64,000 bases of DNA from Squalus acanthias (Eukaryota): the NCBI GenBank assembly GCA_030390025.1, contig CM059432.1:50780001-50844000 (forward strand), written 5' to 3'. The position numbers were made by a program, and so were the translations under genes. Shown here piece after piece: positions 1-64,000 of this stretch. The number at the start of each line of letters is the position of its first letter. Position 1 is the first letter of the stretch. A model generated the notes under the pieces. It did no database searches and was not told the DNA's origin. It saw only the letters and a list, made by a program, of their open reading frames with translations.

Positions 1-210
1 GATTGCTATAGATTTCAGTTGAGGCAGGAAGCTTGCAAGTACACAGTCAAAGTGGCCTGAGATTATTCCAATCAGGTCACACTGCAGATGGCTGTCAGCT
101 TGAACAGTCACATAGAAATATAGAAAAATAGAAGATAGGAGCAGGAGTAGGCCATTCAGCCCCACGAGCCTGCTCCGCCATTCAATGCGATCATGGCTGA
201 TCATCCAAAT

Positions 211-3004
211 TCAGTACCCTGTCCCTGCTTTCTCCCCATATCCCTTGATCCCTTTAGCCTTAAGAAATATATCTAACTCCTTCTTGAATATATTTAATGA
301 ATTGGCCTCAACTGCCTTCTGTGGTAGAGAATTCCACAGGTTCACCACTCTCTGGGTGAAGAAATTCCTCCTCATCTCAGTCCTAAATGGCTTACCCCTT
401 ATCCTTAGACTGTGACCCCTGGTTCTGGACTCCCCCGCCATCGGGAATAGCCTTCCTGCATCTAGTCTGTCTAGTCCTGTTAGAATTTTATAAGCTTCAA
501 TGAGATCCCCTCTCATTCTTCTAAACTCTGGCGAATATAAACCTAATCGACCCAATCTCTCTTCATACGTTATTCCTGCCATCCCAGGTATCAGTCTGGT
601 GAATCTTCGCTGCACTTCCTCCATGGCAAGAACATCCTTCCTCAGATAAGGCGACCAAAACTGCACACAATACTCAAGGTGTGGTCTCACCAAGGCCCTG
701 TACAACTGCAGCAAGACATCCTTGCTCCTGTACTCGAATCCTCTCACTATAAAAGCCAACATACCATTTGCCTTCTTAACCGCCTGCTGCACCTGCATGC
801 TTACCTTCAGCGACTGGTGCACAAGGACACCCAGGTCTCGTTGCACTTCCCCTTTTCCCAATCTATTGCCGTTCAGATAATAATCTGCCTTCCTGTTTTT
901 GCCACCAAAGTGGATAACCTTGCATTTATCCACATTATACTGCATCTGCCATGCATCTGCCCAATCACCCAACCTGTCCAAATCATACTGGAGTTTCTCT
1001 GCATCCTCCTCACAGCACACACGCCCACCCAGCTTTGTGTCGTCTGCAAACCTGGAGATATTACATCTAGTTCCCTCGTCTAGATCATTAATATATATTG
1101 TGAATAACTGGGGTTCTCGCACCGATCCCTGCGGTACCCCACTAGTCACTGCCTGCCACTCGGAAAAAGACCCGTTTATTCCAACTCTTTGCTTCCTGTC
1201 TGCCAACCAGTTTTCTATCCAAGTCAGTACCTTACCCCCAATCCCATGTGCTTTAACTTTGCACGCTAATCTCTTATGCGGGACCTTATCGAAAGCCTTC
1301 TGAAAGTCCAAATACACCACATCCACTGGTTCTCCCTTATCTATTCTACCAGTTACATCCTCAAAAAATTCCAGTAGATTAGTCAAGCATGATTTACCTT
1401 TTGTAAATCCATGTCGACTTTGTCCGATCCTGTCACTGTTTTCCAAGTGCTCTGCTATTACATCTTTTAAAATGGACTCTAGCATTTCCCCCACTACCGA
1501 TGTCAGGCTTACCGGTCTATAATTCCCCGTTTTCTCTCTACCACCTTTTTTAAATAGTGAGGTTACGCTAGCTACCCTCCAATCCATGGGAACTGTTCCA
1601 GAGTCTATAGAACTTTGGAAGATGACCAGCAATGCATCTACTATTTCTAGGGCCACTTCCTTAAGTACCCTAGGATGTAGATTATCAGGCCCTGGGGATT
1701 TATCAGCCTTCAATCCCGTCAATTTCCCTAACACCATTTCCCTACAAATACTGATTTCTTTCAGTTCCTCCCTCTCATTAGACCCTATGTTCCCCGACAT
1801 CTCTGGGAGGTTATTTGTGTCCTCCTTTGTGAAGACAGAACCAAAGTATGTATTTAATTGGTCTGCCATTTCTTTGTTCCCCATTATAAATTCCCCTGAT
1901 TCTGACTGCAAGGGACCTATGCTTGACTTCACCAATCTTTTTCTCTTCACATATCTATAGAAGCTTTTACAGTCAGTTTTTATGTTCCTCGCAAGCTTAC
2001 TCTCATACTCTATTTTGCCCCTCTTAATTAAGCCCTTTGTCCTCCTTTGCTGAATCCTAAACTGCTCCCAATCCTCAGGTTTGCTGCTTTTTCTGGCCAA
2101 TTTATATGTCCTCTCCTTGGATCTTATGCTATCCCTAATTTCCCTTGTTAGCCACAGTTGAGTCACCTTTTTTGTTTTATTTTTATGCCAAACAGGGATG
2201 AACAAATTCTGTAGTTCATCCATGCGATCTTTAAATGTTTGCCATTGCATATCTACCGTCAACTCTTTAAGTAACATTCCCTAATCCATCCTAGCCAACT
2301 CGCGCCTCATACCATCGTAGTTTCCTTTATTTAAATTCAGTACCCTAGTCTCTGAGTCAATTACTACATCTTAATGAAGAATTCTATCATATTATGATCG
2401 CTCCTCCCCAAGGGGCCTCGCACAACAAGATTGCTAATTAATCCTTTCTCATTACATAATACCCAGTCTAAGATGGCCTGATCTCTAGTTGGTTCCTCGA
2501 CATATTGGTCCAGGAAACCATCCCGTATACACTCTAGGAATTCCTCTTCCACAGTATTGTTACTAATTTGGTTAGCCCAATCTATATGTAGATTAAAGTC
2601 ACCCATGATAACTGCTGTGCCCTTATTGCACACATCTCTAATTTCCCATTTAATGCTATCCCCAACCTCAGCATTACTGTTTGGGGGTCTGTATACAACT
2701 CCCACTAACGTTTTCTGCCCCATGGTATTTCTCAGCTCTGCCCATACAGATTCCACATCATCAGAGCTAATATCCTTCCTTACTATTGTGTTAATCTCCT
2801 CTTTAACCAGCAATGCTACCCCACCTCCTTTTACTTTTTTTCCTGTCCTTCCTGAATATTGAATACCCCTGGATGTTGAATTCCCAGCCTTGGTCACCCT
2901 GGAGCCATGTCTCCATAATCCTAATTATATCATATCCATTTACATCTAATTGCGCAGCTAATTCATCCACCTTATTACAAATGCTCCTCGCATTAAGACA
3001 CAAA
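211..3004 (-). pseudogene. CR1 ORF2 (endonuclease-reverse transcriptase), disrupted
   Basis: Motifs NYRPVSLTS, YLDFQKAFDKVPH, FADDTKL, GDFN and SDHN. The RT part is open for 688 aa, but there are frameshifts near 2364 and ~2850 and a TAG stop at 2281-2283. Confidence 0.92.
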
Positions 3005-3362
3005 GGGGTAGAAATTAGGTCGCGCCCCATTTGGGGCGCAAATATCGTCCGGACGCAAATATTAGCGCCTGGCGCTAATTATCGGCACTGACAGGAAACT
3101 TCACTTTTACCGCCCCGGGAGGTGAGTGGAGCGCTAAAGTAGGCGCTGCACACCTCTCTTAAGGCGCAAAGGCCAAGGAGTGAGGCGCTAACTCAGCGCA
3201 CGAGCGCAGCGCAGCTGCTGCCAGTTAGCGAGGGAACACAGACACAATGGCGCCGGACACTTCTTAAAGCGGGGGGGGGCCACTTGCTCCCCAGCCACAC
3301 CCTGCTCATTGCAGCCTTGAATCTCAGCCTGGAGAGACCTGTAATCCATTTTGCTGCCAAGC

Positions 3363-5238
3363 ATGGAGAGGGTGAGAGAACGCGCGCATCGCTTCACCGA
3401 GCGGGCCTTGGATGCTCTGGTTGACGCAGTGGAGCGCAGACGATGCATGCTGTTCCCGGAGAGTGGCAGGAGGCCTTTGCCACGCGAGTTCAGAAGAGTG
3501 TGGAGGGAGGTGGCTCAGAGCGTCTCCTCCAGGAGCATGGTGCCCAGGACCCATGTTCAATGCCGCAAAAAGTTCAACGACCTCACTCGGGTCGTCAGGG
3601 TGAGTGGCTTTTTCTCAATACCTCTCCATCCCTCCATCTCAACCTCACTCTATGGCCAGAGGGTCTTAAAACCCCAATGCACAACACTCATCCAACACCT
3701 ATGGCCCTTTTATCAAACACACACACACATTCCACACTTTGCATACAGTAAGGGCTATTCACCTATGGGAGGCACATCAGGCAAGACCATGGCTGCATAC
3801 AGTAAGGGCTATTCACCTATGGGAGGCACATCAGGCAAGACCATGGCTGTATATTGTAAGGGCTATTCACCTATGGGAGGCACATCAGGCAAGACCATGG
3901 CTGTATATTTACTCAGATGCTGTCCTTTTTCTTGCAGGCTAAGCTGGCTCATAATCGGAGACAGCAGCAACGGACGGGTGGAGGGCGGCTTCAGCTGCAA
4001 CCCCTCAGCGATCTGGAGGAGCGCGTCCACAGGATTGTGGCAAGCCGGGTGATCGGTCCCGTCGCCACTGGAGACGCCGACCCCGTTGTGGACAGCAATG
4101 GTAAGGTCATCACCTTTTTGTCCTCTGTCCTTCCACTTGTCCCTCACAATACCAGCCTTTGACACTTTCAATCCAACTAGCTAACTCGCTGCACTTATTC
4201 CTCCCTTACTGCCAACCTGTCCTCACGCTAAAGCCACTCTTGTACCTCCCTGCTTTCAGATGGTGATTCACCAGCTGAGGAGACGGGCCCTCAAGCTGCC
4301 ACTGGGAGTGATGCTGCAGCCGAGGAGGAAGAGGAAGCCGGAGCATCAGTGCCACCCTCTCCCGAGGAAGCCCATGCCCACACTGGGAACACGCCTTCCC
4401 CGAGGGGAGCAGGGGGGAAGGGGCTGATGATGGTGAAGCTCCAGGACCCAGCGGGCTGCAGCAACGCCATGGGGGGGGTAGGGAAGAACGGGGGCCTTCT
4501 CCCCAGAGGGAGAGTATGCCAGACACTCCTACTGCAATGGACGCAGAGGAGGAGCGGCTGATTGCAGAAATGAACACCCAGGCGGTGGGCATGCACACTG
4601 AGCTCATGGGTGCAGTGGGAAGGGTGCCCGAATGCATTGAGTCACTGGCAAGGAGTGTGGAGCACTTCGCTGTAGCACAGGCGGATGCCACACTAACGCT
4701 TAGTGCTGCAATTCAGTCACTGGCTGCCGTGATCCCACCTCTGACTGCTCTCATACAGACTCAGATGGAGGCCACGCGAGCACAGACTGCTGCCAACCTC
4801 GATGGTTCATGCACATGTCCCCGGGGCTGTCACCGCGCCGCAGCAGGCCAGCAATCTGTTCTCCGGCAGATTGCTCCGGATGCTGAAGTGCTGCCCCGTG
4901 GGAGTGCCAGTGTGTCGGGCGAGCAGGGAGTTGCTGTCCTCTCTCACGATGACAGCATTCCTGCTGCCAACACTGTCACTTCTCCACTGCACTTGCCACC
5001 GCCTGTAGGACAGACTGCTGCCGCCCATGCAGAGTTGGTGCAGTCTGCAGCCGGGCCCTCCAGGCCCAGAAGTGGTCGAGGCCGTCCTTCAGGGGCATCT
5101 GCAGTGTCAGGGTCTGACGAGCAGCAGCCTTCCACCAGCCTTGCTGCAGCCACTGAGGTCCCATTACGGAGGAGCAGTAGGGTTAGAAGGGGGGAAGTGC
5201 GCAAGGGAAGGAGATCACCCTCGAAGGGCAAAAAGTAG
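3363..5238 (+). CDS. Harbinger Myb/SANT-like (trihelix) DNA-binding protein; exons 3363-3599, 3938-4100, 4260-5238; one apparent frameshift at the G-run 4412-4417
   Basis: Exon 1 reads RFTERALDALVDAV...W.EVA..VS......RT..QCRKKFNDL (Myb/SANT-like). Exon 2 reads AKLAHNRRQQQRTGGG. Introns are GT-AG with matching phases (0 and 1). As written the frame stops at 4561 (233 aa); adding one G gives 459 aa ending at 5238. Confidence 0.88.
3741..3906. repeat. 54-bp tandem repeat x3 in intron 1 of the Myb gene
   Basis: GCATACAGTAAGGGCTATTCACCTATGGGAGGCACATCAGGCAAGACCATGGCT, three near-identical copies. Confidence 0.93.
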
Positions 5239-5532
5239 GAGGTGTGCCAAAATGCTGGTCATTTTTTTATTAAAGGCCGAGGTTCATGGTCCAACTTTTG
5301 TTTAGTGTTTTGGACATTATCTCCAGGTTGTGAGAACCAGTTATGTTATTGACTGTTTTTTTGTGTTTATTTCTATGAGTTTGTCATGAGGAATTGACAC
5401 ACACAGAGTTTGTAAAATAAATAAGTTTCTGTATTCAAAATATACATGGCTGGTGGTTGGAATTATTGGTGCCTTGGCCGGCTTAGGGGTTGCGTGCTGG
5501 GTTGATTAGTGTTTGTAGCAATGGCAGGGGCC

Positions 5533-6693
5533 CTAGAAGCGGCTTGCTATTAGTCGTTGACGGACGGCCCTTGCAGTTTGACCATTGTGGGCCGCCCTCC
5601 TGCCTTGGTGCTGCTGATGATCATCGTCCTCGTCCTCTTCCTCCTCTTCCTCCTCCTCCTCTGGTGGTGCTACAAGGCCTGGTGGCATTGGCTGGGTCCT
5701 GAGGATTGCCATGTTGTGCAACATGCAGCACACGACTACGAAGTTCGAAACTTGCTCAGGCGAGTACTGCAGGGCTCCTCCGGAATGGTCCAGACAGCGG
5801 AACCGCTGTTTCAGCACGCCGATTGTGCGCTCAATAATGTTCCTGGTTGCTTGATGGCTTTCATTGTACCGCAGCTCAGCAGGGGTGTTTGGCGTACGGA
5901 GCGGTGTCATCAGCCAGGTGCTCAATGCGTACCCCTTGTCCCCCAGAAGCCAACCAACTGGCTGATGCGGTGCCTCGAAAACTTCTGCCACAGTAGTCTG
6001 GCGCAGGATGAAAGCATCGTGGCAGCTGCCCGGATAGTGGGCATTGACAGCGAGTATCACCTGTCTGTGGTCACAGACCAACTGCACATTCAAGGAATGG
6101 AACCCCTTTCTGTTCCTGAATTCCTCTGCATTCTCTCGCGGAGCACGCAAAGCCACATGCGTGCAGTCAATGGCGCCCTGCACCATGGGGAAGCCCGCTA
6201 CCCTCGCAAAGCCCAGAGCACGGTCACGCTGCTTGTCTGGGGTCATAGGGAAAGAGATGAAGTCTCGTCTCCTTCTGAAGAGGGCATTGGTGACCTGCCG
6301 GATGCAGCGATGCACCGCAAACTGGGAGATATTGGCGAGGTCCCCAACAGCAGCTTGGAATGAGCCAGTGGCGTAGAAGTTCAAAGCCACTGTGACCTTC
6401 ACTGCCACCGACAGAGACGTCCTGGACCTCAGCTGAGGTTGCAGATCTGGCTGCAGCAGGTGGCAGAGCTCAGTGACCACCTCCTTGCTGAATCGCAGCC
6501 TTCGCAAACACAGCTCCTCGGACATATGGATGTAGGAGAGCTGTTCATGATATACCCTGGGAGGGTAAGCTCTCCTGTACATGTGCCTGATGGCCCTCCT
6601 CCGTCTGGCCATCATTGCCACTCTCTGTCTGCGTCTCACTATCCTCCGATTCAGCTGGAGCAGGACGACGCCCCCAATCATTGCAGCCCCCAT
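5533..6693 (-). CDS. Harbinger DDE transposase (HARBI1-like), 386 aa, intact ORF
   Basis: Catalytic-triad motifs GAIDCTHV, LLGDKGY and IERTIGVLKQRFRCL, plus VVVCCMLHN, an N-terminal HTH-like region and an acidic C-terminal tract. The first ATG is at 6693; the track ORF extends to 6960 from a GTG start. Confidence 0.96.
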   Translation of the reverse strand: MGAAMIGGVVLLQLNRRIVRRRQRVAMMARRRRAIRHMYRRAYPPRVYHEQLSYIHMSEELCLRRLRFSKEVVTELCHLLQPDLQPQLRSRTSLSVAVKVTVALNFYATGSFQAAVGDLANISQFAVHRCIRQVTNALFRRRRDFISFPMTPDKQRDRALGFARVAGFPMVQGAIDCTHVALRAPRENAEEFRNRKGFHSLNVQLVCDHRQVILAVNAHYPGSCHDAFILRQTTVAEVFEAPHQPVGWLLGDKGYALSTWLMTPLRTPNTPAELRYNESHQATRNIIERTIGVLKQRFRCLDHSGGALQYSPEQVSNFVVVCCMLHNMAILRTQPMPPGLVAPPEEEEEEEEEDEDDDHQQHQGRRAAHNGQTARAVRQRLIASRF

Positions 6694-7211
6694 ATTCTCT
6701 TTGCCATAAAAGTAATGAGGTACAGCAACTAAAGTAGCAACAAAGTTAGGATGAATAGGCAAAACTACCTCACAAAGCGTTGAGTCAATGTAGAAGTCTC
6801 TCTCTCTCTCTCTCAGAACGAGTGGTGCATAAATGTCGACCACAGAAAAAGACAGGAAGAGGCCCCCTTTAAATAGCGCCCCCCCCAGCCCCACACCGAT
6901 TGATAACGTTCCAGTCTTCCGGTCGTTGGAAGCGCCAGGCGGTAAGGCAGGGGGCGCCACTCAATTTCCGCTCCGGGGCGCCCCAAGGGCGTTGCACCAT
7001 GGAATGACGTCACAATCTGCGCGCGCAGGTGGTCGCAGCGGTAAGTTTTAGCGCCGCCGCACAATCTCAAGTTAAGTTCTCGAGCGGCGCAAACAGCGCT
7101 GCGCCCGGGCGTTAGCGGCTTAACGCCCCATTAGCGCCCTCTTAAGGCGCTAATGGGAGGCGCAACCAAGTGAATTTTTACCCCAAAGCCTTCAGGCTTG
7201 TTTTTTTAACA

Positions 7212-7621
7212 AGGTCAGTAGAGTTGCTAAATCTTATCCCAAACCTCCAACAACAAAGTTGTGGCATGTGAATGTCAGCCATGTTGCAGGAGCGCTTTTA
7301 AGCGGCTGCAGCAATTGACAACAAATCATGTCCTCGAGAAACCCGACTCATTGCATGTTTCTCGGAAGACGACAAACAGGAGCCAGAAGCACCAAAATCG
7401 GAAGCACTAATTAAAACAGGATTAGCAAGGCAGTTAACAGGCTGTTAACTGCCTTTCCCACCGTTTGCTGTCGGGTCAGTTCGGGAGCGGCTGACCCGAC
7501 ATTTACGAAAGTAGCGTGGGGGCGGGTTGGAGGCGGGTTGGTAAACAATCGGCAGTTTTTCCGATTTTCGCTGCCAACCCGCCTCCAAACCTGCCCTCTG
7601 AGGTCCATTAAAATCGAGCCC
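7212..7621. mobile_element. Right part of a non-autonomous Harbinger-like MITE (GGGCTSGATTTT family)
   Basis: Ends AAAATCGAGCCC followed by TTT. The terminal ~45 bp resemble the right end of MITE 54143-54822. No left TIR is seen; it was probably separated by CR1 copy A. Confidence 0.7.
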
Positions 7622-9575
7622 TTTGTGTACTCCTCACAACTTGCTTTCCCACCTATCTTTGTATCGTCAGCAAATTTGTCTACAGTACACTCGGTCCCTT
7701 CATCCAAGTCATTAATATAGATTGTAAATAGTTGAGGTCCCAGCACTGATCCCTGTGGCACCCCACTAGTTACAGTTTGCCAACCTGAAAATACCCATTT
7801 ATCCTGACTCTCTGTTTTCTGTTAGTTAGCCAATCCTCTATCCATGCTAATATATTACCCCCAACACCATGAGATCTTGGGCTGTATTTTCCGATCGGAG
7901 GCTTCCTGCGTGCGGAGGCCTCCGATCTGGAAAAATCTACGAACTTACCTGAGGGCTCCCGAGGTGCGTATACTTCCGCTCCTGGGCCTCTCCAAACTCC
8001 AAGTGCGCAGGGTCCACGTATCCCAGAGGCACAGGCAGTTCGCAAGCGTCCCTGGGATCACGTGGGCCATGGGGAGCCAATAGGAGAAGGGAATCTCCCT
8101 TCATACACTTGACAGAAAGACCTGTCAAATATATGAATGGAGATCACCCCAAAAACACTGTAAAACTTTAAATACATTAAAAAAAAAACCATCACCTTTT
8201 TAAAATTAGTTGAAATTACAATAAATTAAATATTTTAAACAAAAATTTAATTTTTTGAAAAAAATAATTAAAGTTTTTTTACGGGGCTAAAAATAAACTT
8301 ACCTTTTTTAAAAAAGTATTTTTAAATTATAAATGAGTGAAGAAATTTAAAAAAAAAACTTTTTTCAACTCTTATGCTGGTAAAAGCAGACCTTACGCCT
8401 GCTTTTACCAGGCATAAGATTTCTAAGGGTTTTCTGCGGGCGGAGGTGCTCCAAAAAGCGGAACTATCCGCAGAGGCCCTTCTCCAGGGCAGGCGTCCGA
8501 TCTGTCAAGAGCATTTTTGACAGATCGGAAATGCCGGTTTTCAGCGCATGCGCTTCGCATGCCTGAAACGGTCATCGGAATATACGGCCCCTTATCTTGT
8601 ACAGTAACCTTTTATGTGACACCTTATTGAATGCCTTTTGGAAATCCAAAATACACTACTTCTACTGGTTCCCCTTTATCCACCCTGCTCGTTATATCTT
8701 CTAATAAATTTGTCAAACACGATTTCTCTTTCATAAAACCATGTTGACTCTGCTTGATTGTATTATGCTTTTCTAAATGTCCTGCTACTACTTCCTTAAT
8801 AATGGATTCCAGCATTTTCCCAATGACAGATGTTAGGCTAACTGGCCTATAGTTTCCTGCTTTCTGTCTTCCTCCTTTCTTGAATATGGGCGTTACATTT
8901 GCGGTTTTCCAATCTGCTGGGACCTTACCAGAGTCTAGGGAATTTTGGAAGATTACAACCAATACATCCACTATCTCTGCAGCCACTTCTTTTAAGACCC
9001 TAAGATGCAGGCCATTAGGTCCAGGGGACTTGTCAGCCTTTAGTCCCATTAGTTTGCCTAGTACTTTTTCTATAGTGATGGTGATAATGCTTTAAGTTCC
9101 TCCCTCCTTTTTGCCCCTTGATTTTCCACTATTATTGGGATGCTTTTAGTGTCTTCTACCGTGAAGACAGATACAAAATATTTGTTCAAAGTCTCTGCCA
9201 TTTCCTTGTTTCCCATTATTAATTCCCCAGTCTCATCCTCTTAAGGGACCAATGTTTACTTTAGCTACTCTCTTCCTTTTTATATACTTGTAGAAGTTCT
9301 TACTGTCTGTTTTTATATTTCTAGCTAGTTTATTCTCAATCTATTTTCTCCCTCTTTATTATTTTTTGAGTTATCCTTTGCAAGTTTCTAAAGAGTTTCC
9401 CAATCTTCTGGCCTACCACTGATCTTCACAACATTGTATGCCTTTTCTTTCAAATTGATACCCTCCTTAACTTCCTTCGTAAGCCACGGAGGGTTCATCC
9501 TTCTCGTAGAGGCTTTCTTTCTCACTGGAATATATCTTTGTTGAGTTATGAAATATCTCCTTAAAAGTCTGCATT
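7622..9575 (-). mobile_element. CR1 LINE fragment (copy B), degraded ORF2, interrupted by MITE 7879-8590
   Basis: ORF pieces PQGSVLGPQLFTIYINDL...FADDTK, NYRPVSLTSVIGK and PWLTKEVK. Confidence 0.93.
7879..8590. mobile_element. Non-autonomous Harbinger-like MITE, 712 bp
   Basis: TIRs GGGCTGTATTTTCCGAT and ATCGGAATATACGGCCC (15/17). TSD CTT at 7876-7878 and 8591-8593. The CR1 sequence rejoins across it. Confidence 0.92.
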
Positions 9576-9579
9576 CCAT

Positions 9580-10939
9580 TATATACCACTGCTCACTGTA
9601 GCCCCAGATCCCAGTGCAATGTACACCACTCCTCACTGTATCCCCAGATCCCAGTGCAGTGTACACCACTGCTCACTGTAGCCCCAGATCCCAGTGCAGT
9701 GTACACCACTGCTCACTGTAGCCCCAGATCCCAGTGCAATGCACACCACTGCTCACTGTAGCCCCAGATCCCAGTGCAATGTACACCACTGCTCATTGTA
9801 ACCCCAGATCCCCGTGCAGTGTACACCACTGCTCACTGTAGCCCCAGATCCCCGTGCAGTGTACACCACTGCTCACTGTAAGTGCAGATTCCAGTGCAGT
9901 GGACACCACTCCTCACTGTAACTCCAGACCCCAGTGCAGTGTACACCACTCCTCACTGTAACCACCGGTAGCAGTGCAGTATACAGCACTCCTCACTGAA
10001 GCCCCAGATCCCAGTGCAGTTTACACCACTCCTCACTGTAACCCCAAATCTCAGAGTGCAATGTACACCACTGCTCAGTGTAACTCCAGATCTCAGTGCA
10101 GTATACGCCACGCTTCACTGTAACTGTAACCCCAGATCCCAGAGTGCAGTACACACCACTCCTCACTGTAACTCCTGATGCCAGTGCAGTATATGCCACG
10201 CCTCATTGTAACTGTAACTCTAGATCCCTGTCCAGTATACACCACTCATTGTAACCCCAGATTCCCAATGCAGTATACACCACTCCTCACTGTAACTCCT
10301 GATGCCAGTGCAGTATACAACACTCCTCACTGTAACCTCAGTTTCCAGTGCAGTATACACCACTCCTCACTGTAACCCCTGATCCCAGTGCAGTGTACAC
10401 CATTCCTCACTGTAGCCCCAGATCCCAGTACAGTATACACCACTTCTCACTGTAACTCCAGATCCCCGTGCAATGTACACCACGGCTTACAGTAACCCCA
10501 GATCCCAGTGCAGTATACACCACTCCTCACTGTAACCCCTGATCCCAGTGCAGTGTACACCATTCCTCACTGTAGCCCCAGATCCCAGTACAGTATACAC
10601 CACTTCTCACTGTAACTCCAGATCCCCGTGCAATGTACACCACGGCTTACAGTAACCCCAGATCCCAGTGCAGTGTACACCACTGCTCACTGTAACACCA
10701 GATCCTAGTGCAGTGTACACCACTGCTCACTGTAGCCCCAGATCCCAGTGTAGTGTACACCACTGCTCACTGTAGCCCGAGATCCCCGTGCAGTGTACAC
10801 CACTCCTCACTGTAAGTGCAGATTCCAGTGCAGTGCACACCACTCCTCACTGTAACACCAGATCCCAGTGCAGTGGACACTACTGCTCACTGTAACCCCA
10901 GATACCAGTGCAGTGTACACCACTCCGCACTGAAGCCCC
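9580..10939. repeat. 40-bp minisatellite, left block
   Basis: Consensus CACTGCTCACTGTAACCCCAGATCCCAGTGCAGTGTACAC. Confidence 0.96.
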
Positions 10940-12594
10940 TGTAAAGTTTCGCAATTATCGCGATTCGAAATAACGAGATAGAAGCAGATTCGTTTGATCA
11001 GTTTATTTAAACGAAATGCTGTCATGATTAAACAGGACACAGAAGCCTGTAAAATGGCCGCCGCGCATCGTGGCAGAAGTTTCCAGAAGCACAGTGGGCA
11101 GACAAGATGGCGTTCGAATAAACATTTTCGATAAGCACTGACAAAGACAGGATGCAACCTGTTTGCATTTGTGACAATAGCAAAAGATATGAGTGCTGGA
11201 ATCGTTTTCCATGCACAAGTAAGGACCATTGTACTGGGCAATCGAAGGCCCATCCAGACACATCAATACGCAAATACCCCCACGGCTCTACAATGAGAGA
11301 GCCATTCTTGGGTGATTAAACAAGTATTCGGGGGCCCCCAAAACCCAGCCAGGGAGGCTCCTAGCCGGTTCGACAATGGGGAAAACATTAACGGGTAGTT
11401 GGCCAGTCTCAGGTGCTACTGAAAACCGTTAAAGACAAGAATCACCCCATGCTGGGAGTTTTGAGCGCCAATATTTCACAAAGGACAAACATTAAGATTT
11501 GGGCGGGAGATAAGAAAACACAGCGCTATAACTATAGTGAACAAATGTCCATCGCTTTTTTATCTCTCCTATCCTTATCCTCGGGTATCGCTCTGCTGGA
11601 CGAGCAGCCTTCTGTGTTTTCTCTGGACTCTGTCGACTAATGTTGGGTGGAGCTCAATCGGGACGAGCCGCCTCGACGGAGGGCGCGTAACCGGGTGCAC
11701 CATCCCGAGTGTCGGTAAACGGTGTTCTGGACCCGAAGGCCCGAAAAGACAAGACAAGATGAGAAGAGTCCACGTGCCGCCGCGGTCAGTAAACCCCGAC
11801 CGCGCCCGAAAATATATAGACCATTTTTGAACTCTATAGGTTGCTGCACGAACCAGTGAAAGACTCTTCTTCGAATTCTATCGACAACTGGTGTCGATAC
11901 AAGAAGACTCTTCTTTGAATTCTACCGGTAACTGGTGTCGGTACAGGAAGACTTTTCTTTGAGTTCTACAGCCGGGCCTGAGCACTGTCGAGTTCTTCAT
12001 GACAACGGGGAGCCCAGCCTGCTTGCAGCAGCAGCGAAAGTAAACAAGTGGGGTACAGAGACCCCTTCAAACACGTGACAGTCAGGCGCTGCAGCGAAAC
12101 GAGCCGAGCGCCTCACTTTAAAATTCTCCGAAGTATCACGAGTGGTGAGCATGTTTCCCGATCCTACAAATCTAGATGTAGTGTAGGTATTGATAGGGGA
12201 GGGTGGTTTTATTAAGGATAAAGTATAATGTGTTCCCCTTTTTACGATGTGCCATGCGTTCTTCATTACCATAGACCAAGCTTTATGAATGTATGTATAC
12301 TTGTACTATCGTTAATTTGTGCCTATGACATGTACTTCATGATTTTGGACGCTATGCAATAAAGATTTCCATTTCGTACTATTCAACCGGGTCTATTTGA
12401 GTTTTTCTCTGCATTACTGCTCTCGCACCTAAGTCCAGTGTTAGAACCGTAAGGGCGAGTGGGTCGAACCACTCACAGGTGCTTATTGCAACAAGGCTGG
12501 CCGGAGACCAGAGCAAGCAATAGTATTAGGCAACGAAGGCCTAACCCCGCACCAGCACCGTCTGCGATACAAGCACGACACAGAACCCCTTACA
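10940..12594 (+). mobile_element. Solo LTR, 1,655 bp (Gypsy or ERV; class unresolved)
   Basis: Starts TGTAA and ends TTACA. 4-bp TSD CCCC at 10936-10939 and 12595-12598 inside a minisatellite unit. TATA-like TATATAGA at ~11813 and AATAAA at 12358-12363. No gag/pol sequence. Confidence 0.88.
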
Positions 12595-13655
12595 CCCCAG
12601 ATCCCAGTGTAGTGTACACCACTGCTCACTGTAGCCCGAGATCCCCGTGCAGTGTACACCACTCCTCACTGTAAGTGCAGATTCCAGTGCAGTGCAAACC
12701 ACTCCTCACTGTAACTCCAGACCCCAGTGCAGTGTACACCACTGCTCACTGTAACCTCCGGTAGCAGTGCAGTATACAGCACTCCTCACTGTAACCCCAG
12801 ATCCCAGTGCAGCATACATCACTCCTCACTGTAACACCAGATCCCAGTGCAGTGTACACCATTCCTAACTGTAACTCCAGATCCCAGTGCAGTGTACACC
12901 ACTCCTCACTGTAACCCCAGATCCCAGTGCAATGTCACCACGGCTTACAGTAACCCCAGATCCCAGTGCAGTGTATACCACTGCTTACTGTAACCTCAGA
13001 TCCCAATGCAGTGTACACTACTCCTCACTGTAGCCCCAGATCTCAGTGCAGTGTACACCACTGCTCACTGTAACCCCAGATCCCAGTGCAGTGTACACCA
13101 CTGCTCACTGAAGCCCCAGATCCCAGTGCAATGTACACCACTGCTCACTGTAGCCCCAGATCCCAGTGCAGTGTACACCACTACTCACTGTAACCCCAGA
13201 TCCCAGTGCAGTGTACACCACTGCTCACTGTAGCCCCAGATCCCAGTGCAGTGTACACCACTGCTCACTGTAACCCCTAATCCTAGTGCAGTGTACACCA
13301 CTGCTTACTGTAGCCCCTGATCCCAGTGCAGTGTACACCACTGCTCACTGTAACCCCTGATCCTAGTGCAGTGTACACCACTGCTTACTGTAGCCCCTGA
13401 TCCCAGTGCAGTGTACACCACTGCTCACTGTAACCCCTGATCCTAGTGCAGTGTACACCACTGCTTACTGTAGCCCCTGATCCCAGTGCAGTGTACACCA
13501 CTGCTCACTGTAACCCCTGATCCTAGTGCAGTGTACACCACTGCTTACTGTAGCCCCTGATCCCAGTGCAGTGTACACCACTGCTTACTGTAGCCCCTGA
13601 TCCCAGTGCAGTGTACGCCACTGCTCACTGTAACCCCTGATCCTAGTGCAGTGCA
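12595..13655. repeat. 40-bp minisatellite, right block
   Basis: Same consensus as the left block; alternating 80-bp dimers at ~13260-13640. Confidence 0.96.
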
Positions 13656-13659
13656 CTGT

Positions 13660-13992
13660 ATATTGCACTGTCCAGTCTGCGTCACTCGCTCACCGCAGCT
13701 CCTGACCCACACCGACACCCAGTCGCCTGTGTCAATTCCGAGTCTGGATTCCCGGATCATCCAGGCGGACGCGGTAAGAAGCCGCCGCGACGGGCTCACC
13801 TCTCTCAGGCCGCTGTTTAATCGCTTCCCCTGTGGACTCGTCATTCCGCCGCCTCCGCCGCCGCCTGCACAAACCCGACACTCAGACCGAAACCGAAAGG
13901 CAAAACAAAAGCGTCATCACGTAGCACGCAGCCGAGCTCGTTCCACCAAACTCGCAACTCCTGATTGAGCAAACACGGAAAAAATAGCACCC
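13660..13992 (-). promoter_or_regulatory. CpG-rich island: putative promoter and 5' UTR of a host gene
   Basis: CpG-dense non-repetitive sequence. GGC-repeat leader (GGCGGCGGCGGAGGCGGCGGA) before an ATG. CRE-like TGACGC and TACGTGA at ~13911-13924. ETS-like CGGAA at ~13976. Confidence 0.7.
13800..13844 (-). CDS. Putative first coding exon (MTSPQGKRLNSGLRE) of an unidentified host gene
   Basis: ATG at 13844 with G at -3, 15 codons, then a consensus donor GAG|GTGAGC (GT at 13799-13798). No downstream exon was recognised in the window. Confidence 0.6.
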
Positions 13993-16900
13993 AGCACGTG
14001 ACACTAGTAGCATGGGTAACGTGACACAAGTAGCATGGTGCACGTGACACAAGAGGCATGGTGCACGTGATACAAGAAGCATGGTGCACATGACTAGTAA
14101 CATGGTGCACATTCCACGAGAAAAAAGGTCATGTGACACAAGTAACGTGGTGCACGTGACACAAGTAGCATGGGGCACGTGACACTAGTAACGGTGCAAG
14201 TGACAGTAGTAACATGGTGCACATGACACAGGAAGCTTGGTGCACGTGGCACAAGACGTGCACGTGACACAAGTAGCATGGTGCACATGACACGAGAAGC
14301 ATGGTGTACGTGACACAAGAAGCATGGTGTACGTGACAAAAGAAGTATGGTGCACGTGACACAAGAAGCATGGTGTACGTGACACAAGAAGCATGGTGTA
14401 CGTGACACAAGTAGCATGGTGTACGTGACACAAGAAGCATGGTGTATGTGACACAAGTACCATGGTGTACGTGACACAAGTAGCATGGTGCACGTGACAC
14501 AAGAAGCATGGTGCACGTGACACAAGAAGCATGGTGCACTTGACACAAGAAGCATGGTGCACAAGACAAAAGAAGCATGGTGCACGTGACACAAGTAACA
14601 TGGAGCACGTGACACAAGTAGCATGGTGTACGTGACTCAAGTAGCATGGTGTACGTGACACAAGTAGCATGGTGCACGTGACACAAGTAACATGGGGTAC
14701 GTGACACAAGTAGCATGGTGTACGTGACACAAGTAGCATGGTGTACGTGACACAAGTAGCATGGTGTATGTGACACAAGTAGCATGGTGCAGGTGAGACA
14801 AGTAGCATGGTGTACGTGACACAAGATGCATGGTGCACATGACTAGTAACATGGTGCACATTCCACGAGAAAAAAGGTCATGTGACACAAGTAACATGGT
14901 GCACGTGACACAAGTAGCATGGGGCACGTGACACTAGTAACATGGTGCAAGTGACAGTAGTAACATGGTGCACGTGACACAGGAAGCATGGTGCACGTGG
15001 CACAAGTCGTGCATGTGACACAAGTAGCATGGTGCACATGACGCGAGAAGCATGGTGCACGTGACACAAGTAGCATGGTGCACGTGACACAAGAAGCATG
15101 GTGTATGTGACACAAGAAGCATGGTGCACGTGACACCAGAAGCATGGTGTACGTGACACAACTAGCATGGTGTACGTGATACAAAAAGCATGGTGCACGT
15201 GACACAAGTAACATGGAGCACGTGACACAAGTAGCATGGTGTACGTGACTCAAGTAGCATGGTGCACGTGACACAAGTAACATGGTGCACGTGACACAAG
15301 TAGCATGGTGTATGTGACACAAGTAGCATGGTGCACGTGACACAAGTAACATGGGGTACGTGACACAAGTAGCATGGTGCAGGTGACACAAGTAGCATGG
15401 TGCACGTGACACAAGTAGCATGGTGTACGTGACACAAGAAGGATGATGCACGTGACACAAGAAGCATGGTGCAAGTGACACAAGTAGCATGGTGTACGTG
15501 ACACAAGTAGCATGGTGTACGTGACACAAGTAGCATGGTGCAGGTGAGACAAGTAGCATGGTGTACGTGACACAAGAAGCATGGTGCACGTGACACAAGT
15601 AGCATGGTGTACGTGACACAAGAAGCATGGAGCACGTGACACAAGTAGCATGGTGTACGTGTCACAAGAAGCATGGTGCACGTGACACAAGAAGCATGGT
15701 GCAAGTGACACAAGTAGCATGGTGTACGTGACACAAGTAGCATGGTGTACGTGACACAAGTAGCATGGTGCACGTGACACAAGTAGCATGGTGCACGTGA
15801 CACAAGAAGCATGGTCCACATGACACAAGAAGCATGGTGCACATGACTAGTAACATGGTGCACATTCCACGAGAAAAAAGGTCCTGTGACACAAGTATCA
15901 TGGTGCACGTGACACAAGTAGCATGGGGCACGTGACACTAGTAACATGGTGCAAGTGACAGTAGTAACATGGTGCACGTGACACAGGAAGCATGGTGCAC
16001 GTGGCACAAGACGTGCATGTGACACAAGTAGCATGGTGCACATGACACGAGAAGCATGGTGCACGTGACACAAGTAGCATGGTGCACGTGACACAGGAAG
16101 CATGGTGTACGTGACACAAGTAGCATGGTGCACATGACACAAGTAGTATGGTGCACGTGACACCAGAAGCATCGTGTAAGTAACACAAGAAGCATGGTGC
16201 ATGTGACACCAGAAGCATTTTGCATGTGACACAAGTAGCATGGTGCATGTGACACAAGTAGCATAGTGTACGTGACTCAAGTAGCATGGTGTACGTGACA
16301 CAAGTAGCATGGTGTACGTGACACAAGTAGCATGGTGTACATGACACAAGTAGCATGGTGTACATGACACAAGTAGCATGGTGTATGTGACACAAGTAGC
16401 ATGGTGTACGTGACACAAGTAGCATGGTGTACGTGACAAAATTAACATGGTGCACATGACACAAGTAGCATGGTGTACGTGACACAGGTAGCATGGTATA
16501 CGTGACACAAGTAGCATGGGTTAGGTGACACAAGTAGCATGGTGTACGTGACACAAGTAGCATGGTGCACGTGGCACAAGAAGCATGGTGCACCTGACAC
16601 AACTAGCATGGTGCACGTGGCAGAAGAAGCATGGTGCACCTGACACAAGTAGCATGGTGCATGTGACACAAGAAGCATGGTGCACCTGACACAAGTAGCC
16701 TGGTGAACGTGGCACAAGAAGCATGGTGCACGTGACACAAGTAGCATGGTGTATGTGACACAAGTAGTATGTTGCACGTGACACAAGAATCATGGTGCAC
16801 GTGTCACAAGAAGCATGGTGCACGTGGTACAAGAAGCATGGTGTAGGTGACACAAGTAGCATGGTGCAAGTGACACAAGAAGCATGGTGCACGTGACATA

Positions 16901-19900
16901 ATAAGCATGGTGTAAGTAACACAAGAAGCATGGTGTACGTGACACAAGAATCATGGTGCATATGACACCAGAAGCATTATGCATGTGACACAAGTAGCAT
17001 GGAGCACGCGACACAAGAAGCAAGGTGCACATGACACAAGAAGCATTTTGCACATGACACAAGAAGCATGGTGCACGTGACACAAGTAGCATGGCATGCA
17101 TGACACAAGTATCATGGTGTATGTGACACAAGTAGCATGGTGTATGTGACACAAGTAACATGGTGTACGTGACACAAGTAGCATGGTGCACGTGACACAA
17201 GTAGCATGGTGCACGTGACACAAGAAGCATGGTGCACGTGACAGAAGAAGCATGGTGCACGCGACACAAAAAGCTTGGTGCACTTGATACAAGTAGCATG
17301 GTGTACGTGACACAAGTAGCATGGTGTACGTGACACAAGTAGCATGGTGTACGTGACACAAGAAGCATGGTTAACGTGACACAAGTAGCATGGTGTACGT
17401 GACACAAGTAGCATGGTGCAGGTGACACAAGTAGCATGGTGCACGTGACACAAGTAGCATGGTGTACGTGACACAAGTAGCATGGTGTACGTGACACAAG
17501 TAGCATGGTGTATGTGACACAATAGCATGGTGCACGTGGCACAAGAAGCATGGTGCACGTGGCACAAGAAGCATGTTGCACGTGACACAAGAAGCATGGT
17601 GCACGTGGCACAAGAAGCATGGTGCACGTGACAGAAGAAGCATGGTGCACGCGACACAAAAAGCTTGGTGCACTTGATACAAGTAGCATGGTGTATGTGA
17701 CACAAGTAGCATGGTGTACGTGACAGAAGTAGCATGGTGTACGTGACACAAGAAGCATGGTTAACGTGACACAAGTAGCATGGCATACGTGACACAAGTA
17801 GCATGGTGCAGGTGACACAAGTAGCATGGTGCACGTGACACAAGTAGCATGGTGTACGTGACACAAGTAGCATGGTGCACATGACACAAGTAGCATGGAG
17901 CACATGACACAAGTAGCATGGTGCACGTGACACAAGAAGCATGGTGCACGTGGCACAAGAAGCATGTTGCACGTGACACAAGAAGCATGGTGCATGTGGC
18001 ACAAGAAGCATGGTGCACGTGACACAAGTAGCATGGTGTATGTGACACAAGTAGTATGTTGCACGTGACATAAGAATCATGGTGCACGTGACACAAGAAG
18101 CACGGTGCACATGACACAAGAAGCATGGTGCACGTGACACAAGAATCATGGTGCACGTGTCACAAGAAGCATGGTGCACGTGACACAAGTAGCATGGTGC
18201 AAGTGACACGAGAAGCATGGTGCACGTGACATAATAAGCATGGTGTAAGTAACACAAGAAGCATGGTGTACGTGACACAAGAATCATGGTGCATATGACA
18301 CCAGAAGCATTATGCATGTGACACAAGTAGCATGGTGTACGTGACACAAGTAGCATGGTGCACATGACACAAGAAGCATTTTGCACCTGACACAACTAGC
18401 ATGGTGCACGTGACACAAGTAGCATGGCATGCATGACACAAGTATCATGGTGTATGTGACACAAGTAGCATGGTGTATGTGACACAAGTAACATGGTGTA
18501 CGTGACACAAGTAGCATGGTGCACGTGACACAAGTAGCATGGTGCACGTGACACAAGAAGCATGGTGCACGTGACAGAAGAAGCATGGTGCACGCGACAC
18601 AAAAAGCTTGGTGCACTTGATACAAGTAGCATGGTGTATGTGACACAAGTAGCATGGTGTACGTGACACAAGTAGCATGGTGTACGTGACACAAGAAGCA
18701 TGGTTAACGTGACACAAGTAGCATGGCATACGTGACACAAGTAGCATGGTGCAGGTGACACAAGTAGCATGGTGCACGTGACACAAGTAGCATGGTGTAC
18801 GTGACACAAGTAGCATGGTGTACGTGACACAAGTAGCATGGTGTATGTGACACAATAGCATGGTGCACGTGGCACAAGTAGCATGGTGCACGTGGCACAA
18901 GTAGCATGGTGCATGTGGCACAAGAAGCATGTTGCACGTGACACAAGAAGCATGTTGCACGTGACACAAGAAGCATGGTGCACGTGACACAAGAAGCATG
19001 GTGCAAGTCACACAAGAAGCATGTTGTACGTGACATAAGCAACATGGTGCCCGTGACACAAGAAGCATGGTGCAAGTCACACAAGTAGCATGGAGCACGT
19101 GACAGTAGTAACATGGTGCCCGTGACACAAGAAGCATGGTGTACGTGACACAAGTAGCATGACGTACGTGACACAAGTAGCATGGTGTACATGACACAAG
19201 TAGCATGGTGCACATGACACAAGTAGCATGGAGCACATGACACAGGTAGCATGGTGCACGTGACACAAGTAGCATGGTGCACATGACACAAGAAGCATGG
19301 TGCACGTGGCACAAGAAGCATGTTGCACGTGACACAAGAAGCATGGTGCATGTGGCACAAGAAGCATGGTGCACGTGACACAAGTAGCATGGTGTATGTG
19401 ACACAAGTAGTATGTTGCACGTGACATAAGAATCATGGTGCACGTGACACAAGAAGCACGGTGCACATGACACAAGAAGCATGGTGCACGTGACACAAGA
19501 ATCATGGTGCACGTGTCACAAGAAGCATGGTGCACGTGGTACAAGAAGCATGGTGTAGGTGACACAAGTAGCATGGTGCAAGTGACACAAGAAGCATGGT
19601 GTACGTGACACAAGAATCATGGTGCATATGACACCAGAAGCATTATGCATGTGACACAAGTAGCATGGAGCACGCGACACAAGAAGCAAGGTGCACATGA
19701 CACAAGAAGCATTTTGCACATGACACAAGAAGCATGGTGCACGTGACACAAGTAGCATGGCATGCATGACACAAGTATCATGGTGTATGTGACACAAGTA
19801 GCATGGTGTATGTGACACAAGTAACATGGTGTACGTGACACAAGTAGCATGGTGCACGTGACACAAGTAGCATGGTGCACGTGACACAAGAAGCATGGTG

Positions 19901-22900
19901 CACGTGACAGAAGAAGCATGGTGCACGCGACACAAAAAGCTTGGTGCACTTGATACAAGTGGCATGGTGTATGTGACACAAGTAGCATGGTGTACGTGAC
20001 AGAAGTAGCATGGTGTACGTGACACAAGAAGCATGGTTAACGTGACACAAGTAGCATGGCATACGTGACACAAGTAGCATGGTGCAGGTGACACAAGTAG
20101 CATGGTGCACGTGACACAAGTAGCATGGTGTACGTGACACAAGTAGCATGGTGTACGTGACACAAGTAGCATGGTGTATGTGACACAATAGCATGGTGCA
20201 CGTGGCACAAGAAGCATGGTGCACGTGGCACAAGTAGCATGGTGCATGTGGCACAAGAAGCATGTTGCACGTGACACAAGAAGCATGTTGCACGTGACAC
20301 AAGAAGCATGGTGCACGTGACACAAGAAGCATGGTGCAAGTCACACAAGAAGCATGTTGTACGTGACATAAGCAACATGGTGCCCATGACACAAGAAGCA
20401 TGGTGCAAGTCACACAAGTAGCATGGAGCACGTGACAGTAGTAACATGGTGCTCGTGACACAAGAAGCATGGTGTACGTGACACAAGTAGCATGACGTAC
20501 GTGACACAAGTAGCATGGTGTACATGACACAAGTAGCATGGTGCACATGACACAAGTAGCATGGAGCACATGACACAGGTAGCATGGTGCACGTGACACA
20601 AGTAGCATGGTGTACGTGGCACAAGAAGCATGTTGCACGTGACACAAGAAGCATGGTGCATGTGGCACAAGAAGCATGGTGCACGTGACACAAGTAGCAT
20701 GGTGTATGTGACACAAGTAGTATGTTGCACGTGACATAAGAATCATGGTGCACGTGACACAAGAAGCACGGTGCACATGACACAAGAAGCATGGTGCACG
20801 TGACACAAGAATCATGGTGCACGTGTCACAAGAAGCATGGTGCACGTGGTACAAGAAGCATGGTGTAGGTGACACAAGTAGCATGGTGCAAGTGACACAA
20901 GAAGCATGGTGCACGTGACATAATAAGCATGGTGTAAGTAACACAAGAAGCATGGTGTACGTGACACAAGAATCATGGTGCATATGACACCAGAAGCATT
21001 ATGCATGTGACACAAGTAGCATGGAGCACGCGACACAAGAAGCAAGGTGCACATGACACAAGAAGCATTTTGCACATGACACAAGAAGCATGGTGCACGT
21101 GACACAAGTAGCATGGCATGCATGACACAAGTATCATGGTGTATGTGACACAAGTATCATGGTGTATGTGACACAAGTAACATGGTGTACGTGACACAAG
21201 AAGCATGGTGCACGTGACACAAGTAGCATGGCATGCATGACACAAGTATCATGGTGTATGTGACACAAGTAGCATGGTGTATGTGACACAAGTAACATGG
21301 TGTACGTGACACAAGTAGCATGGTGCACGTGACACAAGTAGCATGGTGCACGTGACACAAGAAGCATGGTGCACGTGACAGAAGAAGCATGGTGCACGCG
21401 ACACAAAAAGCTTGGTGCACTTGATACAAATAGCATGGTGTATGTGACACAAGTAGCATGGTGTACGTGACAGAAGTAGCATGGTGTACGTGACACAAGA
21501 AGCATGGTTAACGTGACACAAGTAGCATGGCATACGTGACACAAGTAGCATGGTGCAGGTGACACAAGTAGCATGGTGCACGTGACACAAGTAGCATGGT
21601 GTACGTGACACAAGTAGCATGGTGTACGTGACACAAGTAGCATGGTGTATGTGACACAATAGCATGGTGCACGTGGCACAAGAAGCATGGTGCACGTGGC
21701 ACAAGTAGCATGGTGCATGTGGCACAAGAAGCATGTTGCACGTGACACAAGAAGCATGTTGCACGTGACACAAGAAGCATGGTGCACGTGACACAAGAAG
21801 CATGGTGCAAGTCACACAAGAAGCATGTTGTACGTGACATAAGCAACATGGTACCCGTGACACAAGAAGCATGGTGCAAGTCACACAAGTAGCATGGAGC
21901 ACGTGACAGTAGTAACATGGTGCCCGTGACACAAGAAGCATGGTGTACGTGACACAAGTAGCATGACGTACGTGACACAAGTAGCATGGTGTACATGACA
22001 CAAGTAGCATGGTGCACATGACACAAGTAGCATGGAGCACATGACACAGGTAGCATGGTGCACGTGACACAAGTAGCATGGTGCACATGACACAAGAAGC
22101 ATGGGTTAGGTGACACAAGTAGCATGGTGTACGTGACACAAGTAGCATGGTGCACGTGGCACAAGAAGCATGGTGCACCTGACACAACTAGCATGGTGCA
22201 CGTGGCAGAAGAAGCATGGTGCACCTGACACAAGTAGCATGTTGCATGTGACACAAGAAGCATGGTGCACCTGACACAAGTAGCCTGGTGAACGTGGCAC
22301 AAGAAGCATGGTGCACGTGACACAAGTAGCATGGTGTATGTGACACAAGTAGTATGTTGCACGTGACATAAGAATCATGGTGCACGTGACACAAGAAGCA
22401 CGGTGCACATGACACAAGAAGCATGGTGCACGTGACATAAGAATCATGGTGCACGTGTCACAAGAAGCATGGTGCACGTGGTACAAGAAGCATAGTGTAG
22501 GTGACACAAGTAGCATGGTGCAAGTGACACAAGAAGCATGGTGCACGTGACATAATAAGCATGGTGTAAGTAACACAAGAAGCATGGTGTACGTGACACA
22601 AGAATCATGGTGCATATGACACCAGAAGCATTATGCATGTGACACAAGTGGCATGGAGCACGCGACACAAGAAGCAAGGTGCACATGACACAAGAAGCAT
22701 GGTGCACGTGACACAAGTAGCATGGCATGCATGACACAAGTATCATGGTGTATGTGACACAAGTATCATGGTGTATGTGACACAAGTAGCATGGTGTATG
22801 TGACACAAGTAACATGGTGTACGTGACACAAGTAGCATGGTGCACGTGACACAAGTAGCATGGTGCACGTGACACAAGAAGCATGGTGCACGTGACAGAA

Positions 22901-25900
22901 GAAGCATGGTGCACGCGACACAAAAAGCTTGGTGCACTTGATACAAGTAGCATGGTGTATGTGACACAAGTAGCATGGTGTACGTGACACAAGTAGCATG
23001 GTGTACGTGACACAAGAAGCATGGTTAACGTGACACAAGTAGCATGGCATACGTGACACAAGTAGCATGGTGCATGTGGCACAAGAAGCATGTTGCACGT
23101 GACACAAGAAGCATGTTGCACGTGACACAAGAAGCATGGTGCACGTGACACAAGAAGCATGGTGCAAGTCACACAAGAAGCATGTTGTACGTGACATAAG
23201 CAACATGGTGCCCGTGACACAAGAAGCATGGTGCAAGTCACACAAGTAGCATGGACCACGTGACAGTAGTAACATGGTGCCCGTGACACAAGAAGCATGG
23301 TGTACGTGACACAAGTAGCATGACGTACGTGACACAAGTAGCATGGTGTACATGACACAAGTAGCATGGTGCACATGACACAAGTAGCATGGAGCACATG
23401 ACACAGGTAGCATGGTGCACGTGACACAAGTAGCATGGTGCACATGACACAAGAAGCATGGTGCACGTGGCACAAGAAGCATGTTGCACGTGACACAAGA
23501 AGCATGGTGCATGTGGCACAAGAAGCATGGTGCACGTGACACAGGTAGCATGGAGCATGTGACACTAGTAGCATAGTGCACGCGACACAAGTAGCATGGG
23601 GAACATGACACAAGAAGCATGGTGCACGTGACACAAGTAGCATGGTGCATGTGACACAAGTAGCATGGAGCACGTGACACAAGAAGCATGGTGCACGTGA
23701 CACAAGTAGCATGGTGCACATGACACAAGAAGCATGGTGCAAGTCACACAAGAAGCATGGGGCACGTGACACAAGTAGCATGGTGCACATGACACAAGTA
23801 GCATGACGTACGTGACACAAGAAGCATGGTGCACATGACACAAGAAGCATGGTGCACATCACACAAGAAGCATGGTGCACATGACACAAGAAGCATGGTG
23901 CACGTGGCACAAGAAGCATGGATGTACGTGACACAAGTAGCATTTTGCACGTGACACAAGAATCATGGTGCATGCGACACAAGAAACATGGCGCACGTGA
24001 CACAAGAAACATGGCACACGTGACACAAGTAGCATGGTGCACGTGACACAAGTAGCATGGTGCACGTGACACAAGTAGCATGGTGCACGTGGCACAAGAA
24101 GCATGTTGCACGTGACACAAGAAGCATGGTGCATGTGGCACAAGTAGCATGGAGCATGTGACACGAGTAGCATGGTGCACGCGACACAAGAAACATGGCG
24201 CACATGACACAAGAAGCATGGTGCACGTGACACAAGTAGCATGGTGCACGTGACACAAGTAGCATGGTGCACGTGGCACAAGAAGCATGGATGTACGTGA
24301 CACAAGTAGCATTTTGCATGTGATACAAGAAACATGGTGCACGTGACACAAGAAGCATCGTGTAAGTAACACAAGAAGCATGGTGCATGTGACACCAGAA
24401 GCATTTTGCATGTGACACAAGTAGCATGGTGCATGTGACACAAGTAGCATAGTGTACGTGACTCAAGTAGCATGGTGTACGTGACACAAGTAGCATGGTG
24501 TACGTGACACAAGTAGCATGGTGTACGTGACAAAAGTAACATGGTGCACATGACACAAGTAGCATGGTGTACGTGACACAAGTAGCATGGTGTACGTGAC
24601 ACAAGTAGCATGGTGTACGTGACACAAGTAGCATGGTGTACGTGACACAAGTAGCATGGTGTACGTGACACAAGTAGCATGGTGTATGTGACAAAAGTAA
24701 CATGGTGCACATGACACAAGTAGCATGGTGTACGTGACACAAGTAGCATGGTGTAGGTGACACAAGTAGCATGGTACACGTGACACAAATAGCATGGTGC
24801 ACGTGGCACAAGAAGCATGGTGCACCTGACACAAATAGCATGGTGCACGTGACAGAAGAAGCATGGTGCACCTGACACAAGTAGCATGGTGAACGTGGCA
24901 CAAGAAGCATTTTGCACATGACACAAGAAGCATGGCGCACGTGACACAAGTAGCATGGCATGCGTGACACAAGTATCATGGTGTATGTGACACAAGTAGC
25001 ATGGTGTATGTGACACAAGTAGCATGGTGCACGTGACACAAGTAGCATGGTGCACGTGACACAAGTAGCATGGTGCACGTGACACAAGAAACATGATGTA
25101 CGTGACACAATTAGCATTTTGCACGTGGCAAAAGAAGCATGGTGCACATGACACAAGAAGCATGGTGCAAGTGACACAAGAAACATGGCACACGTGACAC
25201 AAGTAGCATGGTGCACGTGGCACAAGAAGCATGTTGCACGTGACACAAGAAGCATGGTGCACGTGACACAAGAAGCATGGTGCAAGTCACACAAGAAGCA
25301 TGTTGCACGTGACATAAGCAACATGGTGCCCATGACACAAGAAACATGGTGCAAGTCACACAAGAAGCATGGAGCACGTGACAGTAGTAACATGGTGCCC
25401 GTGACACAAGAAGCATGGTGTACGTGACACAAGTGGCATGACATACGTGACACAAGTAACATGGTGTACGTGACTCAAGTAACATGATGTACGTGACACA
25501 AGTACCATGGTGTACATGACACAAGTAGCATGGTGCACATGACACAAGTAGCATGGAGCACATGACACAGGTAGCATGGTGCACGTGACACAAGTAGCAT
25601 AGTGCACATGACACAAGAAGCATGGTGCACGTGGCACAAGAAGCATGTTGCACGTGACACAAGAAGCATGGTGCATGTGGCACAAGAAGCATGGTGCATG
25701 TGACACAGGTAGCATGGAGCATGTGACACTAGTAGCATGGTGCACGCGACACAAGTAGCATGGTGCATGTGACACAAGAAGCATGGTGCAAGTCACACAA
25801 GAAGCGTGGTGCACGTGACACAAGTAGCATGGTGTACGTGACACAAGTAGCATGATGTACGTGACACAAGTAACATGGTGTACGTGACTCAAGTAACATG

Positions 25901-28900
25901 ATGTACGTGACACAAGTAACATGGTGTACGTGACTCAAGTAACATGATGTACGTGACACAATTAGCATTTTGCACGTGACACAAGAAGCATGGTGCACGT
26001 GACACAAGTAGCATGGTGTATGTTACACAAGAAACATGGCTCACATGACACAAGAAGCATGGTGCACGTGACACAAGAAGCATGGTGCACATGACACAAG
26101 AAACATGGTGCCCGTGACACAAGAAGCATGGTGCACGTGACACAAGTAGCATGACGTACGTGACACAAGTAACATGGTGTACGTGACTCAAGTAACGTGA
26201 TGTACGTGACACAATTAGCATTTTGCACGTGACACAAGAAACATGGCTCACATGACACAAGAAGCATGGTGCACGTGACACAAGAAGCATGGTGCACATG
26301 ACACAAGAAACATGGTGCACGTGGCACAAGAAGCATGGATGTACGTGACACAGGTAGCATTTTGCACGTGACACAAGAAGCATGGTGCACGTGGCACAAG
26401 AAGCATGTTGCACGTGACACAAGCAGCATGGTGCATGTGGCACAAGAAGCATGGTGCACGTGACACAACAAGCATGGTGCATGTGACACAAGTAGCTTGG
26501 TGCACGTGGCACAACAAGCATGGTGCATATGACACAAGAAACATGGCGCACGTGACACAAGTAGCATGGTGCACGTGGCACAAGAAGCATGTTGCACGTG
26601 ACACAAGAAGCATGTTGCACGTGACACAAGAAGCATGGTGCACATGACACAAGAAGCATGGTGCACGTGGCACAAGAAGCATGTTGCACGTGACACAAGA
26701 AGCATGTTGCACGTGACACAAGAAGCATGGTGCACATGACACAAGAAGCATGTTGCACGTGACACAAGTAGCATGGTGCACGTGGCACAAGAAGCATGTT
26801 GCACGTGACGCAAGAAGCATGTTGCACGTGACACAAGAAACATGGTGCACGTGACACAAGAAGCATGGTGCAAGTCACACAAGAAACATGTTGCACGTGA
26901 CATAAGCAACATGGTGCCCGTGACACAAGAAGCATGGTGCAAGTCACACAAGAAGCATGGAGCACGTGACAGTAGTAACATGGTGCCCGTGACACAAGAA
27001 GCATGGTGTACGTGACACAAGTAGCATGACGTACGTGACACAAGTAACATGGTGTACGTGACTCAAGTAACATGGTGCACGTGACACAATTAGCATTTTG
27101 CACGTGACACAAGAAGCATGGTGCACGTGACACAAGTAGCATGGTGTATGTGACACAAGAAACATGGCTCACATGACACAAGAAGCATGGTGCACGTGAC
27201 ACAAGAAGCATGGTGCACATGACACAAGAAACATGGTGCCCGTGACACAAGAAGCATGGTGCACGTGACACAAGTAGCATGACGTACGTGACACAAGTAA
27301 CATGGTGTACGTGACTCAAGTAACATGATGTACGTGACACAATTAGCATTTTGCACGTGACACAAGAAGCATGGTGCACGTGACACAAGTAGCATGGTGT
27401 ATGTGACACAAGAAAAATGGCTCACATGACACAAGAAGCATGGTGCACGTGACACAAGAAGCATCGTGCACATGACACAAGAAACATGGTGCACGTGGCA
27501 CAAGAAGCATGGATGTACGTGACACAAGTAGCATTTTGCACGTGACACAAGAAGCATGGTGCACGTGGCACAAGAAGCATGTTGCACGTGACACAAGCAG
27601 CATGGTGCATGTGGCACAAGAAGCATGGTGCACGTGACACAACAAGCATGGTGCATGTGACACAAGTATCATGGTGCACGTGGCACAACAAGCATGGTGC
27701 ATATGACACAAGAAACATGGCGCACGTGACACAAGTAGCATGGTGCACGTGGCACAAGAAGCATGTTGCACGTGACACAAGAAGCATGTTGCACGTGACA
27801 CAAGAAGCATGTTGCACGTGACACAAGAAGCATGGTGCACATGACACAAGAAGCATGGTGCACGTGGCACAAGAAGCATGTTGCACGTGACACAAGAAGC
27901 ATGTTGCACGTGACACAAGAAGCATGGTGCACATGACACAAGAAGCATGTTGCACGTGACACAAGTAGCATGGTGCACGTGGCACAAGAAGCATGTTGCA
28001 CGTGATGCAAGAAGCATGTTGCACGTGACACAAGAAACATGGTGCACGTGACACAAGAAGCATGGTGCAAGTCACACAAGAAACATGTTGCACGTGACAT
28101 AAGCAACATGGTGCCCGTGACACAAGAAGCATGGTGCAAGTCACACAAGAAGCATGGAGCACGTGACAGTAGTAACATGGTGCCCGTGACACAAGAAGCA
28201 TGGTGTACGTGACACAAGAAGCATGGTGTACGTGACACAAGTAGCATGACGTACGTGACACAAGTAACATGGTGTACGTGACTCAAGTAACATGGTGTAC
28301 GTGACTCAAGTAACATGATGTACATGACACAAGTAGCATGGTGCACATGACACAAGTAGCATGGAGCACATGACACAGGTAGCATGGTGCACGTGACACA
28401 AGTAGCATGGTGTACGTGACACAAGTAGCATGGTGCACATGACACAAGAAGCATGGTGCACGTGGCACAAGAAGCATGTTGCACGTGACACAAGAAGCAT
28501 GGTGCATGTGGCACAAGAAGCATGGTGCACGTGACACAGGTAGAATGGAGCATGTGACACTAGTAGCATGGTGCACATGACACAAGAAGCATGGTGCACG
28601 TGACACAAATAGCATGGTGCACATGACACAAGAAGCATGGTGCACGTGACACAAGTAGCATGGTGCACGTGACACAAGTAGCATGGAGCACGTGACACAA
28701 GAAGCTTGGTGCACGTGACACAAGTAGCATGGTGAACATAATACAAGAAGCATGGTGCAAGTCATACAAGAAGCATGGAGCACGTGACAGTAGTAACATG
28801 GTGCCCGTGACACAAGAAGCATGGTGTACGTGACACAAGTAGCATGACGTACGTGACACGAGTAACATGGTGTACATGACACAAGTAGCATGGTGCATGT

Positions 28901-31900
28901 GACACAGGAAGCATGGTGCACGTGACACAAGAAGCATGGTGCACATGACACAAGAAGCATGGCGCACATGACACAAGTAGCATGGAGCACGTGACACAAG
29001 TAACATGGTGCACGTGACACAAGAAGCATGGTGCACATGACACAAGAAGCATGGTGCACGTGACACAAGAAGCATGGTGCACATGACACAGGTAACATGG
29101 TGCACGTGACACAAGAAGCATGGTGTACGTGACACAAGTAGCATGACGTACGTGACACAAGTAACATGGTGTACGTGACTCAAGTAACATGATGTACGTG
29201 ACACAAGTAGCATGGTGTACATGACACAAGTAGCATGGTGCACATGACACAAGTAGCATGGAGCACATGACATAGGTAGCATGGTGCACGTGACACAAGT
29301 AGCATGGTGCACATGACACAGGTAGCATGGTGCACGTGACACAAGTAGCATGGTGCACATGACACAAGAAGCATGGTGCATGTGGCACAAGAAGCATGGT
29401 GCACGTGACACAGGTAGCATGGAGCATGTGTCACTAGTAGCATGGTGCACGCGACACAAGAAGCATGGTGCACGTGACACAAATAGCGGTGCACATGACA
29501 CAAGAAGCATGGTGCACGTGACACAAGTAGCATGGTGCATGCGACACAAGTAGCATGGAGCACGTGACACAAGTAACATGGTGCACGTGACACAAGAAGC
29601 ATGGTGCACATGACACAAGAAGCATGGTGCACGTGACACAAGTAGCATGGTGCACGTGACACAAGTAACATGGTGCACGTGACACAAGAAGCATGGTGCA
29701 CATGACACAAGAAGCATGGTGCACGTGACACAAGAAGCATGGTGCACATGACACAGGCAACATGGTGCACGTGACACAAGAAGCATGGTGCACGTGGCAC
29801 AAGAAGCATGGATGTACGTGACAAAAGTAGCATTTTGCACGTGACACAAGAAGCATGGTGCATGCGACACAAGAAACATGGCTCACATGACACAAGAAGC
29901 ATGGTACACATGACACAAGAAGCATGGTGCACGTGACACAGGTAGCATGGAGCATGTGACACTAGTAGCATGGTGCACACGACACAAGAAGCATGGTGCA
30001 CGTGACACAAATAGCATGGTGCACATGACACTAGAAGCATGGTGCACGTGACACAAGTAGCATGGTGCACGTGACACAAGTAACATGGAGCACATGACAC
30101 AAGAAGCGTGGTGCACGTGACACAAGTAGCATGGTGAACATGACACAAGAAGCATGGTGCAAGTCACACAAGAAGCATGGAGCACGTGACAGTAGTAACA
30201 TGGTGCCCGTGACACAAGAAGCATGGTGTACGTGACACAAGTAGCATGACGTACGTGACACAAGTAACATGGTGTACATGACTCAAGTAACATGATGTAC
30301 ATGACACAAGTAGCATGGTGCATGTGACACAGGAAGCATGGTGCACGTGACACAAGTAGCATGGAGCACGTAACACAAGTAACATGGTGCACGTGACACA
30401 AGAAGCATGGCGCACGTGACACAAGTAGCATGGAGCACGTGACACAAGTAACATGGAGCACGTGACACAAGTAGCATGACGTACGTGACACAAGTAGCAT
30501 GGTGTACATGACACAAGTAGCATGGTGCACATGACACAAGTAGCATGGAGCACATGACACAGGTAGCATGGTGCACGTGACACAAGTAGCATGGTGTACG
30601 TGGCACAAGAAGCATGTTGCACGTGACACAAGAAGCATGGTGCATGTGGCACAAGAAGCATGGTGCACGTGACACAAGTAGCATGGTGTATGTGACACAA
30701 GTAGTATGTTGCACGTGACATAAGAATCATGGTGCACGTGACACAAGAAGCACGGTGCACATGACACAAGAAGCATGGTGCACGTGACACAAGAATCATG
30801 GTGCACGTGTCACAAGAAGCATGGTGCACGTGGTACAAGAAGCATGGTGTAGGTGACACAAGTAGCATGGTGCAAGTGACACAAGAAGCATGGTGCACGT
30901 GACATAATAAGCATGGTGTAAGTAACACAAGAAGCATGGTGTACGTGACACAAGAATCATGGTGCATATGACACCAGAAGCATTATGCATGTGACACAAG
31001 TAGCATGGAGCACGCGACACAAGAAGCAAGGTGCACATGACACAAGAAGCATGGTGCACGTGACAGAAGAAGCATGGTGCACGCGACACAAAAAGCTTGG
31101 TGCACTTGATACAAGTGGCATGGTGTATGTGACACAAGTAGCATGGTGTACGTGACAGAAGTAGCATGGTGTACGTGACACAAGAAGCATGGTTAACGTG
31201 ACACAAGTAGCATGGCATACGTGACACAAGTAGCATGGTGCAGGTGACACAAGTAGCATGGTGCACGTGACACAAGTAGCATGGTGTACGTGACACAAGT
31301 AGCATGGTGTACGTGACACAAGTAGCATGGTGTATGTGACACAATAGCATGGTGCACGTGGCACAAGAAGCATGGTGCACGTGGCACAAGTAGCATGGTG
31401 CATGTGGCACAAGAAGCATGTTGCACGTGACACAAGAAGCATGTTGCACGTGACACAAGAAGCATGGTGCACGTGACACAAGAAGCATGGTGCAAGTCAC
31501 ACAAGAAGCATGTTGTACGTGACATAAGCAACATGGTGCCCATGACACAAGAAGCATGGTGCAAGTCACACAAGTAGCATGGAGCACGTGACAGTAGTAA
31601 CATGGTGCTCGTGACACAAGAAGCATGGTGTACGTGACACAAGTAGCATGACGTACGTGACACAAGTAGCATGGTGTACATGACACAAGTAGCATGGTGC
31701 ACATGACACAAGTAGCATGGAGCACATGACACAGGTAGCATGGTGCACGTGACACAAGTAGCATGGTGTACGTGGCACAAGAAGCATGTTGCACGTGACA
31801 CAAGAAGCATGGTGCATGTGGCACAAGAAGCATGGTGCACGTGACACAAGTAGCATGGTGTATGTGACACAAGTAGTATGTTGCACGTGACATAAGAATC

Positions 31901-34900
31901 ATGGTGCACGTGACACAAGAAGCACGGTGCACATGACACAAGAAGCATGGTGCACGTGACACAAGAATCATGGTGCACGTGTCACAAGAAGCATGGTGCA
32001 CGTGGTACAAGAAGCATGGTGTAGGTGACACAAGTAGCATGGTGCAAGTGACACAAGAAGCATGGTGCACGTGACATAATAAGCATGGTGTAAGTAACAC
32101 AAGAAGCATGGTGTACGTGACACAAGAATCATGGTGCATATGACACCAGAAGCATTATGCATGTGACACAAGTAGCATGGAGCACGCGACACAAGAAGCA
32201 AGGTGCACATGACACAAGAAGCATTTTGCACATGACACAAGAAGCATGGTGCACGTGACACAAGTAGCATGGCATGCATGACACAAGTATCATGGTGTAT
32301 GTGACACAAGTAGCATGGTGTATGTGACACAAGTAACATGGTGTACGTGACACAAGTAGCATGGTGCACGTGACACAAGTAGCATGGTGCACGTGACACA
32401 AGAAGCATGGTGCACGTGACAGAAGAAGCATGGTGCACGCGACACAAAAAGCTTGGTGCACTTGATACAAATAGCATGGTGTATGTGACACAAGTAGCAT
32501 GGTGTACGTGACAGAAGTAGCATGGTGTACGTGACACAAGAAGCATGGTTAACGTGACACAAGTAGCATGGCATACGTGACACAAGTAGCATGGTGCAGG
32601 TGACACAAGTAGCATGGTGCACGTGACACAAGTAGCATGGTGTACGTGACACAAGTAGCATGGTGTACGTGACACAAGTAGCATGGTGTATGTGACACAA
32701 TAGCATGGTGCACGTGGCACAAGAAGCATGGTGCACGTGGCACAAGTAGCATGGTGCATGTGGCACAAGAAGCATGTTGCACGTGACACAAGAAGCATGT
32801 TGCACGTGACACAAGAAGCATGGTGCACGTGACACAAGAAGCATGGTGCAAGTCACACAAGAAGCATGTTGTACGTGACATAAGCAACATGGTACCCGTG
32901 ACACAAGAAGCATGGTGCAAGTCACACAAGTAGCATGGAGCACGTGACAGTAGTAACATGGTGCCCGTGACACAAGAAGCATGGTGTACGTGACACAAGA
33001 AGCATCGTGTACGTGACACAAGTAGCATGGTGACATGACACAAGTAGCATGGTGCACTGTGACACAAGTAGCATGGTGCATGTGACACAAGTAGCATAGT
33101 GTACGTGACTCAAGTAGCATGGTGTACGTGACACAAGTAGCATGGTGTACGTGACACAAGTAGCATGGTGTACGTGACACAAGTAGCATGGTGCACGTGG
33201 CACAAGAAGCATGGTGCACCTGACACAACTAGCATGGTGCACGTGGCAGAAGAAGCATGGTGCACCTGACACAAGTAGCATGGTGCATGTGACACAAGAA
33301 GCATGGTGCACCTGACACAAGTAGCCTGGTGAACGTGGCACAAGAAGCATGGTGCACGTGACACAAGTAGCATGGTGTATGTGACACAAGTAGTATGTTG
33401 CACGTGACATAAGAATCATGGTGCACGTGACACAAGAAGCACGGTGCACATGACACAAGAAGCATGGTGCACGTGACACAAGAATCATGGTGCACGTGTC
33501 ACAAGAAGCATGGTGCACGTGACACAAGTAGCATGGTGCAAGTGACACAAGAAGCATGGTGCACGTGACATAATAAGCATGGTGTAAGTAACACAAGAAG
33601 CATGGTGTACGTGACACAAGAATCATGGTGCATATGACACCAGAAGCATTATGCATGTGACACAAGTGGCATGGAGCACGCGACACAAGAAGCAAGGTGC
33701 ACATGACACAAGAAGCATTTTGCACATGACACAAGAAGCATGGTGCACGTGACACAAGTAGCATGGCATGCATGACACAAGTATCATGGTGTATGTGACA
33801 CAAGTATCATGGTGTATGTGACACAAGTAGCATGGTGTATGTGACACAAGTAACATGGTGTACGTGACACAAGTAGCATGGTGCACGTGACACAAGTAGC
33901 ATGGTGCACGTGACACAAGAAGCATGGTGCACGTGACAGAAGAAGCATGGTGCACGCGACACAAAAAGCTTGGTGCACTTGATACAAGTAGCATGGTGTA
34001 TGTGACACAAGTAGCATGGTGTACGTGACACAAGTAGCATGGTGTACGTGACACAAGAAGCATGGTTAACGTGACACAAGTAGCATGGCATACGTGACAC
34101 AAGTAGCATGGTGCATGTGGCACAAGAAGCATGTTGCACGTGACACAAGAAGCATGTTGCACGTGACACAAGAAGCATGGTGCACGTGACACAAGAAGCA
34201 TGGTGCAAGTCACACAAGAAGCATGTTGTACGTGACATAAGCAACATGGTGCCCGTGACACAAGAAGCATGGTGCAAGTCACACAAGTAGCATGGACCAC
34301 GTGACAGTAGTAACATGGTGCCCGTGACACAAGAAGCATGGTGTACGTGACACAAGTAGCATGACGTACGTGACACAAGTAGCATGGTGTACATGACACA
34401 AGTAGCATGGTGCACATGACACAAGTAGCATGGAGCACATGACACAGGTAGCATGGTGCACGTGACACAAGTAGCATGGTGCACATGACACAAGAAGCAT
34501 GGTGCACGTGGCACAAGAAGCATGTTGCACGTGACACAAGAAGCATGGTGCATGTGGCACAAGAAGCATGGTGCACGTGACACAGGTAGCATGGAGCATG
34601 TGACACTAGTAGCATAGTGCACGCGACACAAGTAGCATGGGGAACATGACACAAGAAGCATGGTGCACGTGACACAAGTAGCATGGTGCATGTGACACAA
34701 GTAGCATGGAGCACGTGACACAAGAAGCATGGTGCACGTGACACAAGTAGCATGGTGCACATGACACAAGAAGCATGGTGCAAGTCACACAAGAAGCATG
34801 GGGCACGTGACACAAGTAGCATGGTGCACATGACACAAGTAGCATGACGTACGTGACACAAGAAGCATGGTGCACATGACACAAGAAGCATGGTGCACAT

Positions 34901-37900
34901 CACACAAGAAGCATGGTGCACATGACACAAGAAGCATGGTGCACGTGGCACAAGAAGCATGGATGTACGTGACACAAGTAGCATTTTGCACGTGACACAA
35001 GAATCATGGTGCATGCGACACAAGAAACATGGCGCACGTGACACAAGAAACATGGCACACGTGACACAAGTAGCATGGTGCACGTGACACAAGTAGCATG
35101 GTGCACGTGACACAAGTAGCATGGTGCACGTGGCACAAGAAGCATGTTGCACGTGACACAAGAAGCATGGTGCATGTGGCACAAGTAGCATGGAGCATGT
35201 GACACGAGTAGCATGGTGCACGCGACACAAGAAACATGGCGCACATGACACAAGAAGCATGGTGCACGTGACACAAGTAGCATGGTGCACGTGACACAAG
35301 TAGCATGGTGCACGTGGCACAAGAAGCATGGATGTACGTGACACAAGTAGCATTTTGCATGTGATACAAGAAACATGGTGCACGTGACACAAGAAGCATC
35401 GTGTAAGTAACACAAGAAGCATGGTGCATGTGACACCAGAAGCATTTTGCATGTGACACAAGTAGCATGGTGCATGTGACACAAGTAGCATAGTGTACGT
35501 GACTCAAGTAGCATGGTGTACGTGACACAAGTAGCATGGTGTACGTGACACAAGTAGCATGGTGTACGTGACAAAAGTAACATGGTGCACATGACACAAG
35601 TAGCATGGTGTACGTGACACAAGTAGCATGGTGTACGTGACACAAGTAGCATGGTGTACGTGACACAAGTAGCATGGTGTACGTGACACAAGTAGCATGG
35701 TGTACGTGACACAAGTAGCATGGTGTATGTGACAAAAGTAACATGGTGCACATGACACAAGTAGCATGGTGTACGTGACACAAGTAGCATGGTGTAGGTG
35801 ACACAAGTAGCATGGTACACGTGACACAAATAGCATGGTGCACGTGGCACAAGAAGCATGGTGCACCTGACACAAATAGCATGGTGCACGTGACAGAAGA
35901 AGCATGGTGCACCTGACACAAGTAGCATGGTGAACGTGGCACAAGAAGCATTTTGCACATGACACAAGAAGCATGGCGCACGTGACACAAGTAGCATGGC
36001 ATGCGTGACACAAGTATCATGGTGTATGTGACACAAGTAGCATGGTGTATGTGACACAAGTAGCATGGTGCACGTGACACAAGTAGCATGGTGCACGTGA
36101 CACAAGTAGCATGGTGCACGTGACACAAGAAACATGATGTACGTGACACAATTAGCATTTTGCACGTGGCAAAAGAAGCATGGTGCACATGACACAAGAA
36201 GCATGGTGCAAGTGACACAAGAAACATGGCACACGTGACACAAGTAGCATGGTGCACGTGGCACAAGAAGCATGTTGCACGTGACACAAGAAGCATGGTG
36301 CACGTGACACAAGAAGCATGGTGCAAGTCACACAAGAAGCATGTTGCACGTGACATAAGCAACATGGTGCCCATGACACAAGAAACATGGTGCAAGTCAC
36401 ACAAGAAGCATGGAGCACGTGACAGTAGTAACATGGTGCCCGTGACACAAGAAGCATGGTGTACGTGACACAAGTGGCATGACATACGTGACACAAGTAA
36501 CATGGTGTACGTGACTCAAGTAACATGATGTACGTGACACAAGTACCATGGTGTACATGACACAAGTAGCATGGTGCACATGACACAAGTAGCATGGAGC
36601 ACATGACACAGGTAGCATGGTGCACGTGACACAAGTAGCATAGTGCACATGACACAAGAAGCATGGTGCACGTGGCACAAGAAGCATGTTGCACGTGACA
36701 CAAGAAGCATGGTGCATGTGGCACAAGAAGCATGGTGCATGTGACACAGGTAGCATGGAGCATGTGACACTAGTAGCATGGTGCACGCGACACAAGTAGC
36801 ATGGTGCATGTGACACAAGAAGCATGGTGCAAGTCACACAAGAAGCGTGGTGCACGTGACACAAGTAGCATGGTGTACGTGACACAAGTAGCATGATGTA
36901 CGTGACACAAGTAACATGGTGTACGTGACTCAAGTAACATGATGTACGTGACACAAGTAACATGGTGTACGTGACTCAAGTAACATGATGTACGTGACAC
37001 AATTAGCATTTTGCACGTGACACAAGAAGCATGGTGCACGTGACACAAGTAGCATGGTGTATGTTACACAAGAAACATGGCTCACATGACACAAGAAGCA
37101 TGGTGCACGTGACACAAGAAGCATGGTGCACATGACACAAGAAACATGGTGCCCGTGACACAAGAAGCATGGTGCACGTGACACAAGTAGCATGACGTAC
37201 GTGACACAAGTAACATGGTGTACGTGACTCAAGTAACGTGATGTACGTGACACAATTAGCATTTTGCACGTGACACAAGAAACATGGCTCACATGACACA
37301 AGAAGCATGGTGCACGTGACACAAGAAGCATGGTGCACATGACACAAGAAACATGGTGCACGTGGCACAAGAAGCATGGATGTACGTGACACAGGTAGCA
37401 TTTTGCACGTGACACAAGAAGCATGGTGCACGTGGCACAAGAAGCATGTTGCACGTGACACAAGCAGCATGGTGCATGTGGCACAAGAAGCATGGTGCAC
37501 GTGACACAACAAGCATGGTGCATGTGACACAAGTAGCTTGGTGCACGTGGCACAACAAGCATGGTGCATATGACACAAGAAACATGGCGCACGTGACACA
37601 AGTAGCATGGTGCACGTGGCACAAGAAGCATGTTGCACGTGACACAAGAAGCATGTTGCACGTGACACAAGAAGCATGGTGCACATGACACAAGAAGCAT
37701 GGTGCACGTGGCACAAGAAGCATGTTGCACGTGACACAAGAAGCATGTTGCACGTGACACAAGAAGCATGGTGCACATGACACAAGAAGCATGTTGCACG
37801 TGACACAAGTAGCATGGTGCACGTGGCACAAGAAGCATGTTGCACGTGACGCAAGAAGCATGTTGCACGTGACACAAGAAACATGGTGCACGTGACACAA

Positions 37901-40900
37901 GAAGCATGGTGCAAGTCACACAAGAAACATGTTGCACGTGACATAAGCAACATGGTGCCCGTGACACAAGAAGCATGGTGCAAGTCACACAAGAAGCATG
38001 GAGCACGTGACAGTAGTAACATGGTGCCCGTGACACAAGAAGCATGGTGTACGTGACACAAGTAGCATGACGTACGTGACACAAGTAACATGGTGTACGT
38101 GACTCAAGTAACATGGTGCACGTGACACAATTAGCATTTTGCACGTGACACAAGAAGCATGGTGCACGTGACACAAGTAGCATGGTGTATGTGACACAAG
38201 AAACATGGCTCACATGACACAAGAAGCATGGTGCACGTGACACAAGAAGCATGGTGCACATGACACAAGAAACATGGTGCCCGTGACACAAGAAGCATGG
38301 TGCACGTGACACAAGTAGCATGACGTACGTGACACAAGTAACATGGTGTACGTGACTCAAGTAACATGATGTACGTGACACAATTAGCATTTTGCACGTG
38401 ACACAAGAAGCATGGTGCACGTGACACAAGTAGCATGGTGTATGTGACACAAGAAAAATGGCTCACATGACACAAGAAGCATGGTGCACGTGACACAAGA
38501 AGCATCGTGCACATGACACAAGAAACATGGTGCACGTGGCACAAGAAGCATGGATGTACGTGACACAAGTAGCATTTTGCACGTGACACAAGAAGCATGG
38601 TGCACGTGGCACAAGAAGCATGTTGCACGTGACACAAGCAGCATGGTGCATGTGGCACAAGAAGCATGGTGCACGTGACACAACAAGCATGGTGCATGTG
38701 ACACAAGTATCATGGTGCACGTGGCACAACAAGCATGGTGCATATGACACAAGAAACATGGCGCACGTGACACAAGTAGCATGGTGCACGTGGCACAAGA
38801 AGCATGTTGCACGTGACACAAGAAGCATGTTGCACGTGACACAAGAAGCATGTTGCACGTGACACAAGAAGCATGGTGCACATGACACAAGAAGCATGGT
38901 GCACGTGGCACAAGAAGCATGTTGCACGTGACACAAGAAGCATGTTGCACGTGACACAAGAAGCATGGTGCACATGACACAAGAAGCATGTTGCACGTGA
39001 CACAAGTAGCATGGTGCACGTGGCACAAGAAGCATGTTGCACGTGATGCAAGAAGCATGTTGCACGTGACACAAGAAACATGGTGCACGTGACACAAGAA
39101 GCATGGTGCAAGTCACACAAGAAACATGTTGCACGTGACATAAGCAACATGGTGCCCGTGACACAAGAAGCATGGTGCAAGTCACACAAGAAGCATGGAG
39201 CACGTGACAGTAGTAACATGGTGCCCGTGACACAAGAAGCATGGTGTACGTGACACAAGAAGCATGGTGTACGTGACACAAGTAGCATGACGTACGTGAC
39301 ACAAGTAACATGGTGTACGTGACTCAAGTAACATGGTGTACGTGACTCAAGTAACATGATGTACATGACACAAGTAGCATGGTGCACATGACACAAGTAG
39401 CATGGAGCACATGACACAGGTAGCATGGTGCACGTGACACAAGTAGCATGGTGTACGTGACACAAGTAGCATGGTGCACATGACACAAGAAGCATGGTGC
39501 ACGTGGCACAAGAAGCATGTTGCACGTGACACAAGAAGCATGGTGCATGTGGCACAAGAAGCATGGTGCACGTGACACAGGTAGAATGGAGCATGTGACA
39601 CTAGTAGCATGGTGCACATGACACAAGAAGCATGGTGCACGTGACACAAATAGCATGGTGCACATGACACAAGAAGCATGGTGCACGTGACACAAGTAGC
39701 ATGGTGCACGTGACACAAGTAGCATGGAGCACGTGACACAAGAAGCTTGGTGCACGTGACACAAGTAGCATGGTGAACATAATACAAGAAGCATGGTGCA
39801 AGTCATACAAGAAGCATGGAGCACGTGACAGTAGTAACATGGTGCCCGTGACACAAGAAGCATGGTGTACGTGACACAAGTAGCATGACGTACGTGACAC
39901 GAGTAACATGGTGTACATGACACAAGTAGCATGGTGCATGTGACACAGGAAGCATGGTGCACGTGACACAAGAAGCATGGTGCACATGACACAAGAAGCA
40001 TGGCGCACATGACACAAGTAGCATGGAGCACGTGACACAAGTAACATGGTGCACGTGACACAAGAAGCATGGTGCACATGACACAAGAAGCATGGTGCAC
40101 GTGACACAAGAAGCATGGTGCACATGACACAGGTAACATGGTGCACGTGACACAAGAAGCATGGTGTACGTGACACAAGTAGCATGACGTACGTGACACA
40201 AGTAACATGGTGTACGTGACTCAAGTAACATGATGTACGTGACACAAGTAGCATGGTGTACATGACACAAGTAGCATGGTGCACATGACACAAGTAGCAT
40301 GGAGCACATGACATAGGTAGCATGGTGCACGTGACACAAGTAGCATGGTGCACATGACACAGGTAGCATGGTGCACGTGACACAAGTAGCATGGTGCACA
40401 TGACACAAGAAGCATGGTGCATGTGGCACAAGAAGCATGGTGCACGTGACACAGGTAGCATGGAGCATGTGTCACTAGTAGCATGGTGCACGCGACACAA
40501 GAAGCATGGTGCACGTGACACAAATAGCGGTGCACATGACACAAGAAGCATGGTGCACGTGACACAAGTAGCATGGTGCATGCGACACAAGTAGCATGGA
40601 GCACGTGACACAAGTAACATGGTGCACGTGACACAAGAAGCATGGTGCACATGACACAAGAAGCATGGTGCACGTGACACAAGTAGCATGGTGCACGTGA
40701 CACAAGTAACATGGTGCACGTGACACAAGAAGCATGGTGCACATGACACAAGAAGCATGGTGCACGTGACACAAGAAGCATGGTGCACATGACACAGGCA
40801 ACATGGTGCACGTGACACAAGAAGCATGGTGCACGTGGCACAAGAAGCATGGATGTACGTGACAAAAGTAGCATTTTGCACGTGACACAAGAAGCATGGT

Positions 40901-43900
40901 GCATGCGACACAAGAAACATGGCTCACATGACACAAGAAGCATGGTACACATGACACAAGAAGCATGGTGCACGTGACACAGGTAGCATGGAGCATGTGA
41001 CACTAGTAGCATGGTGCACACGACACAAGAAGCATGGTGCACGTGACACAAATAGCATGGTGCACATGACACTAGAAGCATGGTGCACGTGACACAAGTA
41101 GCATGGTGCACGTGACACAAGTAACATGGAGCACGTGACACAAGAAGCGTGGTGCACGTGACACAAGTAGCATGGTGAACATGACACAAGAAGCATGGTG
41201 CAAGTCACACAAGAAGCATGGAGCACGTGACAGTAGTAACATGGTGCCCGTGACACAAGAAGCATGGTGTACGTGACACAAGTAGCATGACGTACGTGAC
41301 ACAAGTAACATGGTGTACGTGACTCAAGTAACATGATGTACATGACACAAGTAGCATGGTGCATGTGACACAGGAAGCATGGTGCACGTGACACAAGTAG
41401 CATGGAGCACGTAACACAAGTAACATGGTGCACGTGACACAAGAAGCATGGCGCACGTGACACAAGTAGCATGGAGCACGTGACACAAGTAACATGGTGC
41501 ACGTGACACAAGAAGCATGGTGCACATGACACAAGAAGCATGGTGCACGTGACACAAGAAGCATGGTGCACATGACACAGGTAACATGGTGCACGTGACA
41601 CAAGAAGCATGGTGTACGTGACACAAGTAGCATGACGTACGTGACATAAGTAACATGGTGTACGTGACACAAGTAGCATGGTGTACATGACACAAGTAGC
41701 ATGGTGCACATGACACAAGTAGCATGGAGCACATGACACAGGTAGCATGGTGCACGTGACACAAGTAGCATGGTGCACATGACACAAGAAGCATGGTGCA
41801 CGTGGCACAAGAAGCATGGTGCACGTGACACAAGAAGCATGGTGCATGTGGCACAAGAAGCATGGTGCACGTGACACAGGTAGCATGGAGCATGTGACAC
41901 TAGTAGCATGGTGCACGCGACACAAGAAGCATGGTGCACGTGACACAAATAGCATGGTGCACATGACACAAGAAGCATGGTGCACGTGACACAAGTAGCA
42001 TGGTGCATGCGACACAAGTAGCATGGAGCACGTGACACAAGTAACATGGTGCACGTGACACAAGAAGCATGGTGCACATGACACAAGAAGCATGGTGCAC
42101 GTGACACAAGAAGCATGGTGCACATGACACAGGCAACATGGTGCACGTGACACAAGAAGCATGGTACACATGACACAAGAAGTATGGTGCACGTGACACA
42201 GGTAGCATGGAGCATGTGACACTAGTAGCATGGTGCACACGACACAAGAAGCATGGTGCACGTGACACAAATAGCATGGTGCACATGACACTAGAAGCAT
42301 GGTGCACGTGACACAAGTAGCATGGTGCACGTGACACAAGTAACATGGAGCACGTGACACAAGAAGCGTGGTGCACGTGACACAAGTAGCATGGTGAACA
42401 TGACACAAGAAGCATGGTGCAAGTCACACAAGAAGCATGGAGCACGTGACAGTAGTAACATGGTGCCCGTGACACAAGAAGCATGGTGTACGTGACACAA
42501 GTAGCATGACGTACGTGACACAAGTAACATGGTGTACGTGACTCAAGTAACATGATGTACATGACACAAGTAGCATGGTGTATGTGACACAGGAAGCATG
42601 GTGCACGTGACACAAGTAGCATGGAGCACGTAACACAAGTAACATGGTGCACGTGACACAAGAAGCATGGCGCACGTGACACAAGTAGCATGGAGCACGT
42701 GACACAAGTAACATGGTGCACGTGACACAAGAAGCATGGTGCACATGACACAGGCAACATGGTGCACGTGACACAAGAAGCATGGTACACATGACACAAG
42801 AAGTATGGTGCACGTGACACAGGTAGCATGGAGCATGTGACACTAGTAGCATGGTGCACACGACACAAGAAGCATGGTGCACGTGACATAAATAGCATGG
42901 TGCACATGACACTAGAAGCATGGTGCACGTGACACAAGTAGCATGGTGCACGTGACACAAGTAACATGGAGCACGTGACACAAGAAGCGTGGTGCACGTG
43001 ACACAAGTAGCATGGTGAACATGACACAAGAAGCATGGTGCAAGTCACACAAGAAGCATGGAGCACGTGACAGTAGTAACATGGTGCCCGTGACACAAGA
43101 AGCATGGTGTACGTGACACAAGTAGCATGACGTACGTGACACAAGTAACATGGTGTACGTGACTCAAGTAACATGATGTACATGACACAAGTAGCATGGT
43201 GTATGTGACACAGGAAGCATGGTGCACGTGACACAAGTAGCATGGAGCACGTAACACAAGTAACATGGTGCACGTGACACAAGAAGCATGGCGCACGTGA
43301 CACAAGTAGCATGGAGCACGTGACACAAGTAACATGGTGCACGTGACACAAGAAGCATGGTGCACATGACACAAGAAGCATGGTGCACGTGACACAAGAA
43401 GCATGGTGCACATGACACAGGTAACATGGTGCACGTGACACAAGAAGCATGGTGTACGTGACACAAGTAGCATGACGTACGTGACATAAGTAACATGGTG
43501 TACGTGACACAAGTAGCATGGTGTACATGACACAAGTAGCATGGTGCACATGACACAATTAGCATGGAGCACATGACACAGGCAACATGGTGCACGTGAC
43601 ACAAGAAGCATGGTACACATGACACAAGAAGTATGGTGCACGTGACACAGGTAGCATGGAGCATGTGACACTAGTAGCATGGTGCACACGACACAAGAAG
43701 CATGGTGCACGTGACACAAATAGCATGGTGCACATGACACTAGAAGCATGGTGCACGTGACACAAGTAGCATGGTGCACGTGACACAAGTAACATGGAGC
43801 ACGTGACACAAGAAGCGTGGTGCACGTGACACAAGTAGCATGGTGAACATGACACAAGAAGCATGGTGCAAGTCACACAAGAAGCATGGAGCACGTGACA

Positions 43901-46900
43901 GTAGTAACATGGTGCCCGTGACACAAGAAGCATGGTGTACGTGACACAAGTAGCATGACGTACGTGACACAAGTAACATGGTGTACGTGACTCAAGTAAC
44001 ATGATGTACATGACACAAGTAGCATGGTGTATGTGACACAGGAAGCATGGTGCACGTGACACAAGTAGCATGGAGCACGTAACACAAGTAACATGGTGCA
44101 CGTGACACAAGAAGCATGGCGCACGTGACACAAGTAGCATGGAGCACGTGACACAAGTAACATGGTGCACGTGACACAAGAAGCATGGTGCACATGACAC
44201 AAGAAGCATGGTGCACGTGACACAAGAAGCATGGTGCACATGACACAGGTAACATGGTGCACGTGACACAAGAAGCATGGTGTACGTGACACAAGTAGCA
44301 TGACGTACGTGACATAAGTAACATGGTGTACGTGACACAAGTAGCATGGTGTACATGACACAAATAGCATGGTGCACATGACACAATTAGCATGGAGCAC
44401 ATGACACAGGTAGCATGGTGCACGTGACACAAGTAGCATGGTGCACATGACACAAGAAGCATGGTGCACGTGGCACAAGAAGCATGGTGCATGTGACACA
44501 AGAAGCATGGTGCATGTGGCACAAGAAGCATGGTGCACGTGACACAGGTAGCATGGAGCATGTGACACTAGTAGCATGGTGCACGCGACACAAGAAGCAT
44601 GGTGCACGTGACACAAATAGCATGGTGCACATGACACAAGAAGCATGGTGCACGTGACACAAGTAGCATGGTGCATGCGACACAAGTAGCATGGAGCACG
44701 TGACACAAGTAACATGGTGCACGTGACTCAAGAAGCATGGTGCACATGACACAAGAAGCATGGTGCACGTGACACAAGAAGCATGGTGCACATGACACAG
44801 GCAACATGGTGCACGTGACACAAGAAGCATGGTACACATGACACAAGAAGTATGGTGCACGTGACACAGGTAGCATGGAGCATGTGACACTAGTAGCATG
44901 GTGCACACGACACAAGAAGCATGGTGCACGTGACACAAATAGCATGGTGCACATGACACTAGAAGCATGGTGCACGTGACACAAGTAGCATGGTGCACGT
45001 GACACAAGTAACATGGAGCACGTGACACAAGAAGCGTGGTGCACGTGACACAAGTAGCATGGTGAACATGACACAAGAAGCATGGTGCAAGTCACACAAG
45101 AAGCATGGAGCACGTGACAGTAGTAACATGGTGCCCGTGACACAAGAAGCATGGTGTACGTGACACAAGTAGCATGACGTACGTGACACAAGTAACATGG
45201 TGTACGTGACTCAAGTAACATGATGTACATGACACAAGTAGCATGGTGTATGTGACACAGGAAGCATGGTGCACGTGACACAAGTAGCATGGAGCACGTA
45301 ACACAAGTAACATGGTGCACGTGACACAAGAAGCATGGCGCACGTGACACAAGTAGCATGGAGCACGTGACACAAGTAACATGGTGCACGTGACACAAGA
45401 AGCATGGTGCACATGACACAAGAAGCATGGTGCACGTGACACAAGAAGCATGGTGCACATGACACAGGTAACATGGTGCACGTGACACAAGAAGCATGGT
45501 GTACGTGACACAAGTAGCATGACGTACGTGACATAAGTAACATGGTGTACGTGACACAAGTAGCATGGTGTACATGACACAAGTAGCATGGTGCACATGA
45601 CACAATTAGCATGGAGCACATGACACAGGTAGCATGGTGCACGTGACACAAGTAGCATGGTGCACATGACACAAGAAGCATGGTGCACGTGGCACAAGAA
45701 GCATGGTGCATGTGACACAAGAAGCATGGTGCATGTGGCACAAGAAGCATGGTGCACGTGACACAGGTAGCATGGAGCATGTGACACTAGTAGCATGGTG
45801 CACGCGACACAAGAAGCATGGTGCACGTGACACAAATAGCATGGTGCACATGACACAAGAAGCATGGTGCACGTGACACAAGTAGCATGGTGCACGTGAC
45901 ACAAGTAGCATGGAGCACGTGACACAAGTAACATGGTGCACATGACACAGGCAACATGGTGCACGTGACACAAGAAGCATGGTGCACGTGGCACAAGAAG
46001 CATGGATGTACGTGATACAAGTAGCATTTTGCACATGACACAAGAAGCATGGTGCATGCGACACAAGAAACATGGCTCACATGACACAAGAAGCATGGCG
46101 CACGTGACACAAGAAGCATGGTGCACATGACACAGGTAACATGGTGCACGTGACACAAGAAGCATGGTGCACATGACACAAGAAGCATGGTGCACGTGGC
46201 ACAAGAAGCATGGATGTACGTGGCACAAGAAGCATGTTGCACGTGACACAAGAAGCATGGTGCATGTGGCACAAGAAGCATGGTGCACGTGACACAGGTA
46301 GCATGGAGCATGTGACACTAGTAGCATGGTGCACGCGACACAAGAAGCATGGTGCACGTGACACAAATAGCATGGTGCACATGACACAAGAAGCATGGTG
46401 CACGTGACACAAGTAGCATGGTGCATGTGACACAAGTAGCATGGAGCACGTGACACAAGAAGCGTGGTGCACGTGACACAAGTAGCATGGTGCACATGAC
46501 ACAAGAAGCATGGTGCAAGTCACACAAGAAGCATGGAGCACGTGACAGTAGTAACATGGTGCACGTGGCACAAGAAGCATGGTGTACGTGACACAAGTAG
46601 CATGACGTACGTGACACAAGTAACATGGTGTACGTGACTCAAGTAACATAATGTACGTGACACAAGTAGCATGGTGCACGTGACACAGGAAGCATGGTGC
46701 ACGTGACACAAGTAGCATGGAGCACGTGACACAAGTAACATGGTGCACGTGACACAAGAAGCATGGTGCACATGACACAAGAAGCATGGTGCACGTGACA
46801 CAAGTAGCATGGAGCATGTGACACAAGTAACATGGTGCACGTGACACAAGAAGCATGGTGCACATGACACAAGAAGCATGGTGCACGTGACACAAGGACC

Positions 46901-47487
46901 ATGGTGCACATGACACAAGGACCATGGTGCACATGACACAAGTAGCATGGTGCACGCGACACAAGAAACATGGTGCACGTGACACAAGAAGCATGGTGCA
47001 CGCGACACAAGAAACATGGCGCACGTGACACAAGAAGCATGGTGTACGTGACACAAGAAGCATGGTGCACGCGACACAAGTAGCATGGTGCACGCGACAC
47101 AAGTAGCATGGTGCACGCGACACAGGACACATGGCGCACATGACACAAGTAGCATGGTGCACGTGACACAAGTAGCATGGTGCATGTGACACAAGTAGCA
47201 TGGTGCACATGACACAAGAAGTGCACATGACACAAATTTAATTGTGCACGTGACACGAAGCATGGTGCACGTGGCACAAGTAGCATGGTGCACGTGACAC
47301 AAGTAGCATGGTGCATGTGACACAAGAAGCATGGTGCACGTGACACTAGTAGCATGGTGCATGTGACACAAGTAGCATGGTGCATGTGACACAAGTAGCA
47401 TGGTGCACATGACACAAGAAGTGCACATGACACAAATTTAATTGTGCACGTGACACGAAGCATGGTGCATGTGACACAAGAAGTGCA
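13993..47487. repeat. 23-bp satellite array, ~33.5 kb, ~1,450 monomers, with higher-order repeats
   Basis: Consensus GTGACACAAGWAGCATGGTGYAC. No insertions of foreign sequence were seen. Periods were read from offsets between identical ORF translations. Confidence 0.99.
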
Positions 47488-48029
47488 TAGGACTGTGTGC
47501 GAGGTTGTACCGTCTACTTGAAGGGGCAAGTTCGTTTAGCCTGATGATCCTGACCTTTTTTGTACATTTGTATGTACAGAGCGAGGATTGAACCCCGGAT
47601 ATATATGGTGTACATGGCTCAGCTACTGACCAGAAGAGGCATTAGCACAAGAGCCTTTAGCAGCTGCAAGACCTTAATACAGGACACTTTCTCCTGCAGA
47701 CCCCAAGAACCAGTCTGCCCAGTATCTTCTCAGTCCCAGTGCAATAAATCTCTCATAGCAGCCAATAGACAGCCAGGTCCAAAGAACTGTTGGGACTCTG
47801 CCTCCCTTGTCTTGCTGTCTGACCCTCTCAGACCCTTTGATCAGAGGACGTTGATAGAGTCAGGTGTTATTTTTCCATTCTTCACAGGTTTAATATTCGA
47901 ACAACAAAGCAATTCCCTGACATTTGCAATTTTTGGTCAGCCAGATGTCCGGAATGTGGGGAAACCTCTCACCATGTTTAAGAAATTCAAAACAAAGCTA
48001 CTGAGAAATCCACCTAGAGTTTCTGTTTA

Positions 48030-48136
48030 AACAAAAACAGAAAATTGCAGATGGTGGAAATCTGAAACAAAAATAGAAAATGCCGGAAACACTCAGCAGG
48101 TCAGTCAGCATCTGTGGAGAGCACAGACAAGTTAAT
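48030..48136 (-). mobile_element. Penelope-like terminal-repeat fragment (continues 48873-48878 and ~49373-49390)
   Basis: Minus strand reads TGAAACATTAAC...CCACAGATGCTGACTGACCTGCTGAGTGTTTCC..., which I recognise from recollection as an abundant chondrichthyan Penelope-associated repeat. Not database-verified. Confidence 0.55.
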
Positions 48137-48869
48137 GGCCCAAAAATTAGTGAGGGAGCCTTCGTGCGAGGGTAAGGCATCCCCGCGATCTCTCACTGCG
48201 CGCTGGCTTTTTCATTCCCAGCTCGCACGAACTTGATGTTCTGGACAGCAGCTGTGCAGGGCTTCCGTATCCCACAGGCGCAGTTAATTCGTGCGAGCTG
48301 TGGGATCACGTGACTCAGTTAGAGCCAATGGCAGCACACCATCTTTCATTCATAGCTTTCACACAAGTGCTGTGAAAGCTATGAATCTATACCCCCCCAA
48401 AAGAACAGCTAAACCTCAATTAAATTTTTTTTTTAAAACCATCACATTAATAAAATAAGTATAGTTAAATAAATTAACCATTTTAAACAAAAAATTAAAT
48501 TTTTGAAAAAATTTAAAATCTTTTAAAAAGTTATAAAAATAAACTTACCTTTCTTTAAAGTCTCTAAAAAAGATATACCTGTTGAAAAAAATTCAAAATA
48601 ATACTTAATTAACTACTTACCTTGTTAAAAGAGGGTCTTACGCCTCCTTTCTTTATGTGCAAAATCTTCCATACTTACCTGCGCGTTCAAAGCACTAAGT
48701 GCACTGCGTGCGCGCAGCCTGTAGAGCGCACGCGGTTCACCTAGGAACCGCCCCCTTTTGAAATCACCAAGTGCCGGTTTTCAGCGCATGCAGAAAACCG
48801 GCAATTGGAGACAGAATACGCGAGAGTACACAATGCGTACTCTCGCGTAGCAACACTAATTTTTGGGCC
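48137..48869. mobile_element. Non-autonomous Harbinger-like MITE, 733 bp
   Basis: Perfect 16-bp TIR GGCCCAAAAATTAGTG. TSD AAT at 48134-48136 and 48870-48872. A second copy lies at 60139-60900. Confidence 0.95.
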
Positions 48870-48878
48870 AATGTTTCA

Positions 48879-49366
48879 ACAACAACAACTTGTATTTATA
48901 TAGTGCCTTTAACGTAGTAAAACATCCCAAGGCGCTTCACAGAAGCGTTATCAAACAAAATTTGACACCGAGCCACATAAGGCGATATTAGGACCGATGA
49001 CCAAAAGCTTGGTGAAAGTGATAGGTTTTAAGGAGTGTCTTAAATGAGGAGAGAGAGGTAGAGAGATTTAGGGAGGCAATTCCAGAGCTTAGAGCCTAGG
49101 TAGCTGAAGGCATGGTCGCCAATGGTGAAGCAATTGAAATCGGGGATGCGCAAAAGGCCAGAATTGGAGGAGCGCAGAGATCTCGGAGGGTTGTAGGGCT
49201 GGAGGAGGTTACAGAGATACGGAGGGACAAGGCTATGGAGGGATTTGAAAACAAGGATGTGAATTTTAAAATCGAGGCGTTGCCAGACTGGGAGCCAATG
49301 TAGGTCAGAGAGTACTGGGGTGCTGGGTGAACAGGACTTGGTGCGAGTTCGGACACGTGCAGCAGA
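48879..49366 (-). mobile_element. L2 LINE 3' fragment
   Basis: Minus strand encodes TPVLSDLHWLPVWQRLDFKIHILVFKSL. (TTG)n tail. Flanking GTTTCA duplication at 48873-48878 and 49367-49372. Confidence 0.88.
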
Positions 49367-49477
49367 GTTTCAGGTGTGAGCCCTTTTGCTTTTAAAAGAG
49401 AGATGGTTGGCACCTCATTTTTAGGTATGCCTGGTGCTGCTCCTGGCATGCTCTTCTACACTCCTTATTGAACCAGG

Positions 49478-50968
49478 GTTGGTCCAACACTGGCATCTAT
49501 CCGACAATGTGGAAAACTGCCCAGGTATGTCTTGTCCACAAAAAGCAGGACAAATCCAATCCAGCCAATTACCGCCCCATCAGTCTACTCTCAATCATCA
49601 GCAAAGTGATGGAAGGTGTCATCAACAGTGCTATCAAGCAGCACTTACTCACCAATAACCTGCTCACTGATGCCCAGTTTGAGTTCTGCCAGGACCACTC
49701 GGCTCCCGACCTCATTACAGCCTTGGTCCAAACATGGACAAAGGAGTTGAATTCCAGAGGTGAGGTGAGAGTGACTGCCCTTGACATCAAGGCAGCATTT
49801 GACTGAGTGTGGCACCAAGGAGTCCTAGTAAAACTGAAGTCAATGGGAATCGGGGGGGAAAACTCTCCACTGGTTGGAGTCATACCCAGCACAAAGGAAG
49901 ATGGTTGTGGTGATTGAAGGTCAATCATCACAGCCCCAGGACATCGCTGCAGGAGTTCTTCAGGGCAGTGTCCTAGGCCCAACCATCTTCAGCTGCTTCA
50001 TCAATGACCTTCCCTCCAACATAAGGTCAGAAATGGGGATGTTTGCTGATGACTGCACAGTGTTCAGTGCCATTCACAACTCCTCAGATAATGAAGTAGT
50101 CCATGCCCACATGCAACAAGACCTGGACGACATTCAGGCTTGGGCTGATAAGTGGCAGGTAACATTCACGCCACAGAAGTGCCAGGCAATGACTATCTCC
50201 AACAAGCAAGAGTCTAACCACCGCCCCTTGACATTCAACGGCATTACCATCGCCAAATCCCCCACCATCAACATCCTGGGGGTCACCATTGACCAGAAAC
50301 TTAACTGGACCAGCCACATAAATACTGTGGCAACAAGAGCAGGTCAAAGGCTAGGTAGTCTGCGGCGAGTGTCTCACCTCCTGACTCGCCAAAGCCTTTC
50401 CACCATCTACAAGGTACAAGTAAGATGTGTGATGGAATACTCTCCACTTGCCTAGATGAGTGCAGCTCCAACAACATTCAAGAAGCTCGACACCATCCAG
50501 GACAAAGCAGCCCGCTTGATTGGCACCCCATCCACCACCTTAAACATTCACTCCCTCCACCACCGGCGTATCATGGCTGCAGTGTGTACCATCTACAAGA
50601 TGCACTGCAGCAACTCACCAAGGCTTCTTCGGTAGCACCTCCCAAACCTGCGACCTCTACCGCCTAGAAGGACAAGGGCAGCAGAGGCATGGGAACACCA
50701 CCACCTCCAAGTTCCCCTCCAAGTCGTACACCTCTGATGAACCCTCTAGAATTCCTCACTGACTTAGAAGTATATCGCCGATCCTTCATCGTCGCTGGAT
50801 CAAAATCCTGGAACTCCCTACCTAACAGCACTGTGGGAATACCTTCAACACACAGACTGCAGCGGTTCAAGAAGGTGGCTCACCACCACCTTCTCAAGGG
50901 CAATTAGGGATGGACAATAAATGCTGGCCTTGCCAGCGATGCCCACATCCCATAAACGAATAAAAAAA
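49478..50968 (+). mobile_element. CR1-group LINE of a different lineage, 5'-truncated, degraded
   Basis: NYRPISLLSIISKVME, LDIKAAFD*VWH, QGSVLGP and FADD, with in-frame stops. 3' end CAATAAATGCTGGCCTTGCCAGCGATGCCCACATCCC plus an A-rich tail. Confidence 0.88.
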
Positions 50969-51969
50969 ACAATGTAATTTAATATTAAGGCCACATAAGA
51001 AAACCCATAAAGACTGGTATAGCTGGGGTGGGGGTACTGGGGACCCCCAATCACCTGGTTAGAAGTCATGGATAGCCCCATGCCTCCTTTGAAAGGCACC
51101 AAAATTACAGCATGAGTCCACTGGAGTGACTACTGGGGTCTCTCTGCTCCACAATTCCTGATGGTTTCTGTCACCAATGGGAGCTTGATAACTGTGCACC
51201 TGTATAAACAGGTGCAGAGCAATACTCCGAGTTTCAGAGCCACTGGAAGTGACTTATGACTCTTCAAAGCTATATCTCCCTAGGAATTATACTATTCTTC
51301 TTGCATTTATTTCTGATCTCTGTTTTGGATTTCAGTTTAATTCACTGTTTTATTTTTATTTTTCCTTTTTCCTCTTTTCCCACCAACTAGTCAGAGGTGT
51401 TATGTTGTAATGTGCAATAGCTCTTTGCAGGTAGGATTGGGAATTCTTTTGCAGTTCCTCTTGCTCTGTGTAAGATAGATGGCAAGGAGGAATTCTAGAG
51501 GGTTCATCAGAGGAATGTCTGCCTGTTCCTGAGGCATTTGGCACAAATCCGTCATTATCCAGGTTTGCCCTCAGATCCCACCAGAGTTCGTTGGGCACGT
51601 CACAGGAGACTTAACAAGGGAGGCTGTTCTCCAGGTGGGGACCACTCATTGTGGCATCTGGTTGTATGAGCAGAAAAATTGTTTTGAGAGGTTGGAAGCT
51701 AAATAAGCACATGCACGGAGATAGACATGTGCACATCCTGCATGCCAACCTGGGTAACATTAAGTACTTGTGCATCATGCAGCTTAGGTTGATCTATAAT
51801 AATTTGAGGTGTTATAGTCTTGAGGTAGTGTACACAGCATTGGGAATGCTTACCATCTGCTGTCAGGAATGGGGCACTGTTATCCTCTGGGGAGAGTGCC
51901 CCAGAGTACTAAATTGGACAACCCTCCTCTCACCCATCTCATGTAGCTGCTTGTCCATTTAGCCATCCC

Positions 51970-52690
51970 TACTATTACTTTCGTATGTTGGGAAAAGCTT
52001 ATAATGGAATGTCTACTTTGGCTATCCATTCGATGGCCTCCTGAGTTGCCGAGTGGAGAAGTGAGGTGCCTTCCGCAACAGATCTTAGTGGGCAGGTTGA
52101 TGTGAAGATGTGAAGTGTTCCATGGTCTGGGACTCATGGCCACAGTTGCACTTCGGATCATCCCTCATCTTCCACATGTGGAGCAGGTGGCTGCATCATC
52201 CATGCCTTGTGTGGATTCAGTTGAGCGGTGACAACTGTCTTCGAGGGAGGTCGAATCCAGGGTCCTCTGCTGTTGGGTCAGTGATAAGATGTTGGTTCTT
52301 TATGTTGCATGCGTCCCAAGATTCTGTCCATCCGGATAGTGGGTTGATATCAGCTGCATAAATATTGGCTGCTGTTTTCCAGAATGGCCAGTGTGATTTT
52401 AAGCGCTTTCATGGTGGGTTTTTCAAGTCTTCATGAATGGGAAGGTCGATGTTGCTCATGATTTTTCCCATCTCACAGAGCACAGTGGCATCACGGCGAA
52501 TGGCAGGCGGGGCAATGTGGGACAGCACCGGGAGCCACTCTGTTGGAGTGGACTTAAGCGTCCCTGACACCGTCCTCATGGCGGTGTTTAGCTGCATGTC
52601 CACGATCATTGTGTGGCGACTGCAGGACCATGAGGCAGAGCAGTATGCTGCAGCAGAGTAGATTAGGGTCACTGTTGCTCAAACAGGGTT
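51970..52690 (-). mobile_element. Vingi/Ingi-clade LINE 3' fragment
   Basis: YSAAAYC..W..S.H...VD.QLN.AMR.VSGTLKSTPTEWLPVLSHIAPP.IRR, then GFDLPRR...CNCGHESQTMEH. Tail CATACGAAAG. Confidence 0.75.
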
Positions 52691-53788
52691 GTACCCATTC
52701 TGTCACTTGCCCATAGAATCAGTTTTGTGTGTCCACACTGGGCTTACTTTCACCTCATTTATGCCTGACACTCCCTCCCCTACCCCCAGCTTTAGCCAAG
52801 GCTGTCAAATATCTGAAATTCATTTTGAAACTTAATAAAAGCTGATATAATTTTTTGTTAACATTTCAAGTGTGCACCTTTAATTGTGCACATGCCTTTA
52901 ATTTGGACTTGGTGACCAGAATTTCTACTCCCTGCAAAAATGAAAAGCTACAATGACAGCTATGAATAATTATTCAAATGAGCTGGAGCGGGTATTTCAG
53001 GGTAGTCAGTGCACTGCTCCACTGGTGCGGTTTGCACCTGCAATGTGGCATTAAAACCTCAATTGTGCTGGTGGCAGAATTTCAGCACCATTTATGTCCA
53101 TCTATTATTCAAATGGAGGAAAACATTCTGATGTTAAATTGGCTGGTTAAAATGAAAATGGATTACAATTTTCAATAAATAAACCCCTAAATGATCAGTT
53201 ATTTAGTTGACACAGTTGATGTACTTTAAAGCCCCCCAATTTCAAAAGGAGCAGACTTGAGCATATATGGCATGCAACTAGTTTTAGCATCCATCACCAG
53301 ATCTGATTGGACCACATGAATCTCTGGTAAGCCTCACTCTCCTCTGCCAAAACCACCCACCTTTCTTCCATGGTAAATGGTTCCCTCTCCTCTAACTACT
53401 GCCCCCTCTCCTCTAACTACTGCCCCATCTCCAACCTCCCTTTCCTCTCCAAAGTCGTTGAACATGTTGTCACCTCCCAAATCCGTGCCCCTCTCTCCTG
53501 CAACTCCCTGTTCTAAACTCACTAGTTAGGATTCTGCCCCATCCACAGCATTGCAGTGGCCTTAACCAAAGTCATGAATGACATTCTATGCGACTGTGAC
53601 CATGGTGCATTATCCCTCCTTGTTCTCGTCCACTTCTCTGCAGCCTTTGACATAGTCGACCACACATTCCTCCTCCAACACATTTCCTCCATTACCATGG
53701 CTTGGTTCCACTCTTTTCGATCTGATTATAGTCAGAGCATATCTAGCTATGGCTTCTATTCCACTCCCAGAGTCCCTCAAGCATCTAT

Positions 53789-56535
53789 TCCCTTTCGGAA
53801 TAAATACACCACGGGGAAAATGGTCCATCTGTGGCTAACAAGAGAAATTAAAGATAGTATTAGATTAAAGGAAGAGGCCTATAATGTTGCCAAAAAGAGT
53901 AGTAAGCCTGAGGATTGGGAGGATTTTAGAATTCAGCAAAGAGGACCAAGAAATTGATAAAGAAACGGAAAATAGAATATGAGAGTAAACGAGCGAGAGA
54001 CATAAAAACAGACTGTAAAAGCTTCTATAGGTATGTAAAAAGGAAAAGATTAGCGAAAGTAAATGTGGGTCCCTTACAGGCTGAGACAGGAGAAATTATA
54101 ATGGAGAATAAGGAAATGGCAGGGAAATTAAACAAATACTTTGGGCTGGATTTTGATACTGGGGCGGGTTGGGGTCGTGTCATCCACTTTTCGTGTTATC
54201 CACCCAACTGCAATTGGATGTGGGAGATTGATGCAATTTTCACCTAATTGGGCAATTGAGTTCCAGCATGTGGGAACCTATGAACCAATTAGTGTTTTCA
54301 GTCTGAAAGTCGCCTCTGATGATGTCATCAGTGCTGCTGCATTGAAGGTCTTCAGAGACTGCCTGGCCTTTGCTGTGAGAGGACCTGGATGCAAAATGAG
54401 CAGCAGCAGCCCTAAGTCTGCTCCCAGATATTTTTACACCACCACTCCCAGATATGTCTCCTCCCCATCCATCCATATATGCATCCATCCCCATAGCTAG
54501 CCAGCCAGCCAGTCAGCCAAATGTGCTCCTGCCAGGTTTCACATTCGTGGTTCAGAACAGGCGTGCTTCACGTAGAAAAAGGGTTAAAATCACAAAGGCC
54601 TTTCAAATTGGCATTATAGAGGCAATTTAGTGCTTGTTAAGGGCCTTAACAGCCTATCCCGCCTCTTAGAGGCGGGACGGAGTCGGGACCAGCAGACATG
54701 ATTTAATGAAAATTGCGTGGAGGTGGGATGGAGGCAGGCTTGTGCCCGCCCGCCAATTTTCACAATTTTAACCCCCCACACGCCTCCAAACCCACCTCCA
54801 CGGGTCAATGAAAATCCAGCCCTTTGTGTCTGTCTTCACGGAAGAAGATGCAAAAAACATTCTGGAAATAGTGGAGAACCAAGGGTCTAGTGAGAATGAG
54901 GAACTGAAAGAAATTAGTATTAGTAAGGAAATAGTACTGGAGAAATTAATGGGACTGAAAGCTGATAAGTCCCCATGACCTGATGGCCTACATCCTAGGG
55001 TTTTAAAAGAGGTGGCTATAGAGATAATGGATGCATTGGTTGTCATCTTCCAACATTCCATAGACTCTGGAGCGGTTCCCGTGGATTGGAAGGTAGCAAA
55101 CGTAACCCCGCTGTTTAAGAAAGAAGGGAGAGAGAAAACGGGGAACTATAGACCAGTTAGCCTGACATCAGTAGTAAGGAAAATGCTAGGATCTATTATT
55201 AAGGATGTGGTAACAGGGCACTTAGAAAATAATAATAGGATTGGGCAGAGTCAACACAGATTTATGAAAGGGAAATCATGTTTGACAAATCTGTTTTCTG
55301 AGGTTGTAACTAGCAGGATAGATAGGGGGAACCAGTGGATGTAGCGTATTTGGATTTTCAGAAGGCATTTGATAAGGTGCCACACAAGAGGTTATTAAGC
55401 AAAATTAGGGCTCATGGGATTGGGGGTAATATACTAGCATGGATTGAGGATTGGTTAATGGACAGAAAACAGAGAGTAGGAATAAACGGGTCATTTTCAG
55501 GTTGGCAGGCTGTAACTAGTGGGGTACCACAAGGATCAGTGCTTGGGCCTCAGCTATTCACAATCTATATCAATGATTTGGATGAGGGGACCAAATGTAA
55601 TATATTCAAGTTTGTTGATGATACAAAGCTAGGTGGGAATGTAAGTTGTGAGGAGGATGTAAAGAGGCTGCAAGGGGATATAGACAGGTTAAGCGTGTGG
55701 GCAAGAACATGGCAAATGGAATATAATGTGGAGAAATGTGAAGTTATCCACTTTGGTAGGAAAAATAGAAAAGCAGAGTATTTTTAAATGGTGAGAGATT
55801 GGGAAATGTTGGATTTCAGAGGGACCTGGGTGTCCTTGTATACAAATTGTTGCAGGTTAATATGCAGGTACAGCAAGCAATTAGGAAAGCAAATGGTATG
55901 TTGGCCTTTATTACAAAAGGATTTGAGTATAAGAATAAAGAAATCTTACTGCAATTATATAGGGCCCTGGTGAGACCACACCTGGAGTATTGTGTACAGT
56001 TTTGGTCTGTTTACCTAAGGAAGGATATACTTGCCATAGAGGGAGTGCAACGAAGGTTCACCAGACTGATTCCTGGGATGGGAGGATTGTCCTATGAGGA
56101 GAGATTGAGTAGACTACGCCTATATTCTCTAGAGTTTAGAAGAATGAGAGGTGATCTCATTGAAACATACAAAATTGTTACAGGGCTTGACAGGGTAGAT
56201 GCAGACAGGATGTTTCCCCTGGCTGGGGAGTCTAGAACCAGGGGTCACAGTCTCAGAATAAGGGGCCGGTCATTTAGGGCTGAGATGAGGAGAAATTTCT
56301 TCACTCAGAGGGTGGTGAATCTTTGGAATTCTTTACCCCAGAAGGCTGTGGATGCTCAGTCGTTGAGTATATTCAAGACAGAGATCGATAGATTTTTGGA
56401 TATTAAGGGAATCAAGGGATATGGGGATAGTGGAGTTGAGGTAGAAGATTAGGCATGATCTTATTGAATGGCGGAGCATGCTTGAAGGGCCGAATGGCCT
56501 ACTCCTGCTCCTATTTCTTATGTTCTTATGTTCTT
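53789..56535 (+). mobile_element. CR1 LINE (copy C), 5'-truncated, frameshifted ORF2
   Basis: ORF pieces 53954-56452 are homologous to copy A. Tail (TTCTTATG)n. Flanking ATCTAT duplication at 53783-53788 and 56536-56541. Confidence 0.94.
54143..54822. mobile_element. Non-autonomous Harbinger-like MITE, 680 bp
   Basis: Perfect 12-bp TIR GGGCTGGATTTT. TSD TTT at 54140-54142 and 54823-54825. CR1 rejoins across it. Confidence 0.93.
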
Positions 56536-56658
56536 ATCTATCTTTGGCTCCTCCTCTTCTTCATCTACATGCTGTTCCTTGGTGACATCATCCACTGACA
56601 TCAGTCAGCCTCCAAATGTACATTCCTGACACCCAGCTCTACTTCTCCACCATCTCTG

Positions 56659-57560
56659 ATTATACCTATCAGGAAAGATTGAACAGGCCGGGGCTATTTT
56701 CTCTAGAAAAGAGAAGACTGAGGGGTGACCTGATAGACATCTTTAAGATTACATAGGATTACATAGGATTTACAGTACAGAAACAGGCCATTTGGCCCAA
56801 CCAGTCTATGCCCACTGCTGTTTATGCTCCACCCATCTTTCCTCATCTAACCCTATCAGCATAACCCTTTATTCCCTTCTCCCTCATATGCTTATCTAAT
56901 CGCCCCTTAAATGCATCTATACAATTCACTTCAACCACGCCCTGTGGTACCGAGTTCCACATTCTCTCTGGGTAAAGAAGTTTCTTCTGAATTCCCGATT
57001 TGATTTTTTGGTGACTATCTTATATTGATGGCCTCTAGTTTTGCTTTTCCCCACAAGTGGAAACACTTTCTCTGTATCTACTCTATCAAAACCTTTCTTG
57101 ATTTTAAAGACCTCTATTAGGTCACCCTTCAGCCTCCTCTTTTCAAGAGAAAAGAGACCCAGCCTGTTCATCCTTTCCTGATAGGTGTACCCTCGCATTT
57201 CTGTTATGAAAGGGTTTGATAGGGTAGATGCAGAGAAGATGTTTCCTTTTGCGGACGAGACCAGAACTAGGGATAATAAATATAAGATAATCACTAATAA
57301 ATCCAATAGGCAATTCAGGAGAAACCTCTTTACCCAGAGAGAGGTTAGAATATGGAACTCGCCACCACAAGGTGTAGTTGAGGCGACTAGCATAGACGCA
57401 TTTAAGGGGAAGCTAGATAAACACACGAGGGAGAAAGGAATAGAAGGACATGTTGATGGGGTTAGATAAAGTAGGATGGGAGGAGGCTTGTGTGGAGCAT
57501 AAACACCGGCATGGACCTGTTGGGCTGAATGGCCTGTTTCTGAGCTATATATACTATGTA
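56659..57560. mobile_element. CR1 3' fragment (+) containing an inverted copy of the same subfamily (56751-57203, -)
   Basis: YTYQER.NRLGLFSLEKRRL.GDLI-type coding is present on both strands. The outer copy rejoins as ...TTTAAGATTATGAAAGG. Confidence 0.85.
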
Positions 57561-58714
57561 ACTCTCTCAACTCCTCCACTCTTTCTATGCTGTCAGACTG
57601 CTTGTCCAACATCCAGTCTCGGATGAGCCACAGCTCCAGCTAAACATTGGTAAGACTCATGCCATTGTCTATGGCAGCTGTAACAAACTTTGTATCCTCA
57701 CCACTGGTTCCATCCGCCCCCCTGGCCACTGTCTCAAGCTGAACCAGACTGCAACCTCAGCATCCTGTTCGACCTTGAGCTTAGCTTCCAAGTTCATATC
57801 CTTATCACAAAACCTACTGCCACCTCCATAATATCACCTGTCTCCACACCTGCCTCAGCCCATCTACTGCTGAAACCCTCAACCATGCCTTGGTCACCTC
57901 CAGACTTGACTATTCCATGCTCTCCCGGCTGGCCTCCCATCTTCCACCATCCGTAAACTCAACCAAAACTCTGCTGGCCTGTATACTATCCCACACCAAG
58001 TGCTTCTTACTAATCACCCCATCCTCACTCACATACATTGGCTCCTGATCCTCCAGTGGTTCATTTACAATTCTCATCCTTGTGTTTGACCCTTTCACCA
58101 CTGTAAAATCTTAACGTGAACTCAGATGCTCCTGTGACTCTGGCCTCTCGTGCATTTCCTCCTGCCTTTGTCAAATTATTGCTGGCCGTTCCTTCAGCTG
58201 CCTAGGCCCTACTTTCTGGAATTTCTTTCCAGACATCTCTGTCTCTCCACCTCATCTTCTCTTTTAAGACCCTCCTTCAAACCCATCTCTTTGACCAAGC
58301 TTTAGGTTATCCCTCCTAATATCTCCTTTGGCTCTGCGCCCATTTTTTGATTAAACCTCTGTGAAGAGCATTGGGACATTTTCTATGTTAAAAGTGCTAC
58401 ATAAATGAAGCTCAATTCCATCTCTTGTGTTATTATCTGACACTGGCTTCCTCCTTCAAGCATATACTTGCCACATGCAGGACCCCAATTAGTTGGATTG
58501 TGGCTCTGTTTTAGTTATCAAAACCCCTGTGATCTAACCACTCCCACCACAAACAATTGAGAATTGTGTAAATAGAGTGCCTGATTTTAAACCTGTGGAG
58601 GTTAAACACTAACACAAAGTGGTTGGGCCAAATGGCCTGTTTCTGTGCTGTAACCTCTATGCATTTCTATATATTGGAGGATGGAACTCTGCTCTTGGTG
58701 GGAATTGTTGATCT

Positions 58715-59995
58715 CACAGGAACATTAGAAACAGTAGTAGGCTATTCAGCCCCTCGGACCTGTTCTGACATTCATTTAGATCATGGCTGATCTGCATCTG
58801 AGCTCAATTTTCCTGGCCTTGCTTTATATCTCCTAACACCCTTACCTAACAAAAATCTATCTAACTCAGTCTTAAAAGCTCCAATTGTCATCCACAATTT
58901 TGGGGGAGAGAATTCCAAATTTCTACTATCCTTTGTGTGAAAAAGTGCTTCCTGATTTAGCTCCTAAATGGCTTGTTTCTAATTTTAAGTTTATGGGCTG
59001 GATTTTGTGAATGGAGGCGAGTTGGAGGCAGGACTGCTGCTTGTCGTGTCAGTGTCCCGTCTCCATCCTCGCCTGACCATTCAGAGGGATTTTCCCCTGA
59101 ATGAGCTTGTTAAGCCCGCCCTGCGGGCTCAGCAAGCTAATTAGGGAAGAAGTCACTGACAGATCACGTCAACGTCAGACGTGCTATCTGTCCAAGACTT
59201 CTTGAAAGAAGAAATGACAGTGTGAAGCTGTCAAACACTGAGAGTCTCTGTAGTTTGATGAGTCTTTATGGTGAGGACTCAACAAACATTGAAAATAAGT
59301 AAATTTCAGATGTCTGATGGATCGGAGGGTCCATCAGCCATTACCTGAAATTGACAAGGTGGATGTCCACTCTCCCGGTCCAGCGCGGCTAAAGGCTATA
59401 GAAGGAAAAAAAGGTAAGTGAACATTTTTTTAAAGTAATCACTCACCTTGCATACTTACCACTCCACACTTGCACCCATCACTCACCTCTACACCTTACT
59501 TCCAGGTGCCTCCGACCACCGCAGACCTCCTTCATGTCTCCTCCAACCCGGCGGGGTTCTCCGAGGTCGGGAAGCCTTCACCTGTGAAGGTAAAATGGCA
59601 CTAATCCTTTTTTCTGCCTGTGAACCACCTGTTAACAGGCTGTTAAAAGGATTAAAAGCCTTTCCTGCCTCCAGGAGACGGGACCCGAAGCTGCACATCT
59701 TCCCGCCTCCTGGCAAATGGGCACGGAGGTGAGATGGGGGCGGCTTTGCCATCCGCCCCCACTTTCTCCAATTTTACGGGCTGTCCCGCCTCCTCGGGGC
59801 TTGGAAAATCTAGCCCTATGTCTTCTTATTCTTGATTCCCACACCAGTAGAAATAGTTTCTCCATATCTATCCTATCAAATCCTTTTAAGATTTTAAACA
59901 CCTCGATCAGATCTCCCCTCAATCTCCTATACTCAAGGGAATACAAGCCAAGTGTATGCAACCTATCCTCATAATTTAACCCTCTAAGTCTCGGT
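58715..59995 (-). mobile_element. CR1 3' fragment interrupted by MITE 58995-59816
   Basis: LGLYSLEYRRLRGDLIEVFKILKGFDR (ORF 59632-59961). CR1 tail at ~58715-58800. Confidence 0.85.
58995..59816. mobile_element. Non-autonomous Harbinger-like MITE, 822 bp
   Basis: TIRs GGGCTGGATTTT and AAAATCTAGCCC (11/12). TSD TAT at 58992-58994 and 59817-59819. Confidence 0.9.
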
Positions 59996-61017
59996 TGGTG
60001 GCCATGCCTTCAGCTACCTAGGCCCTAAGTTCTGGAATTCCCTCCCTAAACCTCTCCACCTCCCTACCTCTCTCTCTTCCTTTAAGACGCTCCTTAAAAC
60101 TTACCTCTTTGACCAAGCTTTTGGTCATCTGTTCTAATGGCCCAGAAATTAAACAGTGAGTGTTCCCGCGGGGGTAAGGCTTCCCCGCGATATCTCACTC
60201 CGCGCCTACCTTTTCCTCCGGGCCCACACGAACTTTAGTTTCAAGGCCAGTCCCACATGCAGCTGTACAGTGTGTGCGTATCCCAGAGGCGCAATTAGTT
60301 CGTGCGAGCTCTGGGATCACGTGATTCAGTTAGAGCCAATGGCAGCACACCATCTTTCATTCATAGTTTTCACAGCAAGAGCTGTCAAAGCTATGAATCC
60401 TACACACCCCCAAAAGAACAGCTAAACCTCAATTAAATTAAAAAAAAGCCATCACATTAATAAAATAAGTATAGTTAAATAAATTAACCACTTTAAACAA
60501 AAAATTAAATTTTTGAAAATTTTTTAAATCTTTTTAAAAGTTATAAAAATAAACTTACCTTTCTTTAAAGTCTCTAAAAAAGATAAACCTGTCGAAAAAA
60601 ATTTAAAATAATACTTAATTAACTACTTACCTTGTTAAAAGAGGGTCTTACGCCTCCTTTCTTCATGTGTAAAATCTTCCATGCTTACCTGCGCGTTCAA
60701 AGCTGCAAAAATAACTAAGTGCACTGCGTGCGTGCAGCCTGTAGCGCGCACGCGGTTCACTTAGGAACCGCCCCCTTTTGAATTCACGAAGTGCCGGTTT
60801 CCCGCGCATGCGCAGTGCATGCAGGAAACCGGCAATTGGAGACCTAAAATGCGAGAGTACACAGTGCATACTCTCGCGTATTAGGTCTAATTTTCAGGCC
60901 AATATCTCCTTCTGTGGCTCGGTGTCAAATTTTGTTTGATAACGCTCCTGTGAAGTGCCTCGGGTGTTTTACTACGTTAACGGCGTTATATAAACGCAAG
61001 TTGTTACAGTTGTTGTA
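59996..61017 (+). mobile_element. L2 3' end fragment interrupted by MITE 60139-60900
   Basis: Reverse-complement homologue of ~48880-49120; ends in a GTTGTT-type tail. Confidence 0.85.
60139..60900. mobile_element. Non-autonomous Harbinger-like MITE, 762 bp, same family and orientation as 48137-48869
   Basis: Imperfect TIRs GGCCCAGAAATTA and TAATTTTCAGGCC. TSD AAT at 60136-60138 and 60901-60903. Colinear internal similarity to the 48137 copy. Confidence 0.93.
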
Positions 61018-61914
61018 TCATTCTAGTGAATTTCCTGAGGTGCTGTTGTTTTAAATTCAGCCCAACTCCAGTTCTTGTGTTATTGTCTGACACTGGCTTC
61101 CTACCTCAACATGCAGGATCCCAATTAGTTGGATTTTAGCTCTCTTTTAAAATCCCACAACCCCTGTGACCTAACCACACCAGTACGAACAATAGAGAAT
61201 TCAGAAAAAAAACAATAGGGTGTAATTAGAGTGCCGGGCCTCACATTGATGAGTCTCTGCAAGCCTGTCGCTCGCCCTGCCGATCCCACGCTTGACCCTC
61301 ACCCTCAGTCATAATCGGGGCTTTAATTTGAGCCCTAAATCCCAGAATCAGATTAGTATTTCATCTCTGAACTCTCTCTAATGCCACAATGTACTATTGA
61401 CAGTAGAATGTCCAAAACGGAACTCTATAGTCTAAATACAATCTGATTGATGAGCTACACATGTTAAAATAATTTGTTTCAATTTATAATCCAATGCCCC
61501 TGAAATATTTTCTTCTGTTATACTTCTCTTAGAATACTATTAATCATGTTTACGACTGTCATGTTTTGATGCATTTAAATCTTATATGGGCATGATTTTC
61601 ATATCAAAACTTTCACTTACAAAATTAACATTTCTAAGTTTGTTCCAGGTTTTAAAAAGTAGTGATTTAGTTTTGGTTTAACTTTCTTTATGACCACTTG
61701 GTGTCAGTAAAGAACCATAATAATATGCCACCTATTGGCACTCTCTGTAATCATTGACGACCATTTTCTCTTGTAGTTTTTGTACAGAAACCTTTAAAAA
61801 CATATATTCCATTTGTCCCTGCCATTTAAAATCATTTTTTCACTACTATTTTAGATTTTGCTCTCTGACAAAGGGTTTGGACAGACAACCTGCTGTTAGG
61901 CTTCTGCCTGTCCT

Positions 61915-63110
61915 ACATTGTAACAACAACTTTACACCTTTTAACTTAGTGAAATTTCTGAAGTGGAAAATTGGACACTGAGAAGAAGTCTGGAGGAAGC
62001 TTAAGAGAGGTGACCGAAGGAACAGTTGAATAGGTAGATTTTGAGGAGGCTTATGAAAACTTGGAGAACTGTGAAAGATGAAAAACTTTAGGAAGAGAAT
62101 TCCAGAATGCTAGGTGTGATGACTGAAGACTTTGTCACCAATGGTAAATTAATGGAGGGGGGAAAGGAACGTACAGAAGGTCAGAGTGGAAGGTGCAAGC
62201 TAGAACATAGGGGGTTAGAGGAAGTTGCAGAGGTAGGGTAAGACAAGGTCATGGAGGCATTTATAAGCCAGATTGAAAAGAATTTTGAAATCAATACACC
62301 GGGGGACAGAGACCCAGTAAAGGATAAGGTGATAGGTGAGCAGGATAGGCTGCAGATGGCGGAGTTCTGAATTAGTTAGGGTTTGGGTAGGATGGAGGTG
62401 GTAGCCTGTAAGAAGGCATTAGAGAAGTCAAATCTATATGTGGCAAAAGGTGGAGATAAGGATTTTGGGGAGTGGAGGGGGTGAAGTGCTGATATTATGG
62501 AGGTGAAAGCAGGCTGTTTTGGTGATGGACTAGATATGAGGTTCAAAGCTCAGCTCAGTTAAAAAAGACACGAGATTGCACAATGTTAGGTTTAGATTGA
62601 ACAAGCTGCCATGATGGGAGATGGAGTGGGCGGGGGCTAAAGTGTGAAGTTTCTGCTGGGAGCTGAAAGAGATTTGTTCAGACTTGCAAATGTTCCAGCT
62701 CATCCATGATCTGAGGATGGCAGGGAGGTGAAGCTTCATGTCATTAGCATACAAATGGAAGCAGAACTCACGCTTGCAGCTAATGTTACTGACAGACAGC
62801 ATGTAAATGAAATATAGGAGATTACCAAGATGGAACCTTCGGATATGCTGTTGGTGAGCATGCAGGTATGTGAGGAGTAGCCATTGCAGGCTGTGCTGCC
62901 TATAGTAGAATGAAACCATGACTGGACAATGCTACATAGGTAGACCACAGAGAGGAGCTGGTGAAGGACAATGAAATTATCCACCATGTCAAAAGGTGCA
63001 GACAGATTGAGGAGGACAGGGAGAGATAAAATGTCACAGTTATAGTTGCACTGAATGTCATTGGTGGTAGCTTTGACTAAAGCAGTTTTCATCCTCTGCG
63101 TGGGTTGGAA
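61915..63110 (-). mobile_element. Old degraded L2 LINE
   Basis: KTALVKATTNDI....DILSLPVLLNLSAPFDMVD and FHLYANDMKL. AACAACAAC tail at ~61922. Confidence 0.8.
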
Positions 63111-63199
63111 AGTAGACAGAATGCATAGGAGCTTATAGCATATGTATAAGTGGCACAAAGTGACCTCTCAGCCAACTTTCCTCTCCCCTCCTCTCGACA

Positions 63200-63929
63200 G
63201 CGGGAAAAATTGGGTCGCACCCCCTTTGGGGCGCTAACTTCGCTGGAGCGCTACTTTTAGCGCCCCGAAAATGTTAGCGCCCACGTGCCGGAAATTCAAT
63301 GGTAGCGCCCCAAGCAGGAAGCAGGGCACGACTGGAAGCGCTCCCCCTCCCTCTTGGGTCACTCCCATTGAATATCACGGCGCTACATGCAGCAGCGCCA
63401 TGCGCGTCAGTACTGCAGGCCTCCCTCCCCTCATTAAAGGGGAGGGGCCTAGCCCAGTGCACACCGGGGCCCAGCTGGACCACTGGGGAATGGGGTTGCC
63501 GGTAAAAGAGCCCAGCACTCAAGAGGAGTGCCGGGCTGACCGATCGCAGCTGGCACCCCGCAGGAGGAGGCGAAAGGGGGCAAGTGCTGGCAGGCGGCCC
63601 CAAAAAAAATGGCGGCCCGGCACCTGCCCTTTAATTTGCGCCGCCCTGGCCGCAAACATGGCATCCTGACCCTGTTGGACATAGCATCTGGCAGTAGGTC
63701 AGGCGGAGCGAGCGAAGTTTGCGGCCAGGGGCGCAAGAGAGGCGCTGAGTACAGCGATGACGTCATCGCCGGAGGCGCAGCACCACGGGGTGCTACCAGC
63801 TACTGCCGGTGCTAACCTCTCGCTGAATTTCGCGGGACGCGTTAGCGGCACCGTGGCCAGGCACCAGGTGCTTTGTGCCCTATTAGCGCCCCCCTAACAG
63901 GAGGCGCAAAGCAACCCAATTCTTCCCCC
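63200..63929. mobile_element. Non-autonomous Harbinger element, 730 bp, with termini related to 3005-7184
   Basis: TIRs GCGGGAAAAATTGGGTCGC and GCAACCCAATTCTTCCCCC (16/19). TSD ACA at 63197-63199 and 63930-63932. Shared TTAGCGCC subterminal motifs. Confidence 0.9.
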
Positions 63930-64000
63930 ACAATTTGTTCCACAAAAATACCACTTTTGAATTGGCTACAATCGGGTACAATATCGTGCCCCATGATGAC

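What the first reader, a model, noticed from the sequence alone, without database searches (positions are those of the whole stretch)
13993..47487. 33-kb promoter-abutting satellite built from bHLH binding sites (E-box, M-box and HRE variants)
Seen: the 23-bp monomer junction is usually GCACGTGAC (minus strand GTCACGTGC). The main variants are GCACATGAC (minus GTCATGTGC), CATGTGAC and TACGTGAC. The first copy lies ~150 bp from the putative ATG. Known: GTCACGTG is the USF/TFEB-CLEAR core, GTCATGTG the MITF M-box core, TACGTG the HIF response core and CACGTG the MYC/MAX and CLOCK/BMAL1 E-box. Inference: the array may have amplified from a promoter E-box into on the order of a thousand sites. It could act as a copy-number-tunable enhancer or a transcription-factor sink gated by CpG methylation, since the CpG-decayed variants remain E-boxes. 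There is no functional evidence in the sequence.
Basis: partly seen in the sequence, partly recalled or inferred. Interest (0 to 1): 0.72.

Follow-up and report, generated by a model that had tools for sequence, protein, structure and literature searches.

The report
Giant E-box minisatellite at shark promoter
A 33-kb run of about 1,450 copies of a 23-base unit, most carrying an E-box-type binding motif, begins 150 bases before the start codon of an intact shark ubiquitin-ligase gene and is shared with related sharks, but its motifs decay faster than the rest of the unit, so it is likely a methylated repeat grown from the promoter edge rather than a thousand-site gene switch.

Summary
There are 1,458 monomers at 13994-47480: 571 with CACGTG, 290 CATGTG-type, 259 TACGTG. 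The array is single-locus: all 830 forward genome hits of a 20-mer lie in the window. The ATG at 13844 is real: it is exon 1 of an intact, spliced UEV-NID-RBR (HOIP-like) E3 gene. Two related organisms have the array at the same promoter junction, 5.6% diverged.

The enhancer/sink reading is not supported. The hexamer varies twice as much as the spacer. CpG transitions run 4-fold in excess, which points to germline methylation. There is no gradient toward the promoter, and every transition of CACGTG yields another 'known' motif anyway. Minisatellites fill 18 of 60 control windows, and smaller unrelated E-box arrays exist elsewhere.

Best reading: an old minisatellite copied from the promoter edge and amplified by block duplication; at most the first copies act as a normal proximal E-box. 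An ISRE-like site at 13889 is a better candidate driver. The scan had noted similar motif-bearing arrays at other promoters of this genome, but none here.

The parts
13994..47480 (+). 23-bp minisatellite-type array, 1,458 monomers, GC 48.7%, CpG o/e 0.55; single locus in the assembly
13995..14000 (.). First, promoter-proximal CACGTG (GTCACGTG on the gene strand); no substitution listed here in organisms B and C
   Evidence: sequence
13971..13993 (+). In-phase 23 bp before the first copy, 11 of 23 identical to the consensus: possible seed or decayed monomer
   Evidence: weak
14107..15882 (+). Three copies (14107, 14856, 15860) of an edge-specific A-run monomer variant; letters of the same kind appear at the promoter edge of the array in organisms B and C
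   Evidence: table 4
22680..30456 (+). Copy A of an 11,041-bp-offset internal duplication (2 mismatches in 7,777 bp)
33721..41497 (+). Copy B of that duplication; very recent or an assembly join, not resolved
13800..13844 (-). Coding part of exon 1 (15 codons, GT donor at 13799) of a UEV-NID/RRM-RBR E3 ligase gene whose other exons lie left of the window (C8:50,711,785-50,770,872)
13845..13962 (-). 5' leader covered by spliced contigs: to 13877 and 13874 in organism A, to 13962 in organism D (contigs cannot fix a start site)
13889..13899 (+). ISRE-like GAAACCGAAAG, the only match of the stricter pattern in the window (consensus recalled); no substitution listed in organisms B, C, D, E
13912..13923 (.). 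Half-CRE (CGTCA) next to a single-copy TACGTG in the unique promoter
   Evidence: motif names recalled
13601..13993 (.). Short CpG island holding exon 1, between the two arrays
12594..13653 (+). Unrelated 40-bp minisatellite in intron 1, promoter-side block; locus-specific (9 of 9 genome hits of a 31-mer are in the window); present in organisms B and C
9585..10939 (+). Second block of the 40-bp minisatellite
10940..12594 (.). 1,655-bp solo-LTR-like insertion (TGTAA...TTACA ends, CCCC on both sides) splitting the 40-bp array
   Evidence: class inferred from the ends only

Best explanation
This is a single-locus 23-bp minisatellite, shared with related sharks, that likely began as a tandem copy of the E-box-bearing edge of this gene's promoter, grew to 33 kb through repeated block duplications, and is likely methylated and mostly inert, with at most the first few copies predicted to act as an ordinary proximal E-box. 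Shown: single locus, position, nested near-identical blocks (offsets 828 to 15,000 bp at 96-100% identity), presence at the same junction in two related organisms, 4-fold CpG transition excess, motif not protected, gene intact and spliced. Inferred: origin from the promoter edge; unequal exchange as the engine; methylation in the germ line and, by extension, in tissues; methylation blocking USF/MYC/MiT binding (a USF2 case read in PMC8201134, the rest recalled); the gene being driven mainly by its own CpG island and ISRE-like site.
For: Single locus: 830 of 830 forward hits in the window, 1 elsewhere, equal to the control. Block duplications at 96-100% identity. CpG sites take 13 of 29 recent C/G transition events on 2 of 12 C/G positions, 4.1-fold, p = 3.6e-4. 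The most polymorphic position (15) gave only 3 of 65 events, so conversion from common alleles does not explain this. Hexamer variant rate 0.127 vs spacer 0.058; non-CpG hexamer sites 2.0 recent events per site vs spacer 2.6. No CpG or motif gradient toward the promoter. An unrelated 40-bp array without E-boxes flanks the other side of exon 1, is equally locus-specific and is also present in organisms B and C, so persistence needs no motif function. 18 of 60 control windows hold a minisatellite, including arrays of at least 9.5 kb and 6.5 kb. 9 of 14 fetched triple-E-box loci are unrelated arrays of 155-1,406 bp. The SEH1L and RAB35 first exons are also sandwiched between unrelated arrays.
Against: The first E-box lies only about 30-120 bp beyond the 5' ends of the spliced contigs, where GTCACGTG sites normally work (recalled). 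63% or so of monomers still keep the CpG, and CpG o/e is 0.55 against 0.40 in the flanks. Hexamer variants are more often transitions than spacer variants (156 of 205 vs 174 of 315 over types), which could be a weak preference for motif-keeping changes, though three alleles dominate the count. The array has lasted across 5.6% divergence. The edge similarity is weak (p = 0.043), and promoter enrichment of minisatellites was not shown against a matched control (5 of 10 vs 18 of 60, p = 0.19). Mutation spectra report on the germ line, not on tissues.
Confidence: 0.65

Rival explanations
1. The array is a copy-number-tuned, methylation-gated enhancer or sink for bHLH-ZIP/PAS factors: when demethylated, it would bind many USF/MiT/HIF dimers and raise this gene's output or titrate them from other genes.
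For: 1,120 of 1,458 monomers carry one of three known cores. 478 GTCACGTG sites may be about 1% of the genome's 8-mers (4 in 410.5 kb of flank, a very rough estimate). The position is at the promoter. Precedents: the TYMS repeat E-box (PMC11155610, passages) and satellite decoys (PMC3322331, passages).
Against: The motif decays faster than the spacer, and CpGs mutate 4-fold faster. No gradient. The 571 CACGTG are about 0.1% of an estimated 5e5 genome-wide (55 in 410.5 kb). The spacing is 17 bp, not the 6-7 bp that CLOCK:BMAL1 tandem sites need (PMC12424780, passages). No full CLEAR palindrome.
Confidence: 0.12
2. The array works as a methylated heterochromatin block that would keep basal expression of this E3 ligase low and shield it from upstream enhancers, while the ISRE-like site would allow induction by interferon; the E-box is incidental.
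For: Germline methylation signature. A 33-kb block directly upstream of a CpG island of about 400 bp. ISRE-like site unchanged in four other organisms. The gene carries an NID domain, typical of interferon-induced NMI/IFP35 (recalled).
Against: Spliced contigs exist in organisms A and D, so the gene is not shut off in those samples. No sign of selection on length or sequence. The promoter as a whole is about 95% conserved, so an unchanged 11-mer is not remarkable.
Confidence: 0.13
3. The unit did not come from a functional promoter element: an ordinary minisatellite arose here by chance in a repeat-rich genome and happens to contain CACGTGAC, so even the first copy is unused.
For: Minisatellites are common (18 of 60 matched windows). 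E-box arrays occur at non-promoter sites, for example beside an internal exon or in transposon-rich sequence. Promoter enrichment was not shown.
Against: A random unit has CACGTGAC only 0.07% of the time. In the 410 kb around this locus only 5 of 131 windows hold a minisatellite, yet this exon has one on each side within 200 bp. Edge similarity, though weak.
Confidence: 0.1

Closest known systems
TYMS 28-bp promoter/5'UTR repeat with a USF-1 E-box (PMC11155610, passages seen, citing Mandola et al. 2003, not read)
   Same: Tandem unit at a gene start carrying an E-box; variant units lose the site
   Different: TYMS has a few units (the paper names a 3R allele) with a shown effect on transcription; here 1,458 units over 33 kb, a methylation signature and no binding data
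Human promoter minisatellite VNTRs with NF-kB, myc/HLH or Sp1 sites (PMC8096271, passages seen)
   Same: Single-locus minisatellite within 1 kb upstream of a gene, next to a CpG island, unit carrying a factor motif; the paper reports VNTR enrichment in such places
   Different: Far longer than such VNTRs usually are (recalled), with nested block duplications up to 11 kb; length polymorphism not shown here
Satellite decoys: mouse major satellite and C/EBP-alpha, Drosophila GAGAA satellite and GAGA factor, synthetic yeast arrays (PMC3322331, passages seen)
   Same: Long tandem array of factor motifs that could titrate a factor if accessible
   Different: Those natural cases are large pericentromeric satellites; this is one 33-kb locus holding about 0.1% of genomic CACGTG, and its CpG-containing motif is methylation-sensitive
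Tandem E-box elements of CLOCK:BMAL1 targets (PMC12424780, passages seen)
   Same: Repeated CACGTG near a promoter
   Different: Those need 6-7 bp spacing; here it is 17 bp
Other motif-bearing arrays at promoters of this same genome (SEH1L and RAB35 checked here)
   Same: Short CpG-island exon 1 between two unrelated minisatellites
   Different: Those arrays are 0.3-2 kb; this one is more than ten times longer

Membership tests
Single-locus minisatellite | Head-to-tail unit of about 10-100 bp | tested here: met
   23 bp, 1,421 of 1,458 units exact length
Single-locus minisatellite | Confined to one locus | tested here: met
   830 of 830 forward hits in the window; 1 reverse hit elsewhere, equal to the control
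VNTR | Copy number varies between alleles or individuals | tested here: inconclusive
   Near-identical internal blocks suggest turnover; contig depths are no copy number
Genome-wide centromeric or heterochromatic satellite family | Many loci or megabase arrays | tested here: not met
   flanks are ordinary transposon-rich sequence
Functional promoter VNTR (TYMS type) | Lies in the proximal promoter of an expressed gene | tested here: met
Functional promoter VNTR (TYMS type) | Motif preserved across units better than the spacer | tested here: not met
   0.127 vs 0.058 variants per site
Functional promoter VNTR (TYMS type) | Factor binds and expression follows copy number | not testable with these tools
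   needs CUT&RUN, reporters, allele-specific expression
CLEAR element | GTCACGTGAC palindrome (consensus recalled) | tested here: not met
   0 in the array; the 8-bp half-extended core occurs 478 times
CLOCK:BMAL1 tandem E-box | 6-7 bp between E-boxes | tested here: not met
   17 bp here; spacing rule from PMC12424780 passages
Decoy satellite | Holds a large share of the genome's sites | tested here: inconclusive
   about 0.1% of CACGTG, about 1% of the 8-mer on a 4-count estimate
Decoy satellite | Sites accessible and unmethylated in cells | not testable with these tools
   germline mutation spectrum points to methylation
HOIP/RNF31-like RBR E3 ligase (the gene) | RING1-IBR-RING2 plus RBR C-terminal (PF18091) domain and RING2 GGCxHF motif | tested here: met
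   Pfam on two homologues, exons mapped, motif intact (catalytic role recalled)
HOIP/RNF31-like RBR E3 ligase (the gene) | Canonical HOIP N-terminus (PUB, NZF, UBA; recalled) | tested here: not met
   The homologues carry UEV and NID/RRM instead

The most novel reading that the evidence does not exclude
An ancient, shark-lineage 33-kb array of about a thousand bHLH sites forms the upstream promoter of an interferon-type, HOIP-like ubiquitin ligase and acts as a methylation-gated switch: silent and methylated in most cells, but when demethylated it recruits USF/MiT-TFE/HIF in proportion to copy number. It would be the extreme case of a shark-wide habit of copying promoter motifs into flanking minisatellites, possibly because meiotic breaks default to promoters where PRDM9 is incomplete.
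Probability: 0.1. Interest if true: 0.75.

Novelty: new member of a known kind. Interest (0 to 1): 0.33.

Why it matters
As it most likely is, it shows how a promoter motif can be copied into a 33-kb block that sits about 100 bp from a working gene start and survives species splits without silencing the gene. It also warns that motif-rich satellites next to shark promoters are common and prove nothing by count. It is a convenient natural test of how a CpG island of about 400 bp resists methylation spreading from a large repeat. If the distal copies were bound, it would be by far the largest natural E-box enhancer or sink known to me (recalled, not established by search).

Tried and rejected
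1) Genome-wide or centromeric satellite: rejected.
2) Pure assembly artefact: rejected. Contigs of a run that may be the source span the promoter-array junction, and satellite contigs are present in another sample and three other organisms. Whether the 11-kb internal duplication is real stayed open. For four contigs that I matched by their loose ends, depth ratios were 9.1, 11.1, 4.3, 5.1, against assembly k-mer multiplicities of 8.1, 24.3, 7.1, 5.3 with the duplication and 6.1, 16.6, 6.1, 3.9 without it. Matching by unitig length failed.
3) My own idea that minisatellites are enriched at promoters in this genome: not shown. Of 46 Kozak-pattern hits, 30 were fetched. I kept the 10 with GC of at least 0.60 and dropped 20 (mostly one dispersed repeat; 1 of the 20 had an array). 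5 of 10 had a minisatellite within 1.5 kb, one of these probably transposon-internal. That is significant-looking against the local control (5 of 131) but not against matched flanks 20-30 kb away (18 of 60, p = 0.19). SF3A3 had none.
4) Adjacency of other E-box arrays to CpG-rich windows was mostly transposon sequence on reading; only L036 looked like a first exon, and its gene was not identified.
5) PRDM9 status: no SSXRD match over the cut-off among 42 candidates (best E 5.8); inconclusive.
6) A source element for the monomer or the right flank: none found. No cellular gene was recognised among long ORFs in the 196 kb to the right (short exons would be missed).
7) Satellite transcription: no listed holder is on record as RNA, and the three spliced-contig runs showed no contig on the first two monomers; no evidence either way.
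8) Literature: no paper for 'dkey-181m9.8', for satellite + E-box + CACGTG + tandem array + bHLH, or for minisatellite + elasmobranch + promoter. PMC11406177 passages concern Y-chromosome satellites only. The listing for RNF31/UEV/RBR showed nothing on this gene; those papers were not opened. Supplements were not read, and gene lists in them could name this gene as interferon-induced.
Full report
The observation. The array runs from 13994 to 47480 with period 23. It has 1,458 monomers at 90% mean identity, 1,421 of exact length. GCACGTGAC is the commonest core (471 of 1,458), followed by GTACGTGAC (235) and GCACATGAC (169). By hexamer there are 571 CACGTG, 290 CATGTG/CACATG, 259 TACGTG/CACGTA, 33 CACGCG-type, 61 other CANNTG and 244 none. 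The full GTCACGTGAC palindrome never occurs. The array is built of nested near-identical blocks, the largest a 7,777-bp pair at offset 11,041 with 2 mismatches. It is single-locus: a 20-mer with one mismatch allowed gives 830 forward hits in the 3.7-Gb genome, all 830 in the window, and one reverse hit elsewhere, equal to the control.

The gene. Contigs from runs X6 and X7 (organism A, one study) and X12 (organism D) stop at 13800 and continue in a sequence that occurs once in the genome, 23 kb away. The tool only guesses that these runs are RNA, but the splice shows it. A later exon matches the UEV domain. Its homologues are 842-943-aa proteins of sharks and a ray, at 64-91% identity, one named 'lubel' and one 'si:dkey-181m9.8' by their sources. 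They carry UEV, NID, PARP14-type RRM, IBR and RBR C-terminal domains. They map as about 23 exons over 82 kb, with residues 1-15 of P0002 at 13844-13800. One of the hits for two of the three queries has a stop, where the alignment runs past the exon into the intron. The RING2 motif is intact. Spliced contigs reach 13877 and 13874 in organism A and 13962 in organism D, so the first E-box (13995) is about 30-120 bp beyond them; contigs cannot fix a start site. The unique promoter has an ISRE-like GAAACCGAAAG at 13889, the only such match in the window, plus a half-CRE and one TACGTG (motif names recalled).

Age. In organisms B and C a single 458-base contig spans the 40-bp intronic repeat, the promoter and the first monomers, with 19 substitutions over 13657-13993 (5.6%), and many more contigs fall on the monomers. 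B and C show the same differences, so they count as one lineage. Organism E has the promoter piece and five monomer-like contigs but no bridge; another sample labelled organism A has 24 monomer-like contigs. Given slow shark substitution rates (recalled), the array is likely tens of millions of years old and renewed from within.

Is the motif maintained? No. Variants per site are 0.127 in the hexamer and 0.058 in the spacer over copies, and 0.154 vs 0.089 over distinct types. Single changes in otherwise identical three-monomer contexts give 65 recent events. CpG positions take 13 of the 29 C/G transitions on 2 of 12 positions, a 4.1-fold excess (p = 3.6e-4), while non-CpG hexamer sites change about as often as spacer sites (2.0 vs 2.6 per site). 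This is the mark of germline methylation (inferred), and methylation blocks USF2 binding in at least one documented case (PMC8201134, passages). CpG retention shows no gradient toward the promoter. That the decayed variants 'remain binding sites' is automatic, because all six transitions of CACGTG land in a named motif class. Against my reading: about 63% of monomers keep the CpG, CpG o/e is 0.55 vs 0.40 in the flanks, and hexamer variants are more often transitions than spacer variants (76% vs 55% over types).

Base rates. Triple-CACGTGAC runs occur 376 times genome-wide, against 9,258 for the reversed pattern. The first 100 listed hits include 14 other loci on C1-C8, and 9 of these 14 are unrelated arrays of 155-1,406 bp. 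One, L036, sits right before an ATG exon-like stretch. Following an earlier scan note, I confirmed that SEH1L exon 1 lies between a 42-bp and a 52-bp array, and found the same for RAB35; SF3A3 has none. I then tested promoter enrichment: 5 of 10 GC-rich Kozak sites have a minisatellite within 1.5 kb against 18 of 60 matched flank windows (p = 0.19), so enrichment is not shown. Around this locus the rate is only 5 of 131, which keeps a promoter-linked origin likely here. What remains unusual is the length together with the closeness to the start.

Origin and mechanism. The 23 bp in phase before the first copy match the consensus at 11 positions, and an A-run variant found only in the first 2 kb resembles that promoter stretch (p = 0.043); B and C show such letters at the same edge. 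I read this as tandem duplication at the promoter edge, then growth by unequal exchange, with methylation of the bulk (confidence 0.65). Promoter-directed meiotic breaks could drive such births. PMC5519329 (passages) reports recombination at promoters and CpG islands where PRDM9 is not functional, SSXRD missing in some cartilaginous fish, and no rapid zinc-finger evolution in the elephant shark. My SSXRD search was inconclusive, so this is only a lead. As a sink the array is small: 571 CACGTG against roughly 5e5 genome-wide, and 478 8-mers against roughly 3.6e4 on a 4-count estimate. The 17-bp spacing does not fit CLOCK:BMAL1 tandem sites (PMC12424780, passages).

Comparison and verdict. It works like, and is, a single-locus promoter-side minisatellite of the kind described in humans (PMC8096271, passages). 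It resembles the TYMS E-box repeat (PMC11155610, passages) and decoy satellites (PMC3322331, passages) in layout only; the functional features that define those were not met or could not be tested. Three targeted searches found no paper on this array or gene name; the library lacks most subscription papers. Earlier scan notes describe YY1-, CTCF- and PBX-motif arrays in this genome with similar verdicts (unchecked except SEH1L), and none near this place. New member of a known kind; interest 0.33. The bold reading, a methylation-gated thousand-site switch on an interferon-type E3 ligase, has probability about 0.1 and would deserve 0.75.

Noticed in passing
window 13844 leftward to G000:C8:50,711,785: The gene encodes a UEV-NID/RRM-RBR protein with HOIP-type C-terminal domain; homologues were found in five sharks and rays. 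It gave the only PF18091 matches in this genome among 10 candidates scored, so a canonical HOIP was not seen in that search.
   Followed up: partly
window 13889-13899: ISRE-like 11-mer just upstream of the ATG of an NID-domain gene; suggests an interferon-induced ubiquitin ligase (inferred).
   Followed up: partly
window 10940-12594: Solo-LTR-like 1,655-bp insertion with 4-bp flanking repeat inside the 40-bp intronic array; no other copy in the 444 kb fetched.
   Followed up: partly
L036:4918-6484 (G000:C3, about 120,920,300): Five GGTCACGTG units after a CCAAT-like site, directly before an ATG exon-like stretch, with a 54-bp array just behind it: a small version of the same layout; gene not identified.
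   Followed up: partly
L046:5146-7235 and L072/L117: SEH1L and RAB35 first exons each lie between two unrelated minisatellites.
   Followed up: yes
L119 (G000:C77:11474-17372): 5.9-kb 33-bp array ending about 770 bp before a GC-rich Kozak ATG, with another array behind the exon.
   Followed up: no
L105:546-10000 (G000:C16): 21-bp array of at least 9.5 kb about 20-30 kb from the SF3A3 start.
   Followed up: no
window about 3000-7200: Harbinger-like element with both ORF types (class recalled from the sequence, not searched); similar copies lie to the right of the window.
   Followed up: no
G000:C10:53,470,427-53,509,621: Two tandem UEV-domain genes, probably TSG101 and UEVLD (names recalled).
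   Followed up: no
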